Assembly: GCA_964474085.1 (NCBI GenBank) | Contig: CAYYRJ010000013.1 | Coordinates: 797-64,796, forward strand | Length of the DNA stretch: 64,000 nucleotides | Direction: 5' to 3' | Origin: an uncultured Planctomycetales bacterium | GTDB lineage: Bacteria > Omnitrophota > Gorgyraeia > Zapsychrales > JANLHA01 | In this document: positions 1 through 64,000 of the stretch, piece after piece | How the letters are laid out: every line of letters begins with the position of its first letter | Numbering within the stretch: position 1 is the first letter of the stretch | Notes under the pieces: generated by a model | Seen by the model: only the letters and a program-made list of their open reading frames with translations | Databases searched by the model: none | Told to the model about the DNA's origin: nothing | Program-made: the position numbers and the translations under genes

Positions 1-1
1 C

Positions 2-640
2 GGTTTAGCGGTACAGGATTTGCAGACGGACAATTGGCACGTGGACGTTGTTTGCAGCGCTTCGCACAAAGGACTGATGCTTTCTCCGGGAGTTGCGTTT
101 ATTTCTGTGTCGTCAAAGGCGGATCTTTTGCTGGCTGGTTCGACCATCCCGAAATATTATTTTGATATTCGCAAATTCAAAAAAGCTTGGGCCCAGGTCG
201 ATACGCCTTTTACGCCGTCGATTGGAATTGTGATTGCACTCGTCGAGAGTTTGAAAATGATCAAAGAAACTGGCATCGATAATATGTTTAGCCAATATGC
301 GCGTTTGGCGAAAGCGACGCGTGCGGCTGCTTTGGCCCTTGGGCTATCGCTTTTTGCCGACGAGAGCGCGATCTCCAATGTTTTAACCGCCATTCGGGTC
401 CCTGAGAATATCGACGGAGAAAAAGTCTTGAAGCTTATGCGCGACACGCACGGGATTTCGGTTGCTCCCGGCCAGGATGCCGTAAAAGGAAAAATTATTC
501 GCATTGCGCATATGGGTGTTATCGACGAGTATGATATCTTGACGGGCATTGCCTGTTTGGAAAAAGTTTTAAAGCAGTTAGGGCATAAATTTGAAATGGG
601 TGCCGGGGTTGCCGCGGCGCAAAAAGTTTTTAATCCATAA
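2..640 (+). CDS. class V PLP-dependent aminotransferase (AGXT/SerC-like), C-terminal part; gene starts upstream of window
   Basis: Frame is open from the window edge. SHKGLM PLP-lysine motif. Lies directly upstream of serA. Confidence 0.75.
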   Translation, partial: GLAVQDLQTDNWHVDVVCSASHKGLMLSPGVAFISVSSKADLLLAGSTIPKYYFDIRKFKKAWAQVDTPFTPSIGIVIALVESLKMIKETGIDNMFSQYARLAKATRAAALALGLSLFADESAISNVLTAIRVPENIDGEKVLKLMRDTHGISVAPGQDAVKGKIIRIAHMGVIDEYDILTGIACLEKVLKQLGHKFEMGAGVAAAQKVFNP

Positions 641-757
641 TGTCATTGCGAGCGAAGCCGAAGGCGAGCGAAGTAATCTCTGCAAGATGAATTTTTGGGA
701 TTGCCGCGTCACTCGCCCTGATGGGCTCGTTCCTCGCAATGACGGTATCAGGAGTCT
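641..757. repeat. MITE-like GC-rich palindromic element (GTCATTGCGAG...CTCGCAATGAC family)
   Basis: Terminal inverted repeats gtcattgcgag/ctcgcaatgac. Internal hairpins. Intergenic between the aminotransferase gene and serA. Confidence 0.55.
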
Positions 758-760
758 ATT

Positions 761-2344
761 ATGAAAATTCTAGTCAGCGATAAACTCGCTAATGAAGGAA
801 TGGAAATTTTAAAGGCGGTCAAAGAATTTCAGGTGGATCTTAAGACCGGCCTTAAGCCCGAAGAATTAAAAGCTATCATCAAGGACTATGATGCGCTGAT
901 CGTGCGCAGCGAGACTAAAGTGACCGCCGAGATTCTTGAAGCTGCAGATAAACTCAAAGTCATCGGCCGCGCAGGTGTCGGGTTGGACAATGTGGATTTG
1001 GCGGCGGCCACCAAAAAAGGCGTTGTGGCGATGAATACCCCGGCCGGCAATACGACCTCAACGGCCGAACACACGATGAGTTTGATTTTAGCTTTGTCGC
1101 GCAACATTCCTCAAGCATGTGCAACGATGAAAGCTGGACGATGGGACCGTTCAAAATTTGGTGGTGTGGAACTTTACGGCAAAACTTTAGGTATTGTGGG
1201 GCTTGGCCGTATTGGTGCGACCGTTGCCAGTTTTGCAAAAAGTTTTGGAATGAAGATCATGGCCTTTGATCCGTTTTTATCTAAAGAAGTTGCCGACAAG
1301 CTCGGTGTTAAGGTTGTGGAGCTGGAAACTTTGATTAAGGAAAGCGATTATATCACTGTGCACATTCCCAAAAATGATGAGACGACAGATCTTATTTCTG
1401 ATAAAGAATTTGCGATGATGAAAAAGACGGTGCGTGTCATTAATTGTGCACGCGGCGGGATTATCAATGAAGCGGCGCTGGCCAAGGCTTTGGAAGAAAA
1501 ACGGATTGCCGGATGTGCCTTGGACGTTTTTGATGTTGAGCCGCTGCCGTCGGATAGCCCTCTGTTAAAATTTGATAATTGTATCACGACCCCGCATTTG
1601 GGCGCGTCGACCTCCGAAGCTCAGATTAATGTCGCTATCGAAATTGCCGAAACGGTTAAAAACGCGCTATTAGGTCATGGGATTATGAATGCGGCGAATT
1701 TTCCGTCGTTAAGTGGGGAAGCGTATAAAGTTTTAGCGCCGTATATTGATTTGGCCGAGCGTATCGGAAAGTTTGCCGGACAGTTGATCAATGGTCGTTT
1801 GAGCGGGATTAAGGTCACTTATAGCGGAGTTGTCACAGAATACAAATCTGCGCCGATGACGCTTTCTTTGGTCAAAGGATTGTTACTGCCAATTTTAGGC
1901 GAGACGGTCAATTCGATTAATGCGATTGATGTCGCACGTGAACGTGGCATTAATGTCGTCGAAGTTCAGTCGAATGCGAAAGAAGAGTTTGTTAATCTTG
2001 TTAATGTTGAAATCACGACCGACAAAGAAACCTTTACCGTTTGGGGAACGCTTTCGGCCAATCAGCAGCCGCGCATTGTTCGGGTCAATCAGGTTTATGT
2101 CGAGGCGATCCCCAAGGGGTATATGCTTTTTATTAATAATAATGACAAGCCGGGCATTGTTGGTGGTGTTGGGATGATTCTCTCTGAGAGTAATGTCAAT
2201 ATCGCCAGTATCACTTTAGGGCGTGAAGCGGCTGACAAGTTGGCCATTAGTGTTGTCAATGTCGACAGTGAAGTTTCTCCGGTCGTAATTGAAAAAATTA
2301 AAAAAATGCCTAACATTTTATTCGTGAAGCTCATTAAGGTCTAA
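761..2344 (+). CDS. serA: D-3-phosphoglycerate dehydrogenase
   Basis: 527 aa. 2-hydroxyacid dehydrogenase fold with GLGRIG NAD motif. C-terminal ACT-like domain. Confidence 0.9.
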   Translation: MKILVSDKLANEGMEILKAVKEFQVDLKTGLKPEELKAIIKDYDALIVRSETKVTAEILEAADKLKVIGRAGVGLDNVDLAAATKKGVVAMNTPAGNTTSTAEHTMSLILALSRNIPQACATMKAGRWDRSKFGGVELYGKTLGIVGLGRIGATVASFAKSFGMKIMAFDPFLSKEVADKLGVKVVELETLIKESDYITVHIPKNDETTDLISDKEFAMMKKTVRVINCARGGIINEAALAKALEEKRIAGCALDVFDVEPLPSDSPLLKFDNCITTPHLGASTSEAQINVAIEIAETVKNALLGHGIMNAANFPSLSGEAYKVLAPYIDLAERIGKFAGQLINGRLSGIKVTYSGVVTEYKSAPMTLSLVKGLLLPILGETVNSINAIDVARERGINVVEVQSNAKEEFVNLVNVEITTDKETFTVWGTLSANQQPRIVRVNQVYVEAIPKGYMLFINNNDKPGIVGGVGMILSESNVNIASITLGREAADKLAISVVNVDSEVSPVVIEKIKKMPNILFVKLIKV

Positions 2345-2354
2345 GGAAACCACT

Positions 2355-3653
2355 ATGCCCAAAAATAAAAACAAAGCAATAAATCTCGTCGTCGTTGGTG
2401 CGCAATGGGGAGATGAAGGCAAGGGAAAGCTTATTGATTTTCTTTCGCAAGATGTAGACATTACTGCACGCTACCAGGGCGGCAATAATGCTGGGCATAC
2501 GGTTGTTGTGGGGGACAAAGAATACGTTTTTCATCTTCTGCCGTCGGCAATTTTGCATAAGAAAAAGATTTGTGTCATCGGAAACGGCGTCGTCGTTGAT
2601 CCGAAGGCTCTTCTTGGAGAGATTGAGGAGCTTAAAGAAAAAGGTATTGATGTCAGTCCAAACCAGCTAAAGGTTTCGGGACATTGCCATATCGTGATGC
2701 CGTATCATCGTATTCTTGACGGACTGCGCGAATCGGTTCGAAAAAATAAAATTGGCACAACCGGCCGCGGGATTGGTCCCTGTTATTCGGACAAGGTCGC
2801 CCGCTGCGGCATACGGATGATTGATCTTTTAAATCCGGCGATCTTAAAAGCGAAGCTGGAAGACAATTTGACCGAAAAAAATGAAATTTTTAGCAAGGTT
2901 TTTAAGCAGAAAGATTTTAAATTTGATGCGCTTTATAACGAATATCTTGAGTACGGACAAATGCTTAAAGAGTATGTGTGTGATACAGCGCTTTATTTAA
3001 ATCGTGCGATTGACAAGAAAAAAACAGTACTTTTCGAGGGTGCGCAGGGAACGTTTTTGGATATTGATTTTGGAACGTATCCGTTTGTGACCTCCTCGAG
3101 CACGATTGCCGGCGGAGTTTGTTCGGGTAGCGGGGTTGCTCCGACAAAAATCGACAAAATTTTAGCGGCGGTCAAAGCGTATACGACGCGCGTGGGAGAA
3201 GGGCCTTTTCCGACGGAGTTCTCGGACAGCTTGGAACAGGAAATCCGTGCTAAAGGCAAGGAGTTTGGGGCGACAACCGGCCGGCCTCGACGCTGCGGGT
3301 GGTTTGATAGTGTTTTGGTCAACTATTCGGTCATGGTCAACGGGATTTCAGAGTTGGCGATTATGAAATTGGATGTTTTAGATGACTTAAAAGAAATAAA
3401 AATTTGTACTGCCTATGAGTATCAGGGAAAGCGGTTTAAAGATTTTCCCATGGACTTCGAAGTTTTAAGCAAAGCAACGCCCGTGTATGAAACGATGTCA
3501 GGCTGGAGTGCACAGACGCGTGGCGTTACGCAGTTTAAGAAATTGCCGCTTAATGCCCAGAGGTATATTAAACGTTTGGAAAAACTCCTGGGTGTCCCAA
3601 TTCGTTATGTTTCAACTGGTTCTAAACGCAGCGAAACAATTATCCGATATTAA
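2355..3653 (+). CDS. purA: adenylosuccinate synthetase
   Basis: 432 aa. QWGDEGKGK P-loop. GHTVV and TTGRGIGP motifs. Confidence 0.95.
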   Translation: MPKNKNKAINLVVVGAQWGDEGKGKLIDFLSQDVDITARYQGGNNAGHTVVVGDKEYVFHLLPSAILHKKKICVIGNGVVVDPKALLGEIEELKEKGIDVSPNQLKVSGHCHIVMPYHRILDGLRESVRKNKIGTTGRGIGPCYSDKVARCGIRMIDLLNPAILKAKLEDNLTEKNEIFSKVFKQKDFKFDALYNEYLEYGQMLKEYVCDTALYLNRAIDKKKTVLFEGAQGTFLDIDFGTYPFVTSSSTIAGGVCSGSGVAPTKIDKILAAVKAYTTRVGEGPFPTEFSDSLEQEIRAKGKEFGATTGRPRRCGWFDSVLVNYSVMVNGISELAIMKLDVLDDLKEIKICTAYEYQGKRFKDFPMDFEVLSKATPVYETMSGWSAQTRGVTQFKKLPLNAQRYIKRLEKLLGVPIRYVSTGSKRSETIIRY

Positions 3654-3681
3654 TCGGAGGATAGAATTTTGGTTTATCAAC

Positions 3682-3710
3682 TTGACTTTAAAAAATAGCT
3701 ATGTTAATTT
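3682..3710 (+). promoter_or_regulatory. sigma70-type promoter for the OmpA-like gene
   Basis: TTGACT, then a 17-nt spacer, then TAATTT. Confidence 0.5.
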
Positions 3711-3736
3711 GAGACAAACTTAAAGGAGGAAACACG

Positions 3737-4399
3737 ATGCGAAATTTGAAAAATTTATTCCCATCCGCTTTATTGATCACTTTGGTAGCATTTACGCTTA
3801 CGGGTTGCTCGGTTATTTTTCAGAGCGGTCGTCGGCAGGATATTGAAAAGATTGCCAGTCTTCAAGATGAAAATCAACGTTTAGCCAATGAAAAATCCGA
3901 GTTAGAAAGAGCCAAAAACGAATTAGAGAGCCGGCTTCGCGGGGAGATTAATAGTGATCAGGTAAAAGTTGAAATGGGCGACCGCGGGCTAGTTATCACG
4001 TTTTTAGCTGAAGTTCTTTTTGATTCTGGAAAAGCAAAACTCAAAGAGGCGTCATTAGAAACATTGTCAAAAGTAGCGAATGTTCTTAACACTACTGTCA
4101 AGGATCTTAACGTCGGTATTGAAGGTCATACTGATAATGTGCCGATTACAAAATCAAATTGGAAATCAAATTGGGAACTCTCTGCGGCACGCGCTTTGAG
4201 CGTTCTTCACTATATGGTGGGTGATCAGGGGATTGATCCAAACCGCCTTTCTGCGACGGGTTATGGTGAATACCGGCCAGTTGCGGACAACAGTACTTCG
4301 CAGGGACGTCAAGAAAATCGTCGGGTTGAGATCGTGATTATTCCCAAAACGGTTAAGCAGCCGGCTGCGGCATCTGTGCAAGCCGAAAATTTGAAATAG
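3737..4399 (+). CDS. OmpA/MotB-family lipoprotein with coiled-coil segment
   Basis: Signal peptide with lipobox LTGC. Coiled-coil region. C-terminal OmpA peptidoglycan-binding domain (NRRVEIVII). Confidence 0.8.
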   Translation: MRNLKNLFPSALLITLVAFTLTGCSVIFQSGRRQDIEKIASLQDENQRLANEKSELERAKNELESRLRGEINSDQVKVEMGDRGLVITFLAEVLFDSGKAKLKEASLETLSKVANVLNTTVKDLNVGIEGHTDNVPITKSNWKSNWELSAARALSVLHYMVGDQGIDPNRLSATGYGEYRPVADNSTSQGRQENRRVEIVIIPKTVKQPAAASVQAENLK

Positions 4400-4426
4400 T
4401 TTTTCTCTTGTGGCAGGGATAAATTT

Positions 4427-4834
4427 TTGAATAAGAAAATTCTTCTCCCCAGTATTCTTGGCATTGTCGTCCTAGCTTGTGCGATTGCGATCAATGCGAA
4501 CTTTGGGGCTATGAAGCAGAATATTCGCCTTGAACAATATAATCGTCTGGAAGCTGAACGTAAACTGGACACTGCGATAAAAAATTCGCAACGTTTGGAC
4601 GAACAACTTAAAGAAGCCAAACGAAAACTTCAAGGAATTCAAAATCTTGTTAATGAAGGTGAGTCGACCGCAAATCAATTGAAATCAACGGTTGAAGCAA
4701 CTTCAAAAGAAAATGAAGATTTGAAGCAGGCTGTAAAGAAGTTGCAGGAAGATTTGGCGGCTAGCCAAAAATTAGTCGCAGAGCGTCAGGTTGCAGCAGC
4801 GCCTGTAGCACCACCTCCAGTGGCCGCCAATTGA
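4427..4834 (+). CDS. membrane-anchored coiled-coil protein, unknown function
   Basis: N-terminal transmembrane helix. Heptad-rich coiled coil. Ala/Pro-rich tail. Confidence 0.5.
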   Translation: MNKKILLPSILGIVVLACAIAINANFGAMKQNIRLEQYNRLEAERKLDTAIKNSQRLDEQLKEAKRKLQGIQNLVNEGESTANQLKSTVEATSKENEDLKQAVKKLQEDLAASQKLVAERQVAAAPVAPPPVAAN

Positions 4835-4882
4835 TGTGTCGGATTAGGATGTAAATTCAAAGGATTTAGTAGGGTTTAACCA

Positions 4883-4912
4883 ATGGGGGATTTTAATCCC
4901 CCATTTATTTTG
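4883..4912 (+). terminator. rho-independent terminator after the coiled-coil gene
   Basis: aatggggga-ttttaa-tcccccatt followed by tattttg. Confidence 0.6.
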
Positions 4913-4921
4913 TAGAGACGT

Positions 4922-5656
4922 ATGTCGACAAATTCGCTGCCAGAACATGTTGCAATTATTATGGACGGAAATGGCCGTTGGGCGAAGGTACGTGGGTTCC
5001 CGCGTTTTCAGGGGCATTGGGCGGGCGTTGACCGTGTTGAGGAAATTGCGCATACAGCCAATGATATGGGCATCAAGTATGTTACGCTTTTTACTTTCTC
5101 GACGGAGAATTGGCGGCGACCACAGGATGAAGTTTCGATGCTGATGAAAACGGTCTGCACGGTTTTAGAGACGCGCATTGAAAAGTTACTTAAGGTTAAT
5201 ATTCGTGTGATGTTCATTGGCAAGCGGGAAGGGTTATCAAAAGAAGTAGTCAGTAGCATTGATAAAGCTATTGCGCTAACTTCAAAAAATACCGGGCTGA
5301 CCCTTAATTTAGCTTTCAATTATGGCGGACGAGTTGAGATTTTAGATGCGGCACGCAAAATTGCCTCCGACGTCAAAAACGGAACTTTAAATCTTGAGGA
5401 TATCAACGAAGAGAGTTTTTCGCAGGCGCTTTATACTTCCCAAATTCCCGATCCGGACTTGCTTATAAGAACGTCAGGGGAGAAAAGGATTAGCAATTTT
5501 TTATTGTGGCAATTGGCTTACGCTGAGATGTACTTTACAGAAAAATTCTGGCCGGATTTTGGTGAAAAAGAATTCAAAAAAGCGATAGCCGATTATCAGA
5601 AGCGCGAACGACGTTTTGGAAAATCAACGGTGACCAATAAACCATCAACGATATGA
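4922..5656 (+). CDS. uppS: undecaprenyl-diphosphate synthase (isoprenyl transferase)
   Basis: IIMDGNGRWA motif. FSTENWRRP motif. Confidence 0.95.
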   Translation: MSTNSLPEHVAIIMDGNGRWAKVRGFPRFQGHWAGVDRVEEIAHTANDMGIKYVTLFTFSTENWRRPQDEVSMLMKTVCTVLETRIEKLLKVNIRVMFIGKREGLSKEVVSSIDKAIALTSKNTGLTLNLAFNYGGRVEILDAARKIASDVKNGTLNLEDINEESFSQALYTSQIPDPDLLIRTSGEKRISNFLLWQLAYAEMYFTEKFWPDFGEKEFKKAIADYQKRERRFGKSTVTNKPSTI

Positions 5657-6471
5657 CAAAAAAGCGTGTTATTAGTTCAGCATTGATGATCGGCTTGACT
5701 GCGGCAGCTGTGATTAATTCATGGGTATTTTTGTTCATGGTTTTAGGTTTAACCATCGGAGGGCTTTACGAATTTTTTCATATGATCAAGCGAAAAGGAA
5801 TCCCGATTTATAGCTATTTTGGGATTTTTATCGGTTGTTTGATTCCGTTGACGATTTATAGTCGTTTTGAATTGACGCGCAATTGGGAATTTCTGTTTAT
5901 TGTTTTGGCGTTTTTAACGATTTTGCTTTTTCAATTTGCGCGCAACGACAATAGCAACGCGATTGTCGGGATTTCAACGACGATGTTCGGTGTATTTTAT
6001 GTCTCGTGGTTGTTTTCGTTTTTAATACGTGTTCGTTTTTTATTGCCTGGGTTTGAAGGAGTAAAACTTGCTTGTTTTATTGTTATTCTGACAAAGGTTG
6101 GGGATATTGGGGCTTTGTTAGTCGGAAGTTTGTGGGGCAAGCATCCGCTTTTTCCGCGTGTCAGTCCCAACAAGTCGATTGAAGGGTGTATTGGCAGTTT
6201 TACTTTTAGCATTGCGGCTGCTGTTTTATGTTATTCCTTATTGCCAGAAGGTTTGTTGCCGCTTTGGAAAGTTGCTCTTATGGGTGCTTTTTTTGGAGCG
6301 ATGGGACAATTGGGTGATATTTGTGAGTCTCTGATCAAGCGCGATTGCAACATGAAAGATTCGGGAAAGTTTTTGCCGGGCTTAGGCGGGGTTTTGGATA
6401 TTATTGATAGTTTGCTTTTTTCGGTGCCGCTATTTTATTTGTATATGAGTTCTATTCTTCGAATGATGTAA
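5653..6471 (+). CDS. cdsA: phosphatidate cytidylyltransferase
   Basis: Polytopic membrane protein. C-terminal CTP-transferase signature (SLIKRDCNMKDSGKFLPGLGGVLDIIDS). Confidence 0.9.
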   Translation: MTKKRVISSALMIGLTAAAVINSWVFLFMVLGLTIGGLYEFFHMIKRKGIPIYSYFGIFIGCLIPLTIYSRFELTRNWEFLFIVLAFLTILLFQFARNDNSNAIVGISTTMFGVFYVSWLFSFLIRVRFLLPGFEGVKLACFIVILTKVGDIGALLVGSLWGKHPLFPRVSPNKSIEGCIGSFTFSIAAAVLCYSLLPEGLLPLWKVALMGAFFGAMGQLGDICESLIKRDCNMKDSGKFLPGLGGVLDIIDSLLFSVPLFYLYMSSILRMM

Positions 6472-6472
6472 A

Positions 6473-7651
6473 TTGGGCATGAGGACATCTAAGAAAAAAG
6501 TTGTTATTTTGGGATCGACCGGTTCGATCGGCATTAATGCGTTAAAGGTCATCAGTCGTTTTCCACAACGCTTTGAAGTTTTGGGTTTGTCGGCCGGAAA
6601 TAATTGGAAATTGTTAGCTTCCCAAGCCAAAGCTTTTTTGCCGAAATATGTCGCGGTCAATCCGGGACACATTTCGGATTTGAAAGTCGCATTGACAGGC
6701 CGTAAAGTCAAAGTTTTGGATGCTCTCGTTGATCTTTCATTCTTGGCGGCATTGCCGGATGCTGATATTGTTGTTTTGGCGGTCAGCGGACGCTGTGCGT
6801 TAGAACCGTTTTTATGCGCGGCAATTGCCGGCAAGCAGATCGCGCCGGCCAATAAAGAAGCGCTGGTCATCGCCGGTGAAATGATTATGGCGGCGGCTTC
6901 TAAGTCTGGGGCGCGGATCATTCCTGTCGATAGTGAACAAAGTGCTATTTTTCAATGTTTAGAAAACAGGAACAAATCAGAGCTTTCCAAGATTTATCTG
7001 ACGGCCTCCGGCGGGGCGCTTTATGATACGCCGAGCAAAGATTTTGATTCTTTGACTATTGGCGATATTCTTAATCATCCGCGCTGGCAAATGGGAAAAA
7101 AGATTACCGTCGACTCGGCAAGCTTGATGAATAAAGGTTTTGAAGTCATTGAAGCGCAACGGCTCTTTGATGTTGCGTTAAACAAGATTGAAGTCGTTAT
7201 TCATCCGCAGGCGATTATTCATTCGATGGTCGGCTTTGTCGATGGCTGTGTTTTAGCCCAATTAGGCGTAACGGATATGCGGCTGCCGATTCAATATGCG
7301 CTGACGTTTCCGCAGCGTTTAGAAAGTGGATTGCCGCCGCTGGATTTTGTTCAATTAGGACAATTGACTTTTGCAAAACCGGATTTTAAAAAATTTCCGT
7401 GTTTGGACTTGGCATTGCACGCGGCGCATCAGGCGGGAACAATGCCGACGGTGTTAAACGCGGCGGACGAAGAAGCGGTTGATGCGTTTTTAGCGGGTCA
7501 AATCCGTTTTACGGAAATATTTAGAGTGGTTGAAAAAACAGTTTTGGCACACAAAAATCAAAAGCGAATCACTTTAAAAGCGATTTGCCAAACCGATGCC
7601 TGGGCACGGATAAAAGCCAGGGAACTGATCAATAAAATCAAAGCGACATAA
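6473..7651 (+). CDS. dxr: 1-deoxy-D-xylulose 5-phosphate reductoisomerase
   Basis: ILGSTGSIG NADPH-binding motif. Classic uppS-cdsA-dxr-rseP gene order. Confidence 0.95.
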   Translation: MGMRTSKKKVVILGSTGSIGINALKVISRFPQRFEVLGLSAGNNWKLLASQAKAFLPKYVAVNPGHISDLKVALTGRKVKVLDALVDLSFLAALPDADIVVLAVSGRCALEPFLCAAIAGKQIAPANKEALVIAGEMIMAAASKSGARIIPVDSEQSAIFQCLENRNKSELSKIYLTASGGALYDTPSKDFDSLTIGDILNHPRWQMGKKITVDSASLMNKGFEVIEAQRLFDVALNKIEVVIHPQAIIHSMVGFVDGCVLAQLGVTDMRLPIQYALTFPQRLESGLPPLDFVQLGQLTFAKPDFKKFPCLDLALHAAHQAGTMPTVLNAADEEAVDAFLAGQIRFTEIFRVVEKTVLAHKNQKRITLKAICQTDAWARIKARELINKIKAT

Positions 7652-7665
7652 CAAAAAGAGGTTTT

Positions 7666-8757
7666 ATGAGCTTGATAATTTTTCTAGTTGTTCTTGGGAT
7701 CCTGATCATTGTGCATGAGTGGGGACATTATATCGCCGCGCGAAAGCTTGGGATTAGCGTCGAGCAATTTTCGGTTGGGTTTGGTCCAAAGCTTTTTTCA
7801 TGGAAAGCTGATGGAACCGAATTTATGGTTTGCGCTGTTCCGTTAGGCGGATTTGTAAAGCTCTCCGGCGATGACCGTACAAAACTCAAAGGCGCTAAGG
7901 ACGAATTTTATTCGCATCCTGTCGGCCATCGCGCTTTGGTCATTGTGATGGGGCCGGTGATTAATATTGTTTTTGCGTATTTTTGTTTTTATGTTGTTTT
8001 TATGACGGGTTTTCCCGTAACCTCTGCGCGTGTTGCAGAAGTCATGTCCGATTATCCGGCACAGCAAGCCGGATTAGCCGTTGGGGATTTAGTCTTGCAG
8101 ATTGACCAAAAGAAAATTGCAAGCTGGGAAGATTTGCAAGAGTATGTTTCAACTTCAGATGGGCATCCTCTGCATTTTAAGATTCAACGCGGGGGACAAG
8201 AGATTGATAAAGTCATTTCGCCAAAAATAAACGAAGTGAAAAATATTTTTGGACAGCAACAAAAAATTAATATTGTTGGGATTCGTCCCGGCAATGATCC
8301 TAAAGAGGACGTTTTGCTTTTGCGTTTTGGCCCAATTGAGTCGTTGGGTAAGGCTGGATTAGAAATTTATAAATTGACCACGCTAACTTTTAAAGGCCTT
8401 TATCATGTGATTATCGGCTCTTTACCGGCCAAAGATGCTTTTGCCGGACCGATTCGGATTTTTGACATTATTAGTATCGCCGCCGAACGGGGATTCACGC
8501 ATTTGCTTCTGATTATGGGAATTATCAGTGCTAATCTTGCGATCTTTAATCTTTTTCCGGTGCCTGTCCTCGACGGAGGGCATTTATTGTTTTTGGGAAT
8601 AGAAAAATTGCGCAAGCGAGCTTTGTCGCTTAAATTTGAAGAAAATTTAACGAAAGTTGGCTTGGGGCTTTTGTTGACATTAATGGTTTTTGTAATTTTT
8701 AATGACATCAGTTCGATGGGTTGGCTGGAAAAAGTTCAAAAATTATTTCATCGATAG
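7666..8757 (+). CDS. rseP: RIP zinc metalloprotease (site-2 protease)
   Basis: HEWGHY zinc motif. PDZ domain. C-terminal LDG motif (FPVPVLDGGH). Confidence 0.9.
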   Translation: MSLIIFLVVLGILIIVHEWGHYIAARKLGISVEQFSVGFGPKLFSWKADGTEFMVCAVPLGGFVKLSGDDRTKLKGAKDEFYSHPVGHRALVIVMGPVINIVFAYFCFYVVFMTGFPVTSARVAEVMSDYPAQQAGLAVGDLVLQIDQKKIASWEDLQEYVSTSDGHPLHFKIQRGGQEIDKVISPKINEVKNIFGQQQKINIVGIRPGNDPKEDVLLLRFGPIESLGKAGLEIYKLTTLTFKGLYHVIIGSLPAKDAFAGPIRIFDIISIAAERGFTHLLLIMGIISANLAIFNLFPVPVLDGGHLLFLGIEKLRKRALSLKFEENLTKVGLGLLLTLMVFVIFNDISSMGWLEKVQKLFHR

Positions 8758-8790
8758 TTTTTAAGCGCATCGGCGAAAGGAAGGGACCCC

Positions 8791-10074
8791 ATGGAGTTAG
8801 AGTACAGTGACCTTAAGCAGATTGTTCATCAGTACTTGATCAAAAAAACGGATTTTTTAAAGATCAAAGACAACATGAACGATGACCAACTGCGTGTGTT
8901 TGTCGATAAAGCGCTGACAAACCTTTGCGCCGAGGATCATATTGATTTACCGACATCGACGAGGATTTTGCTTATTCGCGAGCTGGTCAGCGCTGTGGTA
9001 AGTTTAGGGCCCTTGCGACCGCTCATTGAAGACAAGACGATCACCGAAATTATGATCAATGGGGCTAATGCCGTTTATATTCAGAGAGAAGGAAAAATCA
9101 CATTAACGGACGTCAAGTTTAATTCCAATGAACAGTTGCTCCACACGATTCAAAAGGTCTTGGCCGGTTCTGGTTCAAATCGCCGTGTAGACGAATCTTC
9201 GCCGTATGTTGACTTTTCACTTGCTGACGGATCGCGTGTCAATGTCCTTTTACCGCCGTGTTCTTTGATTGGGCCGGTTATGACAATCCGTAAATTTGCT
9301 GATGTTCATACGGTCGAAGATTTGGTTAATCACGGCACATTAAACAAAAAAATGGCCGCGTTTTTAGTCGCCGCGATGAAGGCCAAACTGAATATCGTTT
9401 TCTGCGGGGCGACGGGAACTGGTAAGACGACAACGTTAAATATCTTTTCGCATTACTTGCCGGAGGACGAACGGATTGTGACCATTGAGGACACCCCGGA
9501 GTTGCGTTTGCTGCAAAAGCATGTGGTGTCCTTGCAATCTAAGCCGGCCAATATTGAAGGCAAGGGGGCGATTACGATTCGTGATCTTTTCGTGAACTCT
9601 TTGCGTATGCGACCTGACCGGATTATTATTGGCGAAATTCGTTCCGGTGAAATGCTTGATTTAATTGAATCGATTGCCTCCGGACATTCAGGGTCACTGG
9701 CGATTGTCCACGCGGAATCCCCTGAGGATTGCGTTAATCGCATGGTCACGATGATGCTTATGACGGGGATTCGGTTAAGTACGCAGGTGATTACCAAACA
9801 AGTTGTGCGTGCCATCGATTTGCTTGTGCATATTGAGCTTTTTCCCGACGGAGTTCGACGGATTACGCACATGAGCGATTTTGTTTTTGATGAAAAAACA
9901 CAAGAGACAAAACTTGAACATATCTTTGAATTTGTACAGGACAAAATTGATGAAAATGGAAAAATTAGCGGGCATTGGATTATGCCGGGGCATAAACCGT
10001 CGTTTTATGGGAAATTCCTAAAAAGGCATGTCACTTTGCCGGAAGGGTTTTTTGAAACAAAATCAGGAGATTAA
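8791..10074 (+). CDS. CpaF/TadA-VirB11-family secretion ATPase (orphan)
   Basis: Walker A GATGTGKTT. RMRPDRIIIGEIRSGE motif. HAES His-box. No neighbouring tad or pilus genes. Confidence 0.8.
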   Translation: MELEYSDLKQIVHQYLIKKTDFLKIKDNMNDDQLRVFVDKALTNLCAEDHIDLPTSTRILLIRELVSAVVSLGPLRPLIEDKTITEIMINGANAVYIQREGKITLTDVKFNSNEQLLHTIQKVLAGSGSNRRVDESSPYVDFSLADGSRVNVLLPPCSLIGPVMTIRKFADVHTVEDLVNHGTLNKKMAAFLVAAMKAKLNIVFCGATGTGKTTTLNIFSHYLPEDERIVTIEDTPELRLLQKHVVSLQSKPANIEGKGAITIRDLFVNSLRMRPDRIIIGEIRSGEMLDLIESIASGHSGSLAIVHAESPEDCVNRMVTMMLMTGIRLSTQVITKQVVRAIDLLVHIELFPDGVRRITHMSDFVFDEKTQETKLEHIFEFVQDKIDENGKISGHWIMPGHKPSFYGKFLKRHVTLPEGFFETKSGD

Positions 10075-10076
10075 AA

Positions 10077-11336
10077 ATGTTTTGGTCTAAATATTTCATC
10101 CCTACGTTAAAGGAAATTCCTGTTGGTACGGAAGCGATCAGCCATCAGCTTTCTTTGCGTGCGGGACTGGTCAACATGTTGACATCCGGCGTGTATTCAT
10201 ATTTGCCGCTGGGGCTGCGCGTATTAAGGCGCATTGAAGAAATTATCCGTCAGGAAATGAATGCGGCCGGTGCACAAGAATTATTTTTGCCGGTTTTGCA
10301 GCCTATCGAATTGTGGCAATCAACAGGCCGAGATAAGACTTTGGCTGAGATCATGATCAGTTTTAAGGACAAAAAAGGGCGCACGCTCTGCTTGGGTCCC
10401 ACGCACGAAGAGGTGATTACCGATTTGGTTAAAAATTATGTCCAATCGTATCGTCAGTTGCCTGTGACGCTCTATCAAATTCAGACGAAATTTCGTGATG
10501 AATTGCGCACCCGTTACGGAATTGTGCGTGCCTGCGAATTTATCATGAAAGATGCTTACAGTTTTGATCGGGATACGCAAGGCTTGAAAAAAAATTATCA
10601 GCTGATGTACGACGCGTATGTGCGGATTTTTAAGCGTTGCGGCTTAAATGTCGTGATTGCTCAGGCAGATTCCGGGGTGATGGGAGGGGATCTGTCGCAT
10701 GAGTTTCTTGTCCCGGCGGCAATCGGCGAGGATGCGGTTGTTCAATGTCCATCTTGCGGATTTGGCGCTGCCTTTAAGTCTGAACAAGATCAAGGTAAAC
10801 CGTGCCCGAATTGTAAAGAAGGCCAACTTGTCAAGAAGGTTGCTATTGAATTAGGCCACGTATTTCAGTTGGGCCTTAAATACAGCAGTGCGCAAGGGGC
10901 GCTTTTTGTCGACGAGGATGGAAAGCAAAAGCCGATTGTGATGGGCTGTTACGGGATTGGCGTCAGCCGGCTTATTGCGGCGATTATTGAAACTAATAAT
11001 GACGCCTCTGGCATTGTTTGGCCTGCGCAAGTCGCTCCTTTTGATGTCGAAATTTTACCTTTGCAAGTGACTGATGAAGAAACGATGACGTTGGCCCGTG
11101 ACTATTGCGCAGATTTAGAAAGGCGAGGTTTTTCTGTTTTAGTCGATGATCGCGATGAAAGCGCCGGACGAAAGTTCAATGATGCCGATTTGATTGGGAT
11201 CCCGTATCGGCTGACAATCGGCAAACGAACGCTTAAGGAAGGCAAAGTGGAGATTAAGAACCGTCGCAGCGGGGAAACACGGATCGTGCTTAAAGAAGAT
11301 GTTGTTAACGAGTTGACGGCGCTTTTGGGGAAGTGA
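10077..11336 (+). CDS. proS: prolyl-tRNA synthetase, short form lacking INS editing domain, with Cys4 insertion
   Basis: Class II motifs 1-3 (FRDELRTRYGIVRACEFIMKDAYSF). N-terminus aligns to bacterial ProRS. CPSCG...CPNC zinc ribbon sits where the INS domain would be. Confidence 0.85.
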   Translation: MFWSKYFIPTLKEIPVGTEAISHQLSLRAGLVNMLTSGVYSYLPLGLRVLRRIEEIIRQEMNAAGAQELFLPVLQPIELWQSTGRDKTLAEIMISFKDKKGRTLCLGPTHEEVITDLVKNYVQSYRQLPVTLYQIQTKFRDELRTRYGIVRACEFIMKDAYSFDRDTQGLKKNYQLMYDAYVRIFKRCGLNVVIAQADSGVMGGDLSHEFLVPAAIGEDAVVQCPSCGFGAAFKSEQDQGKPCPNCKEGQLVKKVAIELGHVFQLGLKYSSAQGALFVDEDGKQKPIVMGCYGIGVSRLIAAIIETNNDASGIVWPAQVAPFDVEILPLQVTDEETMTLARDYCADLERRGFSVLVDDRDESAGRKFNDADLIGIPYRLTIGKRTLKEGKVEIKNRRSGETRIVLKEDVVNELTALLGK

Positions 11337-11339
11337 TGG

Positions 11340-11792
11340 ATGTTGACCGATATTCAAGCTCAAGTTGAAAGCATTGTTCCTCTAATTGTGGTAGCGGCTG
11401 GTTTGGATCTTGTTGAGCTTTCTGTCGCACAATCGGGGCTGGCTTATAAGATTGAAGTTCTTTGTGACCGGCCACAAGGAGGGATTACATTAGAAGAGTG
11501 CGTTAAACTCAATAAAGTGATTGTTGAAATTTTTGATTTACAGCCGTGGGCAGAGGATTATGAATTGGTCGTTGCCTCTCCGGGGCTGGATCGGCCCTTA
11601 AAGAATCAAAAAGACTTTGCCCGGATGTTAGGTAAGCGGGTCAAAGTTCTTTTGACCGAAAAAGTCGATGGCAAGGGAGAATATTCGGGTTTGGTCAAAG
11701 AGGTTTTTGAAGATGCTGTTTTAATCGCCGTAAGAAAAAAAGAAATTAAATTGCCGTACGACAAAATTTTGAAGGCGGGATTAATGATATAG
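11340..11792 (+). CDS. rimP: ribosome maturation factor RimP
   Basis: 150 aa. Directly upstream of nusA-infB. Confidence 0.8.
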   Translation: MLTDIQAQVESIVPLIVVAAGLDLVELSVAQSGLAYKIEVLCDRPQGGITLEECVKLNKVIVEIFDLQPWAEDYELVVASPGLDRPLKNQKDFARMLGKRVKVLLTEKVDGKGEYSGLVKEVFEDAVLIAVRKKEIKLPYDKILKAGLMI

Positions 11793-11800
11793 TGTGTCCG

Positions 11801-11916
11801 GCAAGCTTGATTCAAGTCCGACGGCGAATTGAACGCAGTTCTGAATTTCTCCCGCCCTACGGCGGGACATCCACCAGAAACCGTTCATTGAGCAGGAGGA
11901 CTTGAATCAAACTTGC
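11801..11916. repeat. 116-nt palindromic element with 19-bp terminal inverted repeats and an internal cccgcc-ggcggg hairpin
   Basis: gcaagcttgattcaagtcc ... ggacttgaatcaaacttgc. Lies between rimP and nusA. Confidence 0.5.
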
Positions 11917-11963
11917 AGCAAAGTGTTGATTTTAATATAACGAAATTAATGAAAGGGTAAGTT

Positions 11964-13172
11964 ATGGATAATAATGAATTGATGACAATTTTGGAACAAT
12001 TAGAGCGCGACAAGGGCATTGACAAAGAGATTTTGATCAGCGCTGTCGAAGCGGCTGTCGCATCCGCTGCGCGAAAAATTTTAAGCGTCGGTGAAGAAGA
12101 GGAAGTCAAAGTTGTTTTAAACCGCAAGACCGGAAAACTCAAGGCCTACGCTGGCGAGCAAGAAATTCGTTCCAGTGAGTTTGGCCGTATCGCTGCGCAA
12201 ACAGCTAAGCAGGTTGTTATTCAAAAAATCCGCGAAGCCGAAAAAGATGTTGTTTACACCGAATATCAGGCTCGCATCGGACAGATCATCAGCGGCAGCG
12301 TTTATCGTTTCGAAAAAGGCAATATCATTATCGATCTTGGCAAAACAGAAGGTTGCCTTTTGCGCAGTGAGCAGTCACCGAAAGAGGAATTTAAACAGGG
12401 CGATCGTGTGCGGGCCTATGTTTTAAGCGCTAGCCGTGAAACCAAGGGGCCGCAGATCATTCTTTCTCGGGCGCATCCGAATTTTGTCAAACGTTTGTTT
12501 GAACTCGAAGTTCCCGAAATTTATGAAGGGATTGTCGAAATCAAGTCGATTGCACGCGCAGCCGGGGAGAGGACAAAGATTGCGGTCTATTCGAAGGATG
12601 ATAAGGTCGATTGCGTTGGAGCCTGTGTCGGGATGCGCGGGTCGCGTGTCAAAAATATTGTTACCGAACTGCAGGGTGAGCGCATTGACATTGTCCGTTA
12701 TTCGGAAGATGTCAAGGAGTATATTCAGGCGGCTTTATCGCCGGCCGAAATTTCGCAGATCCAAGTCAAGTCCGACGATAAAAAAGCGAATCTTATCGTT
12801 GCTGACGATCAATTGTCATTAGCCATCGGTAAACGCGGGCAAAATGTCCGATTGGCCAGCGAACTTGTCGGATGGGATTTAAATATTTTTACGGCTGAAC
12901 AATGGAAAAAACATTTGGATGAGCTCTTAGGCGGAGCGGGGCCAGCTAAGGGGATTCTTGATCAAAAAGTTGAGGATGTAGAAGAGCTCGGCTTAGAAGA
13001 TCTGCCCGGTGTGGGAGAAAAACTTTTGGAGTCTCTCAAAGAAGCGGGTTTTGATTCGCTCGAAAAAATCGCTGACGCAAGCCTTGAAGCATTGACCGCT
13101 GTTAAGGGTTTAGGTGAAGCGAAGGCGCAAAAAATTATCGGCAAGGCCAAGGGCTTGTTAAAAAAAGACTAA
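11964..13172 (+). CDS. nusA: transcription termination/antitermination factor NusA
   Basis: N-terminal domain, S1 and KH domains. C-terminal acidic helix-hairpin-helix repeat. Confidence 0.95.
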   Translation: MDNNELMTILEQLERDKGIDKEILISAVEAAVASAARKILSVGEEEEVKVVLNRKTGKLKAYAGEQEIRSSEFGRIAAQTAKQVVIQKIREAEKDVVYTEYQARIGQIISGSVYRFEKGNIIIDLGKTEGCLLRSEQSPKEEFKQGDRVRAYVLSASRETKGPQIILSRAHPNFVKRLFELEVPEIYEGIVEIKSIARAAGERTKIAVYSKDDKVDCVGACVGMRGSRVKNIVTELQGERIDIVRYSEDVKEYIQAALSPAEISQIQVKSDDKKANLIVADDQLSLAIGKRGQNVRLASELVGWDLNIFTAEQWKKHLDELLGGAGPAKGILDQKVEDVEELGLEDLPGVGEKLLESLKEAGFDSLEKIADASLEALTAVKGLGEAKAQKIIGKAKGLLKKD

Positions 13173-13227
13173 TCAGGCTTAACGTTTGCGTGATATGATA
13201 GGCAAACAATTTTAATCCATTTTATAG

Positions 13228-15663
13228 GTGAATATGTTAGTTTCCGAATTAGCCAAAGAGTTTAATACCACCGCTGCCGTTGTTTTAGGGAAACTTAAAA
13301 CACTTCGTCTTAAGGCTGTAGACGAAAAGCAGGATTTGAGCAAGGCGGTTGTGACTGTTTTGCGCAGTGAACTGGTTAAAGATTTAAAAACCGCAACGGC
13401 GGTTCGTGTTGCCGCGAAAGCTGCAAAAATCAGTTCCAAGCAATCGGCGCTTAAAGTTGTCGAAAAAGAAAAAGAAGAAGAGTCGCCGAAGCCTAAAAAA
13501 GAAACAACCAAAAAAAGTGCTTCCAAAAAAGCAGCGGCTGTGCAAGAGCCTAAAGAAGAGATTGCCAAAGAAAAACCGCAAGAAGTTCCGGTTGTCGAGC
13601 CTGTTGTTAAGGAAGTTGTTTCGCCAAAAGTGGAAGTTAAGGAAGAAAAGCCTCCTGTTAAAATCGAAGTTGCGGTTGCTCCTGTTGTTGTCCCGCCGCA
13701 AAAAGTTGTCGCTGCCGCACCGATTATTAAACCTACCGCGGAAGAAGAAGCCAAAGGGTTTGTTCCATTGCGGCCATTGGTTAAGAAGAAGCGGCGTGTT
13801 CCAGGACGTGCTGATTTTCCTCGCAGCGGCAGTGAAAACATTTCGACCGACTCTTTGCCGTCGACAGCACCAACAGCGCCCACTGTCCCTGCGGCACCCA
13901 AAGAATTAAAAGAACTTGAAGTCCAGTTGCCGATTTCGGTTAAAGATTTTGCTGTGCGTATTCAGGAAAAGACGAGTGTTGTTTTAAAGAAACTCATGGA
14001 AATGGGTGTTTTGGCCAACATCAACCAAAATTTAAGTGAAGAAGTTGTCCGCACCTTGGCGGAAGCTTTAGGATTTTCGATTACAAAAATTAAAACCAAG
14101 GAAGAAAAACTGATTGAAATTCATAAAGCCGAAGAAGAGGATCCCAAGCTGTTATCCGCCCGAGGCCCTGTCGTCACATTTATGGGGCACGTCGATCACG
14201 GAAAAACTTCATTGCTAGACCGTATTCGCAAGAGCCGTGTCGCTGACAAAGAGCATGGCGGGATTACACAGCACATTGGCGCCTATTCGGTGCAGGTCCC
14301 TAAGGGGCGCATTACATTTTTAGACACGCCCGGTCACGAAGCGTTTACCGCGATGCGCGCACGCGGGGCGCATATTACAGATATTGTCGTCATTGTTGTC
14401 GCTGCCGATGAAGGGATTATGCCACAGACAGAAGAAGCCATTGACCATGCCCGTGCTGCCGGTGTTCCGATTGTCATTGCTTTAAATAAAATTGATAAAC
14501 GCAATGCGGATATTGACCGGGTTAAAAAGCAATTGATGGAACACGATTTGAGCCCTGAAGATTGGGGCGGGAAAACAATTGTTGTTGGGGTTTCGGCAGT
14601 CACAGGCGAAGGGATAGATAAACTTTTGGAAATGATGTTCTTGGAGTCTGAAATGCTTGAGCTTCGCGCTAATCGTCAGAAAAAGGCTTCCGGAATCGTC
14701 GTCGAGGCGCATATGAGCCGGGGCAAGGGTTCTTTGGCCACGTTAATCGTTCAAAGCGGAACGTTGCGTCCCAACGATATGATTGTTGTCGGGCCATATT
14801 ACGGCCGCGTTAAGGCGATGTTTGATGATTACGAAAAGCCCATCGGCGAAGCGGGCCCGTCGATGCCGGTTGAAATTTTAGGGTTGCCCGGCGTTCCTGA
14901 TGCGGGTGAAATGTTTTATGTTGTTGAAAATGAGGACCAGGCACGCGAAATTACCTCGGTGCGCGTTGAGCAGTTAAAGCATGAACGACTTCATGCGACG
15001 AGCAAAATTACGCTTGAAGATCTTTATACTCAAATTCAGCAGGGCAAAGTTAAGGAACTTAATGTTATTTTGAAAGCAGACGTGCAAGGTTCGCTGGAGG
15101 CGATTAAGGATTCGCTTAATAAAATTTCGACGGCGGAAGTCAAGGTCAGCTTTATTCATACGGGTGTCGGCGACGTTAATGCCGCAGACGTTATTTTGGC
15201 TTTTGCATCGAACGCGATCATTATTGCTTTCCAAGTTGACATTGGCGTTAAGGCCGCGCAGGAATTGGAAAAACAACCCGTCGATGTGCGCAAATACCGT
15301 ATCATTTATGACGCTGTCAATGACGTAAAGAAAGCGATGGAAGGGCTCTTGGAGCCTAAGAAGCGCCGCAAGTTTGTGGCTCGCATTGAAGTGCGTCAAG
15401 TCTTTAAACTCAGCAAAGGATACACCGTTGCCGGCTGTTATGTTTTAAAGGGCAAGATCAACCGTAAAGCCACCGTCGATGTGATGCGAAATGGCGAGGT
15501 TGTTCATACGGGAGCTGTTTCGGGGATCAAACGCTTTAAAGATGATGTTAAAGAAGTTAATGAAGGTTATGAGTGCGGGATTCTTTTGGAGAAGTTTGAG
15601 AAGTTTGAACCCGGGGATATTTTGGAAGCGTTTGAAACCGAATCGATAGCCAGAACGTTATAA
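13228..15663 (+). CDS. infB: translation initiation factor IF-2
   Basis: 811 aa. Lys/Pro/Glu-rich N-terminus. G domain with GHVDHGKT, DTPGHEAF and NKID motifs. Confidence 0.95.
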   Translation: MNMLVSELAKEFNTTAAVVLGKLKTLRLKAVDEKQDLSKAVVTVLRSELVKDLKTATAVRVAAKAAKISSKQSALKVVEKEKEEESPKPKKETTKKSASKKAAAVQEPKEEIAKEKPQEVPVVEPVVKEVVSPKVEVKEEKPPVKIEVAVAPVVVPPQKVVAAAPIIKPTAEEEAKGFVPLRPLVKKKRRVPGRADFPRSGSENISTDSLPSTAPTAPTVPAAPKELKELEVQLPISVKDFAVRIQEKTSVVLKKLMEMGVLANINQNLSEEVVRTLAEALGFSITKIKTKEEKLIEIHKAEEEDPKLLSARGPVVTFMGHVDHGKTSLLDRIRKSRVADKEHGGITQHIGAYSVQVPKGRITFLDTPGHEAFTAMRARGAHITDIVVIVVAADEGIMPQTEEAIDHARAAGVPIVIALNKIDKRNADIDRVKKQLMEHDLSPEDWGGKTIVVGVSAVTGEGIDKLLEMMFLESEMLELRANRQKKASGIVVEAHMSRGKGSLATLIVQSGTLRPNDMIVVGPYYGRVKAMFDDYEKPIGEAGPSMPVEILGLPGVPDAGEMFYVVENEDQAREITSVRVEQLKHERLHATSKITLEDLYTQIQQGKVKELNVILKADVQGSLEAIKDSLNKISTAEVKVSFIHTGVGDVNAADVILAFASNAIIIAFQVDIGVKAAQELEKQPVDVRKYRIIYDAVNDVKKAMEGLLEPKKRRKFVARIEVRQVFKLSKGYTVAGCYVLKGKINRKATVDVMRNGEVVHTGAVSGIKRFKDDVKEVNEGYECGILLEKFEKFEPGDILEAFETESIARTL

Positions 15664-15678
15664 AAATTAAAGCTGTGT

Positions 15679-15755
15679 AACGGGTCCTGTCGCTGCGGAC
15701 CCTGCTGTCCTCGCAAGCTGCGGGCAGCAGGGGACCCCCTTCGCGCCACCCGTTC
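15679..15755. repeat. GC-rich multi-hairpin element between infB and trpS
   Basis: aacgggt/acccgtt closing stem. Internal gggtcc/ggaccc and ccctgctg/cagcaggg stems. Confidence 0.45.
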
Positions 15756-15773
15756 AATCAGTGCTCTAATATC

Positions 15774-16754
15774 ATGAATAAAAAAATCTTCAGCGGGATG
15801 CGTCCGACGGGAAAGCTTCACTTAGGCCACTTGGTCGGGGCGCTTTCTAATTGGGTCAAACTGCAAAAAGACTACCCTTGTATTTTTTCCATCGTCGATT
15901 GGCACGCCTACATGGGCGAGTATGAACAAAGTCACGGGATTAAGGAAAACATTCTTGATATGGCCGTCGACTGGATGGCCTGTGGCATTGACCCCGAAAA
16001 ATCCATTCTGTTTGTCCAGTCGCAAGTGCCCGAACATTTAGAATTAGCAATGATTTTTGGATGTATTACGCCTTTAGGCTGGCTGGAACGCAACCCGACG
16101 TATAAAGAACAGCTTCGGGAAATCACCACGCGCGATTTGCAAACGTTTGGGTTTTTAGGTTATCCGGTTTTGCAGGCGGCTGATATTTTGCTTTACAAAG
16201 CCAACGCGGTTCCTATCGGCGAAGATCAATTGCCTCATCTGGAGTTGACCCGCGAAATTGCCCGGCGGTTTAATTTTCTTTATAGAAAAGAAATTTTTCC
16301 CGATTGTGAAGCGATTCTCACTCAAACGCCGCGACTGCTTGGTCTCGACGGGCGCAAGATGAGTAAAAGCTACCAGAATGCCATTAATCTTTCCGATTCC
16401 CCGGATATCATCAAAGCGCGTGTCAAACAAATGTTTACGGACCCCAAACGGGTTCGTTTAGCGGACGCAGGGCATCCGGATGAATGCAATGTGTATAGCT
16501 ATTATAAAGTTTTTGCCGACGAAAAAAGTGCTGACGTTTATCAGTGGTGCACCAAGGCACAAAAGGGATGCACGGATTGTAAAATGATTTTGGCAGAGGC
16601 TCTGACCAAGGAACTTTTGCCGATTGCAGAAAAACGCCGCGAACTTTTGCAAAAGCCACAGCGCATCGTCGAGATTTTGGAAGAGGGTCGCAAAAAGGCA
16701 AGTGTCATCGCCCGTCAAACGATTGCCGAGGTTAAGGAGGCCATTTTCAAATGA
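15774..16754 (+). CDS. trpS: tryptophanyl-tRNA synthetase
   Basis: HIGH-type motif (GKLHLGHLVG). KMSKS motif. Confidence 0.95.
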   Translation: MNKKIFSGMRPTGKLHLGHLVGALSNWVKLQKDYPCIFSIVDWHAYMGEYEQSHGIKENILDMAVDWMACGIDPEKSILFVQSQVPEHLELAMIFGCITPLGWLERNPTYKEQLREITTRDLQTFGFLGYPVLQAADILLYKANAVPIGEDQLPHLELTREIARRFNFLYRKEIFPDCEAILTQTPRLLGLDGRKMSKSYQNAINLSDSPDIIKARVKQMFTDPKRVRLADAGHPDECNVYSYYKVFADEKSADVYQWCTKAQKGCTDCKMILAEALTKELLPIAEKRRELLQKPQRIVEILEEGRKKASVIARQTIAEVKEAIFK

Positions 16755-17575
16755 GCTACAAGCTTAAGCTGGATATTTTTGAAGGGCCGCTGGATCTTTT
16801 GTTGTTTTTGATCAAGAAAAACGATATCGATATTTATGATATTCCCATCGTCAAGGTCACCGAGCAGTATCTTGAATATATTGAAATGATGAAAATGCTC
16901 GACTTGGAAGTTGTCGGCGAGTTTTTGGTGATGGCGGCTACTCTTTTGCAGATTAAGTCCAAGATGCTTCTGCCGCCGGACCCCAGCGGATTGGAAGAAC
17001 CGGAGATTGACCCACGTGAGGAATTGGTGGCACGTTTGCAGGAGTATCGTGTTTTTAAGGAAATTGCCGAACAGCTAAAAGGCAAGGAAGGCGAGCGGCA
17101 AAACTTTTTTACCCGCCAAGTCGACGAAGAGACGCGTAAAGCGCTTGAGAACGATGCAAAAGAAGTTTTTTTTGAAGCGAGCTTGTTTGACTTGATCAAT
17201 GCGTTTAGTGCGGCGTTGTCCAAACTAAAAGAAGAAAAAAGTTATGAAGTTTCCAAAGAAGAATTTACCGTCGAGCAAAAAATCCACGACATTTTACATT
17301 CTCTTCTTAATGAACCGCGGTTATTGCTGACAGATATTTTTGCAAAAGCAAAGTCCAAGGTCGAGATGATTGTTTCTTTTATGGCTATTTTAGAGCTCAT
17401 TCGTCTTAAAGAAATTGTTGTCGCTCAAAAGCGATTGTTTTCCGATATTGAAGTATTGCGTAATCGGGAGAATGTCATCCCGTCTGCTCAGTTGGAGGTT
17501 GTCCAAACGGATCAGCCGCCCAACGTTCAAGCTCCTTTGGCCATCGGAGAAGATCAAAATGTCCCAGATGCCTGA
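16751..17575 (+). CDS. scpA: segregation and condensation protein A
   Basis: ScpA family N-terminal motif (GPLDLLLFLIKKN). 274 aa. Confidence 0.85.
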   Translation: MSYKLKLDIFEGPLDLLLFLIKKNDIDIYDIPIVKVTEQYLEYIEMMKMLDLEVVGEFLVMAATLLQIKSKMLLPPDPSGLEEPEIDPREELVARLQEYRVFKEIAEQLKGKEGERQNFFTRQVDEETRKALENDAKEVFFEASLFDLINAFSAALSKLKEEKSYEVSKEEFTVEQKIHDILHSLLNEPRLLLTDIFAKAKSKVEMIVSFMAILELIRLKEIVVAQKRLFSDIEVLRNRENVIPSAQLEVVQTDQPPNVQAPLAIGEDQNVPDA

Positions 17576-18620
17576 TTTGCCGCAAACACTTGAACGGCGC
17601 AAACTCATCCTCGAACAGGAAACAGAAGAGGACAAGGTCGTCAGCCTTTCTTTGCGCCCGTCGAAACTGGATGAATTTATCGGTCAAAAAGATTTGGTCG
17701 AAAATTTGCACGTTTCGCTGGGGGCGGCCAAACAGCGGGGTGAGCCACTTGAGCATATGTTGTTTTCTGGTCCACCGGGGTTAGGCAAAACGTCTTTGGC
17801 ATATATTATTTCGCATGAAATGGGCGTGCGCATTACGGTGACATCCGGACCGGCGATTACGCGTGCGGGGGATTTGATCGGGATTCTGACGAATTTAGAA
17901 CATGGAGATATTTTATTTATCGACGAGATTCATCGATTGTCAAAAGTCGTTGAGGAGTTTCTTTATCCGGCGATGGAAAATTACAAAATTGACTTTATCG
18001 TTGATAAAGGGCCGTATGCGCGCACGGTCAATTTTAATTTAAAGCCTTTTACCATCATTGGGGCGACGACGCGCAGCGGGCTTTTGGCTTCGCCTTTGCG
18101 TGACCGGTTCGGGATTTTTCATCATTTGGAATTTTATTCGCCGCAGGATTTGTGTGAAATTGTTTTAGCTTCCGCCCAAAAACTCAATGTGACCATTAGT
18201 CCCGAAACCGCGATTGCGATTGCCCGGCGGGCGCGCGGTACGCCGCGGATTGCCAATCGGCTTTTGCGCCGTGTGCGGGATTTTGCGCAGGTGAAAACTG
18301 GCAAAGCGCTCATTGAACTTAGTCTTGTGGATGAGGCGATGCGCACACTTCGGATTGATGAAATGGGTTTGGACGAAATCGACCGGCGTTTGCTTAAAGT
18401 TATCCAGGAACAATATCAGGGTGGGCCCGTCGGAGTTGAGACCTTGGCGGCTACGCTTAACGAAGAAATCGACACGCTAGTCGATGTTTTGGAGCCTTAC
18501 CTTTTAAAAATCGGCTTTTTAAAACGCACGGCTCGCGGGCGCGAAATCACCGAGTCAGCGCTGCGTCATTTGGGCGCCGAGATTGTGCGCGGTAAAAAAG
18601 CTCAGAACGAATTATTTTAA
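17559..18620 (+). CDS. ruvB: Holliday junction branch-migration helicase RuvB
   Basis: GPPGLGKT Walker A. DEIHRL Walker B. Start chosen at MSQMPDLP (ATG 17559); the ORF track shows a longer upstream frame. Confidence 0.9.
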   Translation: MSQMPDLPQTLERRKLILEQETEEDKVVSLSLRPSKLDEFIGQKDLVENLHVSLGAAKQRGEPLEHMLFSGPPGLGKTSLAYIISHEMGVRITVTSGPAITRAGDLIGILTNLEHGDILFIDEIHRLSKVVEEFLYPAMENYKIDFIVDKGPYARTVNFNLKPFTIIGATTRSGLLASPLRDRFGIFHHLEFYSPQDLCEIVLASAQKLNVTISPETAIAIARRARGTPRIANRLLRRVRDFAQVKTGKALIELSLVDEAMRTLRIDEMGLDEIDRRLLKVIQEQYQGGPVGVETLAATLNEEIDTLVDVLEPYLLKIGFLKRTARGREITESALRHLGAEIVRGKKAQNELF

Positions 18621-18631
18621 TTTAATGTTCT

Positions 18632-18659
18632 GTAGGGAACAGGCATGCCTGTTCCCTAC
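18632..18659. repeat. GTAG-headed palindrome of a second sequence family, immediately after the ruvB stop
   Basis: gtagggaacaggcatgcctgttccctac. Perfect 12-bp arms around catg. Confidence 0.6.
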
Positions 18660-18684
18660 CGTAATTCAGGAATATTTATTAGAA

Positions 18685-19941
18685 ATGCTCAGTCATTTTC
18701 TTAACCCAAATTTTGCATTACAACCCATTGCGCGACGATCCGTCGCGGACAAAAAGGTAAATGCAAAATCCGGGTTTAAAAGTTCTTTTCTTTTGATTTT
18801 TCTATTGGCCTTCTTGCCGGTATCGCCCATTTTTGCTGACAATGACCCTTTGATTCGCGTTGCGGTAGCCAAGGACATTGACAGTGTGACGATTAAAGTC
18901 AACGGCGCGTATGAAATTTCTAATCCTGCCACACATCAGATTTTCGAAAAAGATTTGAGCTTTGGCCCAACTGTCATCAGGCAGGGGCCGCAGGGTCTTA
19001 AGCTTGGCGATCGTCAGCTGGTTGTCAACCGGATCCGGTTTTATTCAAACCGGGATGTGGCGGTCATCGTCGGGACAAAGGAACGGCGATACCGCGGTGC
19101 TGTCGATGTTCTGTTGATGCCCAACGCAAAGCTTTTGGTCATTAATCAATTGGAAGTCGAAAACTATATTAAAGGTGTTCTTTTACATGAAGTCTCTAAC
19201 CGTTGGCCGCTGGAAGCGCTTAAAGTACAGGCGGTCGCCGCACGTAGTTATGCATTTGTGCAGATTACCGCAAATGTCAAAAAAGATTTTGATGTCACAA
19301 ACGATATTTATTCGCAGGTTTACGGGGGACGCACCTCCGAGCGTTATAGGACAAACCTTGCGGTGGATCAGACCAAGGGCGAGATATTAACTTTTGGCGG
19401 AAAAGTTTTGCCAGCTTATTTTCATGCGACCTGCGGTGGACATACAGAAAATGCCGTCGAGCTATGGCCAAAGCAAGCGTTGGGGCCGCTTAGTGGGGTT
19501 CACTGTACGTATTGCCGTCAGTCGCCCCACTATTTTTGGAAACGCAATGTCCGGCTTAAAGAGATCCAAGAAAAATTAAATGCGAAAGGTTATCCGATCG
19601 GCTTGATTGATGATATTGCGATTGCCAAACGCAATGAGAGTGACAGGATTTTGACCTTGGTTATCACCGACAAAAACGCCAAGCAAATTACGATTTCGGG
19701 CAAGGATTTTCGTGAAATTTTAGGGCCCAATCTGATTCGCAGCAACAATTACTATATCGTCATGCAAGGGTATTATTGCGACTTTTTTGGCAAAGGCTGG
19801 GGGCATGGGGTTGGGATGTGCCAGTGGGGAGCACAGGGCATGTCGGCCTTAGGGCTTACGTACGATAAGATTCTGCAATTTTATTATCCCGGCGCAGTGT
19901 TGACGGTCGTTAAAGATCAAAGCCTTCCTAAAGTCCAGTGA
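18685..19941 (+). CDS. SpoIID/LytB-domain protein (amidase enhancer-like)
   Basis: Signal peptide. SpoIID-domain conserved blocks (VKAQAVAARSYA, ATCGGHTE). Start set at ATG 18685. Confidence 0.75.
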   Translation: MLSHFLNPNFALQPIARRSVADKKVNAKSGFKSSFLLIFLLAFLPVSPIFADNDPLIRVAVAKDIDSVTIKVNGAYEISNPATHQIFEKDLSFGPTVIRQGPQGLKLGDRQLVVNRIRFYSNRDVAVIVGTKERRYRGAVDVLLMPNAKLLVINQLEVENYIKGVLLHEVSNRWPLEALKVQAVAARSYAFVQITANVKKDFDVTNDIYSQVYGGRTSERYRTNLAVDQTKGEILTFGGKVLPAYFHATCGGHTENAVELWPKQALGPLSGVHCTYCRQSPHYFWKRNVRLKEIQEKLNAKGYPIGLIDDIAIAKRNESDRILTLVITDKNAKQITISGKDFREILGPNLIRSNNYYIVMQGYYCDFFGKGWGHGVGMCQWGAQGMSALGLTYDKILQFYYPGAVLTVVKDQSLPKVQ

Positions 19942-20955
19942 TTGATGAAACGCGCTGATCTCTTCTATAACCTTCCTCCGCAATTAATCGCCCAATATCC
20001 TCTGAAAGACCGTAGTCAAGCGCGGCTTTTGGTTATTGACCGTTTGAGCGGCCAGATTCGTCACAGCCGGTTTTCAGATCTGGCGGATTTTTTGCCGTCG
20101 AAAAGTTTTTTTGTCATTAACGATAGCAAAGTCATTCCTGCGCGCTTGCTGGGCGTTAAAAAACGCAGCGGCGGCAAGGTCGAAATTTTTTTACTCAAAA
20201 AAGACAGTGACGAGTATACTTATCAGGTGCTTTTGCGCCCATTAAGCAAGCTTAAGAACGGCGATATTATTGAATTTGAAAACAGCCGGTTGATAGCAAA
20301 GATTCTTGATACACAAGCGCGACGGGTAAAATTTAATTTTAAAAATATAGCCCCGTATTTGGCCACGGTCGGGCACATGCCTTTGCCGCCGTATATTAAA
20401 AGGCCCGACGAAAAGTCGGATCAGAACGATTATCAAACGGTTTACGCCCGACAGGCAGGATCTGTTGCAGCTCCGACAGCAGGGTTGCATTTTACAAAGG
20501 AGCATTTGGCGGCCTTAAAAAGGCAAGGCCATGATGTTTTGCGCACGACGTTGCATGTTAATTACGCGACGTTTAAGGAAATTGAAGAAGACGATGTTTA
20601 CAAACACAAGATGCATTTTGAAAGTTACGAAATAGCAGATAAAGCACTACAAAAACTTAGTGCTTTAAGGAAATCGGGTCGAAAGTCTGTTGCTGTTGGG
20701 ACAACGAGTTGCCGCGTGCTTGAGTCCGTCGCTAAAACCGGATTGCTCAAAGGCGAGACAGACCTTTTTATTTATCCGGGGTATCAGTTTCAAATGACGG
20801 ATGCGCTGATTACCAATTTTCATTTGCCGTATAGTTCTTTGCTTTTGTTAGTTTACGCTTTTGGCGGGACGGATTTGATCCGCCGCGCGTACAGCGAAGC
20901 GATCAAAGAGAAGTACAGGTTTTTTAGTTATGGCGATTGTATGCTCATTTTATAA
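19942..20955 (+). CDS. queA: S-adenosylmethionine:tRNA ribosyltransferase-isomerase
   Basis: N-terminal FYNLPPQLIAQYP motif. 337 aa. Confidence 0.9.
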   Translation: MMKRADLFYNLPPQLIAQYPLKDRSQARLLVIDRLSGQIRHSRFSDLADFLPSKSFFVINDSKVIPARLLGVKKRSGGKVEIFLLKKDSDEYTYQVLLRPLSKLKNGDIIEFENSRLIAKILDTQARRVKFNFKNIAPYLATVGHMPLPPYIKRPDEKSDQNDYQTVYARQAGSVAAPTAGLHFTKEHLAALKRQGHDVLRTTLHVNYATFKEIEEDDVYKHKMHFESYEIADKALQKLSALRKSGRKSVAVGTTSCRVLESVAKTGLLKGETDLFIYPGYQFQMTDALITNFHLPYSSLLLLVYAFGGTDLIRRAYSEAIKEKYRFFSYGDCMLIL

Positions 20956-20962
20956 TGTGTTT

Positions 20963-21110
20963 GCTAGTTCCGACCGCCTTACGCTGGAACGCTTGCCAAG
21001 CCCCTGCGAGGCTTGGTTTCGCTCGACGCTCGGACTCACTCTCCCGCCTTCGGCGGGATCCGTGCCCGTTCGTCCTCGCAACGTCCAGCTTTAAGGCGGT
21101 CAGAACTAGC
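20963..21110. repeat. about 148-nt GC-rich palindromic element (possible MITE or structured RNA) between queA and tgt
   Basis: Terminal arms gctagttccgaccgcctta / taaggcggtcagaactagc. Internal gctggaacg/cgtccagc and cccgccttcggcggg hairpins. Confidence 0.5.
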
Positions 21111-21125
21111 ATAGATTTCATATAA

Positions 21126-22274
<1,149 letters not shown>

Positions 22275-22286
22275 AGAGAGAAGACT

Positions 22287-22988
22287 ATGCTTAAATTTGA
22301 TATTCTCACAATCTTCCCGACGATGTTTCATGGTGTTGTCAATGAGTCGATTGTCAAACGTGCGCAGGAAAAGAAAAAAGTCTCCATTAAGATCCATGAC
22401 TTGCGTGATTGGACACATGACAATCATCGCAAGGTTGATGACCGGCCATTTGGCGGGGGCCCTGGTATGGTCATGATGCCAGAACCGATTTTTGATGCGA
22501 TTAAAGATATAAAGGGAAAGCGCAAAGCTCATGTCATTTTAACTTGTGCGGGAGGTCAATCGTTTACGCAGGCAAAGGCGCGGCAACTGGCAAAAAAGAA
22601 AAATATTATTTTTATCTGCGGCCATTATGAAGGAGTTGACGAGCGCGTCAGGCAAGAGCTTGTTGATGAAAGCTTGTCGATCGGCGATTATGTTTTGACC
22701 GGCGGGGAATTACCTGCGATGGTGATGATTGACGCGGTGACCCGTCTTTTGCCCGGCGTTTTGGGCAAGGCCGAGTCTTTGCAGAGTGAATCATTCGAAA
22801 ATGGTCTTTTGGAATATCCGCAGTACACGCGCCCGGCTGTTTTTAAGCGTAAAAAAGTGCCCGCGGTGCTTCTGTCCGGCAACCACAAAGAGATTGAGTC
22901 GTGGCGGCGAGAACAGGCGGTTACTCGCACCCAAAAGTCTCGGCCTGATTTGCTTAAAAAGTCAAAAGGTGCAGCGGCGAAAGAATAA
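22287..22988 (+). CDS. trmD: tRNA (guanine37-N1)-methyltransferase
   Basis: [12 protein letters not shown]-terminus. SPOUT-fold motifs. Confidence 0.95.
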
Positions 22989-22989
22989 T

Positions 22990-23018
22990 TTGACAGAAAA
23001 GGCAAGTTACGCTAAAAT
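22990..23018 (+). promoter_or_regulatory. sigma70-type promoter for rplS
   Basis: TTGACA, then a 17-nt spacer, then TAAAAT, positioned about 50 nt upstream of the rplS ATG. Confidence 0.6.
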
Positions 23019-23069
23019 CCACACCTTCCAAGCGACAATAAATGTGTAATCTAAAAAGAGGAAAGACAT

Positions 23070-23447
23070 ATGGCGACGTCATTAGAAAAAATGAAATTAA
23101 TTGAAGATCAATTCCTACGCAAGGATTTCCCTGAATTTAATCCCGGCGATGTTGTCAAAATGAAGCTTAAGGTCAAGGAAGCCGACAAGATTCGCCTTCA
23201 TTCGTTTGAAGGCACTGTCATCCGTAAAACCGGCGGTGGATTAAACGGTACGTTTACCGTCCGCAAAGTTTCTTTTGGCGAAGGGGTTGAAAAAGTTTTT
23301 CCGCTTAATTCTCCGGTCATTGACAGCATACAGATTGTCAGCAGGGGGAAGGTTAATCGCAGCAAGCTTTATTATTTGCGCGGTCGTGTCGGAAAAGCTT
23401 CCAAAGTCGAAAAAGCTGTTGAAAAGCAACCTGCGGTTGCCGCTTAA
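23070..23447 (+). CDS. rplS: 50S ribosomal protein L19
   Basis: 125 aa. trmD-rplS linkage. Strong sigma70 promoter upstream. Confidence 0.95.
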   Translation: MATSLEKMKLIEDQFLRKDFPEFNPGDVVKMKLKVKEADKIRLHSFEGTVIRKTGGGLNGTFTVRKVSFGEGVEKVFPLNSPVIDSIQIVSRGKVNRSKLYYLRGRVGKASKVEKAVEKQPAVAA

Positions 23448-23491
23448 TTTTCTTCCAGTTCCAATAATCATATCGAGAGACTAGTTGCTCG

Positions 23492-24097
23492 ATGTTAGTC
23501 CACGAACAAAAAGCCAGAGAAGAAGGTTTTGATTTGCTCGTTGGAATCGATGAGGCTGGCCGAGGTCCTTTGGCCGGCCCGGTTGTTGCCGCCGCTGTTT
23601 GTATCAATGAACATCATTTTTCCTGCCGTATTGATGACTCCAAAAAATTGACCGAAAAAAACCGTCAGGACGCTTTTGACGAAATTGTTGCTAATTGCGA
23701 CTTTGGTGTTGGCATAATCAGTGAAGAGCAGATTGACAAGCATAATATTTTGCAGGCGACCTTTATGGCGATGAAGGCGGCTATTTTAGATTTGGCCATG
23801 CAAGTGCAACTTAAGCCGGATAAGGTGTGTCTGCTGATCGACGGCAACCAATTTACTTCGGATTTGCCGTATGCGCACCGAACCATTGTTGGCGGGGACG
23901 CGCAAAGTCTGTCAATTGCTTGCGCTTCGATTATTGCGAAGGTGACCCGCGACCGGTTGCTGGTCGCGTACGACAAAATTTTCCCTCAGTACGGTTTTGC
24001 CAAACATAAAGGCTACCCCACAAAAGAGCACAAAAAGGCGATTGCGCTACACGGGCTTTCGCCTATTCACCGGCGGTCCTTTAGGCATGTTTTCTAA
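23492..24097 (+). CDS. rnhB: ribonuclease HII
   Basis: LVGIDEAGRGPLAGPVV active-site motif. Confidence 0.95.
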   Translation: MLVHEQKAREEGFDLLVGIDEAGRGPLAGPVVAAAVCINEHHFSCRIDDSKKLTEKNRQDAFDEIVANCDFGVGIISEEQIDKHNILQATFMAMKAAILDLAMQVQLKPDKVCLLIDGNQFTSDLPYAHRTIVGGDAQSLSIACASIIAKVTRDRLLVAYDKIFPQYGFAKHKGYPTKEHKKAIALHGLSPIHRRSFRHVF

Positions 24098-24470
24098 AAT
24101 GAATGATCTGTTGCGAAAAAAACTCGGGGCCGATGGGGAACAAATCGCGGTCGGATTTTTACGTAAGCGCGGCTTGCGTATTCTCAATCAAAATTTTCGA
24201 TGCCGTTTAGGTGAGATTGACATTATCGCGCTGGATAAAAACACGGTGTGTTTTGTGGAGGTCAAGACCCGACGGACGCTTGGCTTTGGTTCTGGCATGG
24301 AAGCCGTTTCGCGGGCTAAACAGCAGAAGATCATGAAAACCGCATTGCTATATTTAAAAATGCATAATTTAAGCGAGTGTGATTTTCGGTTTGACGTGAT
24401 CTCGATTTTGCTCTCTGATCCCGATGCGCCGCACGTCGAGTATTTACAGAATGCTTTTGATGGTTTTTGA
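24087..24470 (+). CDS. yraN: YraN-family (UPF0102) endonuclease
   Basis: GEIDIIA...CFVEVKTR motif. Conserved rnhB-yraN pairing. Start overlaps the rnhB stop. Confidence 0.8.
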   Translation: MFSKMNDLLRKKLGADGEQIAVGFLRKRGLRILNQNFRCRLGEIDIIALDKNTVCFVEVKTRRTLGFGSGMEAVSRAKQQKIMKTALLYLKMHNLSECDFRFDVISILLSDPDAPHVEYLQNAFDGF

Positions 24471-24556
24471 TTTGCAAAAGTCCCGGCAATACGTTAATAT
24501 GACGCAGTTGTTTCTTTCTTGATCAGAACAATGAATCCCCAAAACAGGATGCGCGA

Positions 24557-25042
24557 GTGAAAAAATTTCAAGACCATACTCTCCGTCAATATTGTGAAGT
24601 TTTGTCCCAAAAAGTTTCGGTTCCCGGCGGCGGTTCGGCGGCCGCTTTAACGGCGGCTTTGGGAGCGGCCCTTTTGTCGATGGTAGTTAATTATTCGCTG
24701 GGTAAAAAAACAGTGGATGTCGATGAGAAGCTTAAAGAAATTTTAAAAAAGAGCGAAGCTTTGCGGGAGCGTTTTTTGGAATTAGTGGATTTGGATGCAG
24801 AAGTTTATTTGGAATTTGTGAAAGCCCGAAAAGCCGATGAAGCGACCAAAGAAGCGGCCCGCAAACGCGCGTGTGAGGTCCCGCTTGAAATTGCCAAGCT
24901 TTGTTATCAGGCTCTTGATCTTGCCCCTTACTTGGTTTTGGAAGGTAATAAATATTTAGTCAGCGATGTCGAGGTAGCCCTTGAGCTTTTAGGCGCGGCG
25001 TATAAGTCGGCGATGTTTAATGTACGGATCAATCAAGGGTAA
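24557..25042 (+). CDS. methenyltetrahydrofolate cyclohydrolase / formiminotransferase-cyclodeaminase C-domain family protein
   Basis: VPGGGSAAALTAALGAALLSMV motif typical of the FTCD_C/FchA family. GTG start. Adjacent to folD. Confidence 0.75.
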   Translation: MKKFQDHTLRQYCEVLSQKVSVPGGGSAAALTAALGAALLSMVVNYSLGKKTVDVDEKLKEILKKSEALRERFLELVDLDAEVYLEFVKARKADEATKEAARKRACEVPLEIAKLCYQALDLAPYLVLEGNKYLVSDVEVALELLGAAYKSAMFNVRINQG

Positions 25043-25044
25043 AC

Positions 25045-25911
25045 ATGATGTCTGCAAAAATTCTCGACGGAAAGATATTAGCCCAAAAGTTAAGTGATGC
25101 GCTGGAGTCCGAAGTCAATGCTCTTAAAGCGGCAACCGGCAAAACTGTGCGTATGGTCAATGTCATAGTTGGCGACGATCACGGGGCCTGCGCGTATGCG
25201 AATTCGCAAAAGCGTAGCGCCGAGCGTATTGGTATAAGCTATGAACTGCTAACACTCTCGACGGATATTTTGCAGCAAAAACTCGAGGATCAATTAAGTC
25301 AGTTAAGCGCTGATCCGTCTGTCCACGCGATTATGCTGCATAAACCTGTCCCCGCAGGCATTGATTTTCAGTCTGCTGTCCGGCAGATTTCAGTATTAAA
25401 AGATGTCGAAGGGTTAAACGCTTTGAATTTAGGTCAATTGCTTTTAGGCGGGACAAAAATTTTGCCCTGCACGCCTGCGGCTGTTATGGCGCATTTAGCG
25501 GCGATTCCGGATTTTTCTCTGCGCGGCAAACAGGCGGTTGTCGTCGGGCGAAGTGAAATTGTCGGTAAACCTGTGGCTCTGCTTTTATTAGCGCAAAGTG
25601 CTACGGTAACGGTTTGTCATAGCGCAACCGACCAGGTGGGGAAATTGCAGGAGCACATAAGTGGGGCGGATATTTTGGTTGCGGCCATAGGCAAAGCAAA
25701 TTTTGTCCGCGGAGAGTGGATTAAAAAAGGCGCGGTTGTCATCGACGTGGGAATCAATTTGCTTAACGGAAAAATGGTTGGTGATGTCGATTTTGAAAGT
25801 GCGAAACTCCACGCTGGTTTTATTACGCCGGTGCCCGGCGGTGTGGGGCCGGTGACGGTCGTTTGTTTGATGCGCAATGCACTTGAGGCATTTAAACTTC
25901 AACAAAAATAG
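25045..25911 (+). CDS. folD: bifunctional methylenetetrahydrofolate dehydrogenase/cyclohydrolase
   Basis: 288 aa. Conserved FolD blocks (TPVPGGVGPVTV). Confidence 0.95.
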   Translation: MMSAKILDGKILAQKLSDALESEVNALKAATGKTVRMVNVIVGDDHGACAYANSQKRSAERIGISYELLTLSTDILQQKLEDQLSQLSADPSVHAIMLHKPVPAGIDFQSAVRQISVLKDVEGLNALNLGQLLLGGTKILPCTPAAVMAHLAAIPDFSLRGKQAVVVGRSEIVGKPVALLLLAQSATVTVCHSATDQVGKLQEHISGADILVAAIGKANFVRGEWIKKGAVVIDVGINLLNGKMVGDVDFESAKLHAGFITPVPGGVGPVTVVCLMRNALEAFKLQQK

Positions 25912-25932
25912 ATTTTTTATTATAATGCGTCT

Positions 25933-27009
25933 ATGAAAAAAATTGTCATTTTAGGAAATTCCTTAACCGCGATCAAGACCCTTGAAACCCTTAAAAGTTT
26001 CGGCGAGGATTTTGAGGTGGTTGTTATCTCTGCAGAAAACACTTTTCCTTATTATCGTAATCTTGTTGCCAGTCTTGCTGTCAAAAAGATTCCTCAAAAC
26101 AAGATTTTTTATCGGCCCAGCACCGAATATGAGTCTGAAAAGATCAAGTTTATTTTTGACAAAAAAGTCACCCGCATAAATTTTAAGCGACGTCGTTTGA
26201 CGCTCGATGATAAAGAGCAGATTGACTATGATGTGCTTTTGTTGTCGGATCTTCTCCAAGAACCTTTTGCGCCGCTTAAGGGTGCTAATAAGAGCGGACT
26301 TTATCAGCTCAAACGTTTAAGCGACATGACAGCGCTTTTAAAACTTTTGCCGCTTGTCGAAACTGTTGTGGTGGAATCGGATCACCTTGCCGGACTGGAA
26401 TGTGCTTTGGCTTTTTGCGAAGCTAAAAAAGAAGTGATCCTTGTCACGTCGGGAAAAAATATTTTAAATGGGCTTTTGTCGTTGGAGGACAGTCTTTTTC
26501 TTGAAACTTTATTGGCCAAGACGAGTTTAAGGATTTTTGCGGAAAACAAAATTACTGAAATCTTAGGCGACACAGAAGCGAAGGCTATTCGTTTGCAAAA
26601 TGGGAAAGTCTTAGGCTGCCAGGCGATTTTGACGGATGTTGATTGGCCGGATTTGCGTTTGTTTAAGGAAACAGAACTGCAGTGTGGCCAACGGGTTTCG
26701 GTAAATCAAAGCTATCAAACGAATTTTGAGAATGTCTTTGCCATGGATGGCGTTTGTGATACGATAAAAATCGCTGATTGGGATGTTTCACAAAATTATC
26801 TGTCACTTGTGCAAATTTACGCCAGCAGCATTGTTTCAAAAATTGTTGGAAAAGAATTCACCCAAACATTGGCAGAGCCGTTGACCTGGGAGCTTAAAGT
26901 CAAAGATGAAATCATCAAGCTGTCAGCTGCAGGCGAACTTTCGCAAACACCGATATTGCAGATTAATAGAGAAGAAAACGCTTTGGTTCCACAGCCGTTA
27001 GCGGCTTAG
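25933..27009 (+). CDS. degenerate pyridine nucleotide-disulfide oxidoreductase homologue (probable pseudoenzyme)
   Basis: Overall architecture resembles Nox/CoA-disulfide reductase (PYYRN, IDYDVLLLS, AMDGVCDT). Both GxGxxG dinucleotide motifs are replaced (LGNSLTA; ESDHLAGLE). Confidence 0.5.
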   Translation: MKKIVILGNSLTAIKTLETLKSFGEDFEVVVISAENTFPYYRNLVASLAVKKIPQNKIFYRPSTEYESEKIKFIFDKKVTRINFKRRRLTLDDKEQIDYDVLLLSDLLQEPFAPLKGANKSGLYQLKRLSDMTALLKLLPLVETVVVESDHLAGLECALAFCEAKKEVILVTSGKNILNGLLSLEDSLFLETLLAKTSLRIFAENKITEILGDTEAKAIRLQNGKVLGCQAILTDVDWPDLRLFKETELQCGQRVSVNQSYQTNFENVFAMDGVCDTIKIADWDVSQNYLSLVQIYASSIVSKIVGKEFTQTLAEPLTWELKVKDEIIKLSAAGELSQTPILQINREENALVPQPLAA

Positions 27010-27056
27010 AGTAGATTAAGAAATTTCTTGCATAATTCTCAATAATCGTTTATTCT

Positions 27057-27902
27057 ATGACCATTATTTATCAGCGACTTAGAATTTTAATTGTTTCTTG
27101 CGTCCTTTCCTTTTTTGTTTTTAATTCCCAAATTTATGCCAGTGCTTTAGACCCGCAAGTCGATCTTTATCGTTCCAAAGGGCTACAAGCGCAGGCAAAG
27201 GGCAATTACAAGGAAGCGTTGAATTTTTACCTTAAAGCGGCGAGCTTTGGGCCAGAAAATCCTGTTCTTTATAATGATATTGGTCTGAGCTATGAACAAA
27301 TTGGTTCTCCCGATCAGGCTGAGCAGTATTATTTGCGTATTTTAAAAATTGATAGCAATTATTTGCCGGCGTATTCAAATTTGGCGTATCTCTATTTAAG
27401 CCAGAACCAAACTGAGAAAGCTAAAGAGTTTTTTTTAGAGCGACTCAAGCGCGCGCCAGCGAATGATCCGTGGAAAGAAAAGATTCGCCAGGAACTTTAT
27501 CGGGTTGATCCGGGTTTAAAGGCGGCTGCAATCAAAGAAGAGATGGAAGAAACAGCTCGTCGTTTGGCTTGGCAAGCGGATCAAAAGGCACAGCAGGAGT
27601 TTGTTTTGGCTGTTGAACGGGCGCAAAAACACTATATGCGCGGGGAAAGTTACCGTGCACAAAAGAAGTATAGCCAGGCGATCAGTGAATTTGATCAGGC
27701 GCTTAAGGTAACGCCCGAAAATCCCAAGCTGGTCAAAGCCAAAGAACAGGCGCAATATGAGGAAAGGATAGACGAGGTTAACCAACGCATTAACGCTGCC
27801 ACCGCCCAATTAAAGACAGGTGAGGTGGACCGTGCAAAAAATGAATTCCAGCAAATACTCGCTATAATCCCAAAAGAACCTATTTCTAATTCAAAGAATT
27901 AA
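27057..27902 (+). CDS. secreted TPR-repeat protein
   Basis: Signal peptide. Three or more TPR units (AxxxYxxA periodicity). C-terminal coiled coil. Confidence 0.7.
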   Translation: MTIIYQRLRILIVSCVLSFFVFNSQIYASALDPQVDLYRSKGLQAQAKGNYKEALNFYLKAASFGPENPVLYNDIGLSYEQIGSPDQAEQYYLRILKIDSNYLPAYSNLAYLYLSQNQTEKAKEFFLERLKRAPANDPWKEKIRQELYRVDPGLKAAAIKEEMEETARRLAWQADQKAQQEFVLAVERAQKHYMRGESYRAQKKYSQAISEFDQALKVTPENPKLVKAKEQAQYEERIDEVNQRINAATAQLKTGEVDRAKNEFQQILAIIPKEPISNSKN

Positions 27903-27927
27903 TACACTCCCTCTTTAAGGTTTTTGA

Positions 27928-30501
27928 ATGTCTGTTTCGCGACTCTTTTTGATTGATGCTCACGCTTTGTGCTATCGCGCATTTTTTGCGATTAAGGAAC
28001 TGCGCAATTCCAAAGGGCAGGCGACGAATGCGGTGTATGGTTTTGTTGCGGCGTTAAAAAAAATATTGCGGGAGTATCAGCCGCAGTATTTGGCCGTGTG
28101 TTTTGACGTCAAGGGCAAGACCCTTCGCCAAAAGAAATATGCCGACTATAAGATTCAGCGTCCGGCAATGCCGGATGAGTTGATCAGCCAGATTTCGATA
28201 ATCAAAGATATCGTCCGGGCTTATCATATCCCGATCCTCGAGTTGGAAGGTTATGAAGCGGATGATATTATCGCCACAATTGCGCGGCGCATTACACAAC
28301 CGGATCTTGAAACGGTCATTGTCAGTGATGATAAAGACATGTTTCAATTAGTCGGTAAAAGTGTAAAGATTTTAAGTTCGCGGCAGGATGCGATATTACA
28401 CTCGGGGGATGTTGAGAAAATTTTAGGATTTTCACCGGCGCTTATTCCCGACTATTTGGCCTTGGCGGGGGATGCGGTTGACAATATTCCTGGAGTCAAA
28501 GGTATTGGCGAGGTTTCCGCCAAAAACTTACTTTGCGAGTATGGCTCTTTGAAAGAAATTCTCAAAAATGCGGATGCGCTGTTGCCTCTGCGCGTTCGCC
28601 AGGCGATTATGGCCCAAAAAGACAACGCGACGTTAAGCTACGAACTTGCGCTTTTGGAAGATAAAGCTCCGATCGCTCTTGATTTGGAGAATATGCGTGT
28701 CGGTGCGCCCGACACAAAAGCGCTTGAAACATTGTTTAGCGAAATGGAATTTCGCAAATTTGTGGCCGAACTTGATAGCGAATCCTCTAAGCCATCAGCG
28801 AAGATTTTGGTCAAACGTGTTGAAAAGCAAGCTGATTTTAAGGCGCTTGTCGAGAGCATCAAAGCCAAAGGATTTTTTGCGTTTGCCTGTGACCCAAAAC
28901 CACCTGTTGCAGAAATTTCGGTGCCACAAAAAATATTCATAGCCGCGGCAGGCGAGGTCTATCAAATTCCTGCGACGGATGATGAGTGGTTGACGCAACT
29001 TTTTGGTAATCCCGGTATTGTCATCGTCACGCACGACATAAAAAGTCAACTTAAAGGCTGGCCTTTGGCCGTCGAGCAGATTGCGGGAAAAGTTTTTGAT
29101 GTCATGCTTGCCGGGTATTTGTCGAGCCCTTCGCGTGGCAATTATGATTTGGGCGTTTTGGCGTGGGAATATTTGAAAAAAACAGTATCGCAAGACTTGT
29201 CGCCTGCCCAAGCGGTTGTGATTGTCGAGCAGCTTTATCAGCCGCTATTATCCCAGCTTAAAGAACGCGAACTTTTGCAGTTGTTTGACGATTTGGAAAT
29301 GCCGCTTGCTTTTGTTCTTTCCGGGATGGAACAAGAAGGCGTGTGTATTGATGAAAAGTTACTCAACCGTTTGTCTGGGGAGACGTCAAAACGCATTGAC
29401 GTTTTGGTCAAAGAAATTCATCAACTTGCCGGCGAGGAATTTAACCTTAATTCGCCCAAGCAGCTGGCCCAGATTTTGTTTGTGAAGTTGAAGTTGCCAG
29501 CGGTTAAGAAAACAAAAACCGGATTTTCGACGGATGAAGGCGTTTTGTCGCAGTTGGCTCAAAGCCATGCATTGCCGGCCCAATTGCTCGAGTATCGCCA
29601 GCTGACAAAACTTAAATCAACGTATATCGATGCATTGCCCAAGCTCATTGATCCTTTGACCGGACGTGTGCACACCACCTTTAACCAGGCGGGGACGGAA
29701 ACCGGACGTTTAAGTTCGAATAATCCGAATTTGCAAAATATTCCGATTCGTACCGATTTGGGCCGCCAGATCCGCGCGGCTTTTATCCCGTCGGCAGAAG
29801 ATCGAATTATTATTTCGGCGGATTATTCTCAGATTGAACTGCGGATATTAGCGGATCTTTGTAGGGATGAAAATTTAATTGAGACGTTTGAAAAAGGCGA
29901 AGATGTTCACACGACGACCGCCGCTAAGATCTTTGATATTAAGGAAAGCGAAGTGACCCCCGAGATGCGAAATAGCGCCAAGCGCGTTAACTTCGGGATT
30001 ATTTATGGGATCAGCGCTTTTGGGTTGTCCAAAGATTTAAAAATCAGTCCCGCACGGGCGCAGGATTTTATTGACCGTTATTTCTTGCGTTATCCGAAAG
30101 TTAAAAAGTTTATGGACGAGGAAATCGTCAAATGCCGCAAGCAGGGCTTTGTGACGACACTCTTGCATCGCAGACGGTATATTCCGGAAATCAACAGTCC
30201 TAATGTCGGGATACGCCAGTTTGCCGAGCGCCAGGCGATTAATACGCCGGTGCAAGGATCGGCCGCAGATATCATTAAATTGGCGATGATCAAAATCGCC
30301 GAGGACCTGAAAGAAAAAAATTTTAAATCGCGGATGATTATTACCGTGCACGATGAATTGGTTTTTGACGCGCTTGTCTCCGAGGAGAAAAAGCTTATCG
30401 AGCTTGTTCGCCAGAGAATGGAGCACACTATGCCTTTGCGTGTTGCGGTTCTCGTGAGTATAAAAAAAGGCAAAAATTGGTTGGATACTCAAAAGGTTTA
30501 A
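27928..30501 (+). CDS. polA: DNA polymerase I
   Basis: 857 aa. 5'-3' exonuclease N-terminus. Pol A motifs A, B and C (DYSQIELR, RNSAKRVNFGIIYG, VHDE). Confidence 0.95.
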   Translation: MSVSRLFLIDAHALCYRAFFAIKELRNSKGQATNAVYGFVAALKKILREYQPQYLAVCFDVKGKTLRQKKYADYKIQRPAMPDELISQISIIKDIVRAYHIPILELEGYEADDIIATIARRITQPDLETVIVSDDKDMFQLVGKSVKILSSRQDAILHSGDVEKILGFSPALIPDYLALAGDAVDNIPGVKGIGEVSAKNLLCEYGSLKEILKNADALLPLRVRQAIMAQKDNATLSYELALLEDKAPIALDLENMRVGAPDTKALETLFSEMEFRKFVAELDSESSKPSAKILVKRVEKQADFKALVESIKAKGFFAFACDPKPPVAEISVPQKIFIAAAGEVYQIPATDDEWLTQLFGNPGIVIVTHDIKSQLKGWPLAVEQIAGKVFDVMLAGYLSSPSRGNYDLGVLAWEYLKKTVSQDLSPAQAVVIVEQLYQPLLSQLKERELLQLFDDLEMPLAFVLSGMEQEGVCIDEKLLNRLSGETSKRIDVLVKEIHQLAGEEFNLNSPKQLAQILFVKLKLPAVKKTKTGFSTDEGVLSQLAQSHALPAQLLEYRQLTKLKSTYIDALPKLIDPLTGRVHTTFNQAGTETGRLSSNNPNLQNIPIRTDLGRQIRAAFIPSAEDRIIISADYSQIELRILADLCRDENLIETFEKGEDVHTTTAAKIFDIKESEVTPEMRNSAKRVNFGIIYGISAFGLSKDLKISPARAQDFIDRYFLRYPKVKKFMDEEIVKCRKQGFVTTLLHRRRYIPEINSPNVGIRQFAERQAINTPVQGSAADIIKLAMIKIAEDLKEKNFKSRMIITVHDELVFDALVSEEKKLIELVRQRMEHTMPLRVAVLVSIKKGKNWLDTQKV

Positions 30502-30522
30502 CAGTAGCGACGTGAATAATTT

Positions 30523-31923
30523 ATGAAAATAGCGTTTTGTTCGTCAGAAGTAGTTCCCTTTGCCAAGACCGGCGGTATGGCGGATGTCTGCGGCAGCTTG
30601 CCTTTGGCGCTCGAAAAGCTCGGGCAGGATATTATTATTGTCTTGCCTGCATACAGCTGCATTGACCGGCAAAGCTTTGGGTTTACCCAAATCCGGGACT
30701 ATGTTTTTCAGGCGATTGTTGGAAAAAATATTACCGTTTACCTGCTGGAAAATGAAAAATATTTCCAGCGCCCCGGGCTTTATGGCGATCAAAACGGGGA
30801 TTATCCGGACAATTTGGAGCGGTTTGACTTTTATTGCCGTCGGACACTTGAGCTTTTTAAGGAATTAAAGTTGCATGTTGACATTATCCATTGTCATGAC
30901 TGGCAAAGTGCGCTGATTCCGGTTTATTTAAAGCAAAAGTTTAATCGGGATGAATTTTTTAAAGATACCAAGACGGTATTGTCTTTGCATAATTTGGCTT
31001 ATCAGGGTGTTTTTGCGGCTGAGCAATATAAGAAATTACATTTTGGCGAAAAGGTTTTTGCCGATGCGTTTGAATTTTATGGAAAAATAAATTTGCTTAA
31101 AGCCGGGATAATTTATAGCGATTGCGTTGCGACCGTCAGCCCGCAGTATGCCCGTGAGATACAAACACAAGAATTTGGTTGCGGTTTGCAGGGTGTTTTG
31201 CAAGCTCGGGGAGAAACGATTATCGGGATTTTAAATGGTCTGGATTACAATTATTGGGATCCTCGACGGGAAAGTTATATTGAATACAATTATGCGCCAG
31301 AAAACTCCCAGCATAAAGCGAAGAATAAAGCTTTTTTGCAAAAAAAAGTAAAGTTGCCCCTTAAGAGCCGTGTCCCTCTTTTTGGGTTTGTCAGCCGCTT
31401 GTCGCATCAAAAGGGAATTGATCTTTTCGACCAGATGATGCCGCAATTGATGAAGCTTGATATCCAGTTGGTTTTTTTAGGTGTCGGCGAGCAAAAGTAC
31501 CATGAAATGTTGACCCGGTGGGCCAAGCAATATCCGGATAAAATCGCCATTGATTTGGCTTTTGATGAAGAGTTTTCGCATTTTGTGTATGCTGGTTCGG
31601 ATTTCTTTTTGATGCCTTCCGTCTATGAACCCTGCGGGTTAAGTCAGTTGATTAGCATGCGTTACGGCACGATTCCCGTCGTTTATCGCGTCGGCGGTTT
31701 AGTTGACACAGTTATCCCGTATGATCAGGGCGGAAACGGTTTTGTGTTTATCGAATACACGCCGAAAGCTTTTTTAAATGTGATTAAAGAAGCTATTAAT
31801 ATTTATAGCGATTCAGAAGCTTTTAGTCAGATTGTGGCTCAAGCTTTTAAGGCAAATTTTTCGTGGGAGAGTTCCGCGCGGCAGTATGTCGGGCTTTATA
31901 ATCAATGCTTAAAGAACTTGTAA
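30523..31923 (+). CDS. glgA: glycogen synthase (ADP-glucose type)
   Basis: N-terminal E(V)VPFAKTGGMADV motif. GT-B fold. Confidence 0.9.
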   Translation: MKIAFCSSEVVPFAKTGGMADVCGSLPLALEKLGQDIIIVLPAYSCIDRQSFGFTQIRDYVFQAIVGKNITVYLLENEKYFQRPGLYGDQNGDYPDNLERFDFYCRRTLELFKELKLHVDIIHCHDWQSALIPVYLKQKFNRDEFFKDTKTVLSLHNLAYQGVFAAEQYKKLHFGEKVFADAFEFYGKINLLKAGIIYSDCVATVSPQYAREIQTQEFGCGLQGVLQARGETIIGILNGLDYNYWDPRRESYIEYNYAPENSQHKAKNKAFLQKKVKLPLKSRVPLFGFVSRLSHQKGIDLFDQMMPQLMKLDIQLVFLGVGEQKYHEMLTRWAKQYPDKIAIDLAFDEEFSHFVYAGSDFFLMPSVYEPCGLSQLISMRYGTIPVVYRVGGLVDTVIPYDQGGNGFVFIEYTPKAFLNVIKEAINIYSDSEAFSQIVAQAFKANFSWESSARQYVGLYNQCLKNL

Positions 31924-32594
31924 AAAAAAGAAGTATTGTCGTCGGCGTTACAGGCCAGCTGTCTAGCGGCAAGTCAAGTGTTTGCGCGATGATGGCTGCT
32001 TTAGGCGCTAGTGTTATCAACGCGGATCTTCTTGCTCACCGCGCTTTGCGCAAAAATGGCGCGTGTTTTAAAAAAGTGGTCTTAGCCTTCGGAAAGGATA
32101 TTTTGGACAAAGGCGAAATTGATCGCAAAAAACTTGCGGGAATCGTTTTTGCAAGCCCGTTACAATTGCGCAAGCTCGAGGGGATTGTTCATCCTTTTGT
32201 TATTAAAGAAACGCAAAAGGAAATCTCGCTTTTAAAAAAGGGTGGCAAAAAAATTATTGTACTTGATGTCCCTTTGCTTTTTGAGTCGGGGATGAACAAG
32301 TTTACCGATTTGACGGTTGTCGTCAAAGTCAATAAAAAGACTCAGATGCAAAGATGTTTAAAGCAGGGTCGTTTTAATCGCACTCAGGCTCTTATGCGCA
32401 TAAAGTTTCAATGGCCAATGAGCGAAAAAGCTCGTCGGGCTGATATCATCATCGACAATGGAGGAACACTTATAAAAACACAAAAACAGGTCAACGCAAT
32501 TATTGAAATGATCAAACGCAGGTATATAACATTTAACAATACACCAACACACAAGGAAAGAGAACATGCCAAGAACATCGAAAGAAAAAGTTAA
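31905..32594 (+). CDS. coaE: dephospho-CoA kinase
   Basis: [14 protein letters not shown]-loop. Short C-terminal extension. Confidence 0.85.
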
Positions 32595-33942
32595 TGAAGA
32601 AGAAATGCAGCCTGTTAAACCGGTAGCTAAAAGTCCTGAGAAGGAAAAACCCAGCGAGGAGGAGGCTGTTGTTTCTGCCGGACGCGCAGTGCAGATTGAT
32701 ATCACAAAGTTAAAGGACATGAAAATGTCTGATTTAACCAAGCTTGCGCGTGAAATGGGTGTCGAGAATCCCAGCGGTTTAAAAAAGCAGGATTTGATTT
32801 TTAAAACTTTGCAGAAGCAGGCCGAAAAAGAAGGCCTGATGTTCGGCGAGGGGACCCTTGAGATTTTGACTGAAGGCTTTGGCTTTTTGCGCTGTGCCAA
32901 TTATAATTATTTGCCTTGCCCGGACGATATTTATATTTCTCCGTCGCAGATCAGACGTTTTGATCTTAAGACGGGGGATAATGTCAGCGGACATATCCGT
33001 CCGCCTAAGGAAGGCGAAAAATATTTTGCTCTTCTTAAAGTCGAAGCGGTTAATTATGAAAACCCCGAGAAGAGTAAAGACAAAATCTTTTTTGATAACT
33101 TAACGCCGCTTTATCCGCGTGACCGTTTAAAGCTGGAAACCACCGCAACCGAAATTTCGACACGGGTCATGGACCTGTTGACCCCGATTGGTAAGGGCCA
33201 GCGTGCGCTTATCGTCGCTCCGCCTTATAGTGGTAAAACGGTCCTTTTGCAAAAAATCGCCAATTCGATTACGCTAAATAATCCGGATATTGTGTTGATT
33301 GTGCTTTTGATCGACGAGCGCCCGGAAGAAGTGACCGATATGCAAAGAGGCGTTAAGGGCGAGGTCATCGCGTCGACTTTTGATGAACCGGCCGAACGCC
33401 ACGTCCAGATTGCGGAAATCGTGCTTGAAAAAGCTAAACGTCTCGTCGAGCACAAACGCGATGTGGTCATTTTGCTCGACAGCATTACCCGTTTGGCCCG
33501 TGCGTATAATACGGTTGTCCCGCACAGCGGAAAGATTCTCTCAGGTGGTGTGGACTCCAACGCCCTGCATAAGCCCAAACGCTTTTTTGGCGCGGCCCGC
33601 GGGGTTGAAGAGGGTGGCAGCCTGACGATTATCGCAACGGCGCTTGTCGATACGGGTAGCCGTATGGACGAAGTTATTTTTGAAGAGTTTAAGGGAACAG
33701 GTAACATGGAACTTCAATTGGACCGCAACCTGTTTCAACGTCGTATTTATCCGGCGATTGATATCAAACGTTCGAATACGCGACATGAAGAACTTCTTCT
33801 TAAGGAAGAAGAATTGCAGCGTGTTTGGTTGCTTCGCAAAGCGATTAATGATCTTAATACCGCCGAGGCGATGGAGCTTTTGATCGACCGTTTAGGCAAG
33901 TACAAGAGCAACAAAGAGTTTTTGGATAATATGAATAAATGA
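32566..33942 (+). CDS. rho: transcription termination factor Rho
   Basis: Lys/Glu-rich N-terminal extension. CSD-like RNA-binding domain. ATPase with PPYSGKT Walker A. Confidence 0.95.
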
Positions 33943-33993
33943 GCGTGAGGGCCATCTCATCAAAAAAGAGGCCCGAGCACTCATCCCAAAGGA

Positions 33994-34011
33994 GTCACGC
34001 TTTTGCGTGAC
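33994..34011 (+). other. perfect hairpin downstream of rho (no T-tract)
   Basis: gtcacgc-tttt-gcgtgac. Confidence 0.3.
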
Positions 34012-34033
34012 GACGTGGGATATAAAAGGGAAG

Positions 34034-34058
34034 TTAGACGTTGGACGCTGGACGTTGG
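34034..34058. repeat. heptad minisatellite (YTRGACG)n
   Basis: ttagacg ttggacg ctggacg ttgg. Lies between rho and rpmE. Confidence 0.6.
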
Positions 34059-34099
34059 AAAACCAGTAAGTATTTAATGATTAAAAGGAGAACAAAAAA

Positions 34100-34306
34100 A
34101 TGAAAACTGAAATACACCCAAATTACACCGCAACAACCATTACCTGCGCCTGCGGGGAAGTCATTCACACACGTTCGACGAAGCAGAACATCCGTGTCGA
34201 AATTTGTTCCAAGTGCCATCCGTTTTATACCGGCGAGAAAAAGTTTGTGGATTCGGCCGGGCGTATTGAGCGTTTTGAACAACGTTACAAAAAAGGTAAA
34301 AAATGA
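34100..34306 (+). CDS. rpmE: 50S ribosomal protein L31
   Basis: [10 protein letters not shown]-terminus. CxCG...CSKCHPF zinc ribbon. Confidence 0.95.
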
Positions 34307-35391
34307 TCAATTTGGAGAAGCTCAACAAAACCAGAGACCGTTATCGCGAACTGGAAGGGCTCCTCGCCGATGCGACGATCATTGAAGATCAGAAGCAGTA
34401 TCAACGGTATGCCAAAGAATTTTCTTTGCTAACGCCATTGGTCGATACTTTGAAAGAACATGATGCTGTTTTGGCGCAAATTGCAGAGTTAAAAAAACTG
34501 CTGCAAGAAAAGCAGGACAAAGAGTTCGAGTCGCTTATCCGTGCGGAGCTTTTGGATCTGGAAAACCAGGTCGTTGAAATTGAAAAAAAGATCGACGAAC
34601 TTGTCAATCCTCGTCGGGTCGACAAAGATACGGGAGTTATTATCGAAATCCGCGCTGGGACCGGCGGGCAGGAAGCGTCTCTTTTTGCGGCGGATCTTTT
34701 TCGGATGTATTCTCGATATGCTCAGCGTCAGGGTTGGCAAAGTGAAGTGATGAGCAGTCACGAATCGGAAGCGGGAGGTTTTAAGGAAATTGTTTTAAGC
34801 GTTTCCGGGACCGGTGCGGCGCGCCATTTAAAATGGGAAAGCGGTGTCCATCGCGTACAGCGCGTGCCTACGACGGAAGCCTCGGGCCGCATCCATACCT
34901 CGGCGGCTACTGTGGCGGTATTAGAAGAACCCGAAGAAGATGTCGAAATCAAAATTGATCCTAAAGATTTAAAAATCGATGTTTATCGTTCCTCAGGCCC
35001 GGGCGGGCAAAGTGTCAACACGACAGATTCCGCCGTGCGGATGACCCATTTCCCGACGGGAATTGTCGTGGTCTGTCAGGATGAGCGTTCACAGCTTAAA
35101 AACCGCGCCAAGGCGATGCGTGTTTTGCGTGCGAGAATCAAGGACAAGATGGACCAGGAAAATTTTGAAAAGACCAGCAAGGATCGTAAAGCCCAAATTG
35201 GTACCGGTGACCGCAGTGAAAAAATTCGGACGTATAATTTTTCGGACCATCGTGTTACGGATCATCGTATAGGGTTTACGACACATCAGCTGGATAATGT
35301 CATGGACGGCGATTTGGACGATTTGACCAACGCTTTGCTTCGGGAAGAGGACAAAAATTTACAAGAACAACAACAGCAGGCGCAGCAATGA
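34303..35391 (+). CDS. prfA: peptide chain release factor 1
   Basis: GGQ motif (SGPGGQSVN). RF1-type tripeptide (VPTTE) rather than the RF2-type SPF. Confidence 0.9.
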
Positions 35392-36179
35392 CCCCGCAAG
35401 AATTAATGTTGACCGAAATTTTAGATTGCCAGCGTGCCGAACTTTATACCAAAGAAGTCTGCTTGACGCCTGCGCAGCAGTTGACTTTTGATGCGATGCA
35501 ACAGCGTTTTAGTCGCAATGAGCCGCTGCAATATATTTTAGGACAAACGCATTTTTTTGGTTTTCCGTTTAAAGTCGATTCGCGGGTCCTTATTCCTCGT
35601 CCGGAAACAGAGCTTTTGGTCGAAAGCCTTTTGGATTTTGTTCTGCGTTATGAAATCCGTGATCTTAGGATTTTGGACGTCGGGACAGGCTCTGGAAATA
35701 TTGCGATTGCTCTGGCCAAATCGCTTTCGGGTGCACGAATCGTGGCTATGGATATTTCTGAAGATGCGCTAAAAGTTGGTCGAGAAAACGCGCGGTGTAA
35801 CGGAGTTTCTTCTCGGATTGATTTTGTCCATTGTGATGCCTTTGAATTTTTTGAGAATTACCGTCAGGCCGAAAAAGGTTTTGATATAATTGTCTCCAAT
35901 CCGCCCTATATTGCAACGCCGCTTTTGGCGTCTTTGCCGGCGGATGTCCGTCAAGAACCGCAATTAGCTCTCGACGGCGGGTCGGATGGTTTAAAGTTCT
36001 ATCGGATGATTATTAAAAATGCGAAACGTTTTTTGAAAGATAATGCGGTTTTGGCGTGTGAAATCGGTGACGGACAAAAGGACGCGTTGGGCACGTTGCT
36101 TAGCGAGCATGGATTTGAAAACGTTTATTTTAAAAACGATTACCGCGATACCCCGCGATATTTTTTAGCGCAGGCTTAA
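35388..36179 (+). CDS. prmC: release factor glutamine N5-methyltransferase
   Basis: SAM motif VGTGSG. NPPY motif. Overlaps prfA. Confidence 0.9.
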
Positions 36180-36186
36180 TATGCTC

Positions 36187-36256
36187 GTCATTGCGAGGAG
36201 GCCCGCAGCGCCGACGCGGCAATCTCTTTAAGATTGATTGTTAACGCTCGAATGAC
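36187..36256. repeat. MITE-like palindromic element, same family
   Basis: cgtcattgcgagg ... ctcgaatgacat. Lies between prmC and murA. Confidence 0.55.
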
Positions 36257-36272
36257 ATAACAACAAGGATAA

Positions 36273-37538
36273 TTGCTCATGGACAAACTAGTCATTGAAG
36301 GCGGTAAAAAACTTGCTGGCGATATTAAGGTCAGCGGCTCTAAAAATTCGACCTTGCCGATTTTGGCAGCCACCCTTTTAACCGACGAGAAATGCGTCAT
36401 TCACAACGTTCCTAAGCTGCGCGACACTTTAACGATGATCAAGCTTTTGCGTTCGCTGGGAAAAACGGTCGACTACAACAATAATACTGCAGTTATCAGC
36501 GGCGCGGCCAACAGCTCGACGGCGGAATACAAACTTGTCTCGACAATGCGCGGCTCGTTTTGCGTGATGGGACCGTTATTGTCAAAGTTTCGTAGCGCTA
36601 AAGTTTCTCTGCCCGGTGGATGCGTTATCGGGATTCGACCAGTTGATTTGCATATTAAAGGTTTTAAAGCTTTAGGGGCGACGATTGAAGTTGAAGGCGG
36701 TTATGTGATTGCCAAAGCCCGAGTGTTAAAAGGGGATTTGATTTATTTGGGCGGTGTTTTTGGCCCGTCGGTTTTAGCTACTGGCAATGTGATGATGGCC
36801 TCTGTTTTGGCAACAGGAGAGACGATCATTGAAAGCGCGGCCTGCGAGCCGGAGGTTGAGGAGCTCTCTGAATTTTTGATCAAAATGGGCGCCCATATCG
36901 AAGGCAAAGGGACCTCTCGGCTCGTCATTCGAGGAGTTAAACGTTTGCATGGCGCAGAATACACTATTGGCCCGGATCGTATTGAAGCCGGCACGTTTGT
37001 TCTTATGGCGGCTGCGACACAAAGTACGCTGACAATTCGCAATGTCAGGTATGCCCAGCTTCTGGTTTTGATGGACCGCTTGGAAGCGGCCGGCGTGCGT
37101 TTTAAAAAAGGAAAAGATTCTCTGACGGTCATTGGTCCCAAAAAGCTAAAGCCGGTCAGTGTGACGACGTATCCCTATCCGGGTTTTCCGACGGACTTAC
37201 AGGCGCAGTTTATGGCGCTTATGGCGATTACTCCGGGAGTCAGTGTGATCAATGACAAAGTTTTTCCGGACCGGTTTATCCACATTGCGGAGCTTAATCG
37301 GATGGGAGCTAATATCCGCCGGGACAGTGGGGTCGCGATTGTCGAAGGGGTCAAGACGCTTTATGGGGCGCCGGTCATGGCTTCGGATTTGCGGGCGTCG
37401 GCTGCTTTGGTTTTGGCTGGTTTAGCCGCCAAAGGCAAAACCGAAATTCATCGCATTTATCATTTGGAACGCGGGTACGAAGATTTGGAAGCCAAACTTA
37501 AAAAAGTCGGTGCTGTCATTTACCGCGAAAAAGAATAA
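36273..37538 (+). CDS. murA: UDP-N-acetylglucosamine 1-carboxyvinyltransferase
   Basis: 421 aa. EPSP-synthase fold. KLxIxGGxxLxG N-terminus. Confidence 0.95.
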
Positions 37539-37542
37539 TCTT

Positions 37543-38115
37543 ATGTTGCTTATCATCGACAATTTCGATTCGTTTACGTATAACCTTGTTCAGTATTTTG
37601 GCGAGCTTAAGGCACAGATGAAAATTTTTCGCAACAACGCTTTGACGGTTGAGAAAATTCGTAAACTAAAACCTTCCCGCATCGTGATCTCGCCGGGCCC
37701 CGGCCGGCCGGAGGATGCGGGCGTGACCGTCGAAGTTATCCGAGAGTTTAGCGGCAAAATTCCTATTTTAGGCGTTTGTTTGGGGCATCAGGCCATTGGC
37801 TATGCGTATGGCGGAAAAATTATTGGCGCTAAACATCTGATGCACGGGAAGACCTCCCCGATTGCGCACAAGGGGACGGATATTTTTAAAAATCTCGACA
37901 ACCCTTTTGAAGCGACCCGTTATCACTCGCTGGTCATTGACCCTAAATCTTTGCCGCAGTGTTTGGAAATTACCGCGTGGACGAAGGATAAAGACAAAGA
38001 AATCATGGGCGTGCGCCACAAAAATTTTCCGCTGTGGGGCGTGCAATTTCATCCGGAGTCTATTCTAACTACGTCGGGAATGGGTATCTTAAAAAACTTC
38101 CTAAAGCTTTCATAA
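37543..38115 (+). CDS. trpG: anthranilate synthase component II (glutamine amidotransferase); trpG/pabA type
   Basis: [15 protein letters not shown]-terminus. GVCLGHQ catalytic Cys. HPES His-Glu. Start set at ATG 37543. Confidence 0.85.
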
Positions 38116-38120
38116 ATTTT

Positions 38121-39137
38121 ATGGATGCGTATATTCAGAAATTACAAAATCGCCAGGATTTGACAGAAGGCGAAATCCAGGCTGTTATGCGTTTGATCAT
38201 GTCAGGTGATCTGCCGCATCAGTCGATGGCGGCATTTTTGATGGCGCTCAACGAAAAGTCTCCCTCAATTGAGGAGATTACCGGCGCGGCAAAAATTTTG
38301 CGCGATTTTTCGCTCGAAGTTAACACCAAACATCCGGTTGTCCTGGATACCTGCGGAACCGGCGGGGACAAAAAGGGCACGTTTAATATTTCGACGACGG
38401 TGGCTTTTGTCGTTGCGGGTGCTGGTGTGGTTTTAGCCAAACACGGCAATCGATCGATTTCAAGCCGCTGCGGCAGCGCCGATGTGCTCGAAGCTTTAGG
38501 CGTGAATATTAGCATCGATCAAAAATATCTAGGCGAGTGTTTAGATGAAATCGGGATCGCATTTTTGTTTGCACAAAAATTGCATCCGGCGCTCAAAAAT
38601 GTTGCCGCTGTTCGAAAAAGTTTAGGCACAGAGACCATTTTTAATATTCTCGGCCCGTTGCTTAATCCGGCAAAAGCCACGCATCAGATGATGGGCGTTT
38701 ATAGCCGAGATTATGTTGAGCCTTTGGCACGGGTTTTAAAAAATTTGGGGCTGCGCCGAGCTTTTGTCGTACACGGCAAGGACGGGTTAGATGAAGTGAC
38801 GACGACGACACAGACGTTTGTCAGTGAATTTAACGGCCGTGAAATTTTAAGTTATGAAATTGATCCTCTTGAATTGGGTTTTTGTTTGGCCAAGGAATCC
38901 GATTTAAAAGGCGGCGATTTGAATGTTAATGCGGGGATTGTTTTGGACATTTTAAAAGGGGCATCCGGACCGAAACGGGATATTGTCGTCTTAAATGCGG
39001 CTTGTGCTTTGTATACGGCAGAAAAAGTTGCAAATATTTCCGACGGGATTGCCTTAGCGTGTGATTCAATCGATAGTGGCAAGGCTTTGAAAAAATTAGA
39101 CGAGTTGAAAGTTTTTACAAATGGTATCGATTCATGA
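38121..39137 (+). CDS. trpD: anthranilate phosphoribosyltransferase
   Basis: DTCGTGGD and KHGNRS motifs. Start set at ATG 38121. Confidence 0.9.
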   Translation: MDAYIQKLQNRQDLTEGEIQAVMRLIMSGDLPHQSMAAFLMALNEKSPSIEEITGAAKILRDFSLEVNTKHPVVLDTCGTGGDKKGTFNISTTVAFVVAGAGVVLAKHGNRSISSRCGSADVLEALGVNISIDQKYLGECLDEIGIAFLFAQKLHPALKNVAAVRKSLGTETIFNILGPLLNPAKATHQMMGVYSRDYVEPLARVLKNLGLRRAFVVHGKDGLDEVTTTTQTFVSEFNGREILSYEIDPLELGFCLAKESDLKGGDLNVNAGIVLDILKGASGPKRDIVVLNAACALYTAEKVANISDGIALACDSIDSGKALKKLDELKVFTNGIDS

Positions 39138-39925
39138 AACGAGATTTTTTAAAAGAGATCGTCGAGTATAAAAAAGAATTGCTCGCTCAAAAGAGCGGCT
39201 ATTATGCGGCGCTTAAGAAGAACGTCAAAACCTCCCCGCACAGCCGCTACGGTCTTTTTAAAAAAGCCATCGAAAAGCCCGGTCGTATCAATTTGATCGC
39301 CGAAATTAAAAAAGCGTCCCCGTCGGTGGGAATTATCCGCGAGCCTTTTGATTTGACCGGTTTGGCAAGGACGTATGCGGAAAATGGGGCGGATGCGCTT
39401 TCGGTTTTGACGGAAGATAAATATTTTTTAGGCAAACCGACGTATATTAAAAGGGTAAGCGAAGAGGTTCTGTTGCCGGTTTTGACCAAGGATTTTATTA
39501 TTCACGAACATCAGATTTTTGAAACGTTTTGTCAGGGCGCCAGCGCGATTCTTTTGATTGTTGCGATTTTAGAGGATGCTTTGCTCAAGGACTTGATCCA
39601 GGTCGCTTCGGATCTTGATATGGACTGTCTCGTCGAGGTCCATGACGAAAGTGAACTTTTTCGGGCGCTTAAAAGTGGCGCAGAAGTCATCGGGATTAAT
39701 CACCGCAATTTAGCAACACTGACCATTGATTTAAGCGTTAGTGAAAAATTAGTGCCGCAAATTCCTAAGGGAAAAGTGATCGTGGCTGAGAGTGGGATTA
39801 AGACTCATACGGAAATTATGAAGTTGCAAGCATTGGGCGTTAACGCGGTTTTGATCGGGGAAAGTTTTTTACGTTCTGCCGACGTCGGCGCAAAAGTTAA
39901 GGAGATTATGGGGGTTAGGGGATAG
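39134..39925 (+). CDS. trpC: indole-3-glycerol phosphate synthase
   Basis: TIM-barrel IGPS blocks (IAEIKKASPS, INHRNL). Its stop codon lies inside a GGGGTTAGGGG repeat. Confidence 0.9.
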   Translation: MKRDFLKEIVEYKKELLAQKSGYYAALKKNVKTSPHSRYGLFKKAIEKPGRINLIAEIKKASPSVGIIREPFDLTGLARTYAENGADALSVLTEDKYFLGKPTYIKRVSEEVLLPVLTKDFIIHEHQIFETFCQGASAILLIVAILEDALLKDLIQVASDLDMDCLVEVHDESELFRALKSGAEVIGINHRNLATLTIDLSVSEKLVPQIPKGKVIVAESGIKTHTEIMKLQALGVNAVLIGESFLRSADVGAKVKEIMGVRG

Positions 39926-39935
39926 GGGTTAGGGG
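39911..39935 (+). other. canonical G-quadruplex motif (G4-TTA-G4-ATA-G4-TTA-G4) on the sense strand, containing the trpC stop codon
   Basis: ggggttaggggataggggttagggg. Confidence 0.6.
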
Positions 39936-39967
39936 TTGGACGTTGGTGGCTGGACGTTAGACGTTAG
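39936..39967. repeat. heptad minisatellite (YTRGACG)n following a GGGGTTAGGGG tract
   Basis: ttggacg ttggtgg ctggacg ttagacg ttag. Confidence 0.6.
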
Positions 39968-39990
39968 TAATTTAAAATAGAAAGGTTGAT

Positions 39991-40623
39991 ATGTTAAAAG
40001 CTAAGATTTGTGGGATTACGGATACAAAGGATGCTCTATTGGCCGCGTCTTTAGGCGCATGGGCGTTGGGGTTTATTTTTTATAAAAAAAGTAAACGTTT
40101 CATCGGGCCATATAAGGCGAAGAAAATCATTTCTGATTTGCCGCCGTTTGTGACACCCGTCGGAGTTTTTGTCGACCAAAAGCAAGGAGCGGTCAAAGAG
40201 ATCGCGGAGTTTTGCGGCTTGAGAGTATTGCAATTTCATGGTGAGGAAACGCCGGATTTTTGTAAACGTTTTGACAAATACAAAATTATCAAGGCCTTTC
40301 GTGTCAAAGAAGATTTTGATATTAATGTTTTACGTCCGTACAAATCGCTTGCGAGTGCTTTTCTTTTTGACCGCCATGAAGAAGGCGTGCAGGGCGGGAC
40401 GGGCAAAACTTTTGACTGGAAACTGATCAAGGAAGCCAAAAATTTTGGCGTTCCGATCATTCTCTCTGGCGGCATACATTCGAATAATGTCCGTAGCGCG
40501 TTTGAAGAGATCAAGCCTTATGCGGTGGACGTTTCAAGCGGGGTGGAGGATGCTCCCGGCAAAAAAAGCGAGCGCTCGCTAACTGAATTTTTTAGCCAAT
40601 TGGTTCTTCCGGTCTCTGTTTAA
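39991..40623 (+). CDS. trpF: phosphoribosylanthranilate isomerase
   Basis: KICGIT N-terminus. LQFHGEE block. 210 aa. Confidence 0.9.
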   Translation: MLKAKICGITDTKDALLAASLGAWALGFIFYKKSKRFIGPYKAKKIISDLPPFVTPVGVFVDQKQGAVKEIAEFCGLRVLQFHGEETPDFCKRFDKYKIIKAFRVKEDFDINVLRPYKSLASAFLFDRHEEGVQGGTGKTFDWKLIKEAKNFGVPIILSGGIHSNNVRSAFEEIKPYAVDVSSGVEDAPGKKSERSLTEFFSQLVLPVSV

Positions 40624-40923
40624 TGCCATGTGCAAGTTTTATTTACCGACTTGGGAAAGTCCTTTTAGGCTCAATTGTTTTGCGCCTCTATGGCGCCATT
40701 CGCCTTAAAAGGGCTTCCCGAGTCGGGGCTTCATTTGCCATCGCGTTATTTAGCTAGATTTGAAAAATTTTTAAAGAAAATTTGCCTTTCTCGGGGAGTT
40801 TCTTTATACTTATGTGTATCTTATCTGTATTTATCTTTTGTAGCATCTCCATTTGACAGTATTTATTTGTTTTATCTAAAGAGGAAAAACTCTGTGCAGT
40901 CTCTCTTTCATCGAGATAGTCTA

Positions 40924-43704
40924 ATGTTTTTCAGAAAAATAATCAGCAGTTTTATTGTGTTGACGTTTTTGACGTCGCTTGTCGTCGTTCCGGCAGGGGG
41001 CCAGGTTTTTCTGGATGTCGCAACGTCCATTAACGCAAATGCTGGGTATCAGCCCCCCGTACTTTTAGGACTTAAAATCCATCCCGAAAATCCGCTTTTG
41101 TTTGATTTTATCGTCGACCAAGGGCAATCGAAACTTTCGACAGACGAACTAAAAGAGGAAACAACTAAGCTCGTCAAATATTTTCTCGCGGCGTTAACCA
41201 TTCCGGACAAAGAAGTTTGGGTCAACCTTTCGCCGACCGAAAAAGATCGAATTATTCCTGATGTTTTGGGCCAGACGACGATGGGCAAAACGATGCTTGA
41301 GCAGGATTATGTTTTAAAGCAATTGGCCGCCTCGCTCACCAATCCCGAAACGGATTTGGGGAAGAAATATTGGGAGCAGGTTAATGGGGCAAGGACGCTA
41401 GACGTTAGACGTTGGACGTTGGAAAAAACACCCAGCGTCCAGCCTCCAGCGACCAGCGATTTTAACAAGGTTTGGATCATGCCGGAAAAGGCCGAAGTTT
41501 TGGAAAGTAACGGGATTGTTTTGGTTGGCGAAAAGCGGTTGAAGGTGATGCTGGATGAGGAATATCAAGCCGTAGGGGCGTATTGCAATACGCCCCTACA
41601 GAAAAATGTTATTTCCTCCCAAATTTTCCGCACCACCATCCTTCCAACCATCGAAAAGGCCGTCAATGAAGGCAAAGAATTTGCCGACGTGCGTCAGATT
41701 TACAATTCCGTTATCCTCGCCGCATGGTACAAAAAGGCTTTAAAAGAAAGTTTGCTGGGCAAGATTTATACTGACAAAGGCAAAGTTGCCGGTGTTGAAA
41801 CCGACGACAAAACGATGAAACAACGCATTTATGAGCAATATTTAGCCGCCTTTAAAAAAGGCGCGTACAACCTGATAAAAGAAGAAGCCGACGAAAATGG
41901 TGATCTAATTCCGAGGAAATATTTTAGTGGGGGAATTGAGATTGCTGCATTTGGCGATGGGGCCAGGTCTTCATTGACAGAAAGAACCGTTTCATTACGA
42001 CAAGTAGAAGGGAGGATTGAAGGGATTAGTTCCAGCGTCGCTGTGACGGTCCAATTAGCCGCTACTAAAGATGAGTCTGGCGTGGTTTCCAGTGCCGCAA
42101 CGCAAGGAGAAGATGTTATTTTCGCCGCCGCCTCAAACTCTCTTCGACAAGATCCCAGCAGAAAAGTCAGTTATGGAAATACAAAATACCATTTGAGCAC
42201 AGTTATTAAAATTTTAGAAGAACTTGTTAATTATTGGGATGGTCAAGAGGATAATCCTGATAAATTTGCTACTCATGGCGTGCACGGCAAAATAATCACG
42301 AGTGTTCAACTGCTCTCTGCTCCCGGCGTTACTTTTTCGCTTGATGATATCCGTTTTAAATCCATATTTTTGGATAATTTAGTTAAACAGTTGAAAGTTC
42401 AAAATATCAAACGTCTTGACCCGATTAGGCTCTTTCAAGTTTGGGTTTCTCAAGATTTCAAATTAAATTTTGCTATTTCTAATTCTCAGAGAGTTAAAAA
42501 TATTACCATCGAGGATGCTAGGGCGATTTTTTTTAGAGACCTTTTACCGCTTATTAGGGATGAACTTCAAAAGTATTCGGACAATGCTGACCCCCAGCAA
42601 GCCTATTGGAGGACTGTTTCGGAAAGGACATCGGTTTTACTCAGTGGCCCTGTACAAAGAATCCAAGCAGTTTTGGATGCAAGCTATGATAAATTTCATC
42701 AAACAGGACACTTTCATGATTTAAACGCAATTTTATCGGATCCCTCCAGGGGCAGGTTGCGAGAAAGCTTTTCGAATATCCAAAATGTTATCGCCGAGGT
42801 TTTGGGTGACACTCAGAGTTTTGCATCCCAAAAAGCAGTGTTAGTGGGACAGCAAACCTATCCTCAGACAGAGAAAGCGGCCTATGTCAACGAAAGTTTT
42901 ATTCACGCAACACTTGTGAGTGATATTTTTTCAAGTTGGAAACAGAATGTGCGATTTCGAGAAAAACTAGCTTCAGAAACTTCACGAGTAGAAAAGCCAC
43001 TTGTTCAGGTCAAAGGTGTCCATCTGATGCCTGATTTAAGTGTTGCTTTTGAATTACAGGAAGTCAGGTGGAGACAGAACTCGAATGTTTTGAAAACCGT
43101 TAAAGAAACAGCAGCCCAACTAGCAGAAGATAACGGCCAAGCGCCTCGATATTTTCCAGACACGCTTGCCGCAACTGTTGCATATTTGTTTGGAAATGAT
43201 ATCAGTCGCAGCCAGCTTTTAGAACTTAATAGTCGTTTTAGTGAAATTAATATTCAATTGCAAAAAGATCCGATTACGTTTTTTATTGACGAAATGCAGT
43301 TGCAAAGCGGAACAAAAAAAGGATTTGTGGTTACTCGCAGTAAAACGCTCAAATTTTCCGCTTCGAGCGGGGTTGATGACAAGGTGAATGTTGCCTCAGC
43401 GCCCGTCGGAGGGCTTGACCGCCAAGTCGGCGGTATCGACTTTGACCCGACGAGCATGAATTTGCAAATTAAGCGCGACGGACGTGGTGTGCCGCTGCCA
43501 TTGCCGCAACAGAATTTGGAACAGATCAATATTCAGGGCTTGTTTCCCGTTATCATCAACATTACACCAATCAATGCGCAGACTTTGCCGATCTTTTTAG
43601 GGTTTACCCGCCCAAATTCTGGCGGTGGGCAGTCCTTTGAATCTTTTGGCGGGCAAGTGCCCAAAGAACCGGCCAAGGAAATTGAACAAGTCGCGGGGAC
43701 CTGA
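40924..43704 (+). CDS. large secreted protein A (926 aa). Its N-terminal ~400 aa domain is paralogous to protein B. Function unknown.
   Basis: Signal peptide at MFFRKIISSFIVLTFLTSLVVVPAGG. The N-terminal domain aligns with ORF 46345-50502 (WVNLSP...DRIIP; KVWI(M/V)P(E/D)KA). Contains an in-frame REP and an in-frame heptad-repeat hairpin. The ORF-track start 40675 is probably upstream junk. Confidence 0.7.
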   Translation: MFFRKIISSFIVLTFLTSLVVVPAGGQVFLDVATSINANAGYQPPVLLGLKIHPENPLLFDFIVDQGQSKLSTDELKEETTKLVKYFLAALTIPDKEVWVNLSPTEKDRIIPDVLGQTTMGKTMLEQDYVLKQLAASLTNPETDLGKKYWEQVNGARTLDVRRWTLEKTPSVQPPATSDFNKVWIMPEKAEVLESNGIVLVGEKRLKVMLDEEYQAVGAYCNTPLQKNVISSQIFRTTILPTIEKAVNEGKEFADVRQIYNSVILAAWYKKALKESLLGKIYTDKGKVAGVETDDKTMKQRIYEQYLAAFKKGAYNLIKEEADENGDLIPRKYFSGGIEIAAFGDGARSSLTERTVSLRQVEGRIEGISSSVAVTVQLAATKDESGVVSSAATQGEDVIFAAASNSLRQDPSRKVSYGNTKYHLSTVIKILEELVNYWDGQEDNPDKFATHGVHGKIITSVQLLSAPGVTFSLDDIRFKSIFLDNLVKQLKVQNIKRLDPIRLFQVWVSQDFKLNFAISNSQRVKNITIEDARAIFFRDLLPLIRDELQKYSDNADPQQAYWRTVSERTSVLLSGPVQRIQAVLDASYDKFHQTGHFHDLNAILSDPSRGRLRESFSNIQNVIAEVLGDTQSFASQKAVLVGQQTYPQTEKAAYVNESFIHATLVSDIFSSWKQNVRFREKLASETSRVEKPLVQVKGVHLMPDLSVAFELQEVRWRQNSNVLKTVKETAAQLAEDNGQAPRYFPDTLAATVAYLFGNDISRSQLLELNSRFSEINIQLQKDPITFFIDEMQLQSGTKKGFVVTRSKTLKFSASSGVDDKVNVASAPVGGLDRQVGGIDFDPTSMNLQIKRDGRGVPLPLPQQNLEQINIQGLFPVIINITPINAQTLPIFLGFTRPNSGGGQSFESFGGQVPKEPAKEIEQVAGT
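41402..41469. repeat. heptad minisatellite arranged as an inverted pair (long hairpin), in-frame inside the protein A gene
   Basis: aaggacg ctagacg ttagacg ttggacg ttgg, then aaaaaacaccc, then cagcgtc cagcctc cagcgac cagcg. Encodes GARTLDVRRWTLEKTPSVQPPATS. Confidence 0.6.
41572..41599. repeat. REP element embedded in-frame in the protein A gene
   Basis: gtaggggcgtattgcaatacgcccctac, encoding VGAYCNTPL. Confidence 0.8.
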
Positions 43705-43725
43705 GATTTTTCGGTCCGTGTGCCC

Positions 43726-43754
43726 TTGTTTCTCAAAAAGGTATGTGGTATGGT
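43726..43754 (+). promoter_or_regulatory. candidate promoter for the structured RNA below
   Basis: TTGTTT, then a 17-nt spacer, then TATGGT. Weak match. Confidence 0.25.
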
Positions 43755-43760
43755 TTGACT

Positions 43761-44029
43761 AAGCCGATAAAGGCAAACCCGTCGAAAGGCGGGGACGTCC
43801 CGTGAAAGGGATCGCGCGACCTTGATCTGTGGATCGCGCGGCAAAGCTCCAGACCTACATTGTCTTCAAACCGGAAAGGCCCGTGAAGTTGTGGGCAACG
43901 TGTAGACACGGTGAAGGTGATGGGACAATACGGTGGCTGAGTTGCCGAAGGGGAACCGGCGCTCTGCGTTTCGTGCCGGCTTTATCGGCCCCCTCTCTTT
44001 CACCCTTAAATGTTTAAGGGTTTTTTTAT
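43761..44029 (+). ncRNA. candidate structured RNA (about 270 nt) of unknown class, ending in an intrinsic terminator
   Basis: GC-rich non-coding stretch. Long-range pairing between aagccgataaagg (5') and ccggctttatcggcc (3'). Ends with the terminator hairpin cccttaa-atgt-ttaaggg followed by T7. No credible ORF. Confidence 0.3.
44003..44029 (+). terminator. rho-independent terminator
   Basis: 7-bp GC-containing stem cccttaa/ttaaggg, atgt loop, followed by ttttttt. Confidence 0.6.
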
Positions 44030-44062
44030 TCTTAGGCAAATTTCCTTCAAATCTTATTCGTA

Positions 44063-44071
44063 TGTTATAAT
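44063..44071 (+). promoter_or_regulatory. extended -10 element (TGtTATAAT) 7 nt upstream of the zinc-ribbon gene ATG; possible leaderless transcript
   Basis: tgttataat at 44063-44071, with the ATG at 44079. Confidence 0.35.
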
Positions 44072-44078
44072 ATCGCCC

Positions 44079-44381
44079 ATGTCCGAAAAATTATTACGGG
44101 TTTACAAGCCGTTTGATTTGCACAAAGTCAAAGAGCATCTTTTGATTTACGGGGACTTGTCCGGCCAATGCGCGTATTGCCAAAATATGGATGTTAAGTT
44201 GGATATGGTCTCGTGCCCAAATTGCCGCACGGATTTTCGCTACGTGGCTTTTCGCCATGTTCATCATCATATGCCCAAAATTCTAAACATCAGCGCCACT
44301 CGCCATGATTTAACGATCATCGATTACGACGATTACAGCCGTAGCTTAGGCGCCAAAAAAGCAGAGGATTTTTTCAAATGA
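44079..44381 (+). CDS. small zinc-ribbon protein, unknown function
   Basis: CAYC...CPNC Cys4 motif. The ATG lies 7 nt after an extended -10 box. Confidence 0.5.
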   Translation: MSEKLLRVYKPFDLHKVKEHLLIYGDLSGQCAYCQNMDVKLDMVSCPNCRTDFRYVAFRHVHHHMPKILNISATRHDLTIIDYDDYSRSLGAKKAEDFFK

Positions 44382-45517
44382 TCAACGATCAACGTCTTAT
44401 TTCTTTAACCCAAAAAGTGATTAGTTTTAATAGCGAAAACCCGCCGGGCAATGAATTGGCTTTGGCGAATTTTATCGAAGAGGATATGCGCTCTTTGGGG
44501 ATTGAAGTTAAAATTCATACTTTTGAAAAGAACCGGCCCAATATCGTTGCGACCTTAAAGGGGACAGGTCACAACGCGGCTAAGAATTCGGTTTTGCTCA
44601 CCCCCCATTTTGATACGGTTCCCATCGGGGGAGGATGGAAGTTTGATCCGTTAGGCGGCCAGATCAAGGCCGGAAAAATTTATGGCCGCGGGGCAAGTGA
44701 TGATAAAGGAAATTTGGCTTGCTGTATGGAAGTGATGCGCAGTTTGGTTGAGGATAAGGTGAGTCTCCAAAACGATGTGATTATGGCTGCCACCGTCGAT
44801 GAAGAAACAGGTAGCAAGGCCGGGATTATTCCGCTTTTGGATAAGAAAATTTTAAAGCCGGGGTTTGGATTGATTGTTGACTCAGACGAATTTTATACGA
44901 TCATCGCCCAAAAAGGTTTGCTGCATACGCGCATTCAGATTTTTGGCAAGAAAGCGCATGGGGCCTACAATTGGCGGGGGGTCAATGCCATTGAGCAGGC
45001 GGCAGAGGTGATACGGCTTTTAAAGGCGCATCAATTTAAATTTAAAAAGCATGCTCTTTTGCATCCGCCGACGATGAATATCGGCACGATTCGAGGAGGC
45101 GACAAGGTCAATATGGTCGCAGATTTTTGCGAGTTTTCGCTAGACACACGCTTTCTGCCGGGGATGAAATCGTCGGAGGTTTTAGCTCAGATCAAGGCTA
45201 TCGTCAAAAAAGTGACGCCCAAATTTAAAATTATTATCGACGATTTACAGCAGCCTTATGAAATTGCCGGGGAGCATCCGTTTGTAAAAACTTATGTGGA
45301 TACGGCCAAGAAAATGAAAATCCCCGCGCAGGTTAAGGCCAGCGAAGGAGCCACGGTGATTACGTTTTTTAAGAAACACGGAATTCCTGCTTTTGCGACC
45401 GGTTATGGCGCTAAAGGTACGGCGCACACGACCGACGAATACGCCAAGGTTAAGACGCTCGTTAAAGGGGCGAAATTGATGGAAAGGTTTATTAAAGAAT
45501 TTGATCAAAGGGGTTAG
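44378..45517 (+). CDS. M20-family metallopeptidase (ArgE/DapE-like)
   Basis: HFDTVP and GRGASDDKG metal-binding motifs. 379 aa. Confidence 0.85.
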   Translation: MINDQRLISLTQKVISFNSENPPGNELALANFIEEDMRSLGIEVKIHTFEKNRPNIVATLKGTGHNAAKNSVLLTPHFDTVPIGGGWKFDPLGGQIKAGKIYGRGASDDKGNLACCMEVMRSLVEDKVSLQNDVIMAATVDEETGSKAGIIPLLDKKILKPGFGLIVDSDEFYTIIAQKGLLHTRIQIFGKKAHGAYNWRGVNAIEQAAEVIRLLKAHQFKFKKHALLHPPTMNIGTIRGGDKVNMVADFCEFSLDTRFLPGMKSSEVLAQIKAIVKKVTPKFKIIIDDLQQPYEIAGEHPFVKTYVDTAKKMKIPAQVKASEGATVITFFKKHGIPAFATGYGAKGTAHTTDEYAKVKTLVKGAKLMERFIKEFDQRG

Positions 45518-45531
45518 GGGTTGGGGGTTGG
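45510..45531 (+). other. G-rich tract (GGGG-TTA-GGGG-TT-GGGGG-TT-GG) containing the M20 peptidase stop codon
   Basis: Three G4 or longer runs plus a GG. Weaker quadruplex potential than the tract at 39911. Confidence 0.4.
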
Positions 45532-45566
45532 ACGCTGGAGGATGGACGCTAGACGTTAGACGCTGG
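45528..45566. repeat. heptad minisatellite (YTRGACG)n following a GGGGTTAGGGG tract
   Basis: ttggacg ctggagg atggacg ctagacg ttagacg ctgg. Confidence 0.6.
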
Positions 45567-45587
45567 TTAAAGATAAAGAAGAAAAAG

Positions 45588-46334
45588 ATGAAAAAAGAAT
45601 TATTTTATCGAGCCTTGTTAAGTTTGATCATTAGTGTCACATTTTGTCCGATGGCAAGGGCGGCTAATGATGTCAATGACTTTGTCGGCGAGAAAATTAC
45701 CTATTCGATCAAGCAAATGGGCTTTAAGGCCGGCGAGGCGGTTTTAAGTTTTGAAGGCGCTGCGACCCGTGAAAATAAAGATTTTATGCTCATTGTTTTT
45801 AAAGCCAGTGGCATGAATTTTATGGATTCGGAAAAGATTTATGCGGATCCCCAAACGCTTTTTCCGCAAATTGTTGAGCGCGACCTTAATATTTTTGGCA
45901 AGAAAGAGCAGATTGTCGAATACTATGAGCCGCAAAACGGCAAAGTTCGCGTGGTCAAAACAGCGTCGGGAAAGACCACCGAACAGGTGATTACAAAAAA
46001 AGGGGAGCTGGACAATATTTACTGTTTTATTTACCGTTATCGGCGTGACGCTGATTTTAAGATGGGAGAGAGTTTGGCCATCAATCTTCCCACGATGGAT
46101 TTGCGGATTAAGCTGACAGAAAAAGTTGATGTTGCCGCTGGCGGCAAGAATTATCAGGCCTTTTTTATGCAAAGCACTCCGTCAAAATATAAATTGTGGT
46201 TTGATGTCAGCCGGCAAAAGATTCCGCTTCGCATCGACGGCGCTGTCGGTGTAGGCAGCACGACGATGACAATGAAAAGCTACGAAACTAAAAGCGCAGT
46301 CGCGTTTTTGGCCAATGAAGTTTTTAAAAAATAA
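45588..46334 (+). CDS. secreted hypothetical protein (possibly DUF3108-like)
   Basis: Signal peptide MKKELFYRALLSLIISVTFCPMARA. Start set at ATG 45588. Family assignment is tentative. Confidence 0.5.
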   Translation: MKKELFYRALLSLIISVTFCPMARAANDVNDFVGEKITYSIKQMGFKAGEAVLSFEGAATRENKDFMLIVFKASGMNFMDSEKIYADPQTLFPQIVERDLNIFGKKEQIVEYYEPQNGKVRVVKTASGKTTEQVITKKGELDNIYCFIYRYRRDADFKMGESLAINLPTMDLRIKLTEKVDVAAGGKNYQAFFMQSTPSKYKLWFDVSRQKIPLRIDGAVGVGSTTMTMKSYETKSAVAFLANEVFKK

Positions 46335-46344
46335 ACCCGAATAA

Positions 46345-49300
46345 ATGGATATGAAAAAAAAGATCAGCATTTTTATGCTGGCTGTGTTTATGGTGCAGAC
46401 CGTCGTCCCGACGTGTTTTGCGCAAATGGCGCTTGAAAGCCGTCTTTTGCCTACGTCGATGGGGGTGCTTAGCAACCATTTTCAACCGCCGGTTTTAAGT
46501 GCGATTAAGATAGACGCAGCTGATCCGTTTCATTTGGAATTTGTTATTGATCCTGGAACTTCGACGGGAAACGGTGAAGAACTCAAAGGGGAGACGACGC
46601 GGCTTGTTAATTATTTTTTGGCGGCCTTAACATTACCAGAGAAGGACTTGTGGGTTAATTTGTCACCGTATGAGGTGGATCGAATTATTCCTGCTGAATT
46701 TGGGACAACTCAGATGGGCCGCGATCTTTTGGCGCAGGATTATTTGTTAAAACAGATAACGGCTTCTTTGATGGTTCCCACCGGGGACGTTGGCAAAAAG
46801 TTTTGGGATGAAATTAATCGTCAGGTGAGGGCGAAATACGGGCAAGTCGAGATTTCGGTAAACACATTAAATAAAGTGTGGATTGTGCCGGATAAGGCTC
46901 AGATTATTCAGGAGAGAGGCGTTGCTTTTGTCAGTGAGAGCCGTTTAAAAGTTTTATTAGAGTCGGATTATTTGGCGTTTGAAAAAAATGCTCTGCGAGA
47001 AGTCGATAGCCGCAAAGAGGATGTAAAGCAGAAGTCTCTTAACGATCAGGAAAAGACCAAAGAAATTCTTCGAGAAATTGTCCTTCCTGTTCTTGAAAAG
47101 GAAGTTAATGAAGGGCGTAATTTTGCACCTTTGCGTCAAGTGTATCATTCGCTTATTCTCGCGGCATGGTATAAACAAAAAATTAAAAGCGGCCTGCTGG
47201 CAGCGGTTTATGTTGATCAAAAAAAAGTTGCCGGAATTGATAGTGTTGATCCGCAAATGGCTCAGGGAATATGGGCGCAATACGAAGAATTGTTTCGAAA
47301 AGGGGTTTATAACTCTGTCAGAGAAGAGTTGGACCCGGTTTCGCAAGAAATGATTCCGCGCAAGTATTTTATGGGAGGTTTTGGCTTTACTGCTATTGAT
47401 AAGGCGCTTGTTACATCGTCGGGGATTACGTCTGTTCATCGAACATTTGCGGGAATTCTTGCCGGGGTGCAGCTTTTGTCTGCCCTGCCGTCTTTGAGCT
47501 ATGCACAAGATGCCGCAAATACCGATGCGGCAGTTAACCCGGGCCTTGTTATTGAAAAAGTTCCTGCGGCTGACCCGCGATCAGCGTTTGAGCAACAGAG
47601 AAAAGATTATTGGCTTAACGTTGCGCAGTCTGACTCGGATCGCGTTTTTTCTCGCGCCGTTGAGTTTATGGACGAACCGTTTGCAATTGAAATTCTTAAA
47701 GAAGCGGTTAGAAGTGAAAATACTTTGTCCCTTCAGGGAGGCGTTTTTCGTGATGCTTACCGTTATTTGGAATATGAAAAGGGGTGGGAATTTTTTGAGT
47801 GGTTGGCAAAAAATTATGATCGAGCGGGGTTTGTATTGGCCTCACCTGATTTTGCTAAGATAAAATCTCCCGAGCGTGTTCTGGAAATTGTTGCCAGGTT
47901 TTCGTCGGTAGAACTTTTGAATTTTATGAGTAATACGGAGAGTATGTTGAGAAATGAAGAGATGATTCGCCAGATGATAGACAAATCATCGTCGCAGAGG
48001 CTGCGTTTGATAAAGCAGATATCACAGTTGCCGTTAAAGTGGCCAGAAATAAAGTTGATGGCAGCGCTTATTCCAATGATTTTAAACAATGAAATATCAG
48101 TTTTGCAGGCGCAAGAATTGACAGGGGACGTAGACCGGTATATGAAAACTTTGTTTTCGATGTTAAAAAACCCAGCGTATGCCAGTGATCGCGATGCCAT
48201 TATTTTTCGGCTTATTGATTCATATTTTTTGTCTCTTTATTTTTATGGCACGATTTATCCCGCAAAATGGGAGCCGGCCGCTATTGACGCTTACTTGGAA
48301 AATTTTTCGACGCAGGACTTGTATTACTCGTGGGTTGGTTTGGTGCCGGGTGAACTTTATAATACCGTATTTTCCAAGATGATTGAAAAGTTAAAAGCAG
48401 ATTCAGTGAATTTTTATGATCTCCCCGAAAGTTTATTTTTTCGTGTCAATGAATCAATTTTAAACACCACAGATATGCAGAAAAAAGATTTGATGTCGGT
48501 GCTGAGTGTTAGTGATCAATTTAGATTGGTTGATCAACTTTTGAACAGATTCGAGCGGGCGCGCGCAAACAAGAACAGTTCAGTCGAGCTTTTTAAAGCT
48601 GTTTCTGTTTTTTTAGCTGAAATTAACGCGCAGGGATTTCAACCTCAAGGTCGGGAAGCAGTCGAGTTTAACCGCCTTACCGTTAAACATCAAGCGCTTC
48701 TAAACGCTTTTTTAGTTGAGATTGGAAAAGACCCGCAAGCGTTTATTGGGGAATTTAGACGAGTAAAGGACCCGGGTGTATTTGCAAAAGATCCAATCGT
48801 AAAGGTTTTTTCTAAGATTAATAATTTTTCTTTTTCGGGGATGTTAAATTTTAACCAGCAAACTATCTCAACCGATAAACTCCGGCTGGATATGGTTCTC
48901 TTATTAGATGATTTGCTTAAGGAGCGTTTGACCGTAAAAGACGCGGCCGGGATTGTTTTAGACAAAGGTCGTTTTCTTCGTCAATTAAATGACATTGCGT
49001 CCCGCTCTGCGCATTTTGCGGAAACGGGAATCAATAAACGTTTAGGTGAAATTTATATGGAGCTTATCCGCAATATTAATAATTTGCACGAATCACCCGA
49101 CGCTATAAGGTTTAAATCAGTCGAGTCGTTTTCTTCAGAATATCTTTATCGCGTTATGGTTTATGGAGAAGATGAAGTTGTCTATACAACTACTTTTAAT
49201 GGGCTGTTTAACCGTTTTTTGAAGGCTGTCGATGCGGAAGGTATTTCTTTGGATGTTGTTTTGGATAGAGTAAAAGATTTTAAATTTAGAAATTTTTTCA

Positions 49301-50502
49301 GGCTTGCCGTAACGTATGGCAGACAGGAAGAATTTTTGAAAAAAATGAGTCCGCAGAGGCGGAAAGATTTTTTAGTGCGTTTTATTGCCGGTTTAAGTGA
49401 AGAAAAAGATATGGTGTCCGAGGCGGCAATTGTTGCAGATGTGATTAACCAATTGCAGGATGAGCAGTTGGTTCAACCGCTGGCCGAGCTTATCAAAACA
49501 CAGTACCAAAAATTTGAGAACGATCGGCAAAAGCGTATTGTTTATGGTTTGCTTGCCGGATTATTTAGAGATAAACCTGTTTCCGCTGACAGAGAGTGGT
49601 TTGTCCAGATGGGTGAAGAATATAAATTATTGATTAGTAAAGAGTTGTCCTCTGCCCAGCTTTTTGATGCTAGCGGTGAAAATGTTCAGCGTTATGTTTT
49701 TTATGACGATAGCGATGCCAAGGCGTCTTTTGCGCATTTTATTGCCAGCTACAAGAATGATCCTAATTGGCGTACCGTTGCTTACGAGCAGTATGTTGAG
49801 GTAACTTCGGTTTATGGCCACAAGGTAACGATATTAGCCAACAAACCCAGAGATATCGAGAAAAGTAATTTTGCGGTCGATGAAGCTTTCAAGGTAAAAA
49901 ATAAAGTGCCCTCAGTTATTGCTCATCGAGGGCATAGTTATTTTTTCAATGGGACGATAGGCTATGTAACCCCGGATGTTGTTTTTGTTGGCGTAGGAGC
50001 TTGCGGAGGCGCCAAGAATGTCGGTCAGTTATTGGAAAATTCACCGCAAGCCCAGATTGCGGCAACAAGAGGGGTGGGCACGATGAGGATCAATGACCCT
50101 TTGTTTAAGCTGATTAATAATGATATTCGTACGCAAGGCTCTGTGTATTGGGAAAGTGTTTGGACAAGAGCGGAAAAACAGGCATGGAGCAAGACCAATG
50201 AATGGGGCAAGTATGTCGCGCCGCATAGAAACGTCATTGAGAGTTTTTTGAAATCGTATGATAATTTGATGCGATCTTCGGCCAGCTCGACTGTTGGTGA
50301 TTTGGCAACCAAAGGCGGGATTGATTTAAATGCTGTCGACGCGGCTTTGCGTATAAATTCGAGTACTCAAACTGCAGAGCTTGCGATTGATCCGGTATTG
50401 TTCGAGCAATACCGGGTATCGCCCGGATTTTATCCGGAGATTAAATTTATGCGTCCGGTTAAAAATGTGATAGAGTATTTAACCGCAGCGGACACAAAAT
50501 AA
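46345..50502 (+). CDS. giant secreted protein B (1385 aa). N-terminal domain paralogous to protein A. Long alpha-helical middle region. C-terminal His/Cys-containing module.
   Basis: Signal peptide. Roughly 400 aa align with protein A. Internal hydrophobic, signal-like segment (FAGILAGVQLLSALPSLSYAQD). C-terminal region with HRGHSYF...GVGACGG. Confidence 0.7.
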   Translation: MDMKKKISIFMLAVFMVQTVVPTCFAQMALESRLLPTSMGVLSNHFQPPVLSAIKIDAADPFHLEFVIDPGTSTGNGEELKGETTRLVNYFLAALTLPEKDLWVNLSPYEVDRIIPAEFGTTQMGRDLLAQDYLLKQITASLMVPTGDVGKKFWDEINRQVRAKYGQVEISVNTLNKVWIVPDKAQIIQERGVAFVSESRLKVLLESDYLAFEKNALREVDSRKEDVKQKSLNDQEKTKEILREIVLPVLEKEVNEGRNFAPLRQVYHSLILAAWYKQKIKSGLLAAVYVDQKKVAGIDSVDPQMAQGIWAQYEELFRKGVYNSVREELDPVSQEMIPRKYFMGGFGFTAIDKALVTSSGITSVHRTFAGILAGVQLLSALPSLSYAQDAANTDAAVNPGLVIEKVPAADPRSAFEQQRKDYWLNVAQSDSDRVFSRAVEFMDEPFAIEILKEAVRSENTLSLQGGVFRDAYRYLEYEKGWEFFEWLAKNYDRAGFVLASPDFAKIKSPERVLEIVARFSSVELLNFMSNTESMLRNEEMIRQMIDKSSSQRLRLIKQISQLPLKWPEIKLMAALIPMILNNEISVLQAQELTGDVDRYMKTLFSMLKNPAYASDRDAIIFRLIDSYFLSLYFYGTIYPAKWEPAAIDAYLENFSTQDLYYSWVGLVPGELYNTVFSKMIEKLKADSVNFYDLPESLFFRVNESILNTTDMQKKDLMSVLSVSDQFRLVDQLLNRFERARANKNSSVELFKAVSVFLAEINAQGFQPQGREAVEFNRLTVKHQALLNAFLVEIGKDPQAFIGEFRRVKDPGVFAKDPIVKVFSKINNFSFSGMLNFNQQTISTDKLRLDMVLLLDDLLKERLTVKDAAGIVLDKGRFLRQLNDIASRSAHFAETGINKRLGEIYMELIRNINNLHESPDAIRFKSVESFSSEYLYRVMVYGEDEVVYTTTFNGLFNRFLKAVDAEGISLDVVLDRVKDFKFRNFFRLAVTYGRQEEFLKKMSPQRRKDFLVRFIAGLSEEKDMVSEAAIVADVINQLQDEQLVQPLAELIKTQYQKFENDRQKRIVYGLLAGLFRDKPVSADREWFVQMGEEYKLLISKELSSAQLFDASGENVQRYVFYDDSDAKASFAHFIASYKNDPNWRTVAYEQYVEVTSVYGHKVTILANKPRDIEKSNFAVDEAFKVKNKVPSVIAHRGHSYFFNGTIGYVTPDVVFVGVGACGGAKNVGQLLENSPQAQIAATRGVGTMRINDPLFKLINNDIRTQGSVYWESVWTRAEKQAWSKTNEWGKYVAPHRNVIESFLKSYDNLMRSSASSTVGDLATKGGIDLNAVDAALRINSSTQTAELAIDPVLFEQYRVSPGFYPEIKFMRPVKNVIEYLTAADTK

Positions 50503-50525
50503 ACTTTTTTAAATATTATTAAAAC

Positions 50526-51704
50526 ATGGCACTTCCCGATAAATCAGGTCATTTTGGCGAGTTTGGCGGACAGTACGTTCCCGAGACGCTCATGTCCGTT
50601 TTAAATGAGTTGGAGACGACTTTTGCCAAAGCGCGGCGCGACAAAAAGTTTAAGGACGAATTTGCGTATTACCTTAAAGAGTATGCGGGTCGGCCGACGA
50701 ATTTGTATTTGGCCAAACGTTTGTCTAGCCATTTTAAAAATCTCAAAATTTATTTAAAACGCGAAGATTTGCTGCACACTGGTGCGCACAAAATTAATAA
50801 TACGCTTGGTCAAATCATTTTGGCCAAACAGATGGGCAAGACGCGGATTATTGCCGAGACCGGAGCCGGTCAACATGGCGTTGCGACAGCGACCGCCGCA
50901 GCGCTTTTTGGGTTGCAGTGTGAAATTTATATGGGCGCACAGGACATTGAGCGCCAGTCACTCAATGTGTTTCGCATGAAGCTGATGGGTGCTAAGGTTG
51001 TGCCGGTGACCAGCGGCTCGAAGACGCTCAAAGATGCAATGAATGAAGCGATACGCGATTGGGTCACGAATGTCCGCAATACATTTTATATTATCGGCTC
51101 GGTCGCGGGTCCCCATCCCTATCCTTTGATGGTCCGTGAATTTCAATCGGTCATCGGCCGCGAAGCTCGTCGGCAATTTTTCCTTAAGGAAAAGAAACTT
51201 CCCGATTACTTAGTCGCCTGTGTCGGCGGAGGCAGCAATGCGATGGGGTTGTTTCATGCTTTCTTTAAGGACAAGACCGTTAAAATTATTGGTGTCGAGG
51301 CTGCTGGACACGGGCTTAAGAGTGGACAACATTCGGCTGCGATTTGCGCTGGACAAACCGGTGTTCTTCATGGGAGCAAAAGTAAACTTTTGCAAACGCA
51401 CGATGGGCAAATCAAAATTGCACATTCGATTGCCGCCGGACTCGATTATCCTGGCGTAGGCCCTGAGCATTCTTATTATGCGCAGATTGGCCGTGCTCAG
51501 TATGTCGGCGTGACAGACAAAGAAGCGATTGGGGGACTTAAACTTCTTTCGCAGGCTGAGGGGATTATTCCCGCTTTGGAAACAAGCCACGCCATCGGCT
51601 TTTTGTCGCGTTTGGATAAGAATGCTAAGAAAAACTCGACGGTGATTGTTTGTCTTTCGGGTCGAGGGGACAAGGATGTTAATACGATGAAGGAATTGAT
51701 TTAG
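50526..51704 (+). CDS. trpB: tryptophan synthase beta chain
   Basis: [12 protein letters not shown]-lysine motif. GGGSNA motif. Confidence 0.95.
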
Positions 51705-51733
51705 GGACGCTGGACGTTGGTCGCTGGTGGCTA
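51704..51733. repeat. heptad minisatellite starting at the trpB stop codon
   Basis: (ta)gggacg ctggacg ttggtcg ctggtgg ctag. Confidence 0.55.
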
Positions 51734-51743
51734 GAGAGAAAAG

Positions 51744-52529
51744 ATGAACCGTATCGATAAAAAATTCAGTGAGTTAAAGCGTCAAGGCAAGAGTGCGTTT
51801 ATTGCTTTTATTACCGCCGGAGACCCGGATTTAAAGACGACGGTCGAACTCGTACTGGCTTTTGAAAAGGCCGGTGTGGACATTGTCGAGCTGGGTGTCC
51901 CGTTTTCGGATCCGCTGGCGGATGGCCCGACGATACAGGCCGCGTCAGAACGGGCTTTGCATAGTGGCGCAACGCTGCCTAAAATTTTTGAAGCGGTTAA
52001 AGAAATCCGCAAAGTTTCTGATATTCCGTTGGCTTTAATGACGTATTACAATCCGGTTTTTCATTTTGGCGAAAAGCATTTTGTTGACTCTGCAAAGTCT
52101 GCCGGCGTTGATGGGGTCATTGTGCCGGACTTGCCCCCGCAAGAAGCCAAAGACTTGATGGCCTTAAGCCGCAAGGCGGATCTTTCTACCATATTCTTTC
52201 TTTCTCCGACGACAAAAGATGAGCGGATCCCAGGCATTGCGCAGGCCTCGACGGGTTTTATTTATTATGTGTCTTTGACTGGTGTCACGGGAACAGCGCA
52301 AGGTTTGCCCAAGGATATTATGGCGCGGATTCAAAAAGCGAAAGCGACGACAACAAAGCCGGTGTGTGTCGGTTTTGGCGTTTCAACGGCGCAGCAGGTC
52401 AAGATGATTTCGCAAATTGCCGACGGAGTTATTGTCGGCAGTGCGATTGTCAAAGAAATCGACAAGCATCGCGGACAAAAAGATTTGGTTTCACAGGTTG
52501 CGGGGTTTGTAAAAAAGTTACGTTATTGA
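51744..52529 (+). CDS. trpA: tryptophan synthase alpha chain
   Basis: ELGVPFSDPLADGP motif. Confidence 0.95.
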   Translation: MNRIDKKFSELKRQGKSAFIAFITAGDPDLKTTVELVLAFEKAGVDIVELGVPFSDPLADGPTIQAASERALHSGATLPKIFEAVKEIRKVSDIPLALMTYYNPVFHFGEKHFVDSAKSAGVDGVIVPDLPPQEAKDLMALSRKADLSTIFFLSPTTKDERIPGIAQASTGFIYYVSLTGVTGTAQGLPKDIMARIQKAKATTTKPVCVGFGVSTAQQVKMISQIADGVIVGSAIVKEIDKHRGQKDLVSQVAGFVKKLRY

Positions 52530-52594
52530 GAGAACTTCCCTTCATCTTCTCTTTAATTACAGGCTGGGTTAGATTAAGGGGCAATTTGAAAAGT

Positions 52595-52677
52595 GGATTC
52601 CCGCTTTCGCGGGAATGACAAAATTTTCGCGGGAATGACAAAAGAAGTAGTGTCATCCCTGCGAAAGCAGGGATCCA
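52595..52677. repeat. composite hairpin repeat (two direct CGCGGGAATGACAAAA copies plus an inverted TGTCATCCCTGCGAAAGCAGGGATCC copy)
   Basis: Read directly from the sequence. Lies downstream of trpA. Confidence 0.55.
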
Positions 52678-52822
52678 AGGCTTAATTGATGTATGATTTA
52701 ATAATTTTATGTTCTCGACGACAATCGATAATTCATCGTCGAAAAATATCATTAAATTTCTTCCCATCTGACTCAGTCTGCTAAAAAGTGGGTAGGGGGA
52801 GTTAAGATAGAAAGGTATTTTT

Positions 52823-54091
52823 ATGTACCAAAAAACCACATTAGATCATGGACTGAGAATCGTCACCCACGATATGCGCGAGCGTGAAAGTGTTGCCTTA
52901 GGATTTTGGGTAGGCACCGGCGGGCGTTATGAAGTTGACCGGATCAAGGGCGCGGCGCACTTTTTGGAACACATGGCTTTTAAGGGCAGCGCCAAATATT
53001 CATGCGAAGAGGTAAAAACACTGATCGAAGGGGTTGGCGGATCAGTCAATGCTTTTACCAGCGAAGAGCAGACATGCTTTTATGCCAAGTTTCCCGCTTT
53101 GCATGTGGAACGCATTTTTGATGTTTTAAGCGATATTGTTTTTAAGCCGTCGATTAACCAGAAGGATGTTCAGAAGGAAAGCACCGTCATCGTCGAAGAA
53201 ATCAAAATGTACCATGATTTGCCGCAGTATTATGTGTATGAGCTTTTAGACGAATTGATGTGGCCCAACCATCCTTTGGGAAAAAGTCTGGCCGGTAGCG
53301 CCGAAACGGTTTCAGCCATGACGAGCGCGGATTTAAAAAGTTTTCATAAAGAGCATTATCATGCCGGAAATATTGTGATTGCCGCCGCTGGCAAAATCAG
53401 CCATCAGCACATCCGTGATTTAGTGGAAAAGAAATTTTCTAAAACCCCAGGTGGTTTGCCGCCGGAATTTGTCGAAGCCGACAATTCGCAAAAAAAACCA
53501 AAGATCAAGGTTTTTAAAAAGCCGACCGAGCAAATGCATTTGGCCTTAGGGATGCTCGGGCTTGAAAATGACCATAAGGATAAATATGCGCTTAATCTGC
53601 TTAATATCATTTTAGGCGGGAATATGTCCAGCCGGCTGTTTGACGAGGTGCGCGAAAAAAGGGGATTGGCGTATTCGATCGGTTCATCGGTTAAGTATTT
53701 GAAAGATACAGGGCTTCTGATGGTCCGCGCGGGTGTGGACAATGCCAAGCTCGTTGACGCTGTGGATGTGGTTTTGAAGGAATTGGCCAAGATCAAGCGC
53801 AGTGGCGTTAGGCTTGATGAAATCAAACGGGCCAAAGATTTTTATTTAGGGCAGGTTCTTTTGGCGCTTGAGGACACGATGGACCATATGCTCTGGATTG
53901 GCGAATCAACGCTGACGCGGGATAAGATGCGCACGATTCAAGAGGTCATTAAGTTAGTTAAAGGGGTCATGGTTGAGGATATTAAGCGTGTAGCTGGGGT
54001 CATTTTAGACAGCCGGCGATACAATTTTGCCGTCGTAGGCCCCGTCAATGACGCCCAGGAAAAGCAGCTTAACCGCTTGCTGGGAATATAG
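52823..54091 (+). CDS. M16-family zinc peptidase (insulinase-like)
   Basis: HFLEHMAFKG inverted zinc motif (HxxEH). Confidence 0.85.
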   Translation: MYQKTTLDHGLRIVTHDMRERESVALGFWVGTGGRYEVDRIKGAAHFLEHMAFKGSAKYSCEEVKTLIEGVGGSVNAFTSEEQTCFYAKFPALHVERIFDVLSDIVFKPSINQKDVQKESTVIVEEIKMYHDLPQYYVYELLDELMWPNHPLGKSLAGSAETVSAMTSADLKSFHKEHYHAGNIVIAAAGKISHQHIRDLVEKKFSKTPGGLPPEFVEADNSQKKPKIKVFKKPTEQMHLALGMLGLENDHKDKYALNLLNIILGGNMSSRLFDEVREKRGLAYSIGSSVKYLKDTGLLMVRAGVDNAKLVDAVDVVLKELAKIKRSGVRLDEIKRAKDFYLGQVLLALEDTMDHMLWIGESTLTRDKMRTIQEVIKLVKGVMVEDIKRVAGVILDSRRYNFAVVGPVNDAQEKQLNRLLGI

Positions 54092-54112
54092 AAAACAAGT
54101 TCGAATTTTGAA

Positions 54113-54141
54113 TTGACAAGCTAAGGTTTCTTCGGTACACT
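54113..54141 (+). promoter_or_regulatory. candidate promoter for the small ORF and rsfS
   Basis: TTGACA, then a 17-nt spacer, then TACACT. Confidence 0.35.
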
Positions 54142-54186
54142 TACCCTACTCTGAAGGTTAGTAAACCAAAAAAATGGAGGAAGCAA

Positions 54187-54360
54187 ATGGAAAAGTTATC
54201 TTTTTATGATGTGAAGACGAAGTCAAAATTTGATTCTACTGAATACACGGTCAAAGAGAAGTCTGGCAGATTTTTTGCGGTTACCAAGTCCCCCAAAGGC
54301 ACCCATGAGTGCTGGAGAGTTTTAGGCAAGGATCAGGCCGCTCAACTGAAAAAAAAGTAA
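54187..54360 (+). CDS. small hypothetical protein (57 aa), not in the supplied ORF track
   Basis: ATG 54187 with GGAGG-type RBS (aaaaatggaggaagcaaATG). TAA stop at 54358. Lys-rich. Confidence 0.35.
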   Translation: MEKLSFYDVKTKSKFDSTEYTVKEKSGRFFAVTKSPKGTHECWRVLGKDQAAQLKKK

Positions 54361-54432
54361 GTTCGAAAAAGTGATATCTCTCTTAGGCGATAGCGCTATA
54401 AGAGGGATCAATGAAAGATCAGGCTTTAGATT

Positions 54433-54810
54433 TTGGAAGCAAAGCGAACAACTAAAAAAACGCCTCAAACATCCTTGCAGTTAGCTAAATCAGCCGCTGT
54501 GTTTGCGTCGGAAAAGAAGGCAGAAAATATCGCGATTCTGGATATGCGCGACGTGGTTAATTTCTGCGATTTTTTTGTCATTGCCAGCGGGACGTCAACG
54601 CGTCACGCTCAATCGATTGCCGAAGGCGTGATTGAAGGATTTCAGGGCGTTGGCGCTAAGGTCAGCCGCAAAGAAGGTTTTAAAGAAGGGGTATGGGTTT
54701 TGGTTGATTTTGGAAATGTGGTTGTGCATGTTTTCGAAAAAGAAACCCGTGAGTTTTATGGCTTAGACCATCTTTGGCAGGACGCTAAGATCGTTAATTA
54801 CAAACGCTAA
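54433..54810 (+). CDS. rsfS: ribosomal silencing factor RsfS (Iojap family)
   Basis: IAILDMRDV...CDFFVIASGTSTRH block typical of RsfS. Confidence 0.85.
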   Translation: MEAKRTTKKTPQTSLQLAKSAAVFASEKKAENIAILDMRDVVNFCDFFVIASGTSTRHAQSIAEGVIEGFQGVGAKVSRKEGFKEGVWVLVDFGNVVVHVFEKETREFYGLDHLWQDAKIVNYKR

Positions 54811-54890
54811 AGCTTGTTGAAAAAATCTTCGTTTAAAACTTTGGGCTCTCATCCTTCGTTTTCTAAAAGGCGAGAGCCCAATTCTCTTAT

Positions 54891-56564
54891 ATGTTCATTT
54901 CTTTACGTAAACAACTTGTCTGTGTCATCGAAAAGTCTTTAAGTCCTTTTTTTGATGGCGTCGCTTTGCCGGTGGTTGAGATGGATGTACCATCGGAAAA
55001 GACGCACGGGGATTTTTCGACGAACATTGCGCTAAAGTCGGTCAAGCTGCTTAAACGTCCGCCGATGGATGTTGCCGCATCTTTTCGCGACGCGATTTTT
55101 GCGGGCCTAAAAGAGGCTGGCTTAAAGGACAAGATTGCCGCAATCGAAGTTTTAAAGCCCGGGTTTATCAATTTCTTTCTTTCGACGAGTGCAGTTTGCG
55201 AGATTTTGGAGCAAACCTTGGTCCAAAAAGATCATTATGGCCAAAGTGATTTTGGGCAGAGTCGCAAGATCAATATCGAGTTTGTGAGCGCTAATCCGAC
55301 GGGGCCTTTGAGTGTCGCGCATGCGCGTCAGGCGGCTGTGGGAGATGCGTTGGCTAATATTTTTAATTTTATCGGCTTTAAAGCCACGAAGGAATATTAC
55401 GTCAACGATGAGGGCAATCAGATTAATATTTTGGGCCGGTCGGTTTTTTTACGGGCGCTTGACCGTTTGGGTGAAAAAGAGGAGTTTCCTCAGGATTGTT
55501 ATCAGGGCGACTATATTTTTGAAATGGCGGATGCTTTTATTGCCCAACAGAAGATCACGACGGCCGGTGAGCTTAAGGGCTTGCCGTTTAGTGAAGTTAG
55601 GCAATTTGCCGTCGATTACTTGATGGAGGTTATTGGTCAGGAGCTAAAAGATTTTGGCGTGCATTTTGACGTCTGGTCGCATCAAAGCAAGATTGCCGGG
55701 CAAGAGCAGATCAAAACAACAATGGCCGATTTGCAGGCGCAGGGACATATTTTTGAGCAGGAAGGCGCCCTATGGTTTAAAACAACGGCCTATGGGGATG
55801 ACAAAGACCGCGTGGTCCAAAAAAGCGACGGCAGCTATACGTATTTTATGCCTGACATTGTGTATCATCAGGACAAATTCCGTCGGGGATTTGAAAAAGT
55901 TTTTAACCTCTGGGGCCCGGACCATCATGGCTACATTCCGCGGCTGACCGCCGCTGTGCAGGCTTTGGGAAAACCTAAAGATGCTTTGCGAGTTTTGATT
56001 GTCCAGCTGGCGACCTTGTTTCGCGACGGAGAAGAAGTGCAGATGTCCACCCGGCGGGGGCAATATATTACGCTGCGGGAAGTTATTGAAGAGGTTGGTG
56101 TGGATGCGGCGCGGTTTTTCTTTTTGATGCGGTTGGTCGACGCGCATTTGGATTTTGATCTGGAACTCGCCAAAAAAGAAACGCCCGAAAATCCGGTCTA
56201 TTACATTCAATATGCCCATGCGCGGACGTATTCCATTGAGGACAAAGCCAAAGAAGCCGGACTTTTTGCCAAGTCAAACGGGTTTAAACTTTTGCAGGAA
56301 CCACAGGAACTGGAGCTTTTGAAAAAAATCGGTCATTTCCCGACGACACTTTTGTTTTGCTGGCGGCAGGCTGATGTCTTTGCTCTTGTCAATTATTTGC
56401 AGGAATTAGCCGCTGTGTTTCACCGGTTTTATGACCGCCATCGGGTGGTTGATGTCGAAAAACCAGAGCTTTCCGCCGAGCGTTTGGCTTTGGTTAATGC
56501 CAGCCGTATTGTGATTGCCAACGGTTTGAGGTTATTAGGAGTCAGTACACCGCAGAAAATGTGA
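54891..56564 (+). CDS. argS: arginyl-tRNA synthetase
   Basis: 557 aa. Class I HIGH-like SANPTGPLSVAHAR motif. QMSTRRG (KMSKS-like) motif. Confidence 0.95.
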   Translation: MFISLRKQLVCVIEKSLSPFFDGVALPVVEMDVPSEKTHGDFSTNIALKSVKLLKRPPMDVAASFRDAIFAGLKEAGLKDKIAAIEVLKPGFINFFLSTSAVCEILEQTLVQKDHYGQSDFGQSRKINIEFVSANPTGPLSVAHARQAAVGDALANIFNFIGFKATKEYYVNDEGNQINILGRSVFLRALDRLGEKEEFPQDCYQGDYIFEMADAFIAQQKITTAGELKGLPFSEVRQFAVDYLMEVIGQELKDFGVHFDVWSHQSKIAGQEQIKTTMADLQAQGHIFEQEGALWFKTTAYGDDKDRVVQKSDGSYTYFMPDIVYHQDKFRRGFEKVFNLWGPDHHGYIPRLTAAVQALGKPKDALRVLIVQLATLFRDGEEVQMSTRRGQYITLREVIEEVGVDAARFFFLMRLVDAHLDFDLELAKKETPENPVYYIQYAHARTYSIEDKAKEAGLFAKSNGFKLLQEPQELELLKKIGHFPTTLLFCWRQADVFALVNYLQELAAVFHRFYDRHRVVDVEKPELSAERLALVNASRIVIANGLRLLGVSTPQKM

Positions 56565-56568
56565 GTTC

Positions 56569-58272
56569 ATGCCCGCACTTCTTACCCAAAAATTTTGGCA
56601 AGTTCGCAACCCTGATCCCTTTCTCCAAGTTTATTTAAGCAATGCTTTAAAAGTCCATCCACTGATCGCCCAGGTGCTGGCCAATCGTGGGATTACCAGC
56701 GCCGATGAGGGAAAAGAGTTTTTGTCCGCTGACTTAAACACTTTGCATGACCCTTTTCTTCTTAAAGATATGGACCGGGCTGTTTTGCGGATCCGGCAAG
56801 CGAAAGAGAACAAGGAAAAAGTTTTGGTTTTTGGCGATTATGACGTCGATGGGGTCACGTCGTCTGCCCTTTTGTATAAAATTTTTACCCGCTTAGGAAT
56901 TGCGGTGAGCAATCACATTCCGCATCGTATGTCCGACGGTTATGGCTTGAATGATTCGATCGGCCAAATTGCCAAAGAGGCGGGGATCAAACTTTTAATT
57001 GCCGTCGATTGCGGGATTACCGCAATTCGTGAAGTCGCACTTTTAAATGCGCTAGGCATTGACGTTATTATTCTGGACCATCACGAGCCGTCGGTGGAAG
57101 GTCTGCCTGCGGCATTTGCGATTGTGGATCCCAAACGCCATGATTGCAGTTATCCGTTTAAACATTTAGCTTCCGTCGGGCTGGTTGCAAAACTTTCGCA
57201 GGCACTTTTTGGAAAAGTCCCGGAAGAATACTTGGATTTGATTGCGCTGGGCACGATTGCGGATGTGGTGCCACTGCGTGGGGAAAACCGGATTTTTGTC
57301 AAAAACGGAATGCCGAAGTTAGGCGAAACCAAAAATTTTGGTCTTGCCGCTTTAATCGACGGCGCTAAGATCCGCGGCAAAAAGTTTAGGCCTCATTATG
57401 TTGGTTTTATTTTAGGCCCGCGCATTAATGCGACGGGGCGCATGGGCTCGGCTCACAAATCTCTTGAGCTTCTTTTGTCGTGCGATGGGCCGACGGCTTT
57501 TGGTTTGGCGCAAGAGCTTGAAGAATTTAACAGCGAACGTCAGCGACTTCAAAAGCAAGTTGTCGAAGAAGCGATGCAGATGATCGAACAGGAAATCAAT
57601 TTTAAAGAACATAAAGTGATTGTCTTATGCCAACAAGGTTGGCACAAAGGCGTTTTGGGCATTGTTGCTTCGCGTGTGGCCGAAACGTATTATCGGCCGA
57701 CGATTATTATTTCGCTGGAAAATGGCGTCGGGACAGCGTCCGCGCGGTCGATTGAAGGCTTTCACTTAAATGAAGCGCTTGAGCATTGCTCGGAGATTTT
57801 AGTGACCTTTGGCGGACACAAACTTGCCGCTGGCCTAACGATTAAAGAGGAACATGTCGAGAATTTTAGACGTAAGATCAACGATTTTGCCAAAGATATT
57901 TTGGAAATCCGCAATATGATTCCCACCATCTCCATTGACGCAGAAGTTTCGCTCTCTTCGCTGAGCTTGGAAGTCGCCCAGCTGATTGAAAGTTTAGAGC
58001 CCTACGGCGAGGGCAATGCGACCCCGGTGTTTTGTTCTCGCCAGCTGGTGGTCAAAAGTCCGCCGAGCTTGATGGGCAAGGACACGATTAAATTTTGGGT
58101 AAGCGACGGGCAAAGCAGCATTTCGGCGGTGGGTTTTGGCATGGCCAAGTACGCGGATTTAGTCCGTCCCGGCGCCCAAGTCGACCTTGCCTATGAATTG
58201 ACCATTGATGATTGGAACAAAAGCCCCGTGCCACAGCTAAAGCTCAAGGACATTCGCGAGAGCGGGGGGTAG
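56569..58272 (+). CDS. recJ: single-stranded-DNA-specific exonuclease RecJ
   Basis: DHH motifs (VFGDYDVDGVTS, DHH at ILDHHEP). DHHA1 GGH motif. 567 aa. Confidence 0.9.
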   Translation: MPALLTQKFWQVRNPDPFLQVYLSNALKVHPLIAQVLANRGITSADEGKEFLSADLNTLHDPFLLKDMDRAVLRIRQAKENKEKVLVFGDYDVDGVTSSALLYKIFTRLGIAVSNHIPHRMSDGYGLNDSIGQIAKEAGIKLLIAVDCGITAIREVALLNALGIDVIILDHHEPSVEGLPAAFAIVDPKRHDCSYPFKHLASVGLVAKLSQALFGKVPEEYLDLIALGTIADVVPLRGENRIFVKNGMPKLGETKNFGLAALIDGAKIRGKKFRPHYVGFILGPRINATGRMGSAHKSLELLLSCDGPTAFGLAQELEEFNSERQRLQKQVVEEAMQMIEQEINFKEHKVIVLCQQGWHKGVLGIVASRVAETYYRPTIIISLENGVGTASARSIEGFHLNEALEHCSEILVTFGGHKLAAGLTIKEEHVENFRRKINDFAKDILEIRNMIPTISIDAEVSLSSLSLEVAQLIESLEPYGEGNATPVFCSRQLVVKSPPSLMGKDTIKFWVSDGQSSISAVGFGMAKYADLVRPGAQVDLAYELTIDDWNKSPVPQLKLKDIRESGG

Positions 58273-58287
58273 GATCTTTAAAATTCT

Positions 58288-58313
58288 GTAGGGGCGTATT
58301 GCCATACGCCCTT
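58288..58313. repeat. REP element (GTAG-headed palindrome, ttgcca-centre variant)
   Basis: gtaggggcgtattgccatacgccctt. 8-bp stem gggcgtat/atacgccc. Confidence 0.75.
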
Positions 58314-58324
58314 CTTCAAAAGCT

Positions 58325-59365
58325 ATGCCTACCAAATCAAAACAATCCATTATTAAATCTGTAGACATTAGCAGTTATTCGTCGCTGGTTAAGCTGGTGC
58401 GGGAAGAATTTGCGAGTTTGGAATTTTTTGTCAAAAGCCGAACGGTACAGGGATATTGGCAGGTCGGAAAGTTCGTTCACGACCATCTTTTGCACCACCA
58501 AGAACGCGCAGAATACGGCAATCAACTCTTTGAGCGGCTGGGAAAAGATTCGGGAAGAGATTCAAGTACTTTGCAAAAAATGTTGAGGTTTTATCGGACG
58601 TATCCAATTCTGGCAACGTTGCCAGAATTGACGTGGAGTCATTTTTTGGCTTTAATGGCTGTTAAAGATAAAGGGGAAAGAATTCGGCTTGAAAAAGAAA
58701 TTATTCAAAAAGAGTGGGATGTCCGTAAGCTCCAGAAATATTTGAATATTAAACGCAAATTGGTTCCTGCCGGTGCGAATTCGTCTGTCCCGCAATTAAA
58801 GTTTACCCGTGGCAGGCCGCATATTTACCAGATTATAAAAGCGGTCCCGCCGCTTTTGGCCCAGCATCCCTTGGTTTTGGATTTGGGCTTTCGTTTACAA
58901 GATACAATTCCCGCCAATGAGCTGGGTTTAAAAGAGCAGGACTTTGTGGAACTTATTATTAAGGGAAATAAAATCGTCGGTGTAGGAACGACCCAAGTCG
59001 AAAAGGACGAACTATTCACTTACGCGGCGAGCGTCCAAAAAGTTGTCGACGGGGATACCTTGATTGCGACGCTGGATTTTAAAAGCACTTTTAGCATTAG
59101 TCAAAAAATGCGTCTGCGCGGGATTGATTGCCCGGAGCTCGACACTGAGGAAGGCCAGAAGGCCAAACGTTTTGTCGAAGATCGCCTGAAGAATTGTGAT
59201 TTTATTATTGTGAAAACTTACAAAGACCGCACCGACCGTTTTGACCGGTATTTGGCGGACATTTTTTATTGGCCCGGCGAAGCTGATGAAAACAAAGTTG
59301 CCCGTCAGGGGAAATATCTTAATCAGGAGCTTTTGGACGAACGTCTGGCGGTGGTGTACGTGTGA
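58325..59365 (+). CDS. fusion protein: YhcG/DUF1016-type N-terminal domain plus C-terminal staphylococcal-nuclease (SNase/thermonuclease)-like domain
   Basis: The N-terminus resembles the DUF1016 N-domain (YWQVGKFV..., TLPELTWSHFLALMAV). The C-terminus resembles SNase (DGDTLIATLD...MRLRGIDCPE...ERLAVVY). Flanked by REPs. Confidence 0.6.
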   Translation: MPTKSKQSIIKSVDISSYSSLVKLVREEFASLEFFVKSRTVQGYWQVGKFVHDHLLHHQERAEYGNQLFERLGKDSGRDSSTLQKMLRFYRTYPILATLPELTWSHFLALMAVKDKGERIRLEKEIIQKEWDVRKLQKYLNIKRKLVPAGANSSVPQLKFTRGRPHIYQIIKAVPPLLAQHPLVLDLGFRLQDTIPANELGLKEQDFVELIIKGNKIVGVGTTQVEKDELFTYAASVQKVVDGDTLIATLDFKSTFSISQKMRLRGIDCPELDTEEGQKAKRFVEDRLKNCDFIIVKTYKDRTDRFDRYLADIFYWPGEADENKVARQGKYLNQELLDERLAVVYV

Positions 59366-59370
59366 TTTTT

Positions 59371-59395
59371 GGGACGTATTGCCATACGCCCTTAC
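59371..59395. repeat. REP element variant
   Basis: gggacgtattgccatacgcccttac followed by the conserved tail acaaatg. Confidence 0.7.
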
Positions 59396-59544
59396 AAATG
59401 TATTTCGTTGACCATTTCAAACCTTTGGAAAGAATTTTCTTCCCAAAATCTGTTTGCCCCCATCGTTGCCCAGTGATAATATTTACCAGCCCCTTTAAGA
59501 ATTCCCCAATTAAAAATTCTACCCCTCTGTTTTCAGGAGGAGTT

Positions 59545-60063
59545 ATGTCAAAGATTATCATCCCGTTAGAGCGTATCGAAAAGAAGATCTATTTGATTCG
59601 AGGACACAAAGTCATGTTCGATTTTGATTTGGCGGAACTTTACGAAGTGCCAACCAAGCGTCTTAAAGAGCAGGTTAAACGTAATATCGGTAGATTTCCG
59701 GATGATTTTATGTTTCAATTGACCCTTGAGGAAGTCAAAATCTTGAGGCCGCAAATTGCGACCTCAAGTTGGGGCGGTTCACGTTATTTGCCATATGTTT
59801 TTACTGAACAAGGGACGGCCATGTTATCGAGCGTATTAAGCAGTCAACGGGCTATCGCTGTTAACATTGCTATAATCCGTGCGTTCGTTAAACTGCGGGA
59901 AATGATGGCGACCCATCATGATCTTGCAAAAAAGATCAATGACCTTGAAAGACAGTACAAAGATCACGATCAAAAGATTGTTATGATTTACGAAGCGATA
60001 CGTAATCTCATGACTCCGGCGCAGGAGCCAGCTAAGCGTAAAATTGGATTTCATGCGGATTAA
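59545..60063 (+). CDS. ORF6N-domain DNA-binding protein (mobile-element associated), copy 1
   Basis: IRGHKVMFDFDLAELYEVPTKRLKEQVKRNIGRFPDDFMFQLT matches the ORF6N pattern. GGAGG RBS. Confidence 0.7.
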   Translation: MSKIIIPLERIEKKIYLIRGHKVMFDFDLAELYEVPTKRLKEQVKRNIGRFPDDFMFQLTLEEVKILRPQIATSSWGGSRYLPYVFTEQGTAMLSSVLSSQRAIAVNIAIIRAFVKLREMMATHHDLAKKINDLERQYKDHDQKIVMIYEAIRNLMTPAQEPAKRKIGFHAD

Positions 60064-60067
60064 AAAA

Positions 60068-60094
60068 CAGGGGCGTAGGAGAATACGCCCCTAG
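60068..60094. repeat. REP-like palindrome (ggagaa-loop variant)
   Basis: caggggcgtaggagaatacgcccctag. 9-bp stem. Identical copy at 63218. Confidence 0.7.
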
Positions 60095-60180
60095 ATAACA
60101 CGAAAGAAATTTTCTTATAGAATATTATATTAATTAATCCGTACGGCTATCCCCACCGTCTTTAATCGAAGGGAGATGCC

Positions 60181-60717
60181 ATGCGTGATCTAAAACGAAA
60201 ATCCATTCGGCTAAAAACATTTAACTACTCTCAGGTTGGCGCTTATTACATTACTCTCTGTTCTTTGAATCGCACATGCTTATTTGGTGAAATATGTGAT
60301 GATCAGGTAACATTAAGCCCTTTTGGAAAAATTGTTTTCTATGAATGGTTAAATACACCGATTCTACGACCCAATATTCAATTGGATGAATTTATTGTCA
60401 TGCCGAATCATTCCCATGGGATTATTATAATTAATGAAACCTGTAGGGGCGTATTGCAATACGCCCCTACAAATATGTTTCGTTCACCATTGCAAACCGT
60501 TGGGGCGATTGTACGCGGCTTTAAATCTGCGGTAACAAATAAAATCAACATATTAAGAAAATCGCCAGGTCAACCTGTTTGGCAACGAAATTATTTTGAA
60601 CACATTATTCGCGATGATTCTGATATGGAACGCATTCGGGAATATATTTACAATAATCCAAAGAATTGGGAAACAGATGAAAATAATCAGGAGAGATCAA
60701 TAGGGTCTGCGGATTGA
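60181..60717 (+). CDS. REP-associated tyrosine transposase (RAYT; IS200/IS605-like HuH Y1 transposase), copy 1
   Basis: 178 aa. HuH motif MPNHSHGII. Catalytic Tyr block WQRNYFEHIIRD. Cognate GTAG-headed REP palindromes nearby and inside the gene. Confidence 0.8.
   Translation: MRDLKRKSIRLKTFNYSQVGAYYITLCSLNRTCLFGEICDDQVTLSPFGKIVFYEWLNTPILRPNIQLDEFIVMPNHSHGIIIINETCRGVLQYAPTNMFRSPLQTVGAIVRGFKSAVTNKINILRKSPGQPVWQRNYFEHIIRDDSDMERIREYIYNNPKNWETDENNQERSIGSAD
60443..60470. repeat. REP element (perfect palindrome) embedded in-frame in the RAYT gene
   Basis: gtaggggcgtattgcaatacgcccctac, encoding RGVLQYAPT. Confidence 0.8.
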
Positions 60718-60848
60718 TGGACATCGTAATTTGAATTAATCAAAGTCCTGGTAGGGATTCTCTAAACACATACCGTAACCCGAATTAAAGGTAAAGAAAT
60801 TTGTTGCTGAAAGATAAGGTTTCGGTATGTGGCTGGGGTTTCAAATTA

Positions 60849-60912
60849 CGTCATCCTGAGCGAAGCGAAGGATCTCGGTGGAGATTCTTCGGCCTTCGGC
60901 CTCAGAATGACG
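60849..60912. repeat. MITE-like palindromic element, related family (GTCATCCTGAGCGAAGCGAAGG)
   Basis: cgtcatcctgagc ... gcctcagaatgacg. Internal ggccttcggcc hairpin. Confidence 0.55.
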
Positions 60913-60996
60913 ACCATAAGAAAAAATTTACAAACACTTCATTGAATAACAGTTGAGTAGAATCAATTGATTTTTAACATAGGAGGTGTTGTTTAT

Positions 60997-61872
60997 ATGA
61001 AAAAGTTAATTTTTATTTTTATATTTACCTTTATCTGTTTGCCGGTTTTTGCCGATACGATTACGCTGCCAATTATTGTTGCTCCCCAAGTCGAACAAGG
61101 AGCCATCGATGTCCTTGAGGAAATTGGGCAGGATGCAATTGAAATTCCGTTAAACCCACTGCGCAAGCTGGATGGTTTTAGCCGCGAAGATATTTTTAAT
61201 AGTCGACGTGAAAATGTCAATAAGATATCGGGTTTTGCTCCCCCTAATTATGCACCCAGCATGGACGCTTTCGGTCAAATACAGGATGGTAAACCCTGGT
61301 GGGGCCTTTTGGGCTTAAGTTATTTTGGCCCGGGAATGCAGAGCATTGAAGGCCACTCCAGAGAGTCCCAGTTTATTGACAACCCCTACATCCTCGCCGG
61401 AGTTTGTGAAAAATTTGCCAATATTGTTACGAATAAATCCCTTGCTCCCCAAGAAATTTACGCTAAACCGCTTAAATTAATATGGGGACGTGATAGAAGC
61501 TGGGGACAAATCACTTATAATGTGAGCCAAGCGTATCAATCCGCTGTTTTGTACAGGTACATAGATCCGCAAGAAAATTATTTAGCTGTTATCAATGCGA
61601 GAGATTTTGGGTTTAATTTTTTTGCGATCGACGCTAGTCGGTCTCGAAACATTAGAGCGACTGTAAATAAAATTTTGCCGATTATTCAGTTTATTCACAC
61701 CGGAGGCAGTTGTGGTTATCCCGGTGGGTGTAATAACCGTAGCCCAACTCAGCCAGAATTGAATTTCAAATGGAATATGTTGCCGGCAAGGATTTATCTT
61801 AAGCTTTGGAGAAGCCAGCCGCAGGATTTTTCTCAAAAGGCAGATATGGATTTTGTTATAGATTTAAAATGA
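60997..61872 (+). CDS. secreted hypothetical protein
   Basis: Signal peptide MKKLIFIFIFTFICLPVFA. AGGAGG RBS. No recognisable domain. Confidence 0.5.
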   Translation: MKKLIFIFIFTFICLPVFADTITLPIIVAPQVEQGAIDVLEEIGQDAIEIPLNPLRKLDGFSREDIFNSRRENVNKISGFAPPNYAPSMDAFGQIQDGKPWWGLLGLSYFGPGMQSIEGHSRESQFIDNPYILAGVCEKFANIVTNKSLAPQEIYAKPLKLIWGRDRSWGQITYNVSQAYQSAVLYRYIDPQENYLAVINARDFGFNFFAIDASRSRNIRATVNKILPIIQFIHTGGSCGYPGGCNNRSPTQPELNFKWNMLPARIYLKLWRSQPQDFSQKADMDFVIDLK

Positions 61873-61914
61873 GACTAGGGAAAGTGTTTTAGACTCAGAT
61901 CTGCGGGTGCCTAA

Positions 61915-62007
61915 GTTGACCTTGCCTATAAATTGACCATTGACGATTGGAATAAAAGCCCCGTGCCACAACTAAAGCTCAAAGATATTCGGGAGAGCGG
62001 GGGGTAG
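61915..62007 (+). repeat. diverged direct repeat of the recJ 3' end (duplicate of 58180-58272)
   Basis: 93 nt with about 9 mismatches. It translates in frame to VDLAYKLTIDDWNKSPVPQLKLKDIRESGG*, which differs from the RecJ C-terminus at one residue. Confidence 0.8.
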
Positions 62008-62067
62008 CAGGGTGGGGCAAGGTTGCCGGCGAGGGCATTAAGTTCAATAAAAATAGGAGTGAAAAAT

Positions 62068-62493
62068 ATGGTTGAGAATAAAAAACCATTGATTGGCATT
62101 GGGTTTCTTGTTGCATTTGCGTTTGTGTGGGGAATAATTTCGTACTTTTCAATGGCAATGTTTGTAGGGAGCATGAGTGGGAGATTAGCCCCTGTTGACT
62201 ACGTGCGCCCGTGGACTAGTTATTTTTTGTTCAGTAAAGATTTTCTAATAAATATTTTGATTTGGGTAATAATCGTTTTGCCGTTTATTTCTGGGATCGG
62301 TCTTTTAATCGGAAAGAATTGGGCGCGGATATTGTATATTGCCTGTTGTTCTGCTCAAATGTTTTGGGTTTTATTTAATATTGTCAAGAATTTTTCTGTC
62401 GGTGCTATTCCGTTTATTTTACTTTACGTGTGTATTTTTTCTTTTCCGATTTGGTATTTGAATCGTTCAAAAGTCAAAGAACAATTTAAGTAG
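62068..62493 (+). CDS. small integral membrane protein, hypothetical
   Basis: Four predicted transmembrane segments. Its stop codon lies in the GTAG head of a REP. Confidence 0.45.
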   Translation: MVENKKPLIGIGFLVAFAFVWGIISYFSMAMFVGSMSGRLAPVDYVRPWTSYFLFSKDFLINILIWVIIVLPFISGIGLLIGKNWARILYIACCSAQMFWVLFNIVKNFSVGAIPFILLYVCIFSFPIWYLNRSKVKEQFK

Positions 62494-62517
62494 GGGCGTA
62501 TTGAAATACGCCCTTAC
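62490..62517. repeat. REP element (ttgaaa-centre variant)
   Basis: gtaggggcgtattgaaatacgcccttac. The TAG of the GTAG head is the stop codon of the upstream membrane-protein gene. Confidence 0.7.
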
Positions 62518-62703
62518 TATTAAATCCCCCAACCCCCTTTGTTAAAGGGGGAGCCGCAGGCGGGGGATTTGAATGAAAAGTAGGTGTTTCGATATTTTTG
62601 TGCAAAAATCTATTTGCCCCCATCATTGTCGAGTGATAATATTTACCAGCCCCGTAAGAATTCCCCAATTAAAAATCCTACCCCTCTGCCTTGAGGAGGA
62701 GTT

Positions 62704-63213
62704 ATGTCAAAGATTGTTATTGAACAAGAATGGATTGAACGCAAAATTTATTTTATTCGGGGTAAGAAAGTCATGGTTGATCGTGATTTAGCCGAATTAT
62801 ACGAGGTCCCAACGAAATCATTAAATCTTGCAGTTAGGCGTAATGCAGATCGTTTTCCACAAGATTTCATGTTTCAATTGACAGCACAGGAAGCAGAAAT
62901 CTTGAGGTTTCAATCTGAAACCTCAAGTTGGGGTGGGCAACGATACTTGCCGTATGTTTTTACTCAATAGGGTGTTGCTATGCTTTCGGGTGTCTTAAGG
63001 AGCAAGCGTGCGGTTAATGTCAATATAGAAATTATGCGTGCTTTTGTCCGCTTACGACAAATTTTATCTGTACATAAGGAGTTGGATCGCAAACTTCAAG
63101 ATTTAGAAAAAAAATACGACAATCAGTTTAAAGCTGTCTTTGATGCTATTCGTCAGTTGATGACTCCGGCGCAGGAGCCAGCTAAGCGCAAAATTGGATT
63201 TCATGCGGATTAA
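62704..63213 (+). pseudogene. ORF6N-domain protein, copy 2, interrupted by in-frame TAG at 62971-62973
   Basis: Same frame as copy 1 on both sides of the stop (62704-62970 and 62980-63213). Copy 1 has caaggg where copy 2 has tagggt. Confidence 0.7.
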
Positions 63214-63217
63214 AAAA

Positions 63218-63244
63218 CAGGGGCGTAGGAGAATACGCCCCTAG
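63218..63244. repeat. REP-like palindrome (ggagaa-loop variant)
   Basis: Identical to 60068-60094. Confidence 0.7.
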
Positions 63245-63330
63245 ATAACACGAAAGAAATTTTCTTATAGAATATTATATTAATTAATCCGTACGGCTAT
63301 CCCCACCGTCTTTAATCGAAGGGAGATGCC

Positions 63331-63867
63331 ATGCGTGATCTAAAACGAAAATCCATTCGGCTAAAAACATTTAACTACTCTCAGGTTGGCGCTTATTACA
63401 TTACTCTCTGTTCTTTGAATCGCACATGCTTATTTGGTGAAATATGTGATGATCAGGTAACATTAAGCCCTTTTGGAAAAATTGTTTTCTATGAATGGTT
63501 AAATACACCGATTCTACGACCCAATATTCAATTGGATGAATTTATTGTCATGCCGAATCATTTTCATGGGATTATCATAATTAATGAAACTGGTAGGGGC
63601 GTATTGCAATACGCCCCTACCAAAGCATTCCGTTCACCGTCTCAAACGATTGGATCGATTGTGCGTGGGTTTAAAGGTGCGGTAACAAATAAAATTAATA
63701 CGTTGAGAAAATCGCCAGGTCAACCTATTTGGCAACGAAATTATTTTGAACACATTATTCGTGATGATTTTGACATGGAACGCATTCGGGAATATATTTG
63801 CAATAATCCAAAGAATTGGGAAACAGATGAAAATAATCAGGAGAGATCAATAGGGTCTGCGGATTGA
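63331..63867 (+). CDS. REP-associated tyrosine transposase (RAYT), copy 2
   Basis: 178 aa, about 93% identical to copy 1. HuH motif MPNHFHGII. WQRNYFEHIIRD block. Internal REP. Confidence 0.8.
   Translation: MRDLKRKSIRLKTFNYSQVGAYYITLCSLNRTCLFGEICDDQVTLSPFGKIVFYEWLNTPILRPNIQLDEFIVMPNHFHGIIIINETGRGVLQYAPTKAFRSPSQTIGSIVRGFKGAVTNKINTLRKSPGQPIWQRNYFEHIIRDDFDMERIREYICNNPKNWETDENNQERSIGSAD
63593..63620. repeat. REP element embedded in-frame in RAYT copy 2
   Basis: gtaggggcgtattgcaatacgcccctac. Confidence 0.8.
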
Positions 63868-63941
63868 TGGACATCGTAATTTGAATTAATCAAAGTCCTG
63901 GTAGGGATTCTTTAAACACATACCGTAACCCGAATTAACTC

Positions 63942-63968
63942 GTAGGGACGTATGGCCTACGCCCTTAC
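63942..63968. repeat. REP element variant
   Basis: gtagggacgtatggcctacgcccttac followed by acaaatg. Confidence 0.6.
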
Positions 63969-64000
63969 AAATGTTTTTTTACAAACAAAAAAGCCTGTGC

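Follow-up and report, generated by a model that had tools for sequence, protein, structure and literature searches.

Tandem repeats with a period of 7 nt and the consensus YTRGACG are present at five sites that fit within 18 kb of the 64-kb stretch of DNA analyzed (the window), whose host is a Candidatus Omnitrophota bacterium. These arrays, which comprise 3.7 to 5.4 units each, are non-random and form a new local family within a kind of repeat that has already been described; they are not a new kind of element. We consider it moderately probable that they are lineage-specific short dispersed heptad repeats of the STRR or long-SSR class, with a REP-like behavior, and that they are mostly selfish or near-neutral.

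Tandem Repeats Finder (TRF) identified period-7 repeats at 34029-34059 (array 1; GGACGTT, 4.4 copies), at 39911-39937 (GGGGTTA, 3.9 copies) joined to 39935-39967 (4.4 copies; together array 2), at 41393-41423 (4.4 copies) with an inverted arm at 41432-41458 (CCAGCGT, 3.9 copies; array 3), and at 45510-45531 (GGGGTTG, 3.1 copies) joined to 45529-45566 (5.4 copies; array 4). Array 5 (51704-51733) is more degenerate and was not called at a TRF score of 30, and a three-unit pattern fits it with 1 and 3 mismatches. The units are degenerate across arrays, and, as is characteristic of heptanucleotide repeats, they follow each other head to tail with an exact 7-nt period in runs of at least three. A search for three consecutive RGACGYT units with up to 3 mismatches returned 14 matches, all of them in the five array loci, and none in 100 dinucleotide-preserving shuffles. 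The unit is thus present at several dispersed loci above chance, and the recurrence of the heptad at five sites, as stated in the original prediction, was confirmed.

Four of the five arrays are intergenic and located between genes on the same strand. Array 1 (34029-34061, + strand), identified by TRF and pattern match, consists of the units TTAGACG, TTGGACG, CTGGACG, and TTGGAAA in the rho/rpmE spacer; it begins 87 nt past the rho stop (rho ends at 33942) and ends 38 nt ahead of the rpmE ATG at 34100. Array 2 (39911-39967, + strand), in the trpC/trpF spacer, contains four GGGG tracts of the GGGGTTA type, followed by GGACGTT, GGTGGCT, GGACGTT, AGACGTT, and AG. The trpC stop TAG (39923-39925) is found within its second unit, and 23 nt separate its end from the trpF ATG at 39991. 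A similar arrangement was observed for array 4 (45509-45566, + strand), between the genes of an M20 peptidase and a DUF3108 protein, where GGGGTTA, GGGGTTG, and GGGGTT precede GGACGCT, GGAGGAT, GGACGCT, AGACGTT, AGACGCT, and GG. The M20 stop TAG (45515-45517) lies within its first unit, inside GGGGTTAGGGG, and the array ends 22 nt ahead of the likely DUF3108 ATG at 45589. At two sites (39911 and 45510), YTRGACG units are thus preceded by GGGGTTR units. Array 5 (51702-51733, + strand; pattern match), in the trpB/trpA spacer, starts with the trpB stop TAG (51702-51704), directly followed by GGGACGCTGGACG; the units GGACGCT, GGACGTT, GGTCGCT, and GGTGGCT are followed by AG, and the array ends 10 nt ahead of the trpA ATG at 51744. 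Arrays 2 and 5 each have a TAG on either side. A search for promoter-like or terminator-like sites linked to the arrays found none.

The remaining array is an inverted pair located within the gene of a secreted protein (protein A; ORF 40675-43704, with a likely start near 40896-40924). Its left arm (41393-41423, + strand) pairs with the inverted heptad copy of the right arm (41432-41458, - strand), and the predicted fold of 41393-41458 has an energy of -31.8 kcal/mol (z = -3.85), in agreement with the proposal that the copy at 41402 can form a hairpin. Array 3 measures 66 nt, a multiple of 3, and encodes TLDVRRWTLEKTPSVQPPATS in frame; it falls in a loop of protein A that varies among homologues and is missing from paralogue B. 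The in-frame position and the absence from paralogue B correspond to what had been claimed. The same architecture was observed in the related loci L125, L131, and L167, and no informative covariation was detected in the hairpin among the four sequences.

The association of the heptad with stop codons, central to the original prediction, holds in the window and beyond it. In a set of 120 loci from many phyla that carry the window's heptad, the 5' edge of the G-rich strand was located within -21 to +5 nt of the stop of an upstream same-strand ORF in 20 of 47 cases, as compared to ~7.4 expected, and it never coincided with a start codon. In the window, the stops of M20 and trpB are positioned as claimed, whereas the in-frame stop of trpC is the second TAG (GGA TAG, 39923-39925), the first one, in GTTAGG, being out of frame. 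Array 1 (34034) makes no contact with a stop codon. The suggestion that the element inserts at, or supplies, a TAG applies to M20, the only gene at which the array provides the stop; in the array-less relative L129, M20 ends with TAA, followed by a 1-nt spacer to DUF3108. Arrays 2 and 5 sit behind an older TAG, because relatives lacking the arrays end the genes with TAG at the same position: trpC in L126, L132, L129, and L134, and trpB in L129, where unrelated sequence follows. The TAG link is only partly an insertion effect.

There may be a simple reason for the presence of these repeats on stop codons, namely, arithmetic combined with selection. Since 7 is not a multiple of 3, three TAG-bearing units (TTAGACG, GGGGTTA) close all three frames within 21 nt, and an array can therefore replace or abut the end of a gene without giving rise to a read-through tail. 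The M20 stop is array-supplied, and the trpC and trpB arrays lie directly behind the older TAG. One observation speaks against this reading: array starts peak exactly at the stop, instead of being shifted so that the stop lies one or two units inside the array or being scattered behind the stop, and a selection filter accounts for this peak only in part.

The distribution of the arrays among syntenic relatives is patchy. The same spacers can be empty, contain the YTRGACG heptad, contain another heptad, or contain an unrelated hairpin element, and with this graded series one can follow, site by site, how arrays arise, slip, are copied as modules, and decay. L134 (TrpC 88%) has no arrays; its trpC/trpF spacer measures 13 nt, and M20/DUF3108 and trpB/trpA overlap. 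Array 2 is absent from L126, L132, L129, and L134, and the trpC/trpF spacers of L126 and L132 harbor an unrelated inverted-repeat element of ~110 nt. A decayed array is present at M20/DUF3108 of L126, where the stop lies inside AACGTTAGACG. In L136 (TrpC 76%), a different heptad, GTGAARC, was found in the same spacers in both orientations, and trpC ends at a TGA within a unit. Array 2 of L125 and L131 has one GGGGTTA unit fewer than that of the window (three versus four GGGG tracts). The unit number thus differs between close relatives, as is typical of heptanucleotide repeats, which shows one-unit slippage. Furthermore, segments 39917-39967 and 45509-45559 are 88% identical over 51 nt without gaps, and both give -Arg-Gly-stop in the same register, showing that a composite 51-nt module was copied and is present after trpC and after M20.

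The filled and empty sites among relatives and the 51-nt module at two sites are also what one would expect of a small mobile element of the REP/REPIN or MITE kind, moved by a trans-acting transposase that targets TAG. Such an origin would account for the hairpin version (array 3) and for the TAG that brackets arrays 2 and 5. Both TAG donation and in-frame insertion have been reported for REPs, the CGTC on the C-rich strand of each unit is the tag of one REP superfamily, and a genuine GTAG-tagged REP family is also present in the window. However, all copies but one are direct repeats (30 to 57 nt) and not palindromes, the TAG predates the array at two of the three sites, and the change in unit number resembles slippage. 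No transposase was detected among the window ORFs scanned, and comparisons of filled with empty sites revealed neither terminal inverted repeats nor a consistent target duplication. We regard this explanation as improbable. MITEs are characterized by terminal inverted repeats and target-site duplication and typically measure 100 to 400 bp, and the initially noted likeness to them was not supported. REPs and REPINs are defined by a palindromic stem-loop unit of 20 to 40 bp, often in inverted pairs, and by a RAYT (Y1 transposase) in the genome. With regard to the palindromic unit, membership in this group was rejected: only 41393-41458 is an inverted pair, and the spacers containing arrays were predicted to fold no better than shuffled sequences, except for the G-tract stretch and the array 3 hairpin. 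No RAYT was found among the window proteins scanned.

The position of the arrays on polycistronic mRNA raises the alternative that they are multivalent platforms for an oligomeric RNA-binding protein that contacts a YURG or GGA motif each 7 nt, in the fashion of HutP, TRAP, or CsrA, and in this way controls how stable the mRNA is or how the downstream cistron is translated. We consider this fairly unlikely as a general explanation, although several data are consistent with it. In all intergenic arrays of the window, L125, L126, and L131, the G-rich strand is the sense strand, and the arrays of the window and its closest relatives stop 10 to 38 nt short of the next start codon. Unit positions T2 (31 of 32 units) and G4 (32 of 32) are nearly invariant. 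TRAP reads (G/U)AG triplets and CsrA reads GGA. HutP recognizes XAG-N4, i.e., XAG every 7 nt, and HutP and TRAP operators have in common triplets at fixed spacing on single-stranded mRNA (PMC2425495); the HutP model ligand (UUUAGUU)3 has the same 7-nt register as the arrays, and translational roles have been proposed for the TAACTGA and Nostoc heptamer repeats. On the other hand, UAG is present in only 8 of 32 units, the others containing UGG, which would be unacceptable to XAG readers of the HutP/TRAP type, and several units have GGT in place of GGA. A motif search of the window and the relatives' loci revealed no CsrA-like ORF. In sister lineages, the corresponding operon has overlapping genes and lacks arrays, L136 uses another heptad in both orientations, one copy lies within a coding region, and co-directional gene pairs across phyla show no strand preference (17 to 18 versus 19 to 20). 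A more specific proposal is that of an operator conserved in Omnitrophota, at which a putative ring-shaped or multimeric protein would read YURG every 7 nt and tune downstream translation or stability, the lineages having co-evolved their own heptads (YTRGACG; GTGAARC in L136); we judge it to be less probable still. Its register would be HutP-like, and its triplet would differ from that of HutP.

Conservation data bear on the operator idea in different ways. An orthologue of array 1 exists in L126, and none was found in L129 and L134. The array 1 block is identical to L126 at 33 of 36 positions (92%), as compared to 43% at 4-fold sites there, and the other spacer DNA is unalignable. This identity argues for a constraint on the rho/rpmE copy, which, given a conservation far above that of neutral sites, may act as an RNA operator. 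In contrast, non-repeat spacer DNA is equally conserved (96%) between the window and L125, so that this comparison fails to single out the arrays.

A role as G-quadruplex (G4) elements, in which G-rich arrays would form G4 in DNA or RNA and thereby modulate transcription or translation, is very unlikely for the family as a whole. At 39911-39937, four GGGG tracts are separated by 3-nt loops, and the predicted energy changes from -12.3 to -39.3 kcal/mol under a G4 model; in addition, Rehm et al. (PMC4692102) reported that four units are preferred and that repeats are positioned at stop codons. However, array 2 is the only one of the five sites with four G tracts and a four-layer prediction, its orthologues in L125 and L131 have three tracts, the 45510 site yields only a weak two-layer prediction, and arrays 1, 3, and 5 gain nothing under the G4 model. 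Assignment to the G4-forming heptameric repeats was accordingly rejected, as at least four runs of at least 3 G are found only at 39911-39937.

The least probable explanation, which we view as highly improbable, is that of DNA-level protein-binding arrays, such as iterons or regulator sites, or of phase-variable contingency repeats. Direct repeats can bind proteins cooperatively, and certain promoters contain heptads to which regulators bind, such as TTTTGAT at ctxAB, according to the part of the source available. The arrays are nevertheless located after stops inside operons and not in promoters, their neighbors are housekeeping genes, the 7-bp period is out of helical phase, and the degenerate units disfavor frequent switching. 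There is no context of a replication gene or origin; the window as a whole has a GC skew of +0.136, and its predicted genes are on the + strand, with two exceptions. Iterons are direct repeats of about 17 to 22 bp beside a replication initiator gene or origin, and the suggested resemblance to them failed to hold for a 7-bp unit next to rho, rpmE, trp genes, and peptidases. Contingency SSRs are perfect repeats of surface or virulence genes, located in the promoter or the 5' coding region. They were rejected as candidates, as the units are degenerate and follow the stops of housekeeping genes, and the intragenic copy retains the reading frame.

The wider distribution of the heptad agrees with the reading as dispersed heptad repeats. 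The 120 loci contain 372 period-7 arrays with 165 distinct heptad units. At 100 of them the heptad is intergenic, 3' ends are preferred, and only 5 of 72 gene pairs are divergent, a mainly non-coding location that is characteristic of heptanucleotide repeats. In viral contigs, composition-matched permuted heptads accounted for 44, 43, and 23 stretches, versus 20 for the window's unit. Because permuted heptads are as common or commoner, the YTRGACG unit is not special. A second metagenome scan retrieved no contig of the window's lineage.

The original prediction had recognized no described family. This stands for the unit itself, since no description of YTRGACG was found in the literature searched, but not for its class. 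The GGGNATC and GGGGA(C/T)T repeats of Xanthomonas and Nostoc are 7-nt units, usually in ~4 copies, dispersed and mostly non-coding, with unit numbers that vary between relatives and with inverted pairs (Rehm et al. 2015, PMC4692102); for GGGNATC, G4 that modulate transcription or translation were proposed. To this type belong the GGGGTTR parts at 39911 and 45510, whereas YTRGACG has no G tracts and no predicted G4, the host phylum is another one, and G tracts and GGACGYT blocks together form the duplicated module. TAACTGA, present in marine Beggiatoaceae, Cyanobacteria, and Bacteroidetes with a scattered phylogenetic distribution, occurs as 2 to 6 direct heptamer copies, many intergenic and some in ORFs, adjoins housekeeping genes, including those of ribosomal proteins, and has a proposed but not demonstrated post-transcriptional role (MacGregor 2015, PMC4679880). 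The window arrays are likewise heptamer direct repeats beside housekeeping genes; however, TAACTGA precedes start codons by no more than a few nucleotides and overlaps with the ribosome-binding site, whereas the window arrays start at the upstream stop and leave 10 to 38 nt for a normal purine-rich site. Cyanobacterial STRR and the general excess of heptanucleotide long SSRs are marked by period 7, genome-specific unit flavors, adjacent unit types, and a proposed origin by slippage (Mazel 1990; Mrazek 2007, as summarized elsewhere). The 120 loci show the same picture; STRR can be long and very abundant, in contrast to five short degenerate arrays in 64 kb. In Geobacter metallireducens, GGACCGG/GGGACCG elements of ~4 tandem heptads are spread over 49 intergenic and intragenic sites, amino acid biosynthesis operons among them, and were given the annotation of putative regulatory elements (Aklujkar et al. 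2009, PMC2700814); the unit differs, and no relation to stop codons was reported in the text consulted. Where genes are unidirectional or convergent, GTAG- and CGTC-tagged REPs are found <20 bp past the 3' end of the upstream ORF; their GTAG end often provides a TAG stop, and in-frame intragenic copies encode 20 to 30 residues (Di Nocera et al. 2013, PMC3733652). They share with the window arrays the small size, dispersal at 3' ends, TAG donation, and an in-frame copy, and differ in being 20- to 40-bp palindromes with a defined stem and loop. In their habits, the window arrays thus match what has been published on heptad repeats and REPs, which occur where neighboring ORFs are co-oriented or convergent, at most 50 bp from the stop or across it, donate TAG to ORFs, and include in-frame intragenic copies (PMC4692102, PMC2700814, PMC3733652).

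As dispersed heptad repeats, the arrays change in unit number through replication slippage, and whole modules are copied to new sites by a putative copying mechanism. Copies would persist only where harm is small. One such place is the transcribed spacer that follows the last codons of a gene and precedes the ribosome-binding site of the next; another is a surface loop of a secreted protein that tolerates an in-frame copy. In our opinion, most copies would be selfish or near-neutral passengers without a required function, with the side effect that cistrons that once overlapped become separated; the rho/rpmE copy may have gained a role in the rpmE leader. Among the long simple repeats of many bacterial genomes, those with heptanucleotide units are the most frequent, and the present locus adds the phylum Omnitrophota to their hosts. 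For annotation, caution is advised, as an array that lacks a stop in one frame can deceive gene-calling programs; ORF 45501-46334, for example, extends DUF3108 upstream through array 4.

Tandem Repeats Finder located heptad arrays at four loci in the window, and a fifth, more degenerate one was recovered by pattern matching only, which confirmed the original prediction of repeats at five sites. Four of the arrays occupy short spacers between genes identified by Pfam. Array 1 (34029-34059, GGACGTT x4.4) lies between rho (32566-33942) and rpmE (34100-34306), which have prfA as a neighbor; array 2 (39911-39937, GGGGTTA x3.9, merging into 39935-39967, x4.4) between trpC (39134-39925) and trpF (39991-40623), listed together with an EPSP synthase gene; array 4 (45510-45531, GGGGTTG x3.1, merging into 45529-45566, x5.4) between the genes for an M20 peptidase (44378-45517) and a DUF3108 protein; and the degenerate array 5 (51704-51733) between trpB (50526-51704) and trpA (51744-52529). 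Array 3 is located inside the gene of protein A (40675-43704), a 1009-aa ORF without Pfam match, and consists of a run at 41393-41423 (x4.4), a 9-nt A-rich loop, and an inverted array at 41432-41458. Three consecutive RGACGYT units (up to 3 mismatches) were matched 14 times in the window, always within these five loci, versus 0 times in 100 dinucleotide-preserving shuffles. The 32 pooled units gave the consensus Y-T-R-G-A-C-G, with near-invariant T2 (31/32) and G4 (32/32), and G (24/32) or A (8/32) at position 3.

Read from the sequence, the G-rich strand of the unit runs is the + strand at all five sites; this strand also holds every predicted gene of the window except two, and the GC skew of the window is +0.136. 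The distance from array end to the next start codon is 38 nt for rpmE, 23 nt for trpF, 22 nt for DUF3108, and 10 nt for trpA. We found no promoter-like or terminator-like sites linked to the four spacer arrays and no Rfam match at gathering score at any array, and a permissive Rfam scan of the rpmE leader gave only a chance-level match (E = 0.76). Array 4 has one open frame, so that a mechanical ORF call lengthens the DUF3108 N terminus upstream to TTG 45501 (277 aa, with 45501-45588 as the added region); homologues of 240 to 247 aa in contigs L126 and L129 indicate ATG 45589 as the start. Heptad arrays can thus produce false N-terminal extensions in annotation. In array 5, the degenerate units GCTGGTGG spell the Escherichia coli Chi octamer (51723-51730; also at 58044) on the presumed leading strand, and its reverse complement occurs in the C-rich arms of contigs L125 and L131; this match to the E. 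coli Chi, which may not be that of the host phylum, is probably a coincidence.

The first array units contain, or immediately follow, the stop codons of trpC (GGA TAG, 39923-39925), M20 (GGT TAG, 45515-45517), and trpB (ATT TAG, 51702-51704), in a window where TAG accounts for 12 of 55 stops. Because the two periods, 7 and 3, have no common factor, every reading frame of a pure GGACGTT run yields one cyclic peptide, GRWTLDV (NVQRPTS from the opposite strand), without a stop. When position 3 is A, the unit contains TAG (TAA on the opposite strand), and such units close every frame within 21 nt, a property that comes straight from the sequence. A codon-usage or peptide artefact was ruled out as the source of the repeats, as only one array of the five lies in coding sequence. 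Target-site duplication of TAG was suggestive around arrays 2 and 5 and inconsistent at the remaining sites, and was rejected.

The association with stop codons extends beyond the window. A scan for the three-unit RGACGYT pattern, using one genome per species, retrieved more than 120 loci, some of them inverted pairs, and the matches listed included Verrucomicrobiota, Bacteroidota, Gemmatimonadota, Acidobacteriota, Planctomycetota, Cyanobacteria, and Gammaproteobacteria. According to a crude ORF caller applied to 120 loci among the matches listed, 100 arrays were intergenic, with flanking genes that were convergent in 25 to 30 cases, co-directional in 17 to 20 per strand, and divergent in only 5. 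In these matches, 20 of 47 cases had the 5' edge of the G-rich strand between -21 and +5 nt of where an upstream ORF on that strand stops, versus about 7.4 expected under uniform placement in the gap, and 0 of 31 had this edge at a start codon. Mostly, it was the first unit that helped form the abutted stop (xT-AGACG, TA-AGACG, TGA-GGACG), not the second or third. Stops are also abutted by control heptads in viral contigs, each chiefly on one strand, so the stop-codon link, which the original prediction had noted at three genes, is a general property of such arrays.

Recurrence across phyla does not make YTRGACG special. Among the matches listed, period 7 predominates among tandem repeats (372 arrays, 165 distinct units), and composition-matched permuted heptads were found in 44, 43, and 23 stretches of viral contigs versus 20 for RGACGYT; recurrence is therefore not evidence of conserved function. 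Any heptad occurs at about this rate, and the phenomenon is one of heptad repeats generally, with genome-specific flavors. A metagenome scan with the composite pattern GGACGYTGGWGGMTGGACGYT yielded 29 loci, mostly on unrelated high-GC contigs, and none from Omnitrophota relatives. One 26-kb viral contig (IMGVR_UViG_3300042474_001676; L173, L174, L179) contained six separate RGACGYT x3 matches, showing that phage or prophage genomes can be dense in this heptad.

We compared orthologous spacers in contigs of the same gene order, found via TrpC homologues with identities of 94% (L131), 93% (L125), 90% (L132/L133), 88% (L126-L128 and L134/L135), 84% (L129), and 76% (L136/L137). The source names of protein A and TrpC homologues assign the host to Candidatus Omnitrophota. 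The sole public contig with an exact match, L001, is the same genome with N gaps as the only difference, and added no strain variation. At rho|rpmE, the window and L126 share the position of their array; L129 and L134 have none, and L136 carries another heptad, AAACGTG, beginning directly after the rho stop. The trpC|trpF array is shared by the window, L125, and L131, the latter two having one GGGGTTA unit fewer, a difference that is, on sequence grounds, attributable to slippage. This spacer is 13 nt in L134, and in L126 and L132 it holds an unrelated, heptad-free inverted-repeat element of ~110 nt in opposite orientations. The element (L126, 10793-10938; L132, 3940-4060; L133, 1455-1575) has inverted terminal repeats, tttgggRaNyctc...gagRNttccccaaa, and looks MITE-like.

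These relatives allowed us to refine the proposal that the repeat inserts at, or supplies, a TAG. trpC ends with TAG in L126, L129, L132, and L134, at the position seen in the window in the first three and with a TrpC two residues longer in L134, so this TAG is older than the array; its stop in L136 is TGA within a GTGAAGC unit. At trpB|trpA, L129 has TAG followed by unrelated sequence, and the two genes overlap in L134. The M20 site differs: the gene ends with TAA before a 1-nt spacer in L129 and overlaps DUF3108 in L134, which argues that the window array replaced the last M20 codons and supplies the TAG. The proposal thus holds for M20, but at two of the three sites (trpC and trpB) the TAG is older than the array. 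For the same reason, targeting alone does not account for the link; REP-like transposition targeted to TAG we regard as quite improbable. In L126, M20|DUF3108 contains a decayed array with the stop within AACGTTAGACG. In L136, GGTGAAR units come after what looks like a second, downstream M20 3' end (...gaatttgatgag), which corresponds in position to the ...gaatttgatcaaa ahead of the window array, and the annotated M20 stop (TAG) is ~100 nt upstream; this 3' end (...gaatttgat...) is duplicated just ahead of the array. The L136 heptad family, GTGAARC / AAACGTG, occupies the same spacers in both orientations (4897-4929, 8379-8408, 11512-11539, and 14034-14078) and is also present in L137. Given the empty or overlapping spacers of relatives, the ancestral spacers appear to have been compact. 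Gain, resizing, decay, and loss of arrays have followed, with lineages placing different heptads in the same permissive spots.

Self-BLAST aligned 39917-39967 with 45509-45559 at 88% identity over 51 nt without gaps, and both copies contain the string AGGGGWTAGGGGTTRGGGGTTGGACGYTGGWGGMTGGACGYTAGACGTTAG. Positions 7-9 of this module are the stop codon at both sites, and TrpC and M20 each end in -Arg-Gly-stop. As independent slippage cannot yield the same idiosyncratic order of imperfect units, the alignment indicates that the whole module was copied. We lean towards a lineage-specific heptanucleotide family that is resized by slippage, copied as modules, and retained where harmless. Slippage, as seen in the GGGGTTA difference, alters unit number, modules are copied whole, as seen at trpC and M20, and arrays would be kept where a protein loop tolerates them or in transcribed spacer right behind a gene end. 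The link with TAG would result from stop-bearing units and selection against read-through. To iterons, to which the original prediction had likened the repeats, or phase variation we give almost no weight.

The main rival, which we consider unlikely, has a putative multimeric protein reading the arrays as an RNA operator at 7-nt intervals. It would fit the sense orientation of the arrays in the window, their proximity to ribosome-binding sites, the conservation of array 1, and the precedent of HutP with its 7-nt register (PMC2425495), but sister operons are free of arrays, L136 has another heptad in both orientations, strand bias is absent across phyla among the matches listed, and most units have UGG and not XAG. 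No CsrA motif turned up when all six frames of the window and of the relatives' loci were searched. The conservation of array 1 stems from the comparison with L126, where 33 of 36 positions of its block are identical (binomial P about 1e-9), versus 43% of 4-fold sites and unalignable ordinary spacer DNA (46%); array 1 thus looks constrained. Array 4 is decayed in the same comparison (63% identity in aligned columns). Relative to L125 and L131, arrays are 94 to 98% identical, versus 59 to 71% for 4-fold sites in trp genes and 56 to 57% in protein A. However, the apparent significance for arrays 2 and 3 is undercut by the non-repeat trpF|A spacer, which is 96% identical there, so this test does not single out arrays and only the deeper comparison for array 1 is left standing. 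Folding of spacer RNA was no better than in shuffles (z = 0.3, -0.5, and 0.1; -2.7 for M20|DUF3108). A G-quadruplex model gave a strong gain at 39911-39937 (-39.3 versus -12.3 kcal/mol), but only there, and the orthologues have only three G tracts; G4 elements thus cannot explain the family, and we judge them very improbable as its basis.

Array 3 was borne out as an in-frame inverted pair, encoding TLDVRRWTLEKTPSVQPPATS and folding at -31.8 kcal/mol (z = -3.85). The paralogue of protein A, protein B (46345-50502, 1385 aa), has no heptad array at this position and a loop 9 residues shorter. The loop, between W(D/E)xVN and NKVWI, differs in length among homologues of the family. The window, L125, and L131 all have the hairpin, and P0003 (L167, another assembly; 53% identical) has the same array-loop-inverted-array architecture; it is absent from P0001, the closest homologue listed (73%), and the rest of the best 120 homologues listed. 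The P0002 gene carries other heptads (CTAACCC, GACGCTG) at different positions. Covariation across four hairpin sequences amounted to one compensatory pair and was not informative, and a protein-based metagenome scan with protein A gave 30 pattern matches, of which 0 were confirmed. The genes of A and B are inserted in the trp cluster only in some lineages: in L129 and L134, trpF is directly followed by a 100-aa ORF and then M20, and L125 (2007-11045) has three A/B-type genes consecutively. Their N-terminal domain has ~955 homologues, all of them Omnitrophota where a source is named. Between trpF and protein A, non-coding sequence (40624-40895) is 96% (258/268) identical to L125, versus only 57 to 71% for 4-fold sites of flanking genes, and L131 lacks its first ~130 nt; this sequence probably functions as a 5' region, either promoter or long leader, common to the large secreted paralogues.

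Full-text literature searches found no paper containing a YTRGACG repeat. The original prediction had recognized no described family, yet the class has been described. Among long simple repeats, heptanucleotides are reported to be the most abundant in most genomes, with polymerase slippage proposed (Mrazek 2007), and cyanobacterial STRR heptamers were already known. TAACTGA forms 169 repeat sets adjoining housekeeping genes (MacGregor 2015, PMC4679880), and 49 four-heptad GGACCGG elements are annotated between and inside Geobacter genes (Aklujkar 2009, PMC2700814). The heptamers of Rehm 2015 (PMC4692102) avoid divergent gene pairs, differ in unit number among relatives, and sometimes form inverted pairs. 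The proximity of arrays to stops agrees with these heptamers and with REPs, which lie <20 bp behind upstream ORFs, often supply the TAG stop through their GTAG ends, and encode 20 to 30 residues when intragenic and in frame (Di Nocera 2013, PMC3733652). For each behavior that had stood out in the original prediction, the literature thus offers a counterpart; what is new is the unit and the host phylum, and no new element class is indicated. The comparative series is instructive, and frame closing offers a tidy account of the stop-codon habit.

A second repeat family in the window, the palindrome (GTA)GGGGCGTATTGCAATACGCCCC(TAC), has 8 copies with up to 3 mismatches versus 0 in shuffles (41570-41601, 58291-58312, 59371-59392, 60070-60091, 60446-60467, 62493-62514, 63220-63241, and 63596-63617), and its sequence fits the GTAG-tagged REP type. 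The first copy keeps the reading frame of protein A, and the peptide it encodes, GAYCNTPLQ, recurs in P0001 and P0004; the TAG stop (62491-62493) of ORF 62023-62493 is the TAG of a GTAG end. A segmental duplication of ~3.15 kb (60010-60788 / 63160-63938, 95.5% identical over 780 nt; 59445-59805 / 62605-62964 and 58171-58272 / 61906-62007, 77 to 90%) includes two 178-aa ORFs (60181-60717, 63331-63867) and REP copies. Upstream of a 123-aa ORF (44010-44381), which has no Pfam match and overlaps the M20 peptidase gene, is a c-di-GMP-I riboswitch aptamer (RF01051; 43762-43949, + strand; 35.1 bits versus a gathering score of 35). Finally, the 293-nt spacer between trpA and an M16 peptidase gene contains a perfect 20-nt tandem duplication (TTTCGCGGGAATGACAAAAT x2) at 52605-52643.

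Follow-up and report, generated by a model that had tools for sequence, protein, structure and literature searches.

The locus described here raises a simple question: what lies between trpF and trpB, and did it arrive in one piece? The window, as we call the whole 64-kb stretch of DNA that was analysed, is a single co-directional housekeeping array (all features given below are on the + strand), in which a conserved block, prfA-prmC-murA-trpG-trpD-trpC-trpF, also recovered by tblastn synteny in L003-L009, L020, L024, L028 and L049 (L-numbers denote related loci), closes with trpG (37510-38115), trpD (38034-39137), trpC (39134-39925) and trpF (39991-40623). A first-pass annotation of the sequence had noted five genes other than trp genes, with a candidate structured RNA among them, between the end of trpF (40623) and the start of trpB (50526), and they are indeed there: gene A, the RNA, a zinc-ribbon gene (Znr), an M20 deacylase gene, a DUF3108 gene and gene B. 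Compared with the canonical trp operon (trpEGDCFBA), trpG-D-C-F and trpB-A keep their usual internal order and orientation; however, murA directly precedes trpG, with no trpE in between, and trpBA appears to sit in a separate promoter unit together with Znr, M20 and DUF3108. That annotation had read the interval as one 9.9-kb accessory insertion. Our evidence makes it quite probable that this is instead a native locus built in three layers, in which A and B would act as exported cargo carriers.

Composition and repeats bear directly on the origin of the interval. The AT-richness noticed at first pass is real but small, the GC content of A (0.438) and B (0.421) being only 1-6 points below that of the neighbouring genes (0.44-0.49) and their GC3 being 0.41-0.43 as against 0.45-0.55, with prmC (0.42) as the exception among the neighbours. 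A check for k-mer deviation was negative: the tetranucleotide z-scores, between -1.2 and +0.9, stay within roughly 1 sd of the mean of the window. No tRNA was found in the window, no integrase ORF in the trpF-trpB interval and no direct repeats flanking it. Moreover, gene A carries two of the genome's own REP elements, both in frame: a REP-like hairpin element (41385-41448, repeat GGACGCTAGACGTTAGACG), which occupies a variable loop of A's N-domain and recurs in intergenic positions at 34029, 39945, 45544 and 51705 (6 copies vs 0.01 expected), and a 28-nt palindromic REP (41572-41599, GTAGGGGCGTATTGCAATACGCCCCTAC), whose copies at 60443, 62490 and 63593 adjoin RAYT-like genes. Since the tetranucleotide composition is not deviant and these elements lie inside A, the interval is, as judged from its sequence, native to an Omnitrophota genome, with no sign of foreign origin. 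Assignment to the class of horizontally acquired genomic islands was accordingly rejected on composition, integrase, tRNA and repeats, only A and B being patchy among relatives.

Synteny then separates A and B from the remaining three genes. The order trpF, Znr, M20, DUF3108, trpB, trpA occurs without A or B in L005, L006, L009 and L087 (in the last, the trpF ortholog matches PF00697, PRAI; the trpB and trpA orthologs match PF00291 and PF00290), and L086 reads riboswitch, rsmE, DAHP synthase, Znr, M20, DUF3108, one extra gene, trpB, trpA. In more than 20 metagenome loci the riboswitch is followed by Znr and M20, to which longer contigs add DUF3108, trpB and trpA, and on the contigs that reach upstream the riboswitch is preceded by trpF, 47-58% identical. 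Other Omnitrophota differ: trpF adjoins trpB directly in L014, and trpB lies more than 10 kb from trpF in L020, L024, L028 and L049, where the genes 3' of trpF look pilus-assembly-like and secretin-like. The trpF-trpB junction is thus interrupted, as claimed at first pass, but three of the five genes stand in the same place in relatives, which the first-pass annotation had itself named as grounds for refutation, and only A and B are lineage-restricted additions, in two separate slots rather than one. We conclude from synteny that the trio directly 5' of trpB-trpA is an old unit, widespread in the Omnitrophota. A recent acquisition of all 9.9 kb as one accessory island splitting a contiguous operon would be in keeping with the absence of A and B from some close relatives, with their slight AT-richness and with the arrangement in L014; it is nevertheless extremely improbable, because the riboswitch and the trio are conserved here across lineages whose trpF is only ~50% identical and because A and B differ in slot and in phyletic range, quite apart from the composition, the missing island hallmarks and the native REP elements described above. 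For annotation, the lesson is that an apparent operon insertion can be ancestral.

The first member of the trio, Znr (44079-44381, 100 aa), has the zinc-ribbon motif CxxC-x12-CxxC, gives only sub-threshold zinc-ribbon matches against Pfam, and has homologs in 17 clusters, each of ~100 aa and so far from Omnitrophota only; its start is corrected here to 44079, the ATG at 44010 lying in a terminator loop. In the loci examined the next gene is always the M20 ArgE/DapE-type metallo-deacylase (44378-45517), in which the catalytic and dimerisation domains are both present (PF01546, 106 bits; PF07687, 86 bits; TIGR01910, 247.7 bits vs a cut-off of 217.6; each over its cut-off) and which reaches the cut-off of no equivalog-level model, DapE or ArgE, and so scores as a generic member. 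The third gene (45588-46334) encodes a DUF3108 protein with a signal peptide that covers the PF11306 profile completely (positions 1-209 of 209; 46.5 bits vs a cut-off of 26; E 5e-12).

The RNA between A and Znr (aptamer 43762-43989) is, by model match and covariation, a riboswitch of the c-di-GMP-I class (GEMM-I clan, CL00126). In the window it scores 35.1 bits on RF01051, marginal to the gathering score of 35 because hairpins are inserted in the aptamer; its positional orthologs score 38.9-40.6 bits, and the distant ones 59-75 bits on RF01051 or 59-65 bits on RF03167 (gathering score 59). Compensatory changes support 7 of 77 pairs among 5 close sequences and 11 of 34 pairs among 13 distant ones (RNAalifold), the P2 and P3 stems are both backed by covariation, the GAAA tetraloop of P2 is invariant, and the window RNA contains the segments GGCAAA, GCAAAG and UGCCGA, which we take to hold the ligand-contacting G20, A47 and C92 of Vc2. 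These core segments, the P2 and P3 features, the 5'-leader position and a terminator-type platform are what it shares with RF01051 and its clan. In contrast to RF01051, the RNA at this locus is closed by a nearly invariant helix of 10 bp, GCCGAUAAAG (43763-43772) paired with CUUUAUCGGC (43980-43989), which lies beyond an extra hairpin and creates a multi-way junction, and P3 is greatly expanded in the Omnitrophota RNA; the window clade adds ~40 nt (two hairpins) between P2 and P3. This is a structurally expanded subtype, which curated models barely detect in the window lineage. The intrinsic terminator that follows (44002-44028; ACCCTTAAA-TGTT-TAAGGGT, then T7), found in the promoter/terminator scan and kept in L001, L006, L007 and L009, is to all appearances the expression platform. 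c-di-GMP is the putative ligand, and variants of the clan may sense other signals; for several of the orthologous RNAs the best model is the variant RF03167, c-di-GMP-I-GGC, for which we know of no established ligand.

The last point is relevant to the idea that the trio belongs to aromatic amino-acid metabolism, for instance as a deacylase step, with the riboswitch sensing a related metabolite and not c-di-GMP. The preference of those RNAs for RF03167 would suit it, as would the DAHP synthase between riboswitch and Znr in one sub-lineage and the linkage of the trio to trpBA in every lineage examined, although this linkage counts for little in a window that is one co-directional housekeeping array. 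We consider the idea highly doubtful, given that RNAs of this group reach 59-75 bits on the canonical c-di-GMP-I model with the core segments kept, that the same riboswitch subtype also stands 5' of unrelated operons (e.g. GH1 followed by a cNMP-binding patatin) and that the M20 enzyme is a generic family member. Whatever its ligand, the RNA stands after trpF and ahead of a unit whose last genes are trpBA, a placement that departs from the usual contexts of c-di-GMP-I riboswitches. A second-messenger riboswitch that has its own putative promoter and lies inside the trp cluster, as in many Omnitrophota, is an association out of the ordinary for this class.

How, then, would trpBA be expressed? 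Two predicted promoters flank the riboswitch. The first (43726-43754) consists of TTGTTT (43726-43731), a 17-nt spacer and TATGGT (43749-43754), is conserved in the alignment of relatives and is matched in distant ones by TATATT 7-8 nt ahead of the RNA's 5' end, GCCGAU; the riboswitch transcript is predicted to start at ~43762, the first base of helix P1. The second, a candidate extended -10 promoter (TGTTATAAT, 44063-44071), lies 7 nt 5' of the Znr ATG, and among 23 inspected loci most have TGnTATAAT 7-10 nt 5' of the Znr start codon; L005, which lacks the riboswitch, is one of them. With a promoter so close to the ATG, the Znr mRNA is predicted to be leaderless or near-leaderless. The leader of gene A (40624-40923), by promoter/terminator scan and direct reading, contains a promoter-like TTGCCT-17-TATACT (40782-40810). 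trpB (50526-51704) begins 23 nt past the stop codon of B and is followed by trpA (51744-52529); the terminator scan gave no convincing terminator between B and trpB, and since the 23-bp gap has no room for a promoter, trpB must rely on transcription from upstream, as the first-pass annotation had supposed. The internal promoter that it offered as an alternative does have a candidate, but this lies 5' of Znr and not of trpB. In the first and oldest layer of the proposed locus, the conserved extended -10 promoter would drive a transcription unit of Znr, M20, DUF3108, trpB and trpA that is widespread in the phylum, preceded in most lineages by the separately promoted riboswitch and its terminator; the riboswitch would gate read-through into this unit from its own promoter, from trpGDCF or from A. 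trpBA would then most likely owe its expression to the Znr promoter and, in addition, to upstream transcripts that the riboswitch lets through.

A and B appear to have been added to this unit later, at two slots where close relatives carry other cargo or nothing. In a bootstrapped neighbour-joining tree of 6 concatenated proteins, ((window, L008), L007) is recovered in essentially every replicate, with (L005, L006) as sister and L009 outside, and A-type genes are limited to the ((window, L008), L007) clade; positional orthologs of A occur only in the clade of the window, L004, L003 and L007. B has a positional ortholog only in L001/L002, at 65% amino acid identity as against 89-98% for the flanking genes, and the DNA of its cargo is 59-73% identical as against 83-96% for the flanks; its gain is dated from one side only, because the contig of L007 stops short of the B slot. 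As the second layer, the ancestor of the window/L007 clade would therefore have gained A, 3' of trpF and 5' of the riboswitch promoter; as the third, the window/L001 sub-clade would have gained B, which lies 3' of DUF3108 and 5' of trpB and would now be co-transcribed with trpBA. Other occupants of the locus include five family members and a PhdYefM/PIN pair in the close relative L003+L001 (trpB 97.6% identical), a beta-helix/lectin protein 3' of the riboswitch in L007, and two other genes 5' of trpB in L005. The two slots flanking the trio would thus be hot spots for genes of this family, for other secreted-protein genes and for toxin-antitoxin genes.

Protein A (40924-43704; 926 aa counted from the ATG, or 936 aa from an alternative GTG at 40894, whose Shine-Dalgarno sequence, AAGAGGA, is the better one) comprises a signal peptide, an N-domain (~aa 30-370), an orphan cargo region (~aa 390-820) and a C-terminal GGIDF module from aa 836 (about 43429-43640). 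Protein B (46345-50502, 1385 aa) comprises a signal peptide, the family N-domain (~aa 30-370), a hydrophobic segment (~aa 375-395), a helical HEAT-like region, an alpha/beta domain (~aa 1100-1290) in which His1197 and Cys1220 are invariant (model pLDDT above 90), and a C-terminal GGIDL module (aa 1322-1385, 50308-50499). For the His/Cys domain a clan CD caspase-like cysteine peptidase was considered and rejected, Foldseek against the PDB returning only generic alpha/beta folds, e.g. GTPases and nucleoside phosphorylases, with TM below 0.35. The N-domain common to A and B had been noticed at first pass; it is present (41% identity, E 2e-83), although at ~345-370 aa it falls slightly short of the 400 aa claimed, and its description as belonging to no known family holds, there being no Pfam, NCBIfam, PDB sequence or PDB fold match, the last with a model of moderate confidence (pLDDT 66). 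The signal peptides hold likewise: basic stretch, hydrophobic stretch and A-x-A-like site can be read in both proteins. The ~65-aa C-terminal module, a second common part, had gone unmentioned; its predicted model is poor (pLDDT below 50). Against Pfam and NCBIfam at E <= 0.1, A and B gave only noise; for the two conserved modules the PDB profile search was empty, the best Foldseek match in the PDB had E 0.43, and none of the known sorting or anchoring domains (T9SS CTD, TPS domain, autotransporter barrel, SLH/CWB2) matched.

A and B belong to a very large family. The search gave more than 4,056 matches, in which the N-domain is ~50% identical and the remainder diverse, and at 50% identity the N-domain forms 8,362 clusters; it is N-terminal in 150 of 150 matches listed, the C-module is found in 113 of 122 members, and the named members come almost all from Omnitrophota. 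A member consists of a Sec signal peptide, a ~340-aa N-domain, a DxAM-type linker, a hypervariable cargo, a second DxAM-type linker and the ~65-aa GGIDL C-module, DxAM being enriched 15-fold at both cargo borders. The cargoes include kinases, PP2C phosphatases, methyltransferases, radical-SAM, PPDK-like, PRTase, SNF2 helicase, HEAT and TPR domains and orphan sequence. Many of these domains are typical of cytoplasmic, ATP-dependent enzymes, and this sits uneasily with a plain role in the periplasm or at the cell surface.

Our best guess is that A and B, as paralogs, are exported cargo carriers whose N- and C-modules would be shared handling parts through which the proteins are exported, anchored or processed, while the cargo would supply the activity and be diversified or exchanged quickly. 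One form of this would be display in the cell envelope, the modules anchoring variable domains in the periplasm, outer membrane or surface layer by analogy with the CWB2 (Cwp) family of Clostridioides or with T9SS cargo and its C-terminal sorting domain. The signal peptide and conserved terminal modules would suit such a role, the repeated DxAM at the module borders could mark processing sites, and in L001, L092, L107 and L007 family members or the lectin/beta-helix protein lie directly 3' of the c-di-GMP-class riboswitch. GEMM-I riboswitches often control surface proteins. The riboswitch, however, does not accompany the family in general, no known sorting or anchoring domain matches, and many cargo domains depend on ATP or SAM and are unlikely to work outside the cell, so that display is possible, if somewhat unlikely.

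The need of such cargoes for a cytoplasm, in proteins that carry signal peptides, would be met if A and B were translocated effectors, injected into host or prey by putatively parasitic or predatory nanobacteria, the N-domain, the C-module or both docking diverse enzymes to a delivery apparatus. The PA-binding domain common to anthrax LF and EF and the N-domains of PE/PPE proteins are analogues. Thousands of variants, several per genome, quickly diverging cargo, one member beside T2SS/type IV pilus genes and another near a secretin gene all point this way, as does the proposal that Omnitrophota depend on hosts (PMC10066038). On the other hand, no apparatus is consistently linked to the family in the four contexts examined, there is no adjacent immunity or chaperone gene, the N-domain has no structural relative and secretion is predicted from sequence, and we consider effectors fairly unlikely. 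Still more doubtful is the strongest version, in which the N-domain and the GGIDL C-module would form an undescribed, Omnitrophota-specific trafficking or effector-delivery system with thousands of interchangeable enzyme cargoes; if it were true, host or prey cells, or else a dedicated compartment, would receive the exported cargoes, A and B would count among these effectors, and effector B would stand with tryptophan synthase downstream of a structurally expanded c-di-GMP-class riboswitch.

Set beside known systems, the proposed exported carriers resemble the T9SS CTD, CWB2/Cwp and PE/PPE families in having many paralogs per genome, a signal peptide and a conserved terminal module joined to a variable part, but differ in that both termini are conserved, the modules match nothing in Pfam, NCBIfam or the PDB, the phylum is another one and the cargo takes in enzymes of typical cytoplasmic kinds. 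With Rhs, CdiA and MafB they share a conserved N-terminal part, a variable downstream part and rapid mosaic divergence between strains, whereas their extreme C-terminus is conserved, no immunity gene follows B, and A and B lack Rhs/YD, TPS and PAAR domains (Pfam). A polymorphic toxin/immunity or anti-phage defence system was rejected on the conserved C-terminus, the presence of trpB 23 nt after B and a PADLOC run without matches. No description of the family was found in the searchable literature. The Omnitrophota, which are abundant, ultra-small and uncultured, are suspected to live on other cells. This family, which comprises 8,000 or more clusters and has conserved unassigned terminal modules around freely exchanged enzyme cargo but no entry in Pfam, NCBIfam or the PDB, is an obvious candidate for their interaction toolkit and offers structural and localisation studies a concrete target. 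Other members of the family, like A and B, are found wedged between housekeeping genes.

Compared with its relatives, the trpF-trpB interval is not the single 9.9-kb accessory insertion into the trp operon that the first-pass annotation had proposed: three of its five genes are ancestral, and the genes for the two large proteins, A and B, were gained separately. The gene order itself, taken from the ORF listing, Pfam/NCBIfam scans and tblastn against relatives, agrees with that annotation in placing five non-trp genes and a structured RNA between trpF and trpB. It runs prfA, prmC, murA, trpG, trpD, trpC, trpF (39991-40623), A (40924-43704), the RNA, a zinc-ribbon gene (Znr), an M20 ArgE/DapE-type deacylase gene (44378-45517), a DUF3108 gene (45588-46334), B (46345-50502), trpB (50526-51704), trpA (51744-52529) and an M16 peptidase gene, all on the + strand, which holds every ORF read as a gene in the whole 64-kb window. 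For protein A, a GTG at 40894 with a better Shine-Dalgarno sequence may be the start. At 36273-38115 murA is directly followed by trpG, with no trpE seen adjoining the trp genes, and Omnitrophota with protein identities as low as 45-68% still keep the block prfA-prmC-murA-trpGDCF.

A scan for trpF in species-representative genomes supplied seven close relatives and several distant Omnitrophota, onto which the window proteins were then mapped. (i) In L005, L006 and L009, trpF is followed by Znr-M20-DUF3108 (hereafter the trio), trpB, trpA and the M16 gene, without A or B, which are themselves lineage-restricted, as had been supposed. (ii) In L007 an A ortholog, other genes and the trio follow trpF, and there the contig ends. 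(iii) One contig (L003 and L001) has, after trpF, three relatives of A and B including an A ortholog, the RNA, a fourth such member, a PhdYefM/PIN pair, the trio, a B ortholog and a trpB 97.6% identical to that of the window. (iv) In L014 trpF adjoins trpB directly. (v) In L020, L024, L028 and L049 trpF precedes genes that look pilus-assembly- and secretin-like by sequence reading only, and trpB was not found within 10 kb of it. Two more distant genomes were reached through Znr homologs: L087 carries the full string rpmE ... trpGDCF, Znr, M20, DUF3108, trpB, trpA, and L086 carries rsmE, a DAHP synthase gene, the trio, one extra gene, trpB and trpA. When six flanking proteins were concatenated for a neighbour-joining tree, the grouping ((window, L008), L007) came back in virtually all bootstrap replicates, with (L005, L006) as sister and L009 outside. 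Synteny and tree together show that the trio is ancestral, that A was gained once, in the window/L007 clade, and that B was gained within the window/L001 sub-clade, the L007 contig stopping before the B slot; in this phylogenetic context a split trp cluster is ordinary.

The slots flanking the trio, where A and B sit, hold other genes in relatives (a beta-helix/lectin protein in L007, two genes of no known function in L005), and they would seem to be hot spots of gene gain and loss. In two relatives the variable slot immediately before the Znr promoter contains toxin-antitoxin genes: L001 (6963-7618, the PhdYefM/PIN pair) and L007 (16874-17146, read as a Phd-like antitoxin). The AT-richness of the interval, previously noted by eye, is real for A and B (GC 0.42-0.44 vs 0.44-0.49 in their neighbours) but slight, the tetranucleotide deviation staying within about one standard deviation of the window mean. 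No tRNA was found in a scan of the window, no integrase in the interval and no direct repeats flanking it. The locus is native and layered.

A and B belong to a very large, uncharacterised tripartite family, in which a conserved N-terminal domain and a conserved C-terminal module enclose variable cargo. Their N-terminal regions align over about 345-370 aa (41% identity, E 2e-83), which upholds the shared domain of the first-pass annotation at somewhat less than the 400 aa given there. With B as query, more than 4,056 proteins were recovered, named almost exclusively as Candidatus Omnitrophota/Omnitrophica, which resemble B over roughly their first 350 aa (about 50% identity) and are unrelated to it beyond; among the domains in their cargo are HEAT, TPR, PPDK-like, radical SAM, methyltransferase, PP2C, kinase, PRTase, PLD and SNF2. 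An N-domain profile gathered 8,362 clusters at 50% identity, and the domain was N-terminal in all 150 of the matches listed (435-3,339 aa long). The C-terminal module, of about 65 aa (consensus GGIDL..., IDPAML.QLQNAPGF.PVIINIQP, ..FLG), is present in 113 of 122 members examined, A and B included, and a D-x-A-M/Q motif is enriched some 15-fold at both borders of the cargo: in 143 of 206 members it closely follows the N-domain, and in 83 of 183 it closely precedes the C-module. Searches of Pfam, NCBIfam, PDB sequences and PADLOC gave no match to either module. For the N-domain, AlphaFold predicts a mixed alpha/beta fold (pLDDT 66) that had no Foldseek match in the PDB, so that its reported lack of a known family is borne out by profile and structure alike, and the prediction for the C-module was of low confidence. 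The family is uncurated and, as far as the searchable literature shows, undescribed, our searches having returned nothing relevant on it. Members elsewhere are wedged between same-strand housekeeping genes; one adjoins T2SS/pilus genes and another lies near a secretin gene. Apparent minimal members without cargo proved to be truncated contigs, the smallest complete member having 627 aa.

The cargo of B comprises a helical, weakly HEAT-like region, of marginal similarity (alphaRep, E 1e-3), and a confidently modelled alpha/beta domain, common to family proteins P0003-P0011, in which His1197 and Cys1220 are invariant. This domain had no specific structural match, and a caspase-like protease was discarded as a reading of the cargo, the fold search giving generic alpha/beta matches only. 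Compared with L001, the window is 83-96% identical in DNA along the flanks but 59-73% along the B cargo, where the pattern is mosaic. Exact-sequence look-ups of B and of the family protein P0001 matched no record. The cargo of A is an orphan: together with the C-terminal part of the protein it matched the C-module only. We propose, from the domain layout, that the conserved modules would serve common export, anchoring or processing steps and that the cargo would supply the activity. The members may be surface-displayed proteins. Cargo of cytoplasmic type would favour translocated effectors delivered into another cell, a reading that we hold to be rather unlikely because no apparatus is linked to the loci examined. 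A role of A and B in defence was dropped, PADLOC giving no matches, and so was a transmembrane segment after the N-domain, keeping the cargo cytoplasmic, as a family trait: only about 11% of members have one, B's lineage among them. In the B subfamily (B 47467-47530, aa about 375-395; P0001, P0002, P0003, P0005, P0006, P0010) a hydrophobic stretch directly follows the N-domain and ends in SYAQ, similar to the motif at which the signal peptides of the family are cleaved; this stretch could serve as another segment that interacts with the membrane or is cut. Beyond the GGIDL module, the short tails of many members close with ...(L)S(M/A)R (P0007, P0064, P0080, P0109, P0113 and others), A and the L007 ortholog have another tail in common (KEPAKEIE...), and such tails may be a further sorting or processing signal.

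The RNA between A and Znr (43762-43989) is a member of the c-di-GMP-I riboswitch clan. Its stretch 43762-43949 matches the c-di-GMP-I family of Rfam with a score right at the gathering threshold (35.1 vs 35), positional orthologs in L001, L006, L007 and L009 reach 39-41 bits, that of L086 reaches 63.5 bits on the clan variant RF03167, and 18 metagenome loci reach 59-75 bits. The low score in the window is due to about 40 extra nt, forming two hairpins, that its clade carries between P2 and P3. RNAalifold supported P2 (GAAA loop), P3 and a closing helix of 10 bp that hardly varies, in which GCCGAUAAAG pairs with CUUUAUCGGC around an extra hairpin, with 7 and 11 compensatory pairs in two alignments. 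A metagenome pattern scan with the 5' half of the RNA gave at least 120 matches; among the 80 loci fetched, more than 20 have the order riboswitch, Znr, M20, followed by DUF3108, trpB and trpA where the contig is long enough, and trpF (47-58% identical) precedes the riboswitch wherever the contig extends upstream. L092 and L107 have the same upstream trp genes, but there the riboswitch leads directly into a member of the A/B family. In a second class of context (L090, L091, L095, L109, L129, L134, L138, L163 and others) a riboswitch of this subtype, its 5' GCCGAUAAAGG identical, precedes an operon encoding a GH1 glycosidase and an approximately 670-aa protein that joins a cNMP-binding domain with a patatin-like phospholipase. 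In one Omnitrophota sub-lineage (L086 697-840; L128, L136, L147) the riboswitch precedes rsmE, the DAHP synthase gene and Znr; the array it leads there combines trpBA with the enzyme that opens the shikimate pathway. The riboswitch is no general feature of the A/B family: none was found in the loci of three other members, nor in three more loci scanned. Literature searches gave nothing relevant on riboswitches in Omnitrophota. The RNA belongs to a known class, of which it has an expanded structure, and its gene context is unusual. Overall, the locus most likely consists of variants on familiar kinds of system, and it is less probable that it holds something of an entirely new category.

A conserved -10 element, which reads TATATT in distant relatives and TATGGT in the window (there with TTGTTT on the -35 side 17 nt upstream), precedes the start of the closing helix by 7-8 nt. 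A terminator lies downstream of the riboswitch at 44002-44028 (+ strand), and some two thirds of the distant orthologs have a U-tract directly after the closing helix, which suggests that the helix itself can act as terminator stem. The minimum free-energy structure of the window RNA lacks the aptamer, and the fold did not yield the ON/OFF logic. Since the ATG at 44010 falls in the terminator loop, the Znr start is better placed at the conserved 44079. Of 23 loci inspected, most carry a TGnTATAAT motif 7-10 nt ahead of the Znr ATG (44063-44071 in the window, + strand), among them L005, which has no riboswitch, and L086, where Znr follows DAHP synthase. From the position of the motif, the Znr mRNA is predicted to be leaderless and Znr-M20-DUF3108-(B)-trpB-trpA to have a promoter of its own. 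Within this unit the gaps (10 nt from DUF3108 to B and 23 nt from B to trpB in the window; 22 nt in L006 and 0 nt in L087 from DUF3108 to trpB) are too short to hold signals of their own, and no convincing terminator was found before trpB. From motif, gaps and terminator scan, trpBA would be transcribed, provisionally, from the Znr promoter together with riboswitch-gated read-through. The internal promoter first envisaged would stand before Znr, the read-through would come from upstream, and a cyclic-dinucleotide signal would modulate transcription into the unit with B and trpBA.

Also in keeping with a native locus, two repeat elements that are intergenic elsewhere in the window have in-frame copies inside gene A. 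The REP-like GGACGCTAGACGTTAGACG, made of 7-nt sub-repeats, has six copies in the window (among them 34029, 39945, 41393, 45544 and 51705) and fills several intergenic spacers of the trp region; its single in-frame copy in A, in a variable loop of the N-domain, translates to TLDVRRWTL, and comparable inserts derived from repeats occupy that loop in other members of the family. The 28-nt palindrome GTAGGGGCGTATTGCAATACGCCCCTAC lies at 41572, in A, and at 60443, 62490 and 63593, recurring beside two RAYT-like genes at 60-64 kb. These are near-identical 178-aa ORFs (60181-60717 and 63331-63867), read as RAYT-like from weak matches to IS200-like Y1 transposases, and in composition only the same 60-64 kb stands out from the rest of the window (tetranucleotide z up to 4.6).

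Follow-up and report, generated by a model that had tools for sequence, protein, structure and literature searches.

Genomic islands, prophages and ICEs enter the 3' end of tRNA or protein genes and bring a replacement 3' end with them, a process associated with attL/attR repeats and with tandem accretion. Many hotspots among core genes are without integrases and are ascribed to homologous recombination in the core genes on either side. Integration hotspots among core genes in bacterial pangenomes have reportedly been described by Touchon et al. in 2009 and by Oliveira et al. in 2017. At Rhs, CDI and T6SS effector-immunity loci, displacement of the 3' (C-terminal) end of a gene leaves orphan modules and has been explained by homology-facilitated illegitimate recombination (HFIR) (PMC5361080); that paper cites Jackson et al. 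2009 for 3'-end displacement. HFIR was defined experimentally (PMC3240628), and the same model has been put forward to account for orphaned 3' ends and immunity genes at T6SS/Rhs loci (Kirchberger et al. 2017, PMC5361080).

The 64,000-nt stretch of DNA analysed here (the window), from an Omnitrophota bacterium, ends in an interval that resembles the pangenome hotspots, in that the accessory genes at a fixed position, between recJ and rpmB, differ among close relatives. It differs from them in being very small (0 to >6 kb), in belonging to an uncultivated phylum and in carrying visible scars, whereas clean double crossovers leave none. The order argS-recJ-rpmB(-)-pepF is kept across Omnitrophota (approximately 40 loci; those discussed individually carry L numbers), with argS-recJ synteny present in all relatives. 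In the clade of the window, the recJ-rpmB spacer is an accessory-gene hotspot: relatives sampled at a RecJ identity of at least 90% show five arrangements after recJ, none of which is that of the window (recJ-D-O-R-S-J'-M-O'-R'). D follows recJ in L001, nothing does in L002/L056, S and then the rpmB terminator do in L009, a 139-aa gene and then D in L044, and a fragment of O and then R in L045/L058. The features of the window, with strand where one applies, are as follows.

56569..58272, + strand: recJ, 567 aa, core gene and left flank of the hotspot (Pfam DHH, DHHA1, RecJ_OB)
57658..58272, + strand: recombinant recJ 3' tract of L044/L002 type, candidate homologous anchor (maximum chi-square)
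58171..58272, + strand: J, repeat copy 1, the functional recJ 3' end with its stop codon (repeat search, alignment)
58288..58311: REP palindrome 1, left border of the D cassette (repeat search)
58325..59365, + strand: D, DUF1016_N + SNase, nuclease-like (Pfam; PADLOC candidate PDC-S02)
59368..59395: REP palindrome 2, right border of the D cassette (repeat search)
59545..60063, + strand: O, ORF6N-domain protein (Pfam E = 5e-35; PADLOC candidate PDC-S05, E = 1e-60)
60067..60094: REP' variant palindrome, between O and R (repeat search)
60181..60717, + strand: R, RAYT-like Y1 transposase (weak Pfam Y1_Tnp match)
60997..61872, + strand: S, signal-peptide protein (Pfam search)
61873..61905: 33-nt spacer from the S stop to J'; homology to L009 stops at the S stop and recJ homology starts at 61906
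61906..62007, + strand: J', repeat copy 2, an orphaned recJ 3' end (repeat search, alignment, tblastn)
62068..62493, + strand: M, small membrane protein, which in the favoured reading would be the first gene of the displaced older haplotype
62490..62517: REP palindrome past M (repeat search)
62704..63213, + strand: O', second ORF6N gene, with an in-frame TAG at 62968 (Pfam, comparison with O)
63217..63244: REP' variant palindrome, between O' and R' (repeat search)
63331..63867, + strand: R', second RAYT-like gene, HFH motif (weak Pfam match, comparison with R)
63942..63968: last REP, right border of the variable region (read off the sequence; repeat family D5)
63976..64000: start of the recJ/rpmB bidirectional terminator, where synteny resumes; TTTTACAAACAAAAAAGCCTGTGC is identical in L009 before rpmB

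Many of the approximately 40 loci are empty sites, consisting of recJ, terminator and rpmB, and such sites are found in close relatives (L002/L056, L046/L047) and in more distant ones (L003, L021). Measured against them, the variable DNA of the window extends from 58273 to approximately 63975, just short of the rpmB terminator, within which the window ends; L060 runs on from the region of 63976 into the hairpin and then rpmB(-). J' is thus internal and does not mark the right edge, and M-O'-R' are accessory too. G+C is 0.38-0.43 in the variable region against 0.45-0.50 in the core. S has no Pfam family; M matched neither a Pfam family nor database homologues, and a 44% identical homologue of M adjoins D in L004. 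O' is intact in L060 (169 aa).

Within this region the cassettes are bordered by REPs, of which the window holds eight copies (0.13 expected) at nearly every cassette border. A REP is also found at the position of REP 1 in L001 and L045/L058, and the L045 junction consists of the left flank of REP 1 joined to the right flank of REP 2. D, which is absent from L045/L058, has been gained or lost alone, exactly from REP 1 to REP 2. It is also present at the recJ locus with neither S nor J' in L001, L044, L004, L048-50 and L054, while L044 retains in addition a remnant made up of the M 3' end and a REP.

J and J' are identical at 92/102 positions (90%) over 102 nt (58171-58272 and 61906-62007 by repeat search), the similarity beginning at GG[C/T]GCC and ending immediately past the TAG stop (MAFFT). 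The best ungapped match of the 102-mer in 20 shuffled windows reached at most 48/102, so chance is excluded as the origin of the repeat. The initial annotation had noted that the last 93 nt of recJ (58180-58272) recur at 61915-62007 with about nine differences, and that the second copy remains in frame with a single E to K substitution. The repeat proves to reach 9 nt further 5', and the exact count over the 93 in-frame nt is eight differences, seven synonymous and one non-synonymous (GAA>AAA, E>K), which agrees with the single substitution; two more changes, one synonymous and the other CAA>TAA, lie in the additional 9 nt. By the Nei-Gojobori method dS is approximately 0.50 and dN approximately 0.014 (dN/dS approximately 0.03; Fisher p = 5e-5), and third codon positions account for 8 of the 10 differences (binomial p = 0.0034). 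Divergence so dominated by synonymous change indicates, as had been proposed from the 93 nt, that J' almost certainly evolved inside a working recJ of another lineage or haplotype. A comparison of selection with neutral decay of one copy, the other being under selection, gives p of approximately 0.04 from only 10 differences, and the selection argument is statistically limited for that reason.

J' itself is a non-functional relic with no present function. It lacks a start codon and is interrupted in frame by a TAA at 61912, and there is no second full-length recJ at this position, the tblastn matches there covering RecJ residues 535-567 only. Three changes are unique to J', both protein-damaging ones among them, which fits a brief neutral decay since orphaning. 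It lies 10-19/102 nt from sampled recJ ends of the close cluster (RecJ identity of at least 90%) and 27-35/102 from those of distant relatives.

What can be said of the functional recJ end? J has only three mismatches to the recJ end of L044, and this proximity belongs to a longer tract. Compared with L044, recJ differs at 148/1089 positions (13.6%) to the left of 57658 and at 23/615 (3.7%) to the right, a breakpoint matched by 0/2000 permutations (maximum chi-square); the low-divergence tract runs from 57658 to the stop and is continuous with J. The 5' part of recJ, by contrast, is approximately 14% diverged from all close lineages (at least 90% RecJ identity), and an approximately equal distance of J' from all of these lineages is therefore what would be expected of the window lineage's own older tail. 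Since the foreign signature covers the last 615 nt of recJ, well beyond 93 nt, homologous recombination explains it better than site-specific recombination. D of the window is 89% identical to that of L044, compared with 96% for the recJ tract, so D could have arrived separately and the breakpoint at 57658 may represent a separate event.

Gene S lies directly upstream of J' and is homologous to its L009 counterpart as far as the S stop codon. The S-J'-M junctions recur at 99.96% identity in an independent ENA assembly (L059), the J'-M junction in two more assemblies from other samples (L060, L061), and exact copies of J' in the independent contigs L059 and L061. The genomes compared include neither parental haplotype: none has a full recJ ending in the J' type and followed by M, and none has S plus the 33 nt followed by other sequence. 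An illegitimate junction at about 61903-61906, and any microhomology there, can for this reason only be inferred.

Taken together, these observations make it probable that J' is a scar of HFIR type in an integrase-free hotspot between the convergent recJ and rpmB. Two after-recJ haplotypes from related Omnitrophota lineages, recJ-REP-D-REP-O-R-S and recJ-M-REP-O'-R'-REP, would have been joined in tandem, one side by homologous recombination and the other, between S stop + 33 nt and recJ position -102, by a lone illegitimate join. The variant that we favour, tentatively, is 3'-end displacement. Incoming DNA would have crossed over within recJ near 57658, bringing a new recJ tail together with D-O-R-S; its far end would have been joined to the resident recJ at a point 102 nt short of the stop, and the resident tail with its old neighbours M-O'-R' would thereby have shifted downstream. 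In a mirror variant, incoming J'-M-O'-R' may have been anchored in rpmB/pepF and its short recJ end joined illegitimately after S. The order of events, and which half is the newcomer, are provisional readings.

HFIR predicts short tips, because long homology would lead to clean replacement with no scar. Such tips recur independently in L004, which belongs to a different RecJ cluster and whose cassette borders hold three recJ-tip fragments, 27, 20 and 12 nt long. Their right end is always the stop codon and their left ends differ (-29, -21, -15), which is a poor fit to a fixed attP; the 27-nt copy forms the left end of a block inserted in the Fic-D spacer known from L054. The likeness to Rhs, CDI and T6SS loci covers several features: a conserved upstream gene serves as homologous anchor with new 3' sequence and a cassette beside it, the previous 3' end is pushed back together with the genes that followed it and both are kept as orphans, no integrase is involved, and repeated events build arrays, as with the three tips of L004. 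Unlike in those loci, the anchor recJ is a housekeeping gene with a conserved rather than polymorphic C-terminus, the cargo genes have no functional link to it, and the mechanism would be deduced from sequence.

A Campbell-type insertion of circular DNA by ordinary homologous recombination is an unlikely alternative to this HFIR-type origin, and could have taken either of two routes. In the first, a circle [J-D-O-R-S] would have crossed over within the 102-nt recJ homology, but 102 nt at 90% identity with a longest perfect run of 17 nt is a poor RecA substrate, and the foreign tract from 57658 would go unexplained. In the second, a 3.15-kb circle [S-33 nt-J'-M-O'-R'] would have arisen by illegitimate closure in a donor with recJ-M-O-R-S and then crossed over in the approximately 1.35-kb O-R module of a recJ-D-O-R genome. 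O-R and O'-R' are direct repeats 3150-3160 nt apart that share a tract of approximately 384 nt in which only 1 nt differs, a pattern to be expected near a crossover or conversion, and the L059 contig breaks exactly at this near-identical tract, giving a cycle in the assembly graph; the graph therefore also permits a Campbell-type history or a separate 3.15-kb circle. The recipient would need legitimate recombination only. Illegitimate closure at the same S/J' junction is nevertheless still required, the donor haplotype recJ-M-O-R-S was not observed, and, apart from the chromosomal junction, none that would indicate a circle was seen.

The initial annotation had instead proposed foreign DNA at recJ, in the form of an element that brought a recJ 3' end of its own and entered by site-specific or homologous recombination. 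In the site-specific form of this model, a discrete integrative element would use that 3' end as attP, and J and J' would be attL and attR. Direct repeats of a gene 3' end with the frame intact are the classic signature of 3'-end islands, prophages and ICEs; the site is also reused across related genomes, L004 has several recJ-tip copies, and the similarity of recJ to L002 shifts at approximately 58176, near the left edge of J. Of this proposal, the foreign character of the DNA is upheld in so far as it is accessory, variable and lower in G+C, and the gene content of the bracketed segment is as stated (DUF1016_N + SNase, ORF6N, a weak Y1_Tnp/RAYT match and a signal-peptide protein). An island delimited by the two copies is not: 58273-61914 is no single element, since D turns over alone and S stands alone next to recJ in L009, the bracketed genes changing one by one at REPs, and J' does not lie at the island edge. 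Site-specific integration fares poorly. No integrase, excisionase or recombinase was found in 58273-63975 (Pfam) or in the called genes of approximately 15 related loci, as the annotation had already remarked for the window, and as both flanks are conserved core genes none lies hidden just beyond the region. A long identical core is absent, recJ-tip left ends vary (-102, -29, -21, -15), no viral contig was found to carry the recJ tail, and the L002 discontinuity reflects changes specific to L002, since J of the window matches L044. Site-specific integration thus appears improbable.

It is likewise improbable that the Y1 (HUH) proteins R and R' cut near REP hairpins and moved REP-bounded segments, sometimes with a piece of recJ. 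As in REP/RAYT (REPIN) systems, there are many 28-nt palindromes with GTAG/CTAC feet and adjacent Y1 HUH transposase-like genes, two of them within the region; recJ-tip fragments are seen only in REP-bearing genomes (the window and L004), and two of the L004 tips adjoin REP-variant units. Here, however, the REPs are hotspot cassette borders, and also occur in frame in the RAYT genes (60443-60470 in R, 63593-63620 in R') and in another ORF. J' is not flanked by REPs and no GTAG or REP-like motif is seen at its left junction, the Pfam matches of R and R' are weak, with HSH as the HUH motif of R, and REP-REP homologous recombination explains the gain and loss of D equally well. A link of the REPs to J' formation could not be shown. 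IS200/IS605-type enzymes are not known to duplicate approximately 100 nt of target.

Less probable still is an old in-situ tandem duplication of the recJ tail and downstream genes, followed by divergence and gene replacement. Two consecutive units do share the layout recJ tail, cargo gene, O, R, and 8 of the 10 changes from J to J' run GC>AT, as neutral decay usually does. But the third-position bias and the dS and dN values are against it, non-coding decay of equal length would by calculation have left approximately 25-30 random changes where three are unique to J', the 5' parts of O and O' are only approximately 75% identical, and the cargo genes of the two units differ. That the assembler joined the locus versions of two co-occurring strains is the least credible explanation, for although the source contig is metagenome-assembled and the region has approximately 384-nt and approximately 80-nt repeats at which the other assembly breaks, both J' junctions lie in unique sequence and recur in L059, the J'-M junction in two further assemblies as well, a k-mer graph would not merge J and J', whose longest shared run is 17 nt, and repeat resolution affects only the order of repeat-flanked blocks, not the existence of S-J'-M.

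In the reading preferred here, a scar of HFIR type, the displaced tip encodes a peptide that recJ already has and adds no function, as the recJ C-terminus is conserved. The cargo resembles that of defence islands, in that D, Fic and ORF6N match the PADLOC defence candidates PDC-S02, PDC-S04/SoFic and PDC-S05 respectively and are clustered in a variable locus. These families are candidates only, and S and M match nothing. Most accessory genes of this small, fast-changing patch between recJ and rpmB are anti-phage candidates.

The last 102 nt of recJ (J, 58171-58272) recur at 61906-62007 (J') with 92/102 identity in both a repeat search and alignment, which confirms the recurrence reported in the initial annotation; the 93-nt core described there (58180-58272 and 61915-62007) is correct, and the repeat runs 9 nt further 5'. 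The similarity starts at GG(C/T)GCC and stops directly after the TAG stop codon, with unrelated flanks on both sides, and the longest run identical between the copies is 17 nt. When the 102-nt J was compared with shuffled windows, the best match reached at most 48/102 positions, against 92/102 for J'. A formal count over the 93-nt core gives eight differences, seven synonymous and one non-synonymous (E to K), while the nine additional 5' bases of J' hold one synonymous change and one nonsense change (CAA to TAA). Eight of the 10 differences fall at third codon positions (p = 0.0034), and Nei-Gojobori estimates (dS ~0.50, dN ~0.014; Fisher p = 5e-5) support the earlier proposal that J' came from a working recJ of another lineage or haplotype. 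No second full recJ was found at J', RecJ residues 535-567 being the sole RecJ match there, so the copy is not part of a full-length paralogue. J' lacks a start codon, is interrupted by an in-frame stop, and matched nothing in Rfam or in promoter and terminator scans of 58000-64000, where 28-nt palindromes (REP, REP') were the sole terminator-like hits; it has no detectable present function.

Directly upstream of J' lies a gene, S, that is homologous to its counterpart in the related locus L009 as far as the stop codon. Alignments place the S/J' junction at ~61903-61906, and in the 33 nt between S and J' matches to recJ are scattered and indistinguishable from chance. J' ends at its TAG and is followed by a gene set other than that behind J. 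The order of the region is as follows.

Features of the region behind recJ, in window coordinates
58171-58272, plus strand: J, 3' end of recJ, followed by a 15-nt spacer and a REP
58325-59365: D, DUF1016_N+SNase gene, followed by a REP
59545-60063: O, ORF6N gene, followed by a REP'
60181-60717: R, RAYT-like gene with a REP in frame
60997-61872: S, signal-peptide protein, followed by a 33-nt spacer; junction string ...GATTTAAAATGAGACTAGGGAAAGTGTTTTAGACTCAGATCTGCG, then GGTGCC
61906-62007: J', second copy of the recJ 3' end; junction string on its downstream side ...GAGAGCGGGGGGTAGCAGGGTGGGGCAAGG
62068-62493: M, small membrane protein, followed by a REP
62704-63213: O', second ORF6N gene, with an in-frame TAG, followed by a REP'
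63331-63867: R', second RAYT-like gene, followed by a REP and the terminator

The end of the locus, past the window, was recovered from two related contigs. The last 25 window bases (63976-64000, TTTTACAAACAAAAAAGCCTGTGC) are the string that precedes a terminator hairpin and rpmB in L009, and an independent contig, L060, 99.3% identical to 62000-64000, continues into the same hairpin and rpmB. The accessory DNA extends from 58273 to ~63975 (5.7 kb), with a G+C content of 0.38-0.43 versus 0.45-0.50 in the adjoining core genes. All plausible genes in 1-58272 are on the plus strand, and rpmB, just beyond the window end, is the first minus-strand gene. A long imperfect hairpin lies between R and S at 60848-60915 (GTCATCCTGAGCGAAGCGAAGGATCTC ... 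CTCAGAATGACGAC). The window's S lacks ~45 residues found after the signal peptide in the S of L009 (1156-2166); homologues of S with 35-60% identity, none with a known domain, occur widely in metagenomes. The TAG in O' (62968-62970) is a recent nonsense mutation, since L060, from another sample, has the gene in intact form (169 aa).

The window genome belongs to Omnitrophota, and about 40 related loci keep the order argS - recJ(+) - rpmB(-) - pepF(+), most of them with the terminator hairpin and rpmB (3' end first) following recJ within ~60-130 nt. Empty sites downstream of recJ, which the initial annotation had proposed looking for, are present in L003, L021, L046/L047 and L002/L056, the last pair with a RecJ 93% identical to the window's. 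A metagenome scan with RecJ added relatives of at most 81% identity, of use for synteny only. Among the sampled genomes with RecJ at least 90% identical, six arrangements occur behind recJ, that of the window and five others.

Arrangements behind recJ in related loci
L001: REP-D
L002/L056: nothing
L009: S alone
L044: a 139-aa gene, then REP-D-REP and five small ORFs
L045/L058: REP, O fragment, then R
L048-L050, L054 (RecJ 83-85% cluster): recJ-Fic-D-rpmB
L051-L053 (same cluster, shorter contigs): recJ-Fic visible, then the contig ends
L004 (same cluster): recJ-Fic-R-S2-M2-M-D

The recJ-rpmB spacer is an integration hotspot between core genes, with turnover gene by gene. That foreign DNA entered at recJ is supported, as the whole of 58273-~63975 is missing from empty sites (L002, L003, L046). 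Because the missing DNA reaches from the recJ stop as far as the terminator, J' is internal to the accessory DNA and not its right edge; the repeats do not delimit the island, and their reading as attL/attR is not supported. Nor is the bracketed 3.6 kb a single element, as had been supposed, since D, S and O-R are each found on their own in relatives. In L044, 6167-6227 holds a 34-nt remnant of the M 3' end plus a REP, the rest of M being gone; M, like recJ, has thus left an orphaned tail in this hotspot. D matches the PADLOC candidate PDC-S02, O matches PDC-S05 (E = 1e-60), and the Fic gene (L004 11790-12431, and at the same locus in relatives) matches PDC-S04/SoFic, so that the spacer looks like a hotspot of candidate defence genes on a small scale.

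Eight copies of the REP palindrome are present in the window, where 0.13 would be expected. L045 equals the window without D, and its junction joins the left flank of the first REP exactly to the right flank of the second, from which we conclude that REPs act as cassette borders. The Pfam Y1_Tnp matches of R (21.4 bits) and R' (25.6 bits; cut-off 23) are weak, and the HUH motif reads HSH in R and HFH in R', so that R is possibly impaired. The 28-nt REP GTAGGGGCGTATTGCAATACGCCCCTAC lies in frame within both R (60443-60470) and R' (63593-63620), reading ..RGVLQYAPT.., and REPs also sit in frame inside the RAYT genes of L004 (13143-13162) and L045 (3754-3773). It is unusual for a transposase gene to contain its own target repeat in frame. 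A further in-frame copy (41572-41599) reads ..AVGAYCNTPLQ.. within a 1009-aa ORF (40675-43704). The right flank of the second REP (59392-59425) is homologous to the RAYT sequence that follows the internal REP (60467-60500), and L004 has a RAYT fragment with a REP at its end (12711-12794); judged from these similarities, the REPs at cassette borders may derive from fragmented RAYT genes.

An independent contig, L059, 99.96% identical to 60707-63244, reproduces the S-J'-M junctions and so proves them real. Neither parental haplotype of the J'/S junction was found in the genome and metagenome collections scanned; a search for M homologues gave no match, so the recJ-M parental haplotype was not found.

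The history of recJ itself bears on the origin of the two copies. A maximum chi-square scan against L044 places a breakpoint at 57658 (0/2000 permutations as extreme), with divergence of 13.6% to its left (148/1089) and 3.7% to its right (23/615), and the low-divergence tract reaches the recJ stop; with L002 as the comparison the breakpoint is again 57658. The 615 nt to the right of the breakpoint, J among them, thus have a recent common origin with the L044/L002 lineage, and the 1089 nt to its left diverge by ~14% from every lineage sampled. The similarity to L002 also breaks at 58176, which might be taken for the edge of a portable 100-nt att segment, a reading we reject because the break reflects private changes of L002 and J differs from the L044 recJ end at just 3/102 positions. 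At 89% identity to its L044 counterpart, the window's D may have arrived separately from the recJ tract. J' differs from the recJ ends of the close cluster at 10 (window), 11 (L044), 13 (L001), 14 (L002), 17 (L045) and 19 (L009) of 102 positions. Roughly equidistant from all lineages with RecJ at least 90% identical, J' would look like the window lineage's own earlier tail, and the three changes private to it (TAA, E to K and one synonymous) fit a short spell of neutral decay.

A second case is found in L004, from the other RecJ cluster, where the tip of its own recJ is present three more times.

Copies of the recJ tip in L004
11676-11704: full copy
12674-12700: 27 nt, identical to 11676-11702
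13467-13486: 20 nt
11764-11775: 12 nt

All three extra copies stop at the stop codon and each lies at a cassette border, while the left ends vary (-29, -21 and -15, and -102 in the window). Compared with L054, L004 has an extra block between Fic and D, with the 27-nt copy at the left end of that block, and a degenerate tip copy 5' of Fic is common to L004, L048-53 and L054. Two of the four tip copies in L004 adjoin a degenerate REP plus an AT-rich unit. The other related loci scanned contained no recJ-tip fragments.

The simplest account, and in our view probably the right one, is that J' is the scar of homology-facilitated illegitimate recombination (HFIR) that stacked two alternative haplotypes. 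Under HFIR one side would be joined by homologous recombination and the other by a single illegitimate join. The recombinant recJ tract (57658-58272), adjoining the inserted DNA, offers a candidate for the homologous anchor, and J' is an orphaned 3' fragment that ends at the stop and is followed by other downstream genes, a pattern also seen in L004. At illegitimate junctions of this type the parental sequences typically share 3-10 nt of microhomology. The variant we favour, though we give it somewhat less than an even chance, is displacement of the 3' end: incoming DNA would have crossed over in recJ near 57658 and supplied the new recJ tail plus REP-D-REP-O-R-S, and its end, 33 nt beyond S, would have been joined into the resident copy of recJ at a point 102 nt short of its stop codon, displacing the resident tail and its neighbours M-O'-R'. 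In a mirror variant, an incoming J'-M-O'-R' fragment would have been anchored in rpmB/pepF, and its short, 90%-identical recJ end, unable to recombine, would have been joined illegitimately behind S. Both variants would give variable left ends and a right end fixed at the stop, where the conserved sequence stops; both would leave short fragments, since long homology gives clean, scarless replacement; and neither would need a recombinase, matching the absence of any. At T6SS/Rhs loci, orphan immunity genes and orphan 3' ends have already been explained by the same model (PMC5361080), and HFIR is established experimentally (PMC3240628; references in PMC5361080).

Alternatively, though less probably, the region may have a Campbell-type history via O-R homology, or coexist with a 3.15-kb circle. 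In favour of this, the two O-R modules lie 3150 nt apart and share a ~384-nt tract (60010-60393 and 63160-63543) with one base different, and L059 breaks exactly at the O-R repeats. The rest of the modules is 75-93% alike, and the near-identical tract points to a recent gene conversion.

It is also conceivable, if improbable, that the recJ tail is a reusable docking sequence, with defence-type cassettes added successively right behind recJ, each bringing a fresh tip and pushing older ones toward rpmB. L004, with three tips at successive borders, and the window, with one, would then be two states of one process, by which Omnitrophota would build cassette arrays in a set order and with no integrase, perhaps with help from the REP/RAYT system or from an unrecognised recombinase in trans. 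An old in-situ duplicate is unlikely, since a dS of ~0.5 predicts ~25-30 scattered changes in a non-coding copy. A site-specific island with a fixed att is not supported, given the 17-nt maximum of identity and the varying left ends of the tips, and a search of viral contigs with a degenerate recJ-tail pattern gave no hits. Site-specific entry, one of the two routes proposed in the initial annotation, is likewise not supported: Pfam found no tyrosine or serine integrase or recombinase among the eight island ORFs, none is called among the genes of related loci, and both flanks are core genes; beyond the window end, where an integrase had been thought worth seeking, the related contigs L009 and L060 lead into the core gene rpmB. 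A dif/Xer-type site, by which an element would use host recombinases at the recJ tail, was dropped, as the tail shows no evident resemblance to dif consensus sequences.

Read as an HFIR scar, J' is a new example of an already known type, in a core-gene-flanked hotspot, and opens no new kind of biology. For annotation, a repeat of the recJ-tail type should not be called an att site, nor the genes it brackets a mobile element. What J' provides is a concrete, datable scar of integrase-free exchange of accessory, candidate anti-phage genes in an uncultivated phylum of small genomes. Clean homologous replacement is traceless, and orphaned gene tips such as J' are one of the few kinds of direct evidence for this route, by which related Omnitrophota lineages swap DNA across ~10-15% divergence.
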